A DNA stretch of 64,000 bases from Trichosphaerium sp. ATCC 40318 (GCA_038496445.1 JALMLS010000627.1:202972-266971), one strand, 5' to 3'. Counted from the first letter of the stretch, positions 1-64,000 are shown. A program made the numbers and translations. Notes: generated by a model from the letters alone, not told the origin.

Positions 1-1837
1 GGAACTGTTTCTGCAGTTACTTTGAGAGAAGGTTCTAATGATATGCTCTACATTATTGGTGGAGGTGTTACAGAAACTTGGAACACCACAGCATATGGAT
101 TAGCCGCTTTGGTCACAAGAGATGGAGAATGTACGCCATTTTTTATGCATTTTCTTTTTCAGAGAGAAAACAATCGCTGTGTCAAACCCAAACCACTTTC
201 AGTAAAAAAAGCGACCCTCCTTACTTCTACAATCTTTGTTTTTTTGTTTATTATTGTCTAGCATTCTATGCATCCATGTTTAACCCAAGAATTGTGGTTT
301 CCAATGAATTTTATGTATCCAATTACAATGGTATACGGGAGGTTCTAGAATTCGACAATGAGATCTTTGTTGCTGGACAATTTGCCTACCTTGGTCTCAA
401 CGGTAATGCTTCTTACACATATTAATACCTTTTTACTTACAACTCTTGTGTTTGTTTAGGAAACACAACATTCAATTCAATTGCAAAACTAAATGTATCT
501 GATGGAACATTTATGCCTTTGGGTTCTGGAAGTACGTACTCGTTTTTTAATAATTGTTGTTCATGGTTTGAACTACTTTTGTTTCTTTTGTGTTGTTGCT
601 TTATATATTAACTCTTTGTTTGTAGTTGTTGACAGAACAGTGGTTGGACGTGATTTCCATGATGACTACATCGTTGCCCCTGGTATTGGTACGTCAATAT
701 GATACTATTTGTTATTTTTTTTCCTAAATGTTTGCTTTCTGTAGTATCTGATATGGTTGGTTTTGGCGGTAAATTGTATGTTGTTGGTACCTTCACCACA
801 GTTGATGGCCTTTCTTGCGGAAACTTTGCCATTTATGATGTAAACACAAACCAATGGACAGTTCCTTCTGCTGGTGAGTAAACAACCTTGTTTTTGAACA
901 GTTTCTATTTTAATAGTGTTCCATTCTCTAATACATTCATTAAAGGTGGTTTTGATAGCGGACTTACCTCTATTGAATTCTATAGAGGACGTTTTATTAT
1001 TGGAGGTTCTTTTTCGTTTGCTGGTAGCCTCAGAACACCAAATGTTGTTGCATACAATATACAAACAGAAAGATATGAAAGAATGAATTCTGGTCTCCTT
1101 GGAAGTGTACGTGACTTGCAAGTTTTACCAGGTAACTCCCTGGTTGCGCTCGGTCGATTCTCTTTATTAGCAGGTTTCAGTACTGTATCTATTGGTACGT
1201 TGTTTTACGGTCTCAACCTTAACTTCATTTGTTTTTTTGTACACGTGTACTTACATGTTTTGTTAAGCTGAGTTCAAAGACGACATTTGGCGCTCTTTGG
1301 ATTGCCAATGCACAGATGTTGGTTGTCGTTTTGATAATGTGGGTTACGAATGTATTCCAGTCAGTGGCACAGGATACACTTTAAATATTGTTGAGAAAAA
1401 TGCGTTTATCGTCCACTCTACTGGTTTTTACAGAATGTCTACACGAGACCCTAGCTTCCCACCACAAGAAATCGACAATTTTCTTGATGGCGCACTTACT
1501 GACAGGCGGGTTGCTTCCACAAGAGGTATCAATGGCCTTCCAAGTGGCGCAGTGGTAAGCATAAAAAAAGAAAAGAACCAAAGAGTAACCTAATGACATC
1601 TATTTTTAGGTCATGGTATATGGCACACTTCAATCATCCGGAGAACCAAATGGTGCAGGTGGTGTAAATGTATTGCTTGATGAACGCAATGTTGCACGTA
1701 ACCCATTTGGTGGTATTAGAGAGAATGTTGATATTGTTATATCTGATTTCTCAACACCAAGAATATTCAATTCTGTTGGAAAACTTGCTGTATCTGCTGT
1801 TCTCGGTTTGGTTTGCATCTTTGCTCTTTTGTTGTAA
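1..1837 (+). CDS. Beta-propeller (Rax2-like) surface protein, copy A; 5' part lies outside the window; multi-exon; probable GPI anchor
   Basis: Exons join through GT-AG introns (e.g. 131-261, 403-459). Repeated blade motifs EIFVAGQF, KLYVVGTF, RFIIGGSF. Hydrophobic C-terminus NSVGKLAVSAVLGLVCIFALLL ends at TAA 1837. Paralogous to 8625-10443. Confidence 0.75.
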
Positions 1838-2118
1838 ACAGCTTAGCAATAAATGACTTAACACGTTTTCTTATTATGCTTTTCCTTCCTTCCCTTGCTT
1901 TCCTCAGCAGTACCTGGTTGACGTTTATTCTCCTACTAAGTTGCAGGTATGATAGTAAACCACACTGCCTTTGTAAGTTACTATGACATTGGCTTTTGCT
2001 TGTTAAATATTCTCAATCTTTCACGCAATTGATTGATCGTCTAGTAGTTTGGTTTTTATTTAAAGTTAATAATTCTTAGAGGTGTTAGCCTACAGTTGAT
2101 AATCCCCATATCTCATTT

Positions 2119-3336
2119 CTAAATTTTCCAGACAACATCTACTTTGGCATCTTTTAACACATTAACAGCTTCTTCTGTAACGTTGGTGCAATTCTCAAGA
2201 TAAATTGATTGTACACATTTTAACTCTTTTACTCCCTCATCTGTTATTTGTTCACAACCCATGAGAGTAATGTTATGGCACCCTCTCAGCACTTTGATAC
2301 CTTCGTCATTTACTAGGGTATAAGATAGATCTATCGTGTGAACCCCTTCAAGTGCTTTTAAGCCTTCTTGTGTTATTCTTCTACAACCCCGAATATTAAT
2401 GTTGTGAACCCCTTTTAGAGCTTTGATGCCTTCATCACTTACTGAAGTATAACACAAATTAATGTTATGAACTCCTCCTAGCGCCTTGATGCCTTTATCA
2501 CTTACTAAAGTATTAGATAGGTCAATAGTATGGACGCCAGCAAGGTGTTGTAGCCCTTCATCTGTCACTTGACAATTGTAAGGTAAATCGAATAAACTCC
2601 TTTTAGCGCCTTGACGCCTTCTCCAGTTACTGAAGTATTTGAAAGATTAATAGTATGAACACCACCTAGTTCGCTTATGCTTTCATCTGTTATTTGCTTA
2701 CATCTTTCAAGATTAATAGTATGAACACCTTTTAGTGCTTTAACACCTTCATTTGAAACAAATGTTCCACGAAGATCAATTGTGTGAACGCCAGCTAACA
2801 ACTCGATTCCATTGTCTGAGACGTACATACACCCACTGAGATCAACAGAGTGAATGTTTTGAGCAATTGCTGCAAGATCATAATCTGTACATTGTGAAGT
2901 CATTCTAAAGTTTTTACATCCAGGCAATAATGAGTAAATACTGAAACGCTTAAGATTAAGTAGTGAAATCTGACTATTGTTCATCACACCCTTGTACTCT
3001 TGTATCTTTAGAAAATCTTGTAAATTTGAAGGGAACACGTGTTTGTATCCAACAATATCATGAATAATATCAGCAAAAACACTACAAGATTGAGCAGCAG
3101 AATATCTTGAACGTGAATCTGTATAATCTAGAATATTTGAAAGAACCTCAGGTGGAAGACCTAGAATACTTTTTTCCTTTTGTTGTGTTGATTTTGTAGG
3201 ATCACTAGTTCAAGTCAGAAGAGAACCTATGTAAGCAAAGGTGAATTGTTTTTTGAAACCAAACTTTCCAGGAAAATAAAAACAGAAGTTACAAAAAACC
3301 TACTTGCTACCTTGGAGAATCTGCGATAAGGCTCAT
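2119..3336 (-). CDS. F-box + short-LRR protein (LRR1) with one 5' intron and one frameshift near 2580 (pseudogene or consensus error)
   Basis: ATG 3336 (MSLIADSP), phase-2 GT-AG intron, F-box-like ILGLPPEVLSNILDY, then 21/22-aa repeats LxGVHTIxLxx(C/T)xxTDEGxKA. ORFs 2565-3038 and 2119-2568 join if one T is restored (CTT TAC AAT TGT). Confidence 0.8.
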
Positions 3337-3400
3337 ATGTGAGGTTGTACACGGCTCTCCTAAAAACCTCACACATGACCTCACTCACAAAGGGTAATTG

Positions 3401-3817
3401 TTAAAGTTGATTTTCTTTCAAAAGGCAAGGAGGCTTGAAAGAGCAAATCTCGTACAGTATCTTTTGTTTGATTCTTGGAAGCGTGAGATCATCAATCCTG
3501 TCAGAAGATACAGTCTTACGACTATGTGTGCCAGTGTTGTGTTTGTAGAGAACGTTATCAAGTTGTTCTTCTAAATTTGCGTTTACAGCGTTCAAAACAC
3601 TCCCAACTTGTTTTACTAGCGTTTGGTGGTGTAATGGATCTATGATTTTATTGTACGCTTTCGCGTGGTTATCGCGATAGTATTTTAATGCTTGTTTTAC
3701 TGTAACACCTAAAAAACTCATGAGGTTCACTTGATGTAGATTGTGATAAATAACTGATTTTAAGCCACGTGATTCGGAAAAAAATTGCACGTGACAAGTT
3801 GTATAGTAGTTGTTCAA
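3401..3817 (-). CDS. Orphan ORF, hypothetical protein
   Basis: 138-codon ORF with protein-like composition. No recognised family; true start uncertain. Confidence 0.3.
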   Translation of the reverse strand: MNNYYTTCHVQFFSESRGLKSVIYHNLHQVNLMSFLGVTVKQALKYYRDNHAKAYNKIIDPLHHQTLVKQVGSVLNAVNANLEEQLDNVLYKHNTGTHSRKTVSSDRIDDLTLPRIKQKILYEICSFKPPCLLKENQL

Positions 3818-4421
3818 GTCAACAAAGCTAGATCGTATAACAGAGCTGTAGTACGCACAAGAGGCACAGATACAAGCTTTGCTTGTTTATCAAATAACAG
3901 CTTTGCATTTGATTGTGAACCTCAAAATGCCATTACAGTCCAGAGTGTTGTTCCTGTTATTGTTAGAGCAAGTTGAGTTTGCTTTAATTACAATGTTATT
4001 GTACCTGATGAAAGCAAGTGTCGCCTAACTCACATGCAGCCATTGATGGTGAACACTTAATGGCTACCAAAGTTGTTGCAAAATTGAATGATAGACAATG
4101 TTCAAGCGCCTCACAAATGACCATTTCGATCAACAGTGAGTGCTATACTATTCGCATCATATATTCAATATCATAGTTGTTTTCAGGCATCTCAACAACC
4201 CTCTTGCCTTCACCTGCACAATACTGTTAACATTTAAAACACGCAATATTATACTTCTTGTGCATATAAACTTCTTTTATACTTTCCAGCCCCTACAACA
4301 CTCCATTTACACTACCTATGCTATTTGGTAGATCATTCGCAAAATGTACCCAAATAATGCTGCCTTTAGAAGTCACTTTATTTGGTTATTAAGTTCAGTT
4401 GTCTTTTAATTTTACTTCTGT

Positions 4422-5528
4422 CTAACGGTAAATATTACAAGCGTTGGACAGAACTTTAATCCCTTCATCTGTAATCTTGTCACAAGCTCTCATAAAAATA
4501 GTATCAACACCAACAAGTGATTTAAGGCCTTCATCAGTAATATTCCCACACCAATCAAGGTGAATAGTGTGAACCCCTGCCAAAGCTTCTAATCCTTTAT
4601 TTGTGACAAGAGTTTTTTTGAGGTCAATTTCATGAACTCCTGCCAAACACTTTATTCCGTCATCTGAAATGCCAAAACAGTGCTCAAGATCAATGGTGTG
4701 AACACCTTTGAGTGCTTTCAAACCTTCATCTGTTATGCCAGTGCACATAAGCCCAATAGTATGAACGCCTGTCAATGCTTTTATTCCTTTGTCTGTGATA
4801 CCAGTACGTCCAACATTAATACTATAAACACCAGCTAATGCTATTACACTTTCATCTGTAACGTCAGTGAACGCAAGGCTAATTGTGTGAACACCTGCCA
4901 GCGATGTAACACCTTCATCACTAATACTCTTACACCCTTCAAGACAAATTGTATGAACACCACTAAGAGCTTTTAACCCTTCATCTGTAACACAAGTAGC
5001 TGCAAGGTTAATATCATGAACCCCTGATAAACACTTTATTCCTTCATCTGTAATACTCTTACACAGACGAAGATTTATCACGTGAACACCTGAAAGTGCT
5101 TTCAAACCTTCATCTGTAATTCTACAGAAAGAAAGGTTAATTGTATGAACGCCAGCAAGTGCTTTTACACCTTCATCTGTTATCTTCTTACAAAATCTAA
5201 GATTAATATTGTGAACGCCTGCAAGTGCCTTGACTATTGAGTCTGTAACATTTGCACTCAGCCGAAAATCAATATTTTGAATGCCTGCGAGAACTTTAAG
5301 TTTCCCATCACACACTGCGTTTGTCACTCTAACTTGAGTATGCTGTAGAGCTCCTTTATACTTTATAAAAGTCAGTACACTATCTATAGTCTTTAATGTC
5401 GCTCTTTCGTATCCAATGATATCATGAACAATGGCAGAAAGAGTGCGACAGCTCTGAGCAGCTGGATATCGTGATACAGTTGTAAAACAGAGAATATGTC
5501 CCAAAATCTCATTTGGTAATCGTAGCAT
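4422..5528 (-). CDS. F-box + short-LRR protein (LRR2), intact and intronless
   Basis: 368-aa ORF; N-terminal MLRLPNEILGHILCF F-box-like motif followed by about 13 repeats of 21/22 aa. Confidence 0.9.
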   Translation of the reverse strand: MLRLPNEILGHILCFTTVSRYPAAQSCRTLSAIVHDIIGYERATLKTIDSVLTFIKYKGALQHTQVRVTNAVCDGKLKVLAGIQNIDFRLSANVTDSIVKALAGVHNINLRFCKKITDEGVKALAGVHTINLSFCRITDEGLKALSGVHVINLRLCKSITDEGIKCLSGVHDINLAATCVTDEGLKALSGVHTICLEGCKSISDEGVTSLAGVHTISLAFTDVTDESVIALAGVYSINVGRTGITDKGIKALTGVHTIGLMCTGITDEGLKALKGVHTIDLEHCFGISDDGIKCLAGVHEIDLKKTLVTNKGLEALAGVHTIHLDWCGNITDEGLKSLVGVDTIFMRACDKITDEGIKVLSNACNIYR

Positions 5529-6687
5529 AAAGCACTCTGAACTGTGTAATGGCTCTCTGTTGATAGTTAATGTCGAATGTACATTAAATTGTGAAATTGT
5601 GCCTCAAAGATGCCATACTAGGCTTGTGTCCTTTTTATACTCTTTGTGTAATTCACCACAAGTCACTACGCAAATAGTAGACCATTGTCATAGGGTTAGT
5701 AAACAACAGACGCCGAACTACAGTCAAACAAAATCTATTTATTTCGCACGTGGCCACAACTCTACCAAACGCGATGGAAACACCTTAAATATTACAACAA
5801 CATTGATTGATGTTTTAATCAACCAGACAACGCGTGAAGAAACAAATAAAAAGATTTATTTCGTTACAAGTCTTTGTTAAATGCGTGTCGTGATGTGCTC
5901 TGAAAAGTGAGCACTTTGGACGATTTCTGTACGTCTCCTTTATTTTTCGTGTCTTGTAGTTATTTAAACTCAAGAACGTATACAGTGGCTTCTACAGTAT
6001 CTCCGTTTTTAACGACATGTTCCATCGACAACATTGGTTGTTATTTTCTCTAACGAGACAGATTGTAGCAGAAGAGGAAACCTCTTTGCTCAGAATTACA
6101 GAAATGTATTGCTTTTGTTGCGACTAACTATGATTCGGTTGTCTTATCACGTGTTGGATGTAAACACCTAGAGTCATACCAGGTATAATGCCAATCTCGC
6201 TCGCAAGGTTGGGTGGTTTTTCCAAGCATCAACCAACAGGCAACACTGATGGAGTGTACGTCTACTTAGCGAAAAACAAACAATAACTTCGAAAAAGAGG
6301 CAATTTGTTGGTTCACTAAGTAACCTATCAGATAAATCTACTAAAAAGAAACGAGGTTGGGTTGGGTAGTGGTGACAGACATAACGTGAAAAATAGCCAC
6401 GCACAAGTTGGTACGCCAATTAGCCTTTTATGGAAATTTTTTGTACCGCGCGTTTTTTCTTCATTGCACATAGCAGCTGGTATAACCACAATTGTGCAAT
6501 CGCCTTTACAACTTAAAGGCGAAATATCTAACGCTAACGTTAGTAAACTACCAACTGAGCCTATCGTTACCTCAGTACAGGCTAGAATAGGCGAAATAAA
6601 CCAAAAAAAAGTACGTCACCAACAAAAAGTCTGATTTGACCGTTTTGTACTTACCCGAAGATTGCAGTCAGGACAAAAAAAAACAAC

Positions 6688-9600
6688 ATGAACTTCTTCA
6701 GAGTGGGCATTGTACGTCTACAATTCATTACCCGCAATCTAACGTTACTTTTAAAGACGCTCGCGTTTGTTGCATTCCTTGCACTTACTGTTCGTGCTCA
6801 ATTAGATATACAAGAGGATGATACGGTTCACCACACTTTTGCTGGTCAATTTACACGCCTCGGGTCTTTCGAAACTGGTGAGTTGAGTTTCACATTTTTT
6901 TGCGGTTTTTGGAATTAGGTGACTTGGGAAAAGTGATGGAAGGTGCTACCGCGCTTTCCTTTCAACGTTACTTGCATACCCGTAGTTCTCCTGCGTTCCC
7001 CTCATTTCTAAATTGTAACCTTGCCTTGTTCCGTTTACTAAACGTACTGCCAAAGGATTTGGGTTCGCTGCGCTTAAAGGAGGTAGTTTCATCACTGAAG
7101 ACATCTCTCCTCCTCCTGGTGTTGGTGTTTCAGGTGACAATGTAAACGACATTATCGTTACTCCTTCTGGTATCATTTTCGTTGCTATTGAGGAATATGT
7201 GTTCCAATTCACACCAGAAAACAATGAATGGTTACAAGTTGGTGAGAAATTCAAGTACGCTCTCCCCTTTCACACCAAATTACGCCACATTTACTCAAAA
7301 AAGAGTAAACCGAAACATAGCCGCACAACGAATTATTACAAAAACAGCTTTTTATTGTTTACCTTTGTTTCTTGTTGCGTTAAATACTTCAAATGAAACT
7401 AACTGTTGACTCTTTAGCTCAGACGTACGTGGGCTTGCTTGGGACTCAGCTTCAAACCAAATCTATGCTTGTGGTGGCTTCTCTAGACTTGAGAGTTACA
7501 CTAACATTGCTGTGCACAATACTGCTGACGTACGCTACACTTACCATTCTAGAAAATACGTTTTAACATGTTGGTGTAGAGCACTTTTATGAATCTTTGG
7601 GCCGAAATAGCAGTTAATGTTACTGGCACTCCTCTGTGTGATGTTGGTGGTCTATTTTTTATTCCAGGTGCAACCAACGGCATTGAGCTCCTTATTCAAT
7701 CCGGCTCCCGATTATGGTGGCAAAACGATCTGACGTGGACAAACGACAGAAACAGTGTCAATGTCTCCAGCAACTTGCTTACCGACACAGTTAATTTGAG
7801 AATGTGGCGCGAAACCGAGAACACTGGAGTAATCTATGTCACAAATCCCAATGGATTTACACTTAATGTTACTGGTCAAAACGCCAGCGACATTTGGGAT
7901 GTCATCTCAACAACTGGTACGAGTTTTAAAACGACGTTATCTACTTTCTGATTCAATTTTGTCTGACATTCTATTTAGATGGTGTTGAGTTTACAGGTGT
8001 ATTCCGTTCCGAAAAGTTTGCCGATATCGATGTAGAGATCAGGAACAATCCTGAAAACACAATCACTTATTTTACAAGAAACGCTAATACACGTGTGTAT
8101 GCTGTTGATGAAGCATCCAGCACAATCTACTTTGCTGCCACAAGAACCACCACTCAACTTGATCCTGATCGGGAAAACCAAGTAAACGGTACAGAGCAAG
8201 TAAGTTACACAAGAGTTGGTCTGTTCTCTGCTTCCACAACAATCCAAACACCTCAAACTTCCGAACAAGTGACAGCCCTCGGTGAAGTATTTTCTGCCGA
8301 CACCTGTATCTACAGTATGTTCTACGTTGGCAAACTTGTCTTGGCAGTTGATGGTGATTGTACATACCAAAAGCGAGTTGCTTTGACTGCAGCCAACATT
8401 GGTCTCATTGGATCCAAATGTGGTCAAACTGGTGCTGCCATCAATAGAAATGGTGCTTGTTACACCAACCCTGCCTACGCTATTAACACAAGGTATGCCT
8501 TGTTTGGTTAAAAACCATTGATTTCTGATATTTCACACTTATCGTTACAAATAGGTTGAGCAACTCATTCTTGGAGTTGACAGACGCCAACACACTTGTA
8601 CCAACACTCGGTGGTGGTGTTACTGGAACTGTTTCTGCAGTTACTTTGAGAGAAGGTTCTAATGATATGCTCTACATTATTGGTGGAGGTGTTACAGAAA
8701 CTTGGAACACCACAGCATATGGATTGGCCGCTTTGGTCACAAGAGGTGGAGAATGTACGCCATTTTTATGTTTTTCGCTTTCTTTTGAAAGAAAAGATTC
8801 GCTGTACAAGCCCAAACCACTTTCAGTCAAAAAAGCGACCTCCCGCCCTACTTTTAGTTCCTATTGGTCGTTGCTTATGCGCTTCTAGCATTCTACGTAT
8901 CTATGTTTAATCCAAATATTGTGATTTCAAGTGTTTTCTACGACCAGCAATATGATGGCATCTTTAACGTTCTAGAATACAACAATGAGATCTTTGTTGC
9001 TGGACAATTTGCCTACCTTGGCCTCAACGGTAAGTGCTTCTTACACATATTAATACCTTTTTACTTACAACTCTTGTGTTTGTTTAGGAAACACAACATT
9101 CAATTCAATTGCAAAACTAAATGTATCTGATGGAACATTTATGCCTTTGGGTTCTGGAAGTACGTACTCTTTTTTTAATAATTGTTGTTCATGGTTTGAA
9201 CTACTTTTGTTTCTTTTGTGTTGTTGCTTCTTTATATATTAACTCTTGTTTGTAGTTGTTGACAGAACAGTGGTTGGACGTGATTTCCATGATGACTACA
9301 TCTCTGCTCCTGGTTCTGGTATGTAACATTGTTTTTTTGTTATTATTTAAAGTGAAGTGAATAACAGTTACTTGTAGTATCTGATATGGTTGGTAAGAGT
9401 AATAAACTATATGTCGTTGGTACTTTCAACACAGCTGGTGACCTTGCTTGCGCAAACTTTGCCATCTATGATTTAGACGAGGGTGTCTGGACAGTTCCTA
9501 ATGGTGAGTACTTCACTTTTACGATTTCTTTCTATTCTAACACATTGTAAGGTGGTGTTGATGGTATTATTTCCTCTATCGAATCTTACAAAAATTGGAT

Positions 9601-10443
9601 GGTCATTGGCGGTGTGTTTTCATTTGCTGGATCTGTTCAAACACCAAATATTGCTGGATACAATACTAAATCCGAGCAGTTTGAGAGACTTAACAGTGGT
9701 TTAAATGGAAAAATAAATGATATTCAAGTTGCAGGTAATAAGCTTATTGCTCTTGGAGAGTTTACTACAACAAACGCTGGTATCAGTACAATGGGTGTTG
9801 GTACGATAATTCTTTTCTGTTCTATAATTTTTGTAAACATACTTACAGAGTTTGTTAAGCTGAATTCTTTGACGACAAAGTATGGCGTGGTTTGGCTTGC
9901 AACTGCGCAACACTTGGTTGTGATGATGAAAACGTTGGTTTTGCTTGTCTCAGACTTACGTCTAGCGGTGTAGGTTACAGTTTAAATATTGTTGGTTTTA
10001 CCGCATTCATGTTCCACTCAACTGGAGTCTACGGATTGCGCACTAATGACATTTCATTCCCACCACAAAACCTTGGATCTCTTCTCAATGGAGATTCTGC
10101 TCAATCTACCACTAGAATTCTTGCTTCCACAAGAGGTATCAATGGCCTTCCAAGTGGTGCACAGGTAATTTAAACAGCAACTTTTGTTTGTGTGAAAAGT
10201 GTTGACAGTTTATTTTAGGCTTTGGTATTTGGTACAACTACTACTGGTTCTGGTAACAGTGTTAGCAATGCAAATGTATTGCTCGGTGGCCGTAATGTTG
10301 CTAGATACCCATTTGGTGGTATGCCAGCAGCGCTCAATGTAACTGATTTCGCAACACCAGCAATAACTGCAATCAGTTCTGTTGGAAAACTTGCTGTATC
10401 TGCTGTTCTCGGTTTGGTTTGCATCTTTGCTCTTTTGTTGTAA
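6688..10443 (+). CDS. Beta-propeller (Rax2-like) surface protein, copy B; complete, multi-exon; signal peptide and probable GPI signal
   Basis: Spliced N-terminus MNFFRTLAFVAFLALTVRA (signal peptide). Blade motifs HTFAGQF, IYACGGF, IFVAGQF, VIGGVF, IALGEF. C-terminal hydrophobic tail identical to copy A; stop TAA 10443. Confidence 0.8.
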
Positions 10444-10979
10444 ACAGCTTAGCAATAAATACTTTAACCTGTTCATGTTGTTCAGAGCTTTTTTTTTGGC
10501 TATCGTGGTCTGTACTAAGGAATTTCGGCTAGTTTAAAGTTGAGTGTATGCCACTTTGGTTTAATGTTGCGTTTGAGACATTTTACCTTTTTAAAGTGCT
10601 CAGTAGGCTCCTAGTTGTTAGAAGTGAATCGGTTGTTATCTTTTTACAATCACCATAACAGCGTTGTACAATAATAATATTTTTTTCTTCTTTACACATA
10701 TAAAAAGTAGTTACAAATACAATTGCGAGTATTGATTGGAGCTCATTAGGTGTATCAATCATGCTTAAACGCTCTGTTGTGACAGACTAGTATGTGAAGG
10801 CTAATAAAGGCTTTCCGTGTAAGAATACTAGTGATTGATTTTTGATCGATTTCCAAATGAAGTTTAATTAGTATATTACTAACTTATGTGCCGCATCACA
10901 ATGAGAAAAGAGCTGCACAAGTACAACACGGTATTGTAGCTTTCATATCAATCAATACAGAAATAAACAATCTTGAAGC

Positions 10980-11005
10980 TTTACTTTACTTTACTTTACT
11001 TTTAT
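10980..11005 (-). repeat. (GTAAA)4 pentanucleotide tail of the retrotransposon
   Basis: + strand reads tttactttactttactttacttttatt. Confidence 0.85.
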
Positions 11006-11210
11006 TCCGGTCAAGATTCAGTTTGACGGTCTTACAAATTTGTTTTTACAACTGTTTTGTCCTCCCATCTTCATCCACTTGTCGCCAGGGCCCCTGATAG
11101 GGGTCTCACATAAAGTTAGCCCATGATATTCATCATCGACCAAGGTAGACCAGACTGTGTAGAATACCTGCCCAGCTCGGACCGCGCACTAGCTCCGTAT
11201 GGAGGCGTAG

Positions 11211-12575
11211 CTAGTCAGTGTTAGTAATGTTGAGTTTTTTATATAGCTCATGAAACATGATGTTTCTTTTATCGTAGACGCGTTTGTGGCCATTCAGTAT
11301 TCGGAGTTGCAGCTGTTTGAGTTTGTCTTTGATGTATTTCGGGTCATATCCTGCATATTTACATGCTTCAACTGTGTTGGTTAAGATGTATGCTCCTGTG
11401 TACGCTTCTCTAGCGTATTTAGTTTTTTTTGCTTTTTTGTTTTTTCGTTTCTTGGTGTTGCGGAGGTTTTTATTGACGTAGTTTTTGATTTCCTCTGTAT
11501 TTTCTGTACGTACATCTTCAGTTGCTTTACAATGGTTGATTATGTGATCTGTATCTTCTTTGTGGTGCCCGCATAGTATGCAGCTGGGTTCCTTGTATTT
11601 TTTGTTGAAGTAGTCAGTGTTGTGTGGTCCAGTGGCTTTATTTAGTGTGTATCTGCCACTTAGGTTGTTGTTTCGCAGTTTAAATTGGAAGGTGGTGATG
11701 TTGTCCATTAGTGGCATTTTGTCGTTGATGACTTGATTGGATATCTTATGCTCAACTTGTGTCAGGATTGGGAGTTTGGCATTCATGTCTTTTTCATGTA
11801 TTTGGTTACTGATGTTTCTGATCCGTTTACGGATGTTTCCTTCAATGATTTCATTATCATTGTATAAGGTGTAGTTGAAGGCTACTCGTCTATTCGGCGT
11901 TGGAGGCTTCTTTAAGTATGTTCCTTCCTTTGCTAGGGTGTCCGCTTCTTCGTTTCCGTGAAGAATCCATTCTATGTTTTTACCAAATTGTTTCTCAAGT
12001 GCTTTAAGTTCTTTGTTTAGGAGTTCCAGCTTCTTAGGTTGGTTTGCGTATTTCTTTCTTTTTTCTTCTACATGACTGGGTACTTTCCAGAATTTTGTGT
12101 ATGATTTATGTTTGTCTCTTTGTTTGATTGTTTGTAGGATTTCTATGATGAGTGATGCATTGTACGCATTCATTCTTTGAGAGTGTTTCCATTTGTGCCA
12201 GTTTTCGACCGCCGTGATGACGTATTTGGAGTCTGTGAAGAGGTTGATGTTTGAGGTCTGGTGTGTGTTTTTGAGTGCCCAGAGTGCAGCTTCTAGCTCG
12301 GCTGCGTCAACTGTGTTTCCGGTAATGCATGGTAGCGCTACATTGTTAGGGGAGCTTCTATTGAAGTACACTCCGAAGCCTGCTGTGTCGCTGTGTTCCA
12401 TCTTGGAGCCGTCTGTCCATATGTCCACTGTTTTGCTGGGTTCAGTGGGTGGTTCCCATTTCTTATATATTTCGTAGTGTTGTGGTTGTTTGATTTTGAG
12501 GTGATTTCGTATTTTTCCATTTCTTTTTGAGATCAGTGCTTTCAGTTGGTTTATGTAAGTTGGTGTGACGTATTG
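11211..12575 (-). CDS. C-terminal fragment of retrotransposon ORF2: RNase H and C-terminal CCHC knuckle
   Basis: RNase H motifs IWTDGS, AAELEA, FTDSKYV, KVPSH, GNEEADTLAK; zinc knuckle CILCGHHKEDTDHIINHC. Confidence 0.85.
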   Translation of the reverse strand, partial: QYVTPTYINQLKALISKRNGKIRNHLKIKQPQHYEIYKKWEPPTEPSKTVDIWTDGSKMEHSDTAGFGVYFNRSSPNNVALPCITGNTVDAAELEAALWALKNTHQTSNINLFTDSKYVITAVENWHKWKHSQRMNAYNASLIIEILQTIKQRDKHKSYTKFWKVPSHVEEKRKKYANQPKKLELLNKELKALEKQFGKNIEWILHGNEEADTLAKEGTYLKKPPTPNRRVAFNYTLYNDNEIIEGNIRKRIRNISNQIHEKDMNAKLPILTQVEHKISNQVINDKMPLMDNITTFQFKLRNNNLSGRYTLNKATGPHNTDYFNKKYKEPSCILCGHHKEDTDHIINHCKATEDVRTENTEEIKNYVNKNLRNTKKRKNKKAKKTKYAREAYTGAYILTNTVEACKYAGYDPKYIKDKLKQLQLRILNGHKRVYDKRNIMFHELYKKLNITNTD

Positions 12576-12883
12576 TTGAAGCGTACTTTCAATCAAAAGT
12601 ATAAGCCAGTTGCAACTTAATGTTTCTTATTTTTTGAGTGACCAACGAAAGAAACAACAAGAGCTTTGACAATGACAAAACAATTTTACGCCGTAAAACA
12701 GCTATCTACCTTATTCATAGCGTATTCGTGCGTAAGACAAGCCTTCTTTACGCTATATTTCATAATATACTCGATTTCAACCGAAACGGTATGTCATTTA
12801 TTGTTTGCGCTATTTCTTAATGATATTTCGCTATTTAGGCACCTTGGTGGCGTGGAAGACAAAGAAAAGAAAACTTTGAATAT

Positions 12884-13309
12884 ATGTTTCAATCAGGCTG
12901 TTATTTGGCCCTTTATTACATCGCTTATTGTATTATTTTAAATATTGATGATATCATGTCTTATGTACTAAACCCCGCGTTTTTTAAGAGGCACGTGTCT
13001 TGGAAACTGAAGTTTTTTATCAATCTTGACAATCCAAAAAAAGGACTTTCGTTTTCAGCGATTAATTATTGTTGTAGGCATTTTGAAGACTTCAAAATCC
13101 TATGGAAGCGTTTAGGGTTTCCTACTGCACAGAAAAAGGAAGCAACTGTTCTTGTATACTATCGTACAATCAAGAAAATAATCAACTCTGCGATTGGATA
13201 CTTAAAGGCTGCAGACCAGTACTTTGTGATGTTTGTCAAAAACAGGACCAAAGAAAATTCTGGAGATACTAAAACTAGAACTTGTTTAAAGGCCTCTATT
13301 GTAGACTAG
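12884..13309 (+). CDS. Orphan ORF or exon, hypothetical basic protein
   Basis: 141-codon ORF; shares KKxxNSAxxxLKxxxx(Y/W)xVM with the 33695-34921 gene. Confidence 0.35.
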   Translation: MFQSGCYLALYYIAYCIILNIDDIMSYVLNPAFFKRHVSWKLKFFINLDNPKKGLSFSAINYCCRHFEDFKILWKRLGFPTAQKKEATVLVYYRTIKKIINSAIGYLKAADQYFVMFVKNRTKENSGDTKTRTCLKASIVD

Positions 13310-13578
13310 CAAACTGGTAAAAGGTAGATTAAAAGGACATCGTTAACAAGACATGTCAAAGCGTTCTGTATTACTGCAACAATAGCTTGTAGTTAACTAA
13401 ACAACGTAAATAATGTATAAAACAAATTAAAAAGCTATTCGGTTGCCACTCTCGGTTTTTTATTGCTTATCTCGGCCGTTTCGCGTTAGTCGAAGGATAG
13501 ACGCTATTCATGCTACTTTGAAAGGTTTCGTGTTGGGTCTTGAGCGTTCAAATGAAATTGCAGAATCAGTACAACAAA

Positions 13579-15498
13579 ATGACCACTAAAGCTGTGAGAA
13601 TACCGTATAGTAAACTAGTAGATGTAAGCGGTAGTGTAGACCTTGGAAAGGAGATAGAAGCGGCTTACGGGTATGTTATTAACGTATTGACCTTGTAATT
13701 ACTGTAGTAGATACACAGGGCTTGGATTATTGATTATTGACGACATTCCTGGTTAGTAATTTGAGGTTATCGCTCAAAATAACGGAAAAGCAGGTGTTAG
13801 CGACCTCCGTGATAAATTACTGCGTCTAAGCAGTGAATTTGCTCATTTGCCAGAAGAAGCGAAAGAACCACTCGTACACAAGAAGGTAGACCCTATTCCA
13901 TGTATATGCCGTTATTTTAAGCTATTTGTAGAGCCACTACTGTGTTGGTTGGAGTCACGGTCGTGAAAACTTAAACGGCACACCAGGTAATAATGATACC
14001 GCGTCGTACAACGCGCTTTTAACATTAGTGCGTACACTAAGAAAATTGCGAGTGGCCAGCAGAAAATTTTTCGAAAAATCATTCACAACAAAGGCCCTGT
14101 TTTAATTTTTTGCGTTTGTGGAAACACCGTTGCTGTATATACTGCATTGATCGTATTAGTAGACTTATTGGCTGCGTTCTAAACCCAGAAATCTTTTTTT
14201 TTTTGTTTTTTTTCAAATCTTCATTTATGCTCCTTAACGTTTACACACACGTGTCCTGATGTTTTTATTGCCGTAAAAGTTTATTTATGCGACTAGGGCT
14301 TTTTTTGTTCAGACCTAAACGTCACGTGCTCATTTTTCTTCTTTAGATGTATCAAAGGGATCTTTTTATAATAATCCAATAATGGATGTACCTACAACAG
14401 ATGAATCACTTATTGAACAGTACCCTGAGCTTTGTAGCGCTAATATATGGCCTGATAATGTCCTTCCTGATTATAAACCAACATTTAAAGCAATGGGACA
14501 ATTAGTAGTAAACGTTGGAAAGCTTATCGCCAAGTACGCCCAGGAATTTTAATTCTTGTTTCTTTAGGGTTGCTATGTCAAGCCGGAAACTTTTTTTTGT
14601 TATTTTTGAGTTTTTGATTTTTTGTTCTTAGGCACTGTGATAAGTATGTTGAAAGCAAATTAAAGGATAAATATATAAATTCAATACATGATGTTATAGA
14701 TCAAAGTAATTCCATAAAGGCAAGGTTACTTCATTATTTTGCTGTCGAGGCAGAAGAAAAACGAACAAGGTAACTCAATTAGCCCTTGTTTTTTCATCTG
14801 GCTTACTGTTTTTTGTAGAGACTCTTGGTGCGGCTGGCATAATGACAGTGATGTTCTAACAGGACTGGTACCTGCTATATACAGAAATAAGGAAGGAAAG
14901 ATTGTTTCTAATCCAGATACTCAAGCTGGTCTTTGGATACGTACCAGACAAGACCAAGAGGTACACGCTTAAATAAAAACTAGTCACTTAAAATTTTTAT
15001 CAAAAGGTTAAAGTAAGTGTTGGCTCGTCAAATGCCTTGGCATTTCAGATTGGTGAGATTGCACAAGTCTTGACAGGAGGATTACTTGTACGTGTGTATT
15101 TATCAAATGAAACAAAGCATGTTTGCTTATGGATATAGCGGGCTACTCCACACGCTGTACAAGCTATTAAATACCCTGAAAGGTACAGGTTTTTTTTGGG
15201 TTTTCTACTTTTCTATTATTCATTGCACGTGTCAGTCTCTAATAACGTGTTTCTTCTCTATAGTAAGGATATAGAGCGTGATACATTTGCAGTTTTTATG
15301 CAACCAAAGGTGACTTACATGATAAAGTCTCCAAAAGACTCTGATTTAAAGGTATGGACAAAAAACTGTTGTTTACAGATCTTAATCTTTTTTTTTCAGA
15401 AAATTGAAGTGGGCCAATATACACGTGAAATGACAGCAGGAGAGTTCCAAGGTGCTACTTTAAGATACTATTATGAACGTAGTGTTGAGAAACAATAA
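13579..15498 (+). CDS. 2-oxoglutarate/Fe(II)-dependent oxygenase (IPNS/DIOX-like), multi-exon
   Basis: Spliced motifs GLGLLII, VGWSHGRE, RLLHYF, DSWCGWHNDS (HxD), FQIGE, RATPHAV, RDTFAVFMQP. Confidence 0.9.
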
Positions 15499-16244
15499 AA
15501 TAATGGATTACCAGAACTACAAGTGTAAAAATGAACACCAATTTAACCGTTATTTCAGAAACCAACGACATTTACAACATCTCCAATACCAGGCTGCACT
15601 ACGATTTAGTGGCATATGTTCACGAGTAGTATATCTTGGATTGGAAACAAAAACAAAAAGCGAGTGGTTCAGTTACTAATAGTACATGACATTTAATTAG
15701 TTTTTGTATTCATTTTCCTAGTATAGTTTCATTTACCCGTATCCTCTAGCCAATAACGATCTATCTCCACTTGGTAATCTATTAAATCAAAAGTAGTTTC
15801 ACTATATGCCATTAACACCGCATACGTGTACAATTCTCTAAACTGTGGTTACCCTACTTGAAATTTCAAGTGCAAACCGGGTAGTATTATATCAACAGTT
15901 CTACTGCCTCATGGAACGATGGTACGTGTGGTATTCAAGGCTTTTTAGCTGAGCCAATGTCATAGCTGACGTGTAGGTTGTGTACTAGCCATGCAGTCTG
16001 TACTGATCCACAATACCTTTTTCCGCAGATGGCATTAAAAAAAACATGAGAAGCAGTGTCTCCCACGTTTGCTTTGCTTTTTACACTTGCAAAAATTACA
16101 TTTATTGATTGTTTTTGTCAGCAAACGCAAGTAAACACCAACCACAAATGAGTACCGTGAAGTCACCAAATTGAAAAAAAGCGAGTTTTCGTTTCACTAT
16201 TGTTTTACAGTTACAGCAACCGTTAAATCAAACTAACAAAAAAA

Positions 16245-17387
16245 ATGGCTTTACAAGGGTTAAAGCGTATGGTTCAAAGTGGATCAGTTGACTTTGGTCG
16301 TCAGAGGTTCGTTTAATACTACGAAACGCGTACAATAACTAAAACTAAGCGAAACATACGAAAAATACCGCCCAGGGTTTCCGAAATCATTCTACAATAA
16401 AATAAAGCAACGTATTGTAATCAAGGACGCCAGAGTCCTTGATATAGGCACAGGAACGTCATATTTAACCGAAAAATCTTCTAAAAACATTGTATTTAGG
16501 TACTGGGCATGTTGCCTTTGGTATGGTCGAAGCAGGCGCTTCAAAAGTGCGATACAAGTGAGCCAGTGGCTACTTACTATTGTTACAAAATAGGCGGTTG
16601 GTGTTGACATTTCAGAGAATCAAGTTATGGCAGCTAGGAAGTCCAACAAGAACAAAAACCTGGCTTGCACGTGCGTTCCTTTTACACTGGCAATAATTGC
16701 CGTTATTGACCTACCTTAGATTTGCTCAAGGCACTGCTGAAGAGACTAAGCAGGACTCTGATTCATTTGATATTGTTACTGCTGGACAGTGCTGGCATTG
16801 GTTCGATGGTGATAAAGGTGAGAATACAAGAACTCTTTTGTAACCGTTGGTAATGTATATAGCCCTTCAAGAGATAAATAGGGTATTAAAGCCTGACGGT
16901 TATTTGGTGATTGCTCACAATGACTACCTTACTCAAAGAAGCAAGGTTGCTAAGAAATCAGAAGAACTTGTACTAAAGTATAACTCAAAGTGGAAACTTA
17001 GCCAACATGATGGTACGTCATTTAGATATTTAAGGTATGAGCTTTAAACCTGATACACGTCTTTTCGGTTAGGTACTTATCCAAGTGAGATTCGAGACAT
17101 ACTAAGGGGAGGGTTTGAGTTCACAGAACAGTTTTGCTATGACGAGACTGTAAACTTTACTAGGGAGTCATGGTAGTTTCTTTCATCGTACTCTTCAAAA
17201 CAGTTCTTGTTGACTTTGTTTTAGGCAAGGTAGAATGCTTACTTGCAATGGTATTGGCTCATCTGATTTAAAAGAAGATGATATAAAGCTGTGGTCAGTT
17301 GACATGGACAAGATGCTATTTAGTTTTGAAGAGCCAATTCAAGTTTGGCATCGCATTTGGGTTACAATCGGAAAGAAACCATCTTAA
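16245..17387 (+). CDS. Class I SAM-dependent methyltransferase (Methyltransf_11-like), multi-exon
   Basis: YEKYRPGFP, VLDIGTGTG (needs a non-canonical intron at 16454-16499), FDIVTAGQCWHWFD, RVLKPDG. Confidence 0.9.
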
Positions 17388-17567
17388 AGAACCCTTTTGT
17401 TCATACAGTCTGTGCTCAGTATTAAAATAAACCTAGTGCTTACCACGCAGCTGATTTAACCTTATCCTCACTAACTTTATTTGTCGTTAATCAACACATG
17501 TAACAACCTTAAATTCCGACATATACAACGCTAGAAAATGTGGTTTATTTTTAGAATGCCTTGTTTA

Positions 17568-18441
17568 CTAGTCTAAATGGGCTGTTACTGGATACAAGTG
17601 ATCCAAATCAGGTTTTTCTGTGCAATAATAATGTATCCAAACGCAACAATAGTGGTATGCAGCAACTAGCACTGCTGGTAGAGACCCATGAACCAATCCT
17701 GGTACGAACACAATGCCTACCATAAACAGATACATTGGATTATTAACAAGGCCAAAAATACCACCTTTAACAAGTCCCTTCTGTTTGTAGTACTCCGGGT
17801 AAAAATGATCAGCTCCTACACTCGATTGTAAGTACTCCATGGTCACGTTTTAAAGCAAAAAATCACGTGTCTTATCACTTCTTTCGTTTGTTTGCGTACC
17901 AGTAAGTCCTGCGATTCCAAAGTACATTACTACTGAGTATACTGTATATACTGCAGGTATCAAGATGGCTATTGCTAAAAATACTCTATACTCGAATGCA
18001 AGATTAAGCGTATGGCCACTGTTCATTGCAATTAACCCCATTGATATTGGTCTGCCCAGGAACAGTATATAAAACACTGTGGAATACACTATGAACCCAA
18101 TATCTTTACCCATACTAGGTACCTTTTAGCAAACGTTCAAGTAATGCAAAAAATATTGGAAGTTCCTCCCAAATCGAACTGTTTTAGAGCTTGAATGATC
18201 TGCTACATCCATGGCAAACTACGTACATTGTTGATACTAGCTTAGTATGAAGTTCAATGCGCCAAACAAGCCATACCCAACCAACGTGAAGAATATGGAC
18301 TGAAACACTTATCATCATAAAGGTAACAATGCCGTTGTCTTTGTAAGGCCAGTATATTGCGTATGCTAACAATCCAAGAAGTGTAAAGTGTATTACTTGG
18401 CGTTCTAGTATTTTGCCTAATGTTGAGTGCATTGGTTCCAT
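17568..18441 (-). CDS. Phospholipid methyltransferase (PEMT-family) membrane protein
   Basis: Several TM helices; YSVVMYFG, GADHF, LVKGGIF..VNNPMY, YYCTEKPDL motifs. Confidence 0.7.
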
Positions 18442-18849
18442 TAGTTTGTGTTGTTGTTGTATTGTAACAGTATGGATTATGTTGTGTAGTTCCAAACAAT
18501 TTTTAAAGCGTGAACAGGCGGGGATTAACAAAACATCCGGTTATTCTCGTCTTATTCAATGAACAGTGGCAACCGGTTAATTTATTGACTGTTCCCGGCC
18601 TTCCTCTTTATTTACCCGGATGAATTTTTATTTTCTTATGTAGGTACCAAGTAGGAATGATAGTGAAAACATTTGATAACAACTTGCCAGAGGAAATTTT
18701 GACTCAGTAAAAATACAATTTTATTTTAGTTTTGTTTTTCTCTTATCTACATTCTCTTGTCCACAACATATCGGCAATTACATATAGCCTTGTACATGCG
18801 TTAGTTACACCCCATAACGACTTTTTTATAGTCTCTACAGATTAATATG

Positions 18850-19763
18850 TCAAGAGCCATTATCGTCTGATTCATCACCTTCTTCACTGCTGGTTTTATG
18901 GCTTTAACAAAATCAGTAAAAAAACACTATCAAATCGTCTTAAATACGCTAATAACAATTTACGTACGGTACAATCGGTGACGGGCCATATGCGGATGCT
19001 TTTGGATCGCGTAAAACTGGTACAGCAGTAGGTGCTACATAATCAGCTGAAGGCACTCTTTTCTCTTTTTTCCCTTTTTTCCCTGTGTCAATATATGCAC
19101 GCGTATCGCGCGTATCACGCCCTTCTATAGTATTCCTTGGTGACTTTGTCGGGGATCGCGATCTTTGTATTGTTTTTTAGTATATATCACGTGTATCGAA
19201 GCGTCAAAGCGCGGTTTTGACTACAAACAAAAAAAAGCGTACAAATCTCCAAGATAATCCTCATCTTTGATCTCTTTGTCTTTTACTGTTGATGAGCGTT
19301 TTGCCTTTACGCAGCAAACAGCAAGACTTACAAATATACCTCCAAAGACCGCTAGAATACCAAATATAATTCCGATAATTACACCTACAGAGAGCCGTAA
19401 TTCACCTACGAGTATGTGTTTGTTCGATTTTCATGCTTTTTTTTTGTGTTTGCTTTTCTTCAACACCAAAAACGCGTACTAGGCGCTAGAGTTGATGCCT
19501 CTTGCATAATTAGTTAAATACTTCCTATTATTGCCACTTCCAATATTCCGAATGGTTTCAACAGCGCACGTGATAGTAAATAGCAAAACTTAAAGGCAAA
19601 CTTAATTACTTGTACTCGAGTATGATAATGACACTTGTTGAGATGACAACAGAGTAAATAAACACAACAAGAGAACGAACTCTTTTGTTGCTGAGGAGAA
19701 GAAGAACAGTGAGCAATTGACTCAAAGATTGATAGTGATAATAGCCAATTGAAACTTGTTCAT
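18850..19763 (-). CDS. Small single-pass membrane protein, hypothetical; start uncertain
   Basis: Spliced exons give a short ectodomain, TM segment VGVIIGIIFGILAVFGGIFVSLAVCC followed by basic KAKR, and a charged tail; stop TGA 18850. Confidence 0.55.
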
Positions 19764-19816
19764 GTTGAACAACTTGATGATAACGTTCTGTTTTACTACT
19801 TACTCTTGTACAATTG

Positions 19817-21762
19817 TCATAGATTTGAGTGTATCGCTGATGCTACTTCTCTTAGATTGTATTTGCCAAAAAGATTTTCTATAGAATCAGCAATGATCTA
19901 AATAGTTACAGTGAACACAAACCAAAATCGAAACCACTTTTTGCAAACAATATTGTTTCGGAGAAAAAGAAAGAAAAAATCTGTATTTACTGCCCATCGT
20001 AAAGTCATCCCAAAATAAAAAACTTCTAACATACCTGCGCGTTATTTTGTTGATACCTAAAGCCACATAAACAAAAAATATATTGGACTGTAGTAACAAT
20101 AACAAAACAAGTTGCAAACTTCGAAAAAAAAGAAATCAAAAAAAAAAAGTGAATATTTGCTTACCCTCCAGATAATACCATAAGAATAGGTATAGATCTT
20201 TCCAGCGCCATACCAAATACGATATCATCGCGCTCAATAATAGTTTCAGCTGATAAGCTAAAACCACCTGCACTGACATTTAAAACAATGACAAGAATAC
20301 ACCCAGAAATATTCAAAAAAAAAAAAAGTACCTAAAGGATCTCCGTCTAGAATATCTGTACCAGCGTTATAAAGTAACAATTCAGGTTCAAATTCGTCTA
20401 GTGATTCTTTTAATTCAGTTTTTATCATTGCAATATACTCATCATCTGTTATCTGTGACGTAATGCCTAATTCGAAAAAAAGTAAACAAAGAAAATCATG
20501 TGTATTACAACAGGTTACCTAAATCTTTTGATATTGCTTTTTTTGCACCTGAATCGTTTGGATATATACGCCTTTTATACTATGTTAGAAAAATTATATT
20601 TGCATTTATTACGGTCTACAGAAAGACACAATCGTACCTGTTGTAAACATCGAAAATATAAGTATTTTCTTTATCTCCGAGAAAATCTCTCTCGTGACCG
20701 TTTCCTAAAATGTATTCATACAAGAGAACTCCTCCAACAACTAGAAATGTACCTTGATGTGCATCTATATAGTCGTTAGGAGAAAGAAAAGAGATATAAA
20801 CAACCACAAACTAAAATGATATTTTTACCTAAGTCAACAATCATAACTTTGTTAGCCAACTTCTTCGCTCTCAACTCTTTAATTGCAAGTGTGATATCCG
20901 CTATAATCAACTTAGTTTTTTCCATATATAAAATGTAATAACGCACCATAAACACAGAATCCTTCACCTCGATAACCACAAGCATGGTGAAACCCCTAAA
21001 CAATTTAAGATTGAAAAAAAAGGAAAAAAAACTCGCGTACGCCACCTAAGTTAATAGCCCATCCTTTTGACATAGCCAACTCTAGTAAGTTAATGACTGT
21101 ATCAATACAGTATTTTCATCGCACCTGCTCCTAGAATCGTTCCTCCAGTAGCACGTAGCATAGGTGTAAGCACTCTACTTTTTACCTAAGATAGCATAAA
21201 TAAGCAACACGTGATTGTTAATATTGCAATATGTAATGAACTCATTATATAAAGAAGGAGTACACGTACCAAGAAATTAGGAAGGAAGGCTACAAAGGGA
21301 AGTTCGAGGATGTGTGCTAAGTTGTAAGACCTTGAAAAGGTTAGCTTTGGCAACAACAAAAAGTGCCAATGAAAAAATTGATAACTTACGATTGCAATGA
21401 TTTTAGGTAGGTGTCTGTATGAACGGTACCTAGTAGTTTAGCACTAGGGATGGAGGGCTCTATTTTTATGTTGAGTTTAAACGGTAATTTAGTGGTTACC
21501 TATGTATTCCTTCTTTCCTATGAGTTTACATGCGCGCAGAGCCTCATAAACTTGTAGTAGAGTTAGATGGTAAATCATTTCTGTTAAAAAAGACGAGGAG
21601 TAACGTACCACGCCCGTATTTCTGTGAGTCGAACGGATGAAGGTTTTCTAAGCCCCATGCAGTAATATTGTACCCCTTTACAACAATAAGTTATAAAACT
21701 GTAAACCATCGTACTGGTGCATAAATGAGTGGTAATGTGTTTGCGTGCGATGCTTCAGCCAT
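19817..21762 (-). CDS. HDAC11: Class IV histone deacetylase (HDAC11), multi-exon
   Basis: GLENLHPFDSQKYG, GWAINLGGGFHHA, GEGFCVYADI, DLDAHQGNGHERDF, YNAGTDILDGDPLG, LSGGYQ. Confidence 0.95.
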
Positions 21763-21831
21763 CTTGAGTGTCAACGATAGTATTTTTGGCAAAGCTGAGT
21801 TTGTCAGACTTAACCGCTTTAAAACAACATC
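21763..21831. promoter_or_regulatory. Putative bidirectional promoter between HDAC11 and the alpha/beta hydrolase
   Basis: Only 69 bp separate the two divergent ATGs. Confidence 0.6.
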
Positions 21832-23019
21832 ATGGACGCACCTACGCTTGCATCTATTAGCTGTGAAGAGCTCACAGTTAGTATAAACAACAAAAGCATG
21901 GTTTATATCCAACGTACTCAAAAAGAAAACAAAACATGCTTAGTGTTCGTACATGGCTTTCCAGGTATGCTCAGTGTGCCAGCTCTCCTATTTATCAGCC
22001 CTTCAAGACTCATACTGGTCATGGGTTCCAGTTGTACCATTTCTGAAGCAGACTGATGTATATGCGGTTGATCTAATAGGCGTACGCACTATTCTTATTC
22101 TTTTTTGTAACGGTACTCCTCTAACAACACTTGTAGTACGGCAAGTCATCTAAAGACGTAAAGGTACATTACTTGCACTATTCTGAACATCCATCTAAGA
22201 GCTTCCGTGAAAGGATTTCGATCCAGTGCGAGATGTAGTTGAATTTATCACAAAATTAAAACTAGACACAAAATATGAAAGTCTATGCTTAGTAGGTCAC
22301 TCAATGGGCACAGCCATAGTAAAAAAAGTTGCACAGCAGCGTCCAGATCTCATTCAAAAACTTGCATTAATTGGCGGTACTACAACCTGTACGACTTGCG
22401 TATTCACTCTGTTAGGTACTGTAAATATTGGACCTGTTGCAACAGAAGGTTTGGGCGAATTCAAACTTCCAGGAGCAATAACCAAAGAGAGTACAACTGA
22501 ATTTCAAGCTGGTTGCGTCAATTGTGAAACTGCACCTTGGTACGTACCTGCTAAGTGCTTGCAATAAATAGCTTATTATGAATAGGCTCATGCCTAAAGT
22601 AATAGATATGAGCCTGAACACTCCAAGGGAGTCTTGGGTAGCAGGTATTGAATGGATGGAGAAAGATCTTAACAACGATCTTAGCAACATCAAGTACAAC
22701 CAAATATCGTCAGTTATCATTCTTATGTTACTATCTTAGAGCTCCTACAGCTGTCATCTATGGAGAAGGAGAAACTTTTTTCCCTGCTGATGTTCAGGTA
22801 ACGTTTTAAACGCTGTATTCCAATAACTAACTTTATATCCTAGAAAGAACTTGTAGGTTCGATTCCAAATGCAACACTTTTCCCTATTCCTAAGGGCGGA
22901 CATTCGGTGCAATTTGAGGTACAAAACGGCTAACCTCAGGGATGAAATAACTTATTGGTTTTTTTAAGTTTCCAGAGCAAGTCGCCAAAATTTTGCAAGA
23001 ATTGTGTCAAAAAAAATAA
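21832..23019 (+). CDS. Alpha/beta hydrolase, multi-exon
   Basis: VFVHGFPDS, DLIGYGKS, nucleophile elbow LVGHSMG, C-terminal GGHSVQFEFPE. Confidence 0.9.
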
Positions 23020-23185
23020 AATGATTCTCTGTTGTCTTCACCCTTGTCACTGTACCTCACAAAAAGAAATAATGTAATAAAACAAAAAAAGATTCGTTTG
23101 ATTCTAATATTAGCTACTGTCAAGCGCGTGGGTGGAATTCCATTTATTAGTGTAACAAAAAATTACCCAAACCAAAAGGTGTTAT

Positions 23186-24961
23186 TTACATAATAATTGA
23201 AGGAGATGGAACAGAAGCCTTCAGTGTCTTGTGATCCAAAACTTTACCGCCGTTCAACAACAACATATCATTAATTTTGACAGCACGTCCAAGCACAGAT
23301 ACGTTCTCAATACGAACCCATCGACCAACCTGAGACGAAAAAATGAGCCAAAAATAATAATAAATGATGAAAAAAATAAAATGAAATAATGTCAATTTAC
23401 AAACGTACTATTGAATCCCATCCGATGATAGAATTATCGACCATAGAATTTGACTTAATAGTAGCTCCACCAAGTACTGTAGTACGCTTTATTCTGACAC
23501 CTAAAATGTCTTTTTTTAGTACTTGAAAAAAAAAACAAAACAAAACTAGACACTTCGTTCACTTCAAAAAAACGTACCATCTTCAATAACCACATCAGGA
23601 CCAATACATACATAAGGTCCGATTAAACATCCCTTTCCAATCTTTGCAGAAGGGTGCTAAAAAAGGTTGTAAGTAAAAACAGTTTACTAATCAAAACACA
23701 TCACATTTGCATGGTGCAAATAGAAAAAAAACCCAAAAAACGCGAACAAATCTTTTCAGATACCCGAAAGAAATTCCTTTCGCAATTAAACGTACAATTA
23801 AACAAGGACCAACTGTGCCCTCTCCAGTAGTCAAAGCAGTAGGTTCTTTTACTCTCAAACTGTTTAAAAACAAGCACATGCCCGATAAGAAGTCTTTAGG
23901 TTGACCAACGTCCATCCAAAAGCCCAATAACTCTTTACAATAAAGCTGACCTTCATTAGCCAATTCAGGGAACACTTTGCGCTCAATCGATGTAGGAACA
24001 GGCTAAACAATTTCTTAGACATTATTCTGGAAGAGAAAGCAATTTTAAAACGCGCTACGTGGCGAAAAAGATCGAAACAAATTAAAAGTTTTTTTTTTTC
24101 CATGTTTATTAAAAAGGCCAGCGTACCTGTATCCGTTTCAAAATAGACTTGCTGAAGATGTATATGCCAGCGTTGATTTTATTACCAACGAATACTTGAG
24201 GTTTCTCTACAAATTTTTCTATCTTTCCTGTTTGCTTGTCGTACATCACTACACCATATTTTGAAGGTTCTGCGACTTTCGTAACCTATTGTGGACACTG
24301 TAAGAAGCATGCTCAAGAAAAATAAAACGCAATAAATTGTTTTCTTATGTGTTGAGCGCGTGGTGAACGCAAAGTAACACGGAAAAACGCAAAGTCAGCG
24401 TAGTAACGCACCATAATTGTTCCTTCACCTCCATGGGCCTTGTGGAAGTCGTATAACTCCTTGAAAGGATAATCGGCGGTGATGTCGCTATTCAAAACAA
24501 AGAATGGCTCATCATCGTCACCACCTGCTAGTATTTTATCCTTGGCTAGGCCAATAGGTCCCGCTAGAGCAAAACTTAGCAAAACGGAGGATTTTGTTGC
24601 CTAGTTTGGTATGTACCTGTGTCAAGGGGTTCGTGCTCCTGGGAGTATTGTATCTCTACGCCGAGCTACCACGCACGTTAATTGTTGATTTCAAAAAGTC
24701 TTAAAGGCTACCTTCGCTTCCCACGGCTTTAATATCTTCCGCATCTCATCTGGCTTGTAGTTAACGGCCAAAATGACGGTTTTTACACCAGCCTTAGTGA
24801 GTCAGCACGAAATTACCAACGAAAGTGCCTACCTTTGATAGAGCCTCCATTTGGTGTACGATAAGCGGTTTGTTGCAAAAAGGTACGCATGGCTTGGGGC
24901 AGGAGAGCGTTAATGGTCTTAGTCTTGTACCGAAACCGCCGACGAGAATTAAAGCTTTCAT
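23186..24961 (-). CDS. GMPPB: Mannose-1-phosphate guanylyltransferase (GDP-mannose pyrophosphorylase, beta type)
   Basis: [53 protein letters not shown], hexapeptide region, C-terminal PSIIM. Confidence 0.95.
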
Positions 24962-25228
24962 TGTTGTAGTTTGTAAAGTAGAATGATCCCCAAGTTACCC
25001 CAAAAGTATAGAAAACTAAAATAAATTCGCAAAAACACGGACAAACGCGTAACAGGTGTTTTTGCGTAGTGAAACGCGCTAAGAGCGACAATCACAATCA
25101 GCCAGAAAGATCACGAGATTTGTTTGTTAGAATTCTCGTGAAAACAAGTGCAAAGGAGCGTGGCTCATCTACTTCATCGATACAACGCGTTATATCTATG
25201 TTACAGTATTTATTTACGTTTACAACGA

Positions 25229-25899
25229 TTATTTGCATCCTTTACTAGGTATAGTAACAAAGAAAGGTAAAGCAAGTTTGAAATCGAGCTTTAAAGACTG
25301 TTCTTCTTCTTCAGTTTTAGCCTTTGACATTTCAACTTGCCGTATCTTATTCAAATATTTCAGCCTCGCTATTGCGCGTGACTCACTTGATGTGACACGT
25401 CTTGTAGCTTTTGTTTGTTTTACCCAATCCTTTGTATCGTATACTTTAGTTTCTGTGTATCGCTTCTGTATTTCGTCTTTTTTTGGTAGCAGTTCAGTTA
25501 GGAAAAGTGTAAAAAGCGTTATTTTATGACTGTACCTTTAATAATCAAACGTAAACTTCGTCGGCGTACTACACTCTCTGTTGTTCCATCTGTGGACCGT
25601 TTTAAGTTGACTCTTGCTAACATTGTTGGTGCAACGTTCTCAGGTTTGTCTACTCCAGCTACTTTCGCATTCCCTGTTAACGTAAGGTAAGTTTATGAAA
25701 GCACTAATTCCACCTTACATCCTTCCGCTTGGCTAACAGCATTTCGTATAAAGCGACCACAAGCAGCGACATCCACTCGTAACCGTCGCTTTGGCCTTGT
25801 CTTTTTTTTGGTTGGCTTTTTATGTTTGCTTACATCATTCCATATGCTTTGCGCGAATGTAGATGCATTACACGCACCATCGTCCAAAAAAACAGACAT
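25229..25899 (-). CDS. Hypothetical basic protein, about 3 exons
   Basis: Open exons with plausible GT-AG introns; K/R-rich; no recognised family. Confidence 0.45.
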
Positions 25900-26062
25900 A
25901 GTTACTAATTTGATTTAAAGTTGTATTTCTTCGACTGCAGCGAGCTGGTAGATTGTTGATTGCTTCGCCACGTTTATTGTCAACCTGAGACAAGCAGTGT
26001 ACTAGGGTCAAAATAATTCATAAAAAAGTGTAAACCACGAAATTTGGCGGCTGTAGTTCACC

Positions 26063-27043
26063 ATGGCGGAAATAGAAGAATCCACAACAAATTCCAAGCA
26101 ACCCGAGTCCCCTCAGCATGACTCGGAGCGAGAAAGGAGCCCAAAGAGCCCGAAGAGCAGGTCCCAATCGCCTGCACGTAGCCCACGTTCTCGTTCTAAG
26201 TCTCCGCGATCTCGTTCAGGTTCACGGTCACGTTACAGACGAAGCGAACGTGGGGAAAAGAGTGAACGTAGGAGATCACCAGCAGGAAGGCGTGGAAGTA
26301 GAGATAAGGTATAGTGGAACTTTTTGTTAATGAAATAAATAACTTATTTATTGACTTTTTAGCCCGAAGCAGCGCCTTGTAGAGTACTGGGAATATTTGG
26401 TCTGCACCAAAAAACAACAAAAGATGATCTAAAGACAGAATTCAGCAAATACGGCGAGATTGAGTCTTGTACTGTCATTATAGACAAAAAAACTGGTCAA
26501 TCAAAACGTTATGGCTTTATATACTTTGAGACAACAGAGGGAGCTGTCAAAGCCCGAGATAAAATGAAGGGTGTGGTATGTGAAATATAAGAAAACACTG
26601 CAACAACGCTAAATGTAGACTACAGGAGTTCCAAGGGCGTGAGATACGTGTTGATTTTTCAACTACTACAAAGCCGCATGAATCTACTCCAGGACGCTAC
26701 ATGGGCAAGGTTACCAGGTCCACTAGATACCCTCCTAGGTATTCTTCAAGGTATCATCCATACCGCGACTATGACTACTACTATCGCCGTTCTCCACCTC
26801 GTTCACCTCCTAGATACCATTACGACTACCGTAGGTATGAGGATGAACGTTATAGACGAAGTTATGACAGGTAAATAGTGAAGATGTCTCTAAGTTTTTA
26901 ACAAATACTTTCTTTTCTAAACCAACTTTTGTAGGTATGAACGTGACCGTTACGAAAGAGAAAGAGATAGATATGAACGTGATCGTTATGCGAGAGATCG
27001 CTACGGAGATCGTTATGAAGATGAACGATACTATAGAAGATGA
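26063..27043 (+). CDS. TRA2: Transformer-2-like SR splicing factor (RS-RRM-RS/RD)
   Basis: N-terminal RS domain; PCRVLGIFGL; RNP1 RYGFIYF; Tra2-type IRVDFSTTTKPHESTPGRYMG; C-terminal RDRYE repeats. Confidence 0.85.
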
Positions 27044-28312
27044 ATAGCCACAAGAGCTGAAGAGAAAAAAATACAATTAGAAATGTGGGTGTACTCAAAT
27101 GTTTGGGTTAGATACAAATGCGCCAAGGACTCAAGAACCAAGCCGTTTGTGAATAAAAGGAAAGAATGAAAAAAAAAAAGAACAAGAAAAGTAGCAATTG
27201 TAGAAAAAACCCTCCCAGGGCTTTCAGAAGCGAACACGTGAACTAAACCAGAAAAAAATCTGAACAGCCATAAGAAAAGTCAGTATTTTGAAACCTACCT
27301 CAAAAATTGAAAAAAAATCTCAAGTTTTGTAGACATGTGTTCTTATTCAAACTCCGTAGCTCACCTGGTAAGAACGCATGTCAGGTGAGCTCCCACACAA
27401 TAGTGACCAAGGTATAACGAGAGTTACCTCTCAATCTCATTATTTAGTCGTACTAGTGCTATGTCTTTCGTGGCGAAATTGTAAATCTATTTTCGCTGTT
27501 CAAGGCTTTGCACTGTTTATATGGCGACGTACGGTCTTTTCAAAGCTTCAGATATAGATGGCATTTATTTAGTATTCGAGGACTTATAATTATGAATGCC
27601 ATACCTTTTATCAGCGCTTCTATTGGCCACGGGGACAACGCCAAATTTTGTCTTATTTTTAGTATTTACCTTATACACGACTCACGTGGTGCGTTAACAA
27701 ATAATGTAACTCCCTCCAATGGTGGATGGTGTATTTTTTTTGCTTTAGGGAGCTTTGGAGTACACAATGGTTAAGTAAGTAATTATCAACATTTTAACCC
27801 TTTTTGCTATTGCGGGCACTTAACAAAGTCGAATATTCGGTTGGTGACAGTGAACTCACGTTAGGTATTGAGCAAGCAAGTGCGTACGTGTACCAAGGCA
27901 CATTTCAAAAGCAAAGAAAAAACAGTGTGCACCAACACCTTACAGACTGCGGCTTTTTTTTTACCAACGTCGAAACTTACGACATGATTACCGTTTATTG
28001 TAAAATACAATGATTTTTTGATGTTAGACACGTGATGCGCAACGAAGACATGTAGTTGAGCTTTGAACAGCGTCATTGGTTGAGGTAATGTTCAATTAAG
28101 AAAAAGTGCTTTGAGCTCTATTCTGATCGTTAGTAGGACGTTGAATACACCTTTGACGAACTTCTTAACAATCTCAGTTCCGTTTAAAAGTGATCTTTTA
28201 TGAAAGTTTTTCTTTCTTAGCCGATTTTGGTACGCAAAAAGTTTTTTGCCATGCAAATTCTTTCTTCGTAACGCGCAACACTCGTAACAACAATAACTGT
28301 ACGCACAAGTGA

Positions 28313-29939
<1,627 letters not shown>

Positions 29940-30290
29940 ACGTGTCACAATAGAAATAAAAGAAAAAACATAAAAAAGTTGACTCTAAACACTTGTTGCA
30001 TGTTACTATTTTTTTACATTGGAATGGCACCCCGTTTCGCGTTTCTCGTCAATATAGCATGGTGATGTCAGTCTAATAATCACGTGTTTTGAACCAAACG
30101 TAAAATGTATCAGATATTAGACATCAAACTATTTTACATTTTTCCGCTAAGTAATGCCACGATCCAGATCAATTAGGCTGTTGTGAAATTCTTGTACGGT
30201 TGTATTTCTTGACTCTGTGGTGACCAAAAAAAAGCTTGAGTTTCCGAAACGGCAGGAACTGGAGCAAAGTTTATAGTAACTGTAAGCGAG

Positions 30291-33207
30291 ATGCACAAAG
30301 GTAAGGTTTTGAGCTACGTCAGTGTGTTAACGGATTAATAAAAGCCAACAACAAAAAACGTGTAAAAAAGAATATTGAGAGCGAGTGTGGCATTAAGCGT
30401 TTGCTACCACCAGAGTACAAGACAGTAGAGTCTGTACAATTCGATAAACGGTACGACATTTTGCGTAATACAAAGATTCGTGTCAATAACTGTTTATACG
30501 CACAAAGATGGCCTTCAGCATTCTTTTCTCTTGTTTGTATGGGCTTGGGTGATGCCCTAGGTTGGCCTTTAGAAACAAAGGATCCAGACGCCATAGTAGC
30601 ATTGTGGCCAACATATAAAGGCTATCCTGAATTTTTAATCCCTAGTGGTGCCGTTTGGTACATGTTTATTTACTCACTTGACCTGACTTCAGTGTTTTCG
30701 AGTTTTTCTCCATTGAGCTTTATTTATGCATAGTTCTTATCCCATAGCATTAAATTAGGTTACGTTAACGTCCCAGTTTAGGTCAGATGACACCCAAATC
30801 GCTCTTAGCTTGATGGGCAAGATACAAACTTTGAAATTGTTGTTTTCTCTAATGTTCTTTCTAGACTCTCTTGTACACCACGATGACATTGAACCAGAGT
30901 AAGCTATCATCTTGTTTATGAATTGTTTAATTGACATGAGAGTTAGTTATATTAAAGGACTATGGCGTCAGCTTGGAACTTTGGAGGTTTTTGAAGAAGC
31001 TGGGCAAAGGTTGCGTATGTTTTTTTACACAGTATTTTTGTTGACACGGTCCTGTCTGTCTTCTTACTTTATTTATAGCAAAGTTCCAAAAAGGAGGGTA
31101 CGTATTTTTGAAATTGATACGTAGGTGACTGATGATGACACGTGATTTTATAGATTCAGAGGTACTGGATCTAATTTTAGAAAAATCGTTGATCAACTTG
31201 ATACAAAACGCTCTGGAGATTGTTATCCAGATGTTGCAAATCCTACGTACGTGAATTAATACCATGTTTCAAAAACGGATGTACATTAATGTGAAGAATG
31301 ACTAGTCAACCAATTTTTTATTCGGTTTGTTTTGTTGTTGCTGTTTAGTACTCACTTTGAGACATGTGAACATTTTATGACTCACTTTTTAATTTTAAAG
31401 AACTGCTGGAAATGGCGCCGCAATGAGAGTTGCACCACTTTCGATATGGGCATGGAAAGGAAAAGACAAAACAATGGTACTGGCTTGTTTTTTTTTGCCA
31501 TGATTTTTAATACCTTTTTTACCAGCAAGAACGTGCAGACATCCTTGGAGACTTGGTGTATCAAGTGAGTATTATTTGAATAAATAAACCAGTAATAGCT
31601 TCCATAGGCGTCAATACTGACACATACGAACCCACTTGGGATAACACCTGCGTTTGCATTGGCATACGCAATATTTCGTATGCTAGGAAGCCCACACGGA
31701 GAAGAGGTTCAAGATCCGATGCCATTCCATAAAGATGGTTTTGTGGAACAACTTAATCAGATTTACATGGAGACGTGGTAAGTGACTGCTCTAACAAATC
31801 CTCCCGTTAGTCGTTTTTTTTAAACGTTCTTTTTAAGTCACTTCGAAAAACGGTTGAAGCAGCATGGGTTTGGTTCAGGTGGAGATATAAACGTATTCTC
31901 CGGAATGTTGGATCAAATAATAAATCATGTAAAGTACGTATATGTTTGTAATGTCCTGTACGTAAGTGATGGAGTTAAAAAAATAGGAAATTTCGAAAAA
32001 AAAATTCTCGGGCAGAAGTATTATTACAGAGTATTGTTGACTCTTGCATACTTCCAATTGGTACAAATAATACATATTTTACTGAGTGAATATACTAATA
32101 AGGTTTCTTCAAAGCTAAACAAAATACAACCACAAATATTTAGTGCGTTTTCATAACTTCCTTTTGTTATTGCTTATTTTTTTTTAGCACACCAAATCAT
32201 TGCTTCTCATTGGCTTCAGTCACCCACTCGCTTGTTGCAGGGCTTTTGCTTAAAGATACGCGATTCTTAGGGTAAGTGTACTTAGAGTTTCTGTCATACT
32301 CAAACGTTTACCAAAGGAGCCTACAGTACATGTACATGTCCGGAGGAGATACAGGTTATTAGCTATTATTTTACAAAGACCTGACATGGTGAACTTAGAT
32401 ACTGTTGGAGCAATGTTTGGCGGACTTGTAGGCGCATATATTGGGCATACAGTACCTTGGACAAAAAGGATAAAACCTTACTATGTCAATCAATTCATAG
32501 AACCAGATGCTATCAAAGCTACCTTTAATGCTTTCATAAAAGTAGTTCTTGATGATGCTGAACCGCCAAAAGCAGGCTCACCAAGGTACATTAAAGTATT
32601 ACATACGCATGATCAATGACTTTACATATAGGTATGTACCATTAGTCCACTTTGTGGCACTAGAAGAGCGTGTCAACAAGGCACTAAGTCGGGAGGATGA
32701 CAACAAACGTATCAATGCTATGATTGTAAGTATCTTGTTTTTTTAAAGTTTAAATATTTCTCCTCACTGCGAACGTATAGCCAACAGACAGAAATGACGT
32801 CGCTTGGTTTCACTTAAAAAAATTCTCTTCTCTTAGGGCATCATTGAGCTCGTTCTTAGCTGAGAAGTCGCTTGAGGAGCTTTTTGATAGGTTTGTCTTT
32901 ATAAAACTGCTGTTTTGTACATTTACTTCTTACTTTTTCTTTAGACAGTCGATCGTAGAGGCTTATTGCAGTTTTCATACAGACGTTGTTACCAAAGATG
33001 ATAAAAAGATAAAACATTTATTGCTAAGCTTGGAAGGCACGTGATTTTTTGAAACGACCAGTCGCTCGAAAAAAAAACATCCGACTTCCGTTGTAACGTA
33101 TTTCTTGTAATGTAACATTGTTTCTTAAAGGGAGCCAAAGGCAACAACTTTTTGAACGTATCTACACAAAAACTATTTGGGATAAAATCACGGAAACTCT
33201 CAAATAA
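30291..33207 (+). CDS. ADP-ribosylglycohydrolase (ARH/DraG family) with C-terminal extension, multi-exon
   Basis: GLGDALGWP, WSDDTQ, TAGNGAAMRVAPL, LTHTNP, GGDTDTVGAMFGGLVGA. Last exon boundary is ambiguous. Confidence 0.85.
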
Positions 33208-33694
33208 TATAGGTTGCTGTTATCACAGGCAAGAGAAATAAAGCCTTTCATGTTTCTAGCGTCGCATCTATGCCTAAGGCATACAACCGCTAGTGCTATT
33301 GGAACTTTTATACGACGTGTTTATTCATTTGTAAAAGTTCTTTTGATAGCTAAACTTGTTTAAAAATATGACTGTCACAGCGATGTGTGGGGTAACTTTC
33401 TTCACTCAATAACGAAAAAATCAAGGAGAACGATATTTGTATTAGCCAACACCAGGAGAAAACACGTGGGCTTATGAGTAGTATTGGAATGGGAAAAAAG
33501 TCTTCCAATTTTATTTCAGTTTATTTACAAAGTTCGAACAAGGAACAGTGAGCAAAAAAATATTAGCGACAATACAGCTCTAAATGATCTTGTCTATTGG
33601 TGTCATTTTGTTTTGGTTATACTTACAGAGTGGGATTTTTTAAAAAGAGTTCACAAAAGTTTTTACATTTTCGCAGTGTTTGAGTTATCCTTAT

Positions 33695-34921
33695 TCAAGC
33701 ATTACCTCGTTGATGTAACTTTACTAGAATGTCTGAGAGGTGCTTTTTTAATCCAGGTGAGTCAAGGGCCAGAGACTTAGAGAAATTGTATTTAATGCCT
33801 CCTTGAATATATCCATAAGCTTTCAAGTCTTCTTTTTGTTGTTGTAGCGCTTCTTTTACGTTTTTCCATACGCGTTCTCGCTCTTTCTGAACAGCGAATT
33901 TCCAAACTCTACCATTTTTATGGTGTCCTTTCATAACAACCCATCTAGAACAGCGTGAATCATTTTACAAATAAAGTATGTTGTTCGCCAGAAAAAGTGG
34001 AAATTTGTGAGTTTTTTTTGCGTTGGTTTTTTGTTCATGAGGTTTTAGCATTCGTGACTATGACGTACCTCTTCATGCTCTTGAGCCTATTGAGTGCGCT
34101 ATTTGTTGTCTTTTTTGATTTATTCTTGTTTGCAAATAGTTGTACAGCGAGCATAAACAACTCATGGTGCCTTAAAAAGATGATTGTCAATATCCGACAA
34201 AAAAAGTGAACACGTGAGAACCTGAACCAGGTTCGGATAAAAAAAAATGCGACGAAAGTGAACTATTAAAAAGTGCACGATTTCCTACGCCAAAGATTGG
34301 AAATAGCGCAGTGTTCCATTAAGGGCAACTGCGACGAGAATACAACCACGTGTTATACAAAAGGTTAAAACGAAAATTTTCGTACTTTACGCAGTATGCT
34401 AGATCTTTCTCAACATCTTTCTCGCACCCAAATCCGCATGCGGATGCTATGACCAGTCCACGTAGTATAGGTCTGGCTGTGTTAACGAATAAATCAGCTC
34501 CGTTGCTATTAACGAGCAATAACTCAATATCGCTACTTTGTGACGCTTGTCCTTTTGCTGTAGAAAGTACTACAGACTGCGCTGATATTCTGTTATCAAG
34601 GGAAGGCTTAGGTGTATCACAGGCGCTTTGTGTTGGTTGTAAAGAAGGATCAAAACGAACACGAACAGGTGCTTGTCTTGATACCGGTCTGAAAGCGCTG
34701 CATCTTCTTGTGTTAACCCTGAAATGTATCTAAAGATTCTTAACACTTGAGGATTTGATCACCAAAAAGCTTGTTATGTTTGGAACTACAGTAGAACTGC
34801 AGTACTGCAATTCTTGTGGTTATTTTTTTGAGTTTTTAATTTTATTTTAAAAGCTTACTGTCGCACACGATCTTTGTAGAGGTTTATGTAGGTTCATCTT
34901 TGTTGGTTGAAGCTTAGGCAT
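33695..34921 (-). CDS. Hypothetical protein, multi-exon orphan
   Basis: A continuous frame can be built with GT-AG introns; low-complexity N-terminus and basic helical C-terminal domain. Confidence 0.5.
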
Positions 34922-37400
34922 GTAATCTGGAAGGTGATCATAAGTTAAAAAACTTTTTAATATTGCTTTAATTTTTTGTTATGAACGTCGTTTCGCTGTT
35001 ATCACGTGCCTGGTTGTATAGGTTGGTTTTTAAGAGTACCGTAGAGAGACATTTAAAAACCTTTTATTTTGTATCAAGGGTCACGTGGGGTAGTCTAATC
35101 GTCGTCGAAAGAATGTTCTTTGAAACTAGTTGAACATACATGATCTTGGTAACTTTTTTTTTAGTTTTAACAAATGTGCCTTATTGCCTTACCACTTTTA
35201 GTTAAAAGTGATCAGACCTTTTATTTGCGCGAAGAATACCTTAATGTAATCTTAATGAGGATCATTATGACGTCGGAGCGAAATTGGCTTCAACTTGCGC
35301 AGAAACCGCTAGTGTTTGCGTCATTGGTATTATATGATGCAATACTATCGGAAGTGTCTTGCGTTCTATTTTACTGCTGTAACTTTTACACATCCTAAAA
35401 GGATTGATCATTCACATGCATTTTATAAGTACGCTAGCTTGCCTAGCGAAGGTCTTATCGGTATTCAGAGCGGGACTTCCGTTGTGCAAAATAATCTCGT
35501 GTGATGATACGGTTTGCTTTTTCTGCGTACCATTTTGTCCCTCTCTTGTAGTATGTCATTGTGTTCAAGAACTCGGTGCGAGAGTAGTGAGATTGTTAAA
35601 CTGGAGCATTATCGGTCAATTATGCCGTTAGTTTTAATTACCAAGGCGAGCACGAATGACGCTAACAAAGCGTAGAAAGCGGAAACAGTTTGGAGAGGAA
35701 AATTCTTCCAAAGTCGAAAATTGCTCCAGTAATTGACGCTATCGGCCCTGAAGGCTTTCTGAACCATCAAAAGAAGTTCCTGTAGCGTTACGTGAACTAA
35801 ATTGGATGATTATATCACGGAACTTCGCTTTTACAGCCCGCAGTAAAACCACAAGCGCACCAAAAACTCAATTTACGTGTATGCAGGGAAATATCTGAAA
35901 ATCGCTTTGCCGACGAAAATTCCGCCTGAAATTACGCCTATACAGTACCTGGTGTACAAGGTGTATAAAACACTAATTAGATATGGAAATGTACTCGCTT
36001 AATAGGTAAACCGAGAAATTCAGCCAGTTATGTGCCGAACACAAGTATTTTGAGTACTTTTTTTTGTAGCTACGCTTTTGTTTATCCACTGCGTTTTTCT
36101 ATTTGTGTTTTATTACTAGCCGTACGGAGTACAGGCAACTCAATTATTTCAGAGCTAAATCGATTTTTTTCTGGCGCATTGACGATTTGTTCCTATTTTA
36201 TTCTTACCCTAATCACGTGCGATCTATATGTGGAGTTTTGTAGCGCGCATTCTTTTTTTTGTGTTCGCAGGTTTGAGGTAAGGCATTAATCGGTATTAAA
36301 AGAGCCGTAGATGTGTACCCTGATGCAGGTTAAACCATTAATGCTGTTTCATCACCTCTACTGTTTCTTGACAATATTGATTAAATCAATTCGATCTTGA
36401 CCATCTATCTTTTTAGATAAAATGGCTTCCGCTAATAAACGCTTGCTGGATAAGCTAAATCAAAGCGCACTTGATCACAAGTCTTATGCTTCACAATGTT
36501 GGTTTTGTGTTGTTGGTTGTACTAACAAAAAGTCTTGTTAGGAAACGGCAGTCCCCAGCCTGTGGTCTTACGATTGTGCTCTGGAGTACTAATATATCAT
36601 GTTCATTTGATACCTACACTCAACTGGTTAATGAATGTTCAGTGCAGAATGCCACCCGTCAACATTTATGTAAGTCGTGAAACATTGCAGTGTAGTTGAC
36701 GCACACGCATCCAACTTCAGTTACTCCCTGTTTGCAATTTCATGTAGTGGGTGCAATCGGGCATAGCACTTGAGAGTGAACAAAAACTATTCTTCCTCAA
36801 ATGTAGCAAATAGTAGTCTGGTAGTAACACAATACTAAATTAACGTTAAGATATAATAGCATCAAGGTCTGAAGGTGTAGTAGCAGCTCAACAACGAATA
36901 GTATTTCAGTGTAGGCAGGTCGAATAAACAACGAAACTGCATTCATTACTAAAAGTTGATAGGACTTGGTGGGTGACTGGACTTGTGTAGATTCGCACGG
37001 AGCCTGGAATATGTCAGGACCGGCTAAAGTATGCACGTGGCGCCCTGTATAATGCATTGAGTAGTAGAAAACGACGAACTTGTGAAATTAGTTGTCGGGT
37101 AACATTATGACTGAGGAGTCGATTTTTGCACTGAACTAAAGTGGCTTTTTTTTTGATATTCTTGAGGTAAAGAAGGCCTTCACTTCTACAAACACCTGAT
37201 ACGACAATGAGGGGATGCATTCCTACTGCTAAATGAGTAGTAAACGCACAGCGAACTTGTCAATACTAAATTATGTGTCAACCAACCGTTTTTTCTGTCG
37301 GTTAAGAGAGACTCATCCTTAAAATCAAGCTCTAAACGTTATACAACGTCGACTATTAATACAAGGCAATAATATACACCTACATATTGCTATAAGCATA

Positions 37401-39172
37401 ATGGCCGCATGTACAAAATGTTTTAAAGTCGTTTTAAACAAAAAAACCAGTCTTAGCCTTATTTTAACGCCAATTAAGCTTACGTTACTCCTAGTGAAGC
37501 TTTCTATGCGATCAAGTGTAAAACTAGGCCCAAGAGGTATATCTATGCCAATGTATGGTTGTACGTACTATAGACACTATATTATGACGTTTAGACGCTG
37601 AATAACTAAAATTCCGGCTTTCCCAACTCAAAAAATTACCCCAAAAGCTTAAAATCGTTCAAACAAGTTCTCTAAGCGAGTGTATGTCTCATTTAATTCG
37701 TAGTCGGTACATACAAACTAAAAGGATCTAAATGCAAAAAAATGGTTACAGCAGCTCTGAAACGTGGGGTTAGACATATAGGCACGTGGGCTATTTTTTT
37801 CGTTTTATTTTAAAGTACTTTGGACGGCCAGATTCTTTGTTTGTTTTGTCTCTTACGCTCTTAACTCTCTTGCTAGATACTGCTAGTTTCTACGATAATG
37901 AAAAATACGTTGGTGAAGCCATTCGTGAGAGTGGTATACCACGTGAAGATATTTTCGTAGTGACAAAACTGTGGCCAGACGATCACGGGTATGTATTCGT
38001 GTTTTGATTTTTTTGGTTATTTTTGTGACATTGACGGCCTTTGTTGTTTAACGAATTTCTCTGATATTTTCTTTTGTTGTCCATGTAGTGTTGAATACGT
38101 TTATTTTATTGGCAGTTTTATTGACAAATTTGATTAGGTTTGCAAAGGCAACGAATGCGTTCTATACGTCCTTGAATAATCTTGGTTTTGATTACATAGA
38201 TTTGTACCTCATTCATTGGCCAGGTGGTGCTCCGTAAGTACTGTGTGATAATTCTCTATACTCTTCTTATTGTATTAGTGCAGATCTACGTAAGGAATCT
38301 TGGCAAGCGCTTGAAAAGCTTCTTACTGAAGGTACTTTGGGTCTTTTATTTAAACGTGTTGTAATACTAGTTAGGAAAATGTAAGGCTATTGGCGTTTCA
38401 AATTATACCATCAAACACCTTAAAGAGTTATTGAATTATTGCAAAATACCACCAGCAGTCAACCAAGTTAGTGTTTTATACACATTGAGTGTTACGCGCT
38501 CAGTAAAATTGATAAAAAACCAAGCAGCCGCGTTGACTTTTTTTAAAACTTATTTATGATTAGGTTGAGTTTCATCCAAAGTTGTATCAGAAGGAGCTAT
38601 TGCATTTTTGCAGTGAGAAGGGTATTGCATTGGGCGCTTATTCAAGTCTGGCTAAGGGAGCTGTACGTTTTAAAAGTGAAGAGGTGAAATAGAAGTTGAC
38701 GCTTGTTTAGTTAATTGGTGATAAAACAATCAATAGCATGGCTAAAAAATATTCGAGAACTCCAGCACAGATATTACTTCGTTGGGCTCTTGAACATGAG
38801 GTAACATAAAGAGCGAGATCTCTCAATTGTATCTTTCAACTATAACAGCTGTCACGTGATACGCTAGTGCAGTACCACTTATTTTGTTGGTTAAATTCCT
38901 CGCAAAAATCCTATTCATATGACTTACTTATTTTTGAAAACAGGTTATCATTATACCAAAGTGTTCCACGGAAGAGCGTTTGGAGGTAAGTAAAAATATA
39001 TTACAAAACAAGAGAAAGAAATTTGATACGAGTAAGTGTAATGCTAATGTCCATAATAATGTAGGAGAATATGAACCTATTTGACTGGGAGTTAACAGCA
39101 GAAGATATGAAAGTCCTTGATGCCATGCACGAGGATTGGCATTGTACTTGGGACCCTTCTCAGATCAAATAA
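37401..39172 (+). CDS. Aldo-keto reductase, multi-exon
   Basis: [60 protein letters not shown]. Confidence 0.95.
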
Positions 39173-39719
39173 TAATCCCTCCCATCAAGTAGCCTTACAG
39201 CGGCCATTTTACCTATGGGTTGATTTTTAAAGTAACGTCTCTTAAACTCTAGCAAAGTGACTTCTTCTTTGTTATTTGTTGATAGAATGGAAGGAATATT
39301 ACCAACATATATTAATAAACGTGTTACAAAGAATCGATTATAGGGCATGGTTTTTAAACCTTACTAAAATTGTTTGTTTGTATCAGGTCATTGTGAGAAG
39401 TTTTACCTCTTGTATTTATAGTTCCCTAACATAGCCTGGCCTTCTGTCCCAGGAACAATCTGTATGTCAACAATCTTGGGTATGGGTTTCAGTATAAAAC
39501 AATCCAACGTGCCATAAACACTCCTAAGATTCTGCAAGATAACCTTTAGTTTTCAATACCTTGCATGCAGCGTTCCTACGTGACCCTGTGACTTATTCTA
39601 CGAGCGAAACTATTTAAGACACATAGTGATCTACTATCACGTGTTGAAGGCAGGCTAAATTAAACTGTTGTAAATGGTCTACACGTGCACGCTATGTTTG
39701 TTTATTAAAGCACATAAAT

Positions 39720-40533
39720 CAGAAAACGGGCTATATAGGCTCCATTGATTACTTTGTTAACTTGATCAGTCACTTTAATTGGTACCTGTAAGACTAATTG
39801 CGTGAACACCAACAAAGTACTCCTCTCCTCTATCACTTACATTGTGAAGTTAAGATTAATCGTTTTCCCAGTCAATACAGTCAGCCCTTCATATGTAACT
39901 TGATGACACTTGTATAAATGAATGGTATGAACACTTACTAAAGCCTTAATACCGTCATCTGTAACCTGTGTTTCATTAAGATTAATAGTGTGTACACCTG
40001 CTAAAGCCTTGATCCCAACATCTGTAACCTTTGTTCGCTGTAAGTTTATCGTATGAACACCAGCTAAAGCCCGAATACCATCATCTGTGATACCTTCACA
40101 TCTTCCTAAACCTATTGTATGAATTCCAGCTAATGCCTTAATGCCTTCATCTGTAATGCCATTACAGCAAGATAGATCAATGTGTTTAAAAGCTTTAAAA
40201 TCAGATGGTTTCAGTGGTGATGTGCCATTTTCATATTCAAATAGGACACCATACGCTCCTTTGAGGTACTTTAAATGTTGACGTTCGATAAAGAATTTAA
40301 TGGATAGAGTGTTTGTCTTGATGAGATGTGGCATTTTTTTGAATAGTTTTTTGAGCTGTTGTTTGGATTTGATCACTCTTCTATTTTTATCCCACGTGCT
40401 GTATTGCGATTTTTAATAATTTTGATGTACGTACTACGTAAGGCATAGATAGAGGCGAAACGAATTGTAAAATAATAACAATAACTTCAACAGGGATATC
40501 ATCAAAGACTGCGCTCTTTGAGTTCGTCGCCAT
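39720..40533 (-). pseudogene. F-box + short-LRR gene (LRR3), disrupted
   Basis: ATG 40533, F-box-like FDDIPVEVIVIILQF. Frame breaks near 40395, near 39842 and near 39778; LRR-like sequence continues past the 39837 stop (VSDRGEEYFVGVHAISLTGT). Confidence 0.75.
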
Positions 40534-41226
40534 TTGTTTTCGATACAATAGAATTGGTATTATGAGTAAATATATAAACCAGAGATGAGCATTAACGTGA
40601 CATTACCTGCGCTGACTCTTTACCGACGTTTTTTGTCTATTTCAACATGATTTATTTCTAAGTTTCTGACCTAGCCAGCAGCAATTAACTGGTAGAAACG
40701 CGATTACATGCAAGGTTAAAGGACACGAAAGATGAGAATACACGCAAGAGACGTGGAGTTGTACAATTACAGCGTATCTAGTTAACAGGTTCAGAGAAAA
40801 CATTTTAACGTTAATTATAGAGAATTCATTAACTGGTGATTAAATATAATCACAGAATAGTAATGTGTGTTGTTGTACGTTGACACTACATTAATTTGAA
40901 ATAGTTGTCACTGTTTTGTATCTCTAATTAATCCTTGGTCTTCAACACCGCCGAAAAATAAAATGTACAATCCAAATTGTTAAACCAAAATTTCAAGGTA
41001 GATAACTATATATCCCTTCGTTTGCAACACACCATTGTACTCGTTGCCTTCTTTTTTTGCCATTGACATAGTGGTATTGCATACACAAAAGATTATTCTT
41101 GTACAATCTTGGTTTCTCCGTGAAGTAATACTGACATTTTATTCACTGATTGGTTTATGTTAAGTTGGTGTTCCTTCGAAACAGCGTAGTTTTATTTTAA
41201 CTTCAGTGCTCTAGTGTTAAAGAAAA

Positions 41227-42740
41227 ATGAGTAAAGAAGAGTATGGGAGTATGTTGTAGCGTTATTTAAATGTTTTTAGATTGTTGAGTAAATGCAGGGC
41301 ATTCTATGAAGTAGAAGAGGCCCCTAAAGACTTTGACGCGAACTGCGAGCGAATTAGGTCGTTTATAGCTCAACACACCAAAAATAACACTCCCGTTGCT
41401 CTTGTAACAGTGCGTAAATACTACCGTACTGTTGTATATAGATTTAACCCGAATTAGTCTGGTGGAACAGCAATACCACTCGTACACTGCTACAATTGGT
41501 TATCTTCAACTCACAACGTATAGGAGCGTAACACAGTGCGATTTTTGGATAATTTCAGGTTAGATGGCGCGTTTCAAGTTACCTGTACTAACTCTCGCTA
41601 GTGGTGGTAGTAGAGGGTCCTCATCGGCTGAGTGCGCGATACATGCTATTTTAAATAAGTATGACACAAGTCGTGATGCTGACTCCCATTTTAGGTACTT
41701 TTTAGCTCATGGATACGCCGTTTTATTCATTAGCCGCCGTTTTTCTATTCAACCTTTTGGACGTCATTTTATGCTTCACCTTGAAGACAATTTCGCTAAC
41801 GTCATGCACTTGGAAGATGGAAAAGCAAAAGGTAAGTGTCAACATGTCGAGTGTTTTGTTTTTTATAAGCATTAAAACCTATTGAATACTTTTGCCGCTA
41901 ATCACGTGATAGTGACAACAGAGGCATCTGAAAATTTAGCCAAAGTGTTGATACACTACGAGAAGGTATGTGTACATCCACCAGGCTTGCTCTTTATCGT
42001 GCTTCAGTTTCCCCTTCTGTTATTTTTTTAACAGTATGGAAGTTAGTAATTCTGTGTCACTAGGTGAAAGCGGAGAACAGACTTTTAACTATAAACTACT
42101 TCAGCCTTCAAGATTATTTGTTTTATCTACGCGGTGGATGTCAAGCACTAAATGACCTTGGTAAAAGGTACTTAGAACAACCAGCCAAAAAACCACAAAA
42201 AACCTAACTGAACTTCAAAGAGCACTGATCTATTCTGCAGCTGCAGTTTCAGACTTTTACTTACCACCAAACAAAGTCGTACGTCATATCATATTTCAAT
42301 AATATTTGAACGAAACAAACCGGAAAAAACCCAGAAAATTGTGCCTACACTATCCAAGATTTTAAATTACATGTTGACTCGACGTAACTTTACCCAAGGC
42401 TGAACATAAGATTCAATCTAGCGCAGGACCTCTGTCTTTGGCTTTTACTAATACGCCTAAAATGTTATACCTTGTCACAAATGAATGGTGTCCTAACGCC
42501 TTTATTGTATCGTTTAAACTTGAAACTGATGTTTCAATGTTACCTGGAAAGTCTATGACTGCATTGAAGAGCTATGGACATCAACTGGTTATTGGTAATA
42601 TCTTGGGTACTCATAAGGATGAAGTTACTTTGTTTGAACCTAAAGGAGAGCCTGTTCATATCAAACGTGGTAGTATAGAGATTGAAAAACCTCTTATTGA
42701 TGCTGTCGTAAAGAAGCATTCTGCTTTCTACAAAGTGTAG
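41227..42740 (+). CDS. PPCS: Phosphopantothenate-cysteine ligase, multi-exon
   Basis: [57 protein letters not shown]. Confidence 0.95.
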
Positions 42741-42918
42741 AAAAGATATCAATTTCACGTGATTGATAAAAATAAACTTGTTGTTCAAAGCACATGATCG
42801 CTCAGTTTATTACTTTATATCTTTTAAAATCGATCTGGTGTAATATGTAATCTCCAAATTTAACAATGTAGAATCTCCTTTTTGAACACCACATTTTGAA
42901 CCAAAAAATGACATTGAT

Positions 42919-43894
42919 TTATTTGGAATTGACCCGAGCAATGTCATTTTTAACACTTTGACCATTCTCATACATCCGTTTTATCATCTCTCCTGAGCGT
43001 AACCAATATAAACACTCTCCATTTTTAAAGCCGTTTACACAGGTGTAAGACTCTTTCAGTTGTCCATTATAATACCACTTTTTAACCTCACCGTGCATTT
43101 TGCCATTTACACAATCACATTCTGACCCAAGTTGTCCATTGTCATACCACCACTTACATTTTCCTTCCATTTTACCTTTAACATAAAACATATGTTCGCT
43201 AAGTTGACAATTGTCATACCACTCATAGTAATCTCCTTCTATTTCATCATCAACAGTAACATACACTTGAGATAGGTTACCATTCCTATACCATCGTCTA
43301 ACCTCACCAGTCAAAACATCATCAACGTGATAACACTTTTCATACAATTGTCCATTATTATACCATCTCTTGTGCTCTCCTTCTCTTTACCATTAACAAA
43401 ACTACCACATATCTCCAATTGGCCATTACAATGCCAATGCCTAACCTCTCCATCTATCTTACCTTTTACATAAAACAAACGTTTGTGTAGCTTGCCATTT
43501 CTGTACCAACGCTTATACTCTCCATCAAGTATACCTTCTGAGAAATAGCAATGTTCATATAACTTGCCATTGGCGTACCAATTCTTTGAATCTCCGTCCT
43601 TCAAGCCGTTGACGAAGGTACATTGACGCATCAACTTTTTACGAATGTACTTTTTCCATTTACCATGTTTCGCGTTGTTGTTATCAAATCTAATCATTGA
43701 CGCTTGTTTTGACAATAAAGGCCATTTGTAGTATATTTCTATGTCAAGATCTGTAATATCAAGCTGTAACTCCGTTGGAAGATGCACTATGACGTCGTAT
43801 GGGAGCTCTTGAGACAAAACCTTTAAATTCTAACGTTGGTACTGAATATGTTGTTAAATCATCAACGTACATTTAAACTGCGCTTGCGAGACAT
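42919..43894 (-). CDS. MORN-variant (YwqK-like) repeat protein with F-box-like N-terminus; one 5' intron; frameshift near 43387
   Basis: Exon 1 MSRKRSLN then gtacgt...ag; LPTELQLDI motif; repeats GExKxWYxNGQL...VNG. ORFs 43311-43817 and 42919-43347 join if one A is restored. Confidence 0.8.
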
Positions 43895-44169
43895 CTTCGC
43901 GCTATGAAACGTCAGAAATTAGCCTTGTTAGTTTCAACAGTGTTTCACGCGTTTTCCCTTGCTTAGGGCAGTGTTTACGTAATGCAACTTATTTACACAC
44001 ACTCACAGTGTGCTAGACGTAAAAAATTGGAATAATTGTCGCTACCTTATCACGTGTTCTTAAGACAGTTCAAGAATTGTAAAAAAGCGTTTATGTCTAG
44101 CTATAGCTATTGTGTTGTGTATGAAGGCTATTGTATTTGTTGACTGTTTAAGCCATTACAAGATCATAG

Positions 44170-47100
44170 TAATGATAAGCATTAGAATTTCTAGGTACAC
44201 CGAACAGCCCTTACAGCATTCAATCTTTATCTGACAATAACATTGGCCAGCGCTTGTACCACCGTAACTTATGGTACGATCAAACGTTGTAATCTTATCT
44301 GTGCAATCAGGATCCAAGCTAGCAGCCGCAGCGCACTCTGAAGGGAAGAATGCATCTTTCTTTTCTCTTCTACCATCAAATCGAAGCTATTTGTGACATA
44401 GCTTGGAGACATCGGCATTTGATCCATTGCAACTATGGTGTTTGTTTCCAGTCACGTTCGTCCAAACGTTTCTAGCTCCATTGCAAGCATTCCTGTTTCT
44501 TTATTTATCAATGTTGGTATCTTTGGCTTATTCACAACAATTGGTTCAAGGTCGCAGTTTATACAATCATCAGACAGAGGCCATCTTGGTATGTTCGTTA
44601 ATGATAGGTACTTATTGAGCTCTCTGGTATTGCAGTCAATGCATTTATCTCCGTGCCTCCATGGTATGTTGGTACATATCCTGGGAATGTTTGGCCAGTA
44701 CTTCTCATGTAACATGCTATAAGAAGGTAGCCTTGCTCTTACGGAGAAGCAAACGTTAACGTCTTCTGGGTTCTCAATTGCTGTGATGTTATCAAAGTAC
44801 TAAACAATCGTCATCTACAAGCTTGGCTTCTTTTGTGTATCGCGAAGCAACAGAAAAAGGCATTACATCGATACCTGAGCATGACGACGAACATGTCCGA
44901 GCACAATAAGACAAATCAGTGTAGATTTTTGTACATCCTAGAAAACAAATTAGCAAAAAAAGTTGATTGAAAATGACTCCACGTTCGTACTTCCTGAACT
45001 TCTGTATCTTGGAAAGAAACAGTGATCGACACGACTAAATATTTGTGAGAATACTCAATACTTGTTGGCTCAAAAAGCCGTACGTGTAGGAAGTTACGTT
45101 TTCTTTGATTCCGTAAATATTCTCAACTTGATAGTCAACATAATCTACATCTGTACACTCACGATATCCTTTCCAATACCAATGAACAATATACCGAAAA
45201 CAAATTTCAAAGGGAACAGATACTTCTAAACGTTCAATCGACATACGAAGAAGTGCTTCAGTAACACCAGTAACACCAAGGAAATCATCAAATGCCAAAA
45301 AATCATAGTTTATTCACCTTTTGACAACAATTAAATAAACAAGGTTGAAAATCACATATGATTGTTTTTTTGGGGTGGCCTATACCTTACTTAGTGCACC
45401 TCATTGTGCTCTAAAAGTTACAACATAATTTTAAGAGTCAATTTTTTTACACAACTTTATTACAACAAAGACTCCAAATCCAGTAACAACGAGTCAATTC
45501 GTTCGCTGTACCGAAGCAAATTAAAAAACCCAACGCAACGCTCAAGGTTACGCCTTTCATCGTACACCGCTTCAAATCGCCGCCGGCTAACAGCTTGTCT
45601 CATAGCCAAGGCTATTTTTTTGTTTGGTAGAATAATTGAAAGGTCCCTAGTCGCGTAGGGGGGCTTTCCCAGTAGCTGTCTCCAGTCCTTGAGACTAAAT
45701 ACCGGTTCATACGGTATACGCAACTTTCTAGCTAACGCGGTTGCAATTCTATCCAACTCATTGCTGAGGTGGTTACTTTTCCTCAAGCCCAAAAAAATTT
45801 TACTTTTTCGTTCCTATACACACATTAGCTAAAAAACTAAATTGTTCTTTTGAATACCTCTAGAACGTTGCTTTTGCCCTCTATCATGGCAATCATTCCT
45901 TTCCTGGACAACGTTTTAGGGACAATGACAATGTGCTAACACGTACGATTTAAAAAGCAGCGGTTTTTTCGCTGCTGGGAGCTTTATCCCGTTCATAAAC
46001 AGATGAACCCCCCCTTTTTAGATTCATCCGCTACCTTGCGGCGTTTATTTGTTCTACGGCAGTGGTTAGTTGTTTTTTGACAATTTAATAGATCCAATCT
46101 GCTATAAATACACAATGGACAGATAAAACGCCAAAAGTGGTGCGTCTGTCTTGTTGACAATAAACGTGTGACGTAATAGCGTTTGCAGCAAAAATCGTTG
46201 AGTTGAAATAACAAGTAAAACAAACAAGCGAACTACGTACTTTTTGACCGTGTCGTTTCCTCTTTGACGTTTCATTTGCTTTTAATCTCTTACTGTTTTT
46301 AGCTGTTAAGGTTAAGTCATTAAGTTATGCAAGGGCTTGTGTGTTTGAATGAGGTGTGGTTCTCCAACAACAAATGAACGTAATCATGTCAATGACCTGC
46401 GTGAAGTATAACACAATACATTGGCACGAGGTTTTTCAGCTAACGGCACAAAAAATACTGTTAGGTAGCGCCCTATACCCAGCAAACATACGCAAAGCAA
46501 CAGTACAGAAACAATTGGCCTTGATGATGAAGATGAGCTGTTTGGATCATCCATCGGAGCCTTAGTACCCCCACTAGAAGGTACAGTTGTATTGTCATTT
46601 ATGACAAGGGGCTTGGGTTGCTGTCAAGCATCGACAGAAGCGCAAGAAAGTTAGACTTTCCAAAAAAAAGCAAAAAGGTTTCTGTACCCGTCTTCATCGC
46701 TAGTGCCCTTTGCATCACATGTTACTCTGTCATTTGAACGTTCTTGCAATTCACACCTCGTATCGTCATTGTAGCAAAATCCTGCTGTACTCTGTGTTGT
46801 GCCAAGAGCACTACATCCGCTGAGGAATGGCTTCTTGCATAGGAATCCGGATAATTTCAATTCTGAGTTTATCTTATCAATACCATTTGTACGTTCCAAC
46901 GATACCAAATCACATCGGAGATTCTCAATCTCACATCGCTCAGTACAAGACTGTCCGACCTTAAAGAAAAAAAGTAAGCAAAAAGCCGTAATGTTTCTAC
47001 ATATCGTACGTCTGTTTGGAACCACCCAGTGTTTGTAGGAAGATTCAGTGGATTCTGTCATTGCAAAGTCGCCATCAATATTTGGCCACCAAAAGTCTCC

Positions 47101-47835
47101 AGTATTAGCGTCACCGCTCTTTATTAATGCTCTGAATGTGATTGTCCCTGTGCCCTTTGGTGGGGCGATAAACAAAATAGTTGACCGTAGGGCTTCAGTT
47201 GAGCGCTTGCATGCATCAATGTGTTGGCACAAGTACTGTGATTGTAACTCCAAGGCAACTGGAAAACAGCTAAACACACTTTGTAAGCGATCCGAAAAGA
47301 CAAGAAAAGGTAGCTCAAAAACCGTTCACGCACGTGGGAAATCGTCTGGTAACTTCCATTCACCCACGTGATTATTGTTTTCATCTTCAGCATACCTAAA
47401 GCGCAGTATTAGTCCGTGGTTTAGGCGATAAGGGAAAAGACCAAGACAGGTTTGTAAACGTACATCATTAATCCTCTGTACTTTGACCAGTACTTCAAGG
47501 TTAAAACGGTTATGTCGATGATACTCCCAGGTATGTACTCTTTCTGAGGGTATTTTCTTTACCGGCAAAGACCATATACTTATCAGTACGAACTGTTTTC
47601 GTTGCCCAACTCATAATTGGTTTTGGTGTAGTATCACATCTCAAGCGGTTTGGTACTTGTATTTTCTTGCCTCTGTTTATTGTTTTATTTCTCCAATCTG
47701 TTGGAGGGCAACCCCACATCGTTGAAGTGGCGTCACAAGTGAAAACTGTATCATGACTAGCACTTGAAGCTGAAAGCGAACTCGTAACAAGAAAACTAAA
47801 GCAACCACAACGCAGTAGTATAATACCGCTGACAT
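44170..47835 (-). pseudogene. Decayed secreted Cys-rich protein gene with a reeler-like domain
   Basis: Signal peptide at ATG 47835; reeler-like YIPGSIIDITV..KYRGLMMYAED..VGEW and APPKGTGTITFRALI; Cys-rich modules. At least 5 frame breaks (47548, 47190, near 47030, near 46625, near 44490) and an in-frame TAG at 44387-44389. Confidence 0.7.
45460..46275 (-). CDS. Nested spliced orphan gene (about 180 aa, basic NLS-like N-terminus) inside the reeler pseudogene
   Basis: ATG 46275 MKRQRGNDTVK; three GT-AG introns give a continuous frame into ORF 45460-45792 if the G7 run at 46008-46014 is off by one base. Confidence 0.5.
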
Positions 47836-49191
47836 TGTTATCTAGAGCAAGATTAGAAAGTTCTCTTTGTCAGAAAAAAAAGATCACGTGTCTGTACAAA
47901 ATAGTACTTTTAAGCTAAATCAAGATAAATGTACCTTGTTTTATCCAAAGCGATCAGCGTTGCTGTTTGATGCAGTTTGTTTTGAAAAAAAAGAAAAACA
48001 AAACTAGTACAACAGTGCACATTTGAGCTGAAACGAGAGGGGAAGTTTGCTACACAAAGAAATCGGTATAAACCAATTGATTGGTAACTATACAAAACAA
48101 TTACATACACATAAAAGTTTGGGCCACGATTTGGGTCAAAGTATTATGCTATTGGCTGCGGGACATTAGTTTTCTCGCACAATTTTCTTTACTTGAAATA
48201 GTACTTATTATTAGTCCGGAAGCTAACACAGTACCACTGCGAATATGATACGCATACAAAGTTCTATGTGAGTTCAAGAAAAAATAGAAAAAAATGACAT
48301 TTAACAGAATTATGTGTAGAACCTACCTCGAAAAACGTGGTTGTACTACTTTCGACATCAAAAAGATATTTGCCAGCTCTGAAAAACAGTTTTTGATAAG
48401 TACAAGAATGTGAGACTTGAGGAAAACCTACAAAAGCATGTATTGTTATGTTACTTGATAGATAGCATGAAGACATTGCTGCCTTTTTGTTTGCTTCTAG
48501 CCGCTGTTGTAGCCATTGTCAAAGTAGGTTGATGGCCCATATACTTCACTGACTATCATGTATTCGCTGGCAGTAATCTGTAAACTCAACGGAACTACTT
48601 CGGATTTGACTATTGATACACACGACTCAAGTGCGTTTTTGTTCATCGCCTGTTTGAGCATGTAGTTTGTTTTAGTTACCGCCAATCACCCGTCATTAAC
48701 AGTATAAGGCATTAAAGTGTTTAGGCTATGAGTAATGATGGATTGTCTTGTCGATAACAGCTCCTACTTTTCTTCAAATTATACAAAGAAACCAAAACCT
48801 CCACGTTTGTACGAGCATTTGTAAATTCGACACTAAGTCAAAACAAAACGTCTCTTTAAAATTAGAAACACAGTTTTTGAAGACTAAGAACATTCCAATG
48901 CAATTTCCACCAGAAAAGTACAGTTGATGGTATGTGCTAGTTCAGCTGCTCTTGTGTTATAACGTTACAGTAGCGTCGCTACTGAAAAGTCTACTTCTCG
49001 AAAAATCTCCGCAATACGTTTTTCGTCATTCCCGGTTTGGGTGTTGCACAAAAGTACTTTGCGTTTCAATAGAGTATTGGCGGTAGTTCATAGTACTGTT
49101 GTAGTATAGTTTTGTACTGGTTGGTGTTCAAGCAAAAGAGGAAAAAGTCAAGTTTGGTTATTTCCGGATAAACAGTATACTAACACCAAGT

Positions 49192-50466
49192 ATGAAGCTA
49201 TTCCTTGTTTTTCTTGCCACACTAGCCTTCTGTATTGCACAAAACCCAGAGGGTTGCCAACAATGCAAGAGTGTACGTACTAGTGCTTTGTCTGCTTGAA
49301 ATTCTTCTTATCTTACTCTCTGATAGCTTGTTGCTGAAGCCGAACAGTTAATGGAGCGTAACCACGATAAAACAGTGATGATTGGTTATATCAAATTCGT
49401 ATGCGACTTTGTAACTAAGGGATCGCTCAACAAGAAAGTACGTCGATAAAACTATCGGAAACCAGTTTTAGCGTTCGAATCTCATTGTATTCTAGTGCGC
49501 TGAGCTTGCAAACACTCTCTATGACAATAAAACTGCCCCAGAAAACTTTTGCGTACTATTTGAAGTATGTCCGGCACCAAAGGTACTCAAAAGACGCAAT
49601 TACTTGTTTTGTCAAGATTTTTTCCTAACTTTTCGTTCTCTTTAAAGGTAGAAGAAGAGCCTGTTGGCGGAATTGTTCAATGCCAACTTTGCGAAACAGC
49701 TGTACACGCACTTGACGGATATTTGGCCAAAAACGCTAGCGTTGAAAAGATTCATGATGCGCTTACTAAACTATGTGATGCCCTTGGTGGTGCAGCTTCA
49801 GTTTTCGTGCGTCTTTTTCAAGGATTTCAAGCGGGAAAAGAAGAAAGTTGTTTTTTTGTCCTTGTTTTTGAGTCTTTTGCGTTCCTGTTCATTTTTTTAA
49901 CATACCGATGTAGTGTGATACTTTTAATACCGTAGAAAATATCAAGAAGGTTGTAGGACAACTTGAGAAGAAGTACAGTGCTAAAAAAATCTGCACAATG
50001 GCAGTACGTGACACTCGCTACTCCTTCATTTTGATAAAATAATGGCATTTTGTTCAACCTTATATACTCATTTACTGTAGCACTTGTGTGATGCTTCAGC
50101 TCTTTTGGCCGTCACTCCAACATACACTACATCCCAAGGTTGCTCTTTCTGCAAAGTCGCCTATTCTTCCGTTGAAAAGTGGGTAGCATCTAACTCTACT
50201 GTTGAATTTATTCATGAAAAACTTGATGAAGTATGTGATTCACTTCCAGCTTCTTTCCATAAAATTTGCAAATCTGTTACTACAACTGAGTACATTTCCG
50301 AACTAATCAAGTACGTAAAGCCCAAAACAAAAGCTATATGCTCGTGTGAGACATTTTTGTTCCGTTTTTGTTCTTTAATTTCCGTCTTGGCTAACACGCT
50401 TTTGTTAGAAGTGTTGAAGCCTATCACACACCAGAGGAAGCATGTGAAAGCATTGAATTGTGTTAA
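49192..50466 (+). CDS. Secreted protein with three saposin-B domains, multi-exon
   Basis: Signal peptide MKLFLVFLATLAFCIA; CQQCK, CQLCE and CSFCK domain starts with SapB cysteine spacing (LDEVCDSLP...ICK...PEEACESIELC). Confidence 0.9.
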
Positions 50467-50739
50467 GATACTACCAAAATAAAAGCAAAACCGAGTTCCA
50501 GCTATTGCACCTATAGTTTTTGTATGCAACAGTGTTACCTCTACTTTTCTTTTCTGCTACTTTTAACTGTATCCGTCACGGACTGTTGTTCTCTAGGCCA
50601 TGAAAGCAGCTAAAATATCAAGTGAAGCAATCAACATCTAATTAAGTGATATTAAATAACTCTTTTTGACATGTTAGAAAAAACTATTTATTCGCTTCTG
50701 ATAAGTAGTTTATTACAGAAGTTGTAAAATACATCCAAG

Positions 50740-52305
50740 CTATATAAGTACCTGTACACCAGATAGTGACTTTACAGCTTCATTTGTTAAAGAGTTGCAA
50801 TAGCTCAATCTTATTTTTCTTGTTCCCACATTGTTAAAAGCCTTTAAAGCTTCATCTGTAACATTTGTACCAGTTAAATCAACATGATATACACCCGCCA
50901 ATGACTTGATACCCTCATCTGTTATTGATCTACAAAATTGTAAACAGATGTGGTTTACTCCTACCAACGCCTTTAAACCTTCATCTGTTACGTTTGTATT
51001 TGATAAATCTATCTCATGTACACCCACCAATGCTGCAATACCCTCACTTGTTATTGACATACACATTTTTAAATAAATAGTGTGTACTCCAGACAATGCC
51101 TTTAAGCCTTCATCTGTAACATTTGTACGTGCTAAATCAATGTGATGCACACCAGCCAATGCCTTTAAACCTTCATCCGTTACATTTGTATTTGATAAAT
51201 TGATCTCATGCACACCTGCCAACGCCTTAATACCTTCATCTGTAATTGATCTACAATGACACAGCGTAATGTCATGAACACCCGCTAGCTTCTTCAAACC
51301 CTCATCAGTTACATCAGTATGTTTTAAAGCTATTGTATGTACTCCAGCCAGTGCCTTGATACCCTCATCAGTTACCATGGTATTGCTCAAATCAATCGTA
51401 TGAATGCCAGCCAACAACTTGATACCCTCATTTGTTATCAAGTCACAACCGCTCAAGCAAATAGCATGTGCGCTGTCTGCCAATGACTTTAAACTATCAT
51501 CAGTCACTTGAGTGCCATCTAAAACGATTGTATGTACACCAGATAAAGCCTTGATGCCTTCATCAGTTATCAATGAATTCTCCAAGGAGATACAATGCAC
51601 TCCTGCCAAAGCCTTAAAACCGTTATTTGTTATATTGGTTTGTTGTAAACTTATTGTGTGTACACCTGCCAGTTCAGCGACACCTTTATCGGTTATTGAT
51701 GAACAATAATCCAAGTTGATAGTATGTACTCCTGCTAGTGACTTTATACCTTCATCAGTCACAGATGTCTCTTCTAGATCTATTTCATGTACACCTGCCA
51801 ATGCCTTGATACCTTCATCTGTAATTAACTTGCAGAACCACAAACTGATAGTATGTACGCCTGATAGCGCTTTCAGACCTTCATCAGTAACATTTGTATA
51901 ATCTAAGATAATTGTGTGTACACCAGACAAAGCTTTGATGCCATCATCTGTTATCAATTTGAATTGATTCAAGTAGATAGTGTGTACACCTGCAAGAAGG
52001 CTCAAGTGACTATCAGTAAGCTTTTTTCTAAGAACATCCAAGTAAATAGGAGTATTCTGAAGCAAAACGCTACCAGACAGCTTTCCCAACTCGTTTTCGC
52101 TTGAGACTTCAATTTTATCGTAGCCTACGTGGTTTTGAACTATCTCAAGCATAAAATGGCATGTTTGTGCTGAACGGTGCTTAAACGTCCCATATTTAAG
52201 AATTTGTACTATAATTTCGACTGGCAGCGCAAAGAGGTCAAACAAGTAACCATCGGGACTATATTTCGTTTGCTGTATACTTGTATTGCTAAATTCATGT
52301 TCCAT
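50740..52305 (-). CDS. F-box + short-LRR protein (LRR4), intact and intronless, about 19 repeats
   Basis: 521-aa ORF; F-box-like LFALPVEIIVQILKY; regular 21/22-aa repeats. Confidence 0.9.
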   Translation of the reverse strand: MEHEFSNTSIQQTKYSPDGYLFDLFALPVEIIVQILKYGTFKHRSAQTCHFMLEIVQNHVGYDKIEVSSENELGKLSGSVLLQNTPIYLDVLRKKLTDSHLSLLAGVHTIYLNQFKLITDDGIKALSGVHTIILDYTNVTDEGLKALSGVHTISLWFCKLITDEGIKALAGVHEIDLEETSVTDEGIKSLAGVHTINLDYCSSITDKGVAELAGVHTISLQQTNITNNGFKALAGVHCISLENSLITDEGIKALSGVHTIVLDGTQVTDDSLKSLADSAHAICLSGCDLITNEGIKLLAGIHTIDLSNTMVTDEGIKALAGVHTIALKHTDVTDEGLKKLAGVHDITLCHCRSITDEGIKALAGVHEINLSNTNVTDEGLKALAGVHHIDLARTNVTDEGLKALSGVHTIYLKMCMSITSEGIAALVGVHEIDLSNTNVTDEGLKALVGVNHICLQFCRSITDEGIKSLAGVYHVDLTGTNVTDEALKAFNNVGTRKIRLSYCNSLTNEAVKSLSGVQVLI

Positions 52306-52556
52306 ACTGCGCGACAGTAGAACACAGTTTGGGATTGCTTGTGTGATTTGATGGACTGAAGAAACTAATGACTTTTTTTACCTGCTCTTGTATTTTTCAT
52401 ATTAATACGCTTAAGAGAAACTGCAACAATACGCAAATGACTTTAAAACATAAGAGATGTAATGACAAAACGTTTCTAACGTATTTGCAAACAGCTCTAT
52501 ACCTCCAAGGAACGTTTTCTATTAACGTTGTTGGTGTTATTGTGAGTGAGTATAGT

Positions 52557-52790
52557 CAAAGTACTGCGTGGAGTCCATACAATTAATCTTCATAGGACTA
52601 TAGCAGATGAAGGCATCAAACCATTGGCTGTGGTGGACATACCATTGATCTTGGTTGCACTCACGTGACAGACAAACGTATCAAAGCATTGGCTGGAGTT
52701 CATACTTGTTTACTTGAAGACACTCAAGTGACAAATACAGGCATAAGTTTTCTATCTGATGCTCATACGGTCTATTACAGGGTTTACAAA
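52557..52790 (+). pseudogene. Isolated fragment of about 3 LRR units, inverted relative to LRR4
   Basis: Translates to KVLRGVHTINLHRTIADEGIKPLA, then after a frameshift GHTIDLGCTHVTDKRIKALAGVHTCLLEDTQVTNTGI. No F-box and no start codon recognised. Confidence 0.8.
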
Positions 52791-52952
52791 TTACTGCAGT
52801 GATGGAATATCTTGTATGGTAGCAAAAGTATTGCTATTACAATGTAACTCAAAACGCTTGTAAGTTCTATAAATAACCTACAAAAACAAAGAACAAGATG
52901 TATAACAAAACTTGTAGTTAAATAAGGTATGAAATGTAGTGCAGTGTTTACT

Positions 52953-55126
52953 TTAGCAATGAGTGAATATAGGTAATATGTTTGGTACTGATTCACTTGG
53001 TACACAAAGTGGAATCTCTTCACCTGTTATTTTTGGAAACTTTAAGCTCCATTCTCTAGTCACAACGTCCTTGAACCTTTGAAGTTTACCATCTCTTTCC
53101 AAATATTTTTCTACAACATCTTGTACTCCACCAAGCTTTAGGAGAAAAAAGTAAGAACAAAAGTTGTTTTTTCGTTAAAAAAAGACTAACCATAGCGATA
53201 ACAGTTGTCATTTTTGAGTCCCATGTGACAAGAGGAGCAATTTTTGTTCCGTCACCAGATACACTACAAGTAGAGCCATAATGGCCTTGCATCTTACTAC
53301 CTTTAATCATAGACAAATACCATGAAGCACCAATAGACTTGTTTGCGAGAATAGTTGGAAACGAAGCATACGGAGTGAACACCTATAGGCACGTGTTATA
53401 ACTCAGGAGCAGCGCATTTGTACCTCTTTATCTGATGAGGGTTGGAAGGCAATTTCTGGGATTCCGTTATCACTGAGGTAGTCACCTAATTGCATGGTAC
53501 GTTTGGTGTTTCCATCACTGACATCAGTAACCTTCATTTCATGTTAAGTTATAGCTATGAAATGCTTGTTGTACAGAGGCTTTAAGTCCAGGTAATCCCT
53601 TTAAACATGAATTCTGCGTTCTCGCACGTTCCCCGTTCATGAATATTCTCTTATTAATACCAACAGAGAAGTAAGGAAGCTCCTAGTAGGTGTGATAAAT
53701 AAGAAGAAATAATTTTAGCTACCATGTATTTCCATTGCTCGTGAGAAGAAAACCACCATCCTTTTTGTACCGTTATATTCCCCTTTGGTGTTTGATAATC
53801 AACAGAAACTAAAAGTGGGCGTTTAACTATCCATAATAACTCACGTTCTGATTCATTCTTCCAAGGAGAAAACAGATCCATAAAAAAAGTGAACATCTCA
53901 CCCTATTCTTGTTTAAGCCAACAACAAACACCTATGATGCACCTCATACGGATCATCAAGGTCCTATAAAACATAGTGAGCACGTTAACTTGATAGTGTT
54001 CCAATTACCTTTAAATTACTCTCAGCTTGTTGGGTGGAACCTACTTGAGCAACAGATGCAACGTGTCCATCACCTTTGTAGAACAAAGGCTTTGCTGTCT
54101 TGAAACTGATATTAAATACAGAAAGTTCCGAGAACTCCAAAATGATACCTGCGCCATGTAATCAAAATACTTCTTATAGGCTGCGCCTAAGTTCTTATAT
54201 TCTCCGTTTTCCGAATCTTGAAGGACATTGTACAGCGCATACATGCCCCATATCATCTCACCATTGTCCAGCGCTGGTACACTGCAATATCAACGATCAG
54301 CTAACATGTTGAGTTGTACACTATACCGATCTGTCCATCCTTGTAGTAGCCCTATTTTTGTTCCATTGTGCTTGAACCATGGTAGGTACCCTCTATTGCT
54401 AGTAAGCACCAAAGGATACAATGAATGCTTCAACTTGAAAAGCGTAACTGGAATTTAGGGAACATTGTATTAAACTCATTCAATGTCTTTATTTTTAACG
54501 TCAGCATGCTAAAGCATGCTTTTTCAGCACCACTAGGATCAGTCCCAGCAACAACAACCTGCACAAATACATGAATGCCAAAGAAAACAACATGAAAGAC
54601 AAACTAATACCTTTGCAAGGTCGTCTCCAAGGAATACACGTGTGCAAATCATTAAAGGAATAGCTTCTTTAGAAGCTGCAGAAAAATCATGCAAAGGAGG
54701 AGCTAACAATCCAGTAGTTTCATCCAGAGCATGCCCATCGTATCTACAACGCAATTACCGACATGAACGATTTGCTCATCGAGTGTACGTCATTCCGTTG
54801 AGCGGATTGATGGCTGCTTTCCAAAAATTATGCTCCCATGTGAACACTTCGCCAAGAAACCTAGTTTCAGAAAAAAATGTTTACATATAATCACGTGCGT
54901 GAATATTACAAAAAAACCTGTTGAGTGTCGCTTCGTTCTCTATGAGTTCTTTGGCGCTGTAGTTTTGAGCGAATTGGCACGCTAGTATAGGCTTTTAGTT
55001 TAATAAAGGAAACTACTACGAAATCATGCCTTTGCTGGATACCACGCAGTCCACGTGCAGTACTACAATGAACAAAACCGCCAACGCAAAAGACGTTATG
55101 TTGATTCCAAAAGAGATACTGACCAT
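52953..55126 (-). CDS. Secreted endo-beta-1,2-glucanase-like glycoside hydrolase (GH162), multi-exon
   Basis: Signal peptide; CQFAQNYS, NGMTYDGH, FSAASKE, GYLPWF, DNGEMIW, TVQKGWWFSSHEQWK, TPYASFP, MQGHYGST, PLVTWDSKMTT resemble the fungal SGL/GH162 family (recognised from memory). Confidence 0.8.
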
Positions 55127-55413
55127 GAATAAAATCGCTCCTAGAGATATGGATACGTATTACAACAGCCGGCTGACTTGACAAGCTTGGACTAAGCTTG
55201 ACTTCAAGGTTTTACTCTTTCGTTTGCCAAAGATTCGCCTGATACTACCTCAAAAAGGCTGTTGTACGTTCTTGTTCGATACGAAATAATTCTATTTTGG
55301 AACGCCAAGAACGTGTTGTTTATTTTACATTGTAGCAAGGTTACATGAGGTAAAAAAAAAAAAAGAAAAGACAAAAGAAATTTACTTCATCTCTTTTGAT
55401 TTTTTTTTTCTTT

Positions 55414-62764
<7,351 letters not shown>

Positions 62765-64000
62765 GGTCTTCGTAGCGTTAGAACAAGAATTGGTATGAAA
62801 CGGCGATTTTTGGTCGCAGTTAAGAGATCAAGTGTACCTGCTGCTTGTAGTATAATTTGACACTAACAATACACCTAGCTACAGTCCAAACCTTCCCTCA
62901 AATCTAACAAGTCGCTTAAATCAGTTCTGGAAAGAAGTTAAGTCTCGGTAAAACTTTGAAGGGCTTTGAAGGGCTAATCCCCTTTCGGTCAAAATCCGTT
63001 GTGAAAAGAGATGCAAAAGTACGTCTGCTGTTTTAGAATTCAAGCCAAGAAACGCAGCCCAACAAAAGCTTGCGTGGTACCTCAAATAATGGTACGATTG
63101 CGGGGCGTTTAGAGATCGAACTGGCGCAGTTCAACTTCTCAAAAAACAACCCAAACACAATCTCTTGGCTGAATTTATAAATTTGCGACGCTCAACAACA
63201 AAAAAAAGTACAGTTTAGACTTTGAGGGTGTTTTTATCTTCTCGTAAGCTAATGAGGTATTTACCCTAACGTATTCTCGATGGCCCTGCTACGTGTGACG
63301 AGTGGCCGAGGTCGTAGGGGAAAAGTATTCTACTTGTCGAAGAAAATTCGGAACTTTTCTTTCTCCCTTGCTATAGACTCATCTCCATTTGCTCTGAAAA
63401 CGCGTTTAATCGTTGTTTTGCGGTTGTGTTATTGTGCAGTGAATCAAATAAGTTATCAACATTTCGTTCAGTTCGTGGGTATTACTCCGCGAAGTGATAG
63501 CGCGTAAGCTAGCGTGAAGTTGTTTTGTTGAATTTTCTGCTGTTGATGGATTTTTTTCCTTGTGCGTTTATGAGTGCAGGAGTTTCAGGCGATGTCTGAT
63601 AAAGTGTTCGTTTCCATTCAAATAAACGTCTTTCGAAACGGTTCCTTTGCTTTCAGGTATTTTGTGTACTATTAGATTGAAGTACCAGCACGCGACACTA
63701 GCGGCGTTGTGGGTTGTAAGCTTTTGTGGTTTAAATTTCAGTTTTGACGTCTTTAGGAAAATACTTTTGCTTTTGCCATACTCCTCGGTTCCTGTCCGCA
63801 TTTGGAGTTGCCGCATTTATGAGCAATCGCACTCACCGCAGAATTTAAGTATAATTTTCGAGAGTAAAAAGTAACGTCCATAAAAAGCTACAACACGTGT
63901 TTTTCAACAAGTTGATAAGGTCTTGTTGTGTTGGTTTGGGAACTATCTTGATTCGCCAATACGACCGTTAATAGTACCTTTCCTTAAGATTGTTTGAGTT

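Follow-up and report, generated by a model that had tools for sequence, protein, structure and literature searches.

F-box proteins of the FBXL class (Skp2, FBXL2 and FBXL17, and TIR1, COI1 and MAX2 in plants) carry an N-terminal F-box, a linker and a C-terminal solenoid of leucine-rich repeats (LRRs), with a repeat of ~26 aa (LxxLxLxxCxxITDxxLxxLaxxCxx). Expanded F-box families are a recurrent and poorly understood trait of eukaryote genomes, and those of nematodes and plants are lineage-specific, include pseudogenes and have variable substrate-binding domains, for which an immune role was proposed (PMC8120010, PMC8665587, PMC3030570). In amoebae, such families form a meeting point of the host, its giant viruses and its intracellular bacteria, as the architecture is common to all three. 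The NEX1 expansion of Neochlamydia comprises large, fast-diverged F-box/LRR families with variable numbers of LRRs (Domman et al. 2014, PMC4209131), and a contig of a Proteobacteria metagenome-assembled genome (L003) has at least five paralogs with an F-box or F-box-like N-terminus and LRRs of 22 aa (ATTVxLSxCxxITDxGLxxL); both sets are bacterial effector candidates. For Trichosphaerium itself, 1568–1581 giant-virus-like gene models were reported in the draft genome, where the domains seen most often in the putative giant-virus-derived genes were F-box and MORN (Tekle et al. 2023, PMC10521059), and the view in the literature is that such genes were acquired from giant viruses. That study lists genes by best BLAST hit as candidates for lateral transfer, and does not describe their repeat architecture, subfamilies or variability. 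Its F-box genes probably belong to the same family as the loci presented here, as in both genome and window introns are dense overall but few in the F-box genes, and the GC content is 37.69% and 38.0%, respectively.

The window, a stretch of 64 kb of the Trichosphaerium sp. ATCC 40318 genome, was scanned in all six frames for the repeat pattern L.G[VIC][HYNDQ].[IV].[LFMV], and all 42 matches were located inside five loci, with no match elsewhere in the window. From these loci we extracted 44 repeat units, 22 of which are 22 aa long (LxxCxxITDEG) and 22 of which are 21 aa long (LxxTxVTDEG), with position 9 being T rather than C in half of the units; this agrees with the two modules described in an earlier note on this DNA. 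Positions V1, H2, I4, L6, T13, D14, G16, K18, L20 and G22 had an entropy of 0.3–1.4 bits, versus 3.0–3.6 bits at positions 7, 8, 10 and 11, so that the near-constant scaffold with changing positions (x positions hereafter) noted previously was reproduced, as was, residue for residue, the list of 18 residue pairs following the L in locus 4. The arrays consist of 4–18 very short LRRs, and the Pfam LRR_6 profile (PF13516) matched all family ORFs (E 1e-8 to 1e-40). Two copies are intact (loci 2 and 4) and three are damaged as assembled (loci 1, 3 and 5), and the repeat regions form long unbroken ORFs amid genes split into short exons, both as first described. The family loci are surrounded by ordinary host genes divided by introns (GAPDH, RPB1, saposin-like, hydrolase), viral hallmark genes being absent from these neighbours in the window, and the loci have a GC content of 36–38%, like the window as a whole. 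A MORN locus is also present in the window.

Locus 1 (2119–3721, minus strand) has an N-terminal extension exon, a probable intron, an F-box (3045–3164), a linker and approximately 10 LRR units (2122–2855), with a single frameshift in the assembled coding sequence, near 2575–2580. It had been described as ending at 3336, but this is not a truncation, since an upstream exon running from the ATG at 3721 to about 3456 aligns collinearly with P0001, a complete transcript of a relative (43% identity), which also follows the F-box, linker, LRRs and C-terminus at 50–55% identity. GT-AG solutions that join the two exons in frame exist, for instance 3455/3205, making an intron between the N-terminal and F-box exons probable on sequence grounds, and the N-terminal exon is kept in three transcripts. 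Locus 2 (4422–5528, minus strand) is an intact ORF of 368 aa, with an F-box (5409–5525) that reaches 24.5 bits with the F-box-like profile PF12937 when the domain is scored alone (cut-off 24.3), a linker and 13 LRR units (4425–5282, LRR_6 E 5.7e-33). Locus 3 (39720–40533, minus strand) is a pseudogene that has to be translated in three frames, with at least two frame breaks in the assembled sequence: the linker and four LRR units (39840–40376) do not share the frame of the F-box (40390–40506), and a degenerate LRR tail (about 39778–39843) lies in the third frame. Locus 4 (50740–52305, minus strand) is the other intact ORF (521 aa), with an F-box (52120–52233), a linker and 18 LRR units (50743–51987, LRR_6 E 1.3e-40), and pairs with the Trichosphaerium transcript P0124 (53% identity, tree support 96/98). 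Locus 5 (52546–52772) is a pseudogene fragment of approximately four LRR units in two frames, lacking an F-box; it lies head to head with locus 4, being on the plus strand, which refines its earlier description, and its best DNA matches are loci 2 and 4 (~71% over ~100 nt).

The N-terminal module was matched by the F-box-like profile PF12937 in all ten family N-termini (best E 5e-10), and a profile built from these ten matched almost exclusively F-box proteins in the PDB, being FBXW7 (4.8e-5), FBH1, FBXW8, FBXO31, Legionella AnkB, FBXL5 and FBXL2. An AlphaFold2 (AF2) model of the 75-aa N-terminus, built on a 7-sequence alignment, predicted three helices (residues 6–14, 17–26 and 28–38; pLDDT 76.6), and a Foldseek search with this model gave the F-boxes of D3/MAX2 and FBXW7 as top matches (rmsd 1.3–2.4 Å, 30–34% identity), none of them statistically significant (E 0.19 at best), given the shortness of the domain. 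The start motif LPxE[IV]L and the three predicted helices are conserved across all subfamilies. The AF2 model of locus 2 is an LRR solenoid (pLDDT 77 overall, 85–92 over the repeats) with β-strands at unit positions 3–7, and FBXL2-SKP1 (6o60) and FBXL17 (6wcq) are among the structures that its fold matches. The profile searches and the predicted fold agree with the earlier reading of an F-box joined to an array of very short LRRs, as in SCF substrate receptors, which is supported. The variable residues had also been placed on the concave ligand-binding face; in the AF2 model they are on or beside that face, occupying the end of each β-strand and the following loop, at its edge.

The window family shares with the FBXL class the order of domains, the F-box-like and LRR_6 matches and an LRR_6/RI-like C-terminal solenoid, but its repeat period is 21/22 aa rather than ~26 aa, C-type and T-type units alternate, and His-Thr is conserved at positions 2–3. 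The F-box and linker have a signature (AQ[ST]C...[IV][IV]..[VI]GY) with few relatives, unlike FBXL proteins. A profile of this region gave 63 matches in 1.84 billion representative proteins, with 14 at E≤1e-10. Ten of these 14 are transcripts with the family F-box and linker, including one from Clydonella and P0124, which bears the label MMETSP0405 (Trichosphaerium sp. ATCC 40318); several of the others carry only an unlabelled 'mmetsp' source tag. The remaining four are long multi-F-box models, and the three looked up are from Caenorhabditis brenneri and Chlorella. In total, at least 12 family transcripts were found in transcriptome data, and the closest relatives are transcripts of Trichosphaerium sp. 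ATCC 40318. No identical or near-identical protein for either intact gene was present in the protein collection (best 42–45%). Among the eukaryotic sequences inspected, the short GVHT-type LRR was found only in Trichosphaerium and Clydonella, while three transcriptome proteins from other organisms, one of them from Protostelium, have units of 25–26 aa.

We consider it probable that these loci are members of a multigene family of FBXL-like F-box proteins that expanded in the amoeba's lineage; they are most likely ordinary ubiquitin-ligase adaptors, related to giant-virus genes. The three-helix F-box would dock on the Skp1 subunit of an SCF ubiquitin ligase (Skp1-Cul1-Rbx1), and a short linker would connect it to a solenoid of 4–18 LRRs in which 22-aa 'C' units alternate with 21-aa 'T' units, on a scaffold of VHTIxLxx[C/T]x(x)[I/V]TDEG[I/L]KALAG. 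Positions 5, 7, 8, 10 and 11, at the strand end and in the loop, may then form a surface particular to each gene that picks the proteins to be ubiquitinated. The sequences and models themselves give the order of domains, the class of fold, the statistics of the repeats, the division into subfamilies and the relatives; binding to Skp1, action in a ligase and the choice of substrates are what we infer for the family. No Skp1 gene was identified within the 64-kb window. The family may have grown via old gene duplications into subfamilies and via duplication of units within each gene, with some copies decaying to pseudogenes and the variable positions evolving at an approximately neutral rate. The amoebal version of this architecture can now be described by its two alternating 21/22-aa units, its own F-box and linker, three subfamilies and intragenic unit duplication.

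The relationship with giant viruses lies in the repeats. Giant-virus contigs contain tandem paralogs with, in some, an F-box-like N-terminus, followed by ~22-aa units of the type [VI]HT[IL]xLxx[C/N]xxITDEG[ILV]KxL shared with the window family, for example [VI]HTLxLxxNxxITDEGLKxL. A DNA pattern for ITDEGxKxL...HT was found at 10 loci on eight viral contigs (two GVMAGs), with up to eight matches per locus, and the ORFs at these loci have GIHTLxLxxNxNITDEGLKxLK units. The viral units differ in that their position 9 is mostly N or C, and a regular 21-aa T-type unit is missing from them; those of Neochlamydia and the Proteobacteria contig lack the VHT motif. As the LRR unit type is common to the amoebal and giant-virus F-box/LRR families, genes were presumably exchanged between amoeba and virus at some time, in either direction.

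An alternative is that the copies are endogenised giant-virus F-box/LRR (and MORN) genes, with which the viruses would manipulate ubiquitination in the host, multiplied or repeatedly integrated, mostly silent or decaying and lacking a host function. The published gene models, dominated by F-box and MORN domains, point that way, as do best hits that include the Indivirus ILV1 'F-box domain protein' (PMC10521059). In the examined part of its table of lateral-transfer candidates, most rows of the virus column are undetected in the transcriptome and have 0–2 introns, and the first part has only approximately 27 virus-column rows that are detected, one being an F-box row. In the ESM Atlas, every one of the nearest clusters is of Nucleocytoviricota F-box/LRR_6 proteins, and the restriction of the GVHT-type LRR to two amoebal genera among the inspected matches, the intron-poor ORFs and the damage in three of the five window copies would also fit. 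However, identity between the family and virus-like proteins (31–38%) is confined to the repeat region, and hhalign gave a probability of only 0.1–0.2% for the amoebal F-box and linker against N-termini sampled from two viral groups, so no kinship of these modules was detected. The 63 profile matches contained no sequence recognised as viral, the hits below the E 1e-10 cut-off having been inspected in part. The host-like composition and host-gene neighbours, the family transcripts, the probable intron of locus 1 with its retained N-terminal exon, and the strong purifying selection on the scaffold (dN/dS ~0.1, compared with ~1 at the x positions of the repeat units) also argue against this alternative, which we regard as unlikely. 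BLAST-based calls of viral origin for such genes draw solely on the repeat region, a point relevant to the published claim of massive gene transfer from viruses to the amoeba in Trichosphaerium.

The reading that follows from the earlier note is of a defence role: the genes would be a set of immune-like SCF receptors whose diversity is maintained by positive selection and by shuffling of modules between loci, and which would recognise proteins of giant viruses or intracellular bacteria and pass them on for degradation. A large family is suggested by at least 139 mentions of 'F-box' in part of the Trichosphaerium table (PMC10521059), pseudogenes adjoin intact genes, the variable residues are predicted on or beside the concave face, amoebal viruses and symbionts have the same architecture, and positively selected F-box expansions of nematodes and plants offer a precedent (PMC8120010, PMC3030570). 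The repeat units themselves speak against it. For 38 of the 44 units the nearest unit was in the same locus (shuffled mean 12.8, maximum 24), which suggests that units duplicate or are homogenised within single genes and gives no sign of shuffling between loci. Recent birth and death was likewise unsupported in the window, as the best DNA identity between loci was 66–75% over 100–240 nt, and three loci represent three different subfamilies, each nearer to a relative's transcript than to any other window locus; judged by sequence divergence the window loci are old paralogs, and young paralogs are absent from the window.

Nor was the predicted surplus of non-synonymous over synonymous change seen at the x positions. 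The ratio of pN at these positions to pS at held-out synonymous sites of the scaffold was 0.98–1.01, with both near saturation, so that neutrality and old diversification look alike; Jukes-Cantor (JC) ω medians at the x positions were 0.93–1.10, also near saturation, and biased choices of unit pairs gave ratios of 0.56–1.5. The closest unit pair, which differs by 14% at the DNA level, retains x residues S, N and N. In nematode and plant F-box families positive selection was shown from population or paralog data, whereas none was seen in the saturated repeat units of the window. Giant-virus-like LRR proteins have the same profile of a fixed scaffold with variable x positions, so the pattern is generic to this class of LRR. 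Nothing measured marks the family as an immune-like, actively diversifying system or points directly to giant viruses or bacteria as its targets, and we hold this role to be quite improbable. An extension of it, with a large library of intracellular SCF receptors, made of minimal 21/22-aa LRRs, serving the amoeba in ubiquitin-based surveillance and its giant viruses carrying this repeat type as captured decoys or counter-weapons, has in our estimate a slim chance of being correct; if true, it would represent a eukaryotic immune system of diverse receptors built on E3 adaptors, in an arms race with Nucleocytoviricota. As it stands the family is an ordinary gene-family expansion, and an immune function, while important if real, is speculation.

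A degenerate F-box that does not bind Skp1, in a plain internalin/SDS22-like LRR scaffold such as a regulatory subunit or adaptor, is hardly credible, since despite marginal scores of whole single proteins near or below the Pfam cut-offs (locus 4 F-box, E 0.085) and the absence of the usual helix-3 Trp from the family consensus (AQ[ST]Cxxxxx[IV][IV]), the N-terminal profile matches F-box proteins almost exclusively, its start motif and predicted helices are present in all subfamilies, and the architecture is that of FBXL proteins. The LRRs do resemble those of internalins and SDS22-like proteins in their 22-aa period and in the 'ITD' after the strand; InlF and InlA were the best fold matches of the repeat part, and the designed internalin-type protein 4r58 was its best PDB sequence match (E 1.5e-13). 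The family differs from internalins in that the ladder Asn is replaced by C or T, and in having an F-box, no signal peptide and an intracellular eukaryotic context.

The five copies of the F-box and short-LRR family in the window comprise two intact and three broken loci, as the earlier note had reported. Locus 2 (4422–5528, minus strand) and locus 4 (50740–52305, minus strand) are uninterrupted ORFs of 368 and 521 aa, in which an F-box and a linker of ~45 aa are followed by 13 and 18 repeat units, respectively. Apparent frame breaks are present in the other three: the F-box of locus 3 (39720–40533, minus strand) is out of frame with its linker and four units, with a degenerate tail in the third frame, and locus 5 (52546–52772, plus strand) retains four units spread over two frames, lacks an F-box and lies head to head with locus 4. 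Locus 1 reaches further than was previously noted, with a 106 aa N-terminal exon (ATG at 3721, minus strand) collinear with the N-terminus of P0001, the complete transcript of a relative (404 aa). The F-box, linker, repeats and C-terminus of locus 1 share 50–55% identity with P0001, the exons appear to be joined in frame by candidate GT-AG introns predicted from the sequence (e.g. 3455/3205), and the sole coding defect is one putative frameshift near 2575–2580. Sequencing reads, from a single low-coverage DNA run, represented 5% of the sampled words and assembled into one 245 nt contig (5353–5597).

Pfam matches to the F-box-like domain were marginal when whole proteins were used (E = 3.3e-4 for locus 2 and 0.085 for locus 4); the N-terminus of locus 2 alone cleared the Pfam cut-off (24.5 vs 24.3 bits), and PF12937 matched all ten family N-termini tested, with a best E-value of 5e-10. 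A profile of the N-termini searched against all PDB sequences matched nearly exclusively F-box proteins, with FBXW7 (4.8e-5) followed by FBH1, FBXW8, FBXO31, Legionella AnkB, FBXL5, cyclin F and FBXL2. The model obtained from a seven-sequence alignment predicts three helices (residues 6–14, 17–26 and 28–38), and its top fold matches were the F-boxes of D3/MAX2 and FBXW7 (rmsd 1.3–2.4 Å, 30–34% identity), with E-values that are not significant because the domain is so short. We accept the N-terminus as an F-box, in line with the earlier note, and thus as a putative Skp1-binding module. The best-supported reading is that of FBXL-like SCF substrate adaptors built with minimal LRRs, whose family has expanded in this lineage; the F-box would dock on Skp1 and the LRR array would bind the substrate, a mechanism that is textbook for this architecture and reasonable. 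The architecture and mechanism put forward in the earlier note may thus stand, but module shuffling and the use of hypervariability as evidence for a repertoire are contradicted by the results described below, and a defence against viruses or bacteria would be speculative. Expanded F-box/LRR families are of an already known kind, to which the family in the window adds a further member: amoeba symbionts also carry F-box/LRR expansions (138 members in Neochlamydia NEX1; PMC4209131), and in nematodes and plants F-box families are known to have expanded under positive selection (PMC8120010, PMC3030570).

The repeat core was searched in six reading frames of the 64 kb window as L.G[VIC][HYNDQ].[IV].[LFMV], and all 42 matches fell within the five loci, with none elsewhere. 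Cutting the ORFs at this anchor gave 44 units of two types, 22 of 22 aa (C, consensus VHTIxLxxCxxITDEG[ILV]KALAG) and 22 of 21 aa (T, consensus VHTIxLxxTxVTDEG[ILV]KALAG), which bore out the motif originally observed; the 18 residue pairs listed for locus 4 after the conserved Leu were also recovered exactly. The order of the two types is gene-specific, as proposed, with CTCTTTCTC in locus 1, CCTCTCTTTCTCC in locus 2, CTTC in locus 3 and CTCTCTTCCTTCTTCTCC in locus 4. Per-position entropy agreed with a fixed scaffold set against variable x positions, being 0.3–1.4 bits at V1, H2, I4, L6, T13, D14, G16, K18, L20 and G22 and 3.0–3.6 bits at positions 7, 8, 10 and 11, with intermediate values at positions 5 (2.9 bits), 21 (2.5), 3 (2.2) and 19 (2.0). 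The same profile was seen in 43 units of giant-virus-like proteins, with 3.0–3.5 bits at all but one of the five corresponding positions, 2.7 bits at the remaining one and 0.4–1.7 bits across ITDEGLKxL; this control is qualitative and uses the viral set only, the window and transcript sets, in which 21 and 22 aa registers are mixed, having been dropped. A fixed scaffold with hypervariable x positions therefore characterises this LRR class as such and is no sign of a repertoire.

Selection at the variable positions was assessed from pairs of units. Over all pairs, synonymous differences were saturated (pS ~0.7), as were non-synonymous differences at positions 7, 8, 10 and 11 (pN 0.70–0.74). Omega values of 0.56–1.05 at the variable positions, obtained from the closest pairs by total distance, and of 1.36–1.53, obtained from pairs chosen by scaffold distance, were both discarded, as these choices bias omega downwards and upwards, respectively. 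We used a held-out design instead, in which the scaffold codons were divided into two halves, the first serving to pick the pairs and the second to measure pS. This gave a pN(variable)/pS of 0.98–1.01 and median omega of 0.93–1.10 with data near saturation, and a scaffold omega of ~0.1, so the variable positions evolve at approximately the synonymous rate. In the closest pair of units overall (14% DNA difference), the variable residues (S, N and N) are unchanged. The expected excess of non-synonymous change at the x positions was thus not seen, while saturation leaves room for old diversifying selection.

Exchange of modules between loci was likewise not detected. The closest unit in DNA came from the same locus for 38 of the 44 units (mean of 12.8 and maximum of 24 after shuffling of labels) and shared the unit type in 35/44 cases, and hence the arrays grew or were homogenised within each gene. 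DNA identity between loci was at best 66–75% over 100–240 nt. In a tree of the F-box and linker region, which is a short alignment with long branches, locus 4 grouped with the Trichosphaerium transcript P0124 (support 96/98), locus 2 with the related proteins P0005 and P0125 (90/93), and locus 1 with P0004, P0006 and P0001 (82/84). By this tree, loci 1, 2 and 4 belong to three old subfamilies and are not local duplicates of each other. The family has probably evolved through ancient duplications of whole genes, multiplication of units inside each gene and degeneration of some copies, with surface positions of the proteins that would be free to vary.

Single-sequence AlphaFold2 modelling of locus 2 (pLDDT 77 overall, 85–92 across the repeats) predicted a regular LRR solenoid, with a beta-strand at positions 3–7 and a short helix at D14–K18 of each unit. 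The strand would turn positions 3, 5 and 7 to the concave side and leave positions 8, 10 and 11 in the loop that follows, so that the variable patch is predicted to form one edge of the concave face and the adjoining loop. Both T3, in the first concave row, and H2 before it are conserved. The top matches among solved structures were internalins, Leptospira LRR proteins, designed 22-residue LRRs, FBXL2-SKP1, COI1 and FBXL17. His is found at position 2, which immediately precedes the beta-strand, in 39/44 amoebal units, and Thr at position 3, where the strand begins, in 25/44; such a row of conserved His is unusual among LRRs, is shared by giant-virus units ([VI]HTL; located at L015:3904–7056 and L013:2127–3557 of two IMG/VR contigs), and is missing from units of a bacterial MAG (ATTV).

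No near-identical entry for the locus 2 or locus 4 protein was present among 5.8 billion clustered proteins, and their best matches were transcriptome ORFs with 42–45% identity. An exhaustive search of 1.84 billion representatives with the F-box and linker profile returned only 63 proteins at E ≤ 1e-3, and 14 at E ≤ 1e-10. Ten of these 14 were transcripts bearing the F-box and linker of the family, including P0124 (MMETSP0405, taxid 498012, Trichosphaerium sp. ATCC 40318), one from Clydonella and several whose source is given by no more than an unlabelled 'mmetsp' tag; the remaining four were long multi-F-box gene models, three of which were looked up and came from Caenorhabditis brenneri and Chlorella. 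Three inspected transcriptome proteins of other organisms (one from Protostelium) had ordinary FBXL repeats of 25–26 aa, and a word-based homolog search with residues 1–85 of locus 2 gave no matches.

The main rival on origin is that these are endogenised giant-virus genes, for which there is published support resting on similarity of the repeat region. In the draft genome published for Trichosphaerium sp. (37.69% GC, 8.7 introns per gene), 1568–1581 gene models are reported to have giant-virus best hits, and F-box and MORN domains occur most often among them (PMC10521059); the available part of the supplementary table has at least 139 mentions of 'F-box', with donors such as Indivirus ILV1, and in that part only ~27 rows of the virus column are marked as transcriptome-detected, one of them an F-box row (PMC10521059). 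In our searches the repeat part showed 31–38% identity to proteins on giant-virus contigs, such as L001, which carries RNA polymerase subunit Rpb10 and thymidylate synthase amid dense ORFans. The IMG/VR contigs L013 (90 kb) and L015 (1.15 Mb) encode tandem paralogs with an F-box-like N-terminus followed by GIHTLxLxxNxNITDEGLKxLK units; these were recovered with a looser DNA pattern, as scans of the viral contigs with single proteins (locus 2 and P0008) and with a strict DNA pattern including GVHTI gave no match. The nearest ESM Atlas clusters, which we take as a lead only, were all Nucleocytoviricota F-box/LRR_6. Profile-profile comparison of the amoeba F-box and linker with the N-termini of two sampled viral groups showed no similarity (probability 0.1–0.2%), and what is demonstrably common to amoeba and virus is therefore the repeat type, including the unusual His-Thr at positions 2–3, and not demonstrably the whole gene. 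Against endogenisation speak this family-specific N-terminal module, the host-like gene context of the loci, the predicted intron in locus 1 and the existence of family transcripts, all of which favour a resident, functional host family for at least some of its members. A link to mobile elements was rejected, since inverted repeats and flanking direct repeats are absent around the loci.

At L015:3904–7056 (UViG 3300024991_000079), three tandem paralogs of 219, 307 and 477 aa with 22 aa LRR units share a near-identical F-box-like N-terminus (MKLCNDVLNIIANYLPLKDAI...), and some adjacent units are almost identical, indicating that units were duplicated very recently in the genome of a giant virus. 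A contig of a Proteobacteria MAG (L003:7013–16879, GCA_020161545.1) likewise carries paralogs similar to the repeat part of the family: at least five LRR_6/FBXL15-like genes, one with an F-box-like N-terminus (P0042), lie beside ribonucleotide reductase genes and have the look of effectors from a bacterium that associates with amoebae.

The loci (36–38% GC) show no compositional anomaly relative to the window (38.0%), their neighbours are ordinary host genes, and no viral hallmark genes were found in the window, nor flanking terminal repeats around the loci. Ordinary genes in the window are split into short exons, and four of the ten ORFs of ≥150 aa in the 64 kb are pieces of F-box/LRR loci, which upholds the description of intron-poor repeat ORFs in an intron-dense setting. 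In its GC content, its short-exon genes and its possession of a MORN-repeat locus, the window fits the published Trichosphaerium sp. draft (PMC10521059). Two copies of a Rax2-like beta-propeller gene (1–1867 and 8625–10473; PF12768 on ORFs 888–1271 and 9599–9973) form a direct segmental duplication with ~8.6 kb spacing that brackets loci 1 and 2, and their patchwork of blocks with 99%, 94%, 81% and 73% identity suggests gene conversion. A 461 aa RNase H/RT-like ORF (11211–12596, minus strand; PF00075, E = 5e-15, weak RVT_3) is probably a retroelement remnant, and lies 5.7 kb from locus 2 with no tie to the F-box genes seen. Further host genes include an alpha/beta hydrolase with short exons (22226–22567, plus strand) and a GAPDH C-terminal domain in two exons (29234–29939, plus strand), and two saposin-B-like ORFs (49567–50482, plus strand) adjoin locus 4. 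A MORN-repeat gene (42919–43817, minus strand; PF07661, E = 8e-13) consists of two overlapping ORFs split by a frameshift near 43311–43347; Pfam detected no F-box at its N-terminus, even at E ≤ 1, and it shares a minus-strand GC-skew signature with the LRR loci. Finally, the intron-split gene for RPB1, the largest subunit of RNA polymerase II (55451–62000, minus strand; domains 2–3 at 60169–60633), has a C-terminal heptad array at ~55557–56327 with a 21 nt period and ~30 or more copies, many of them non-consensus heptads.
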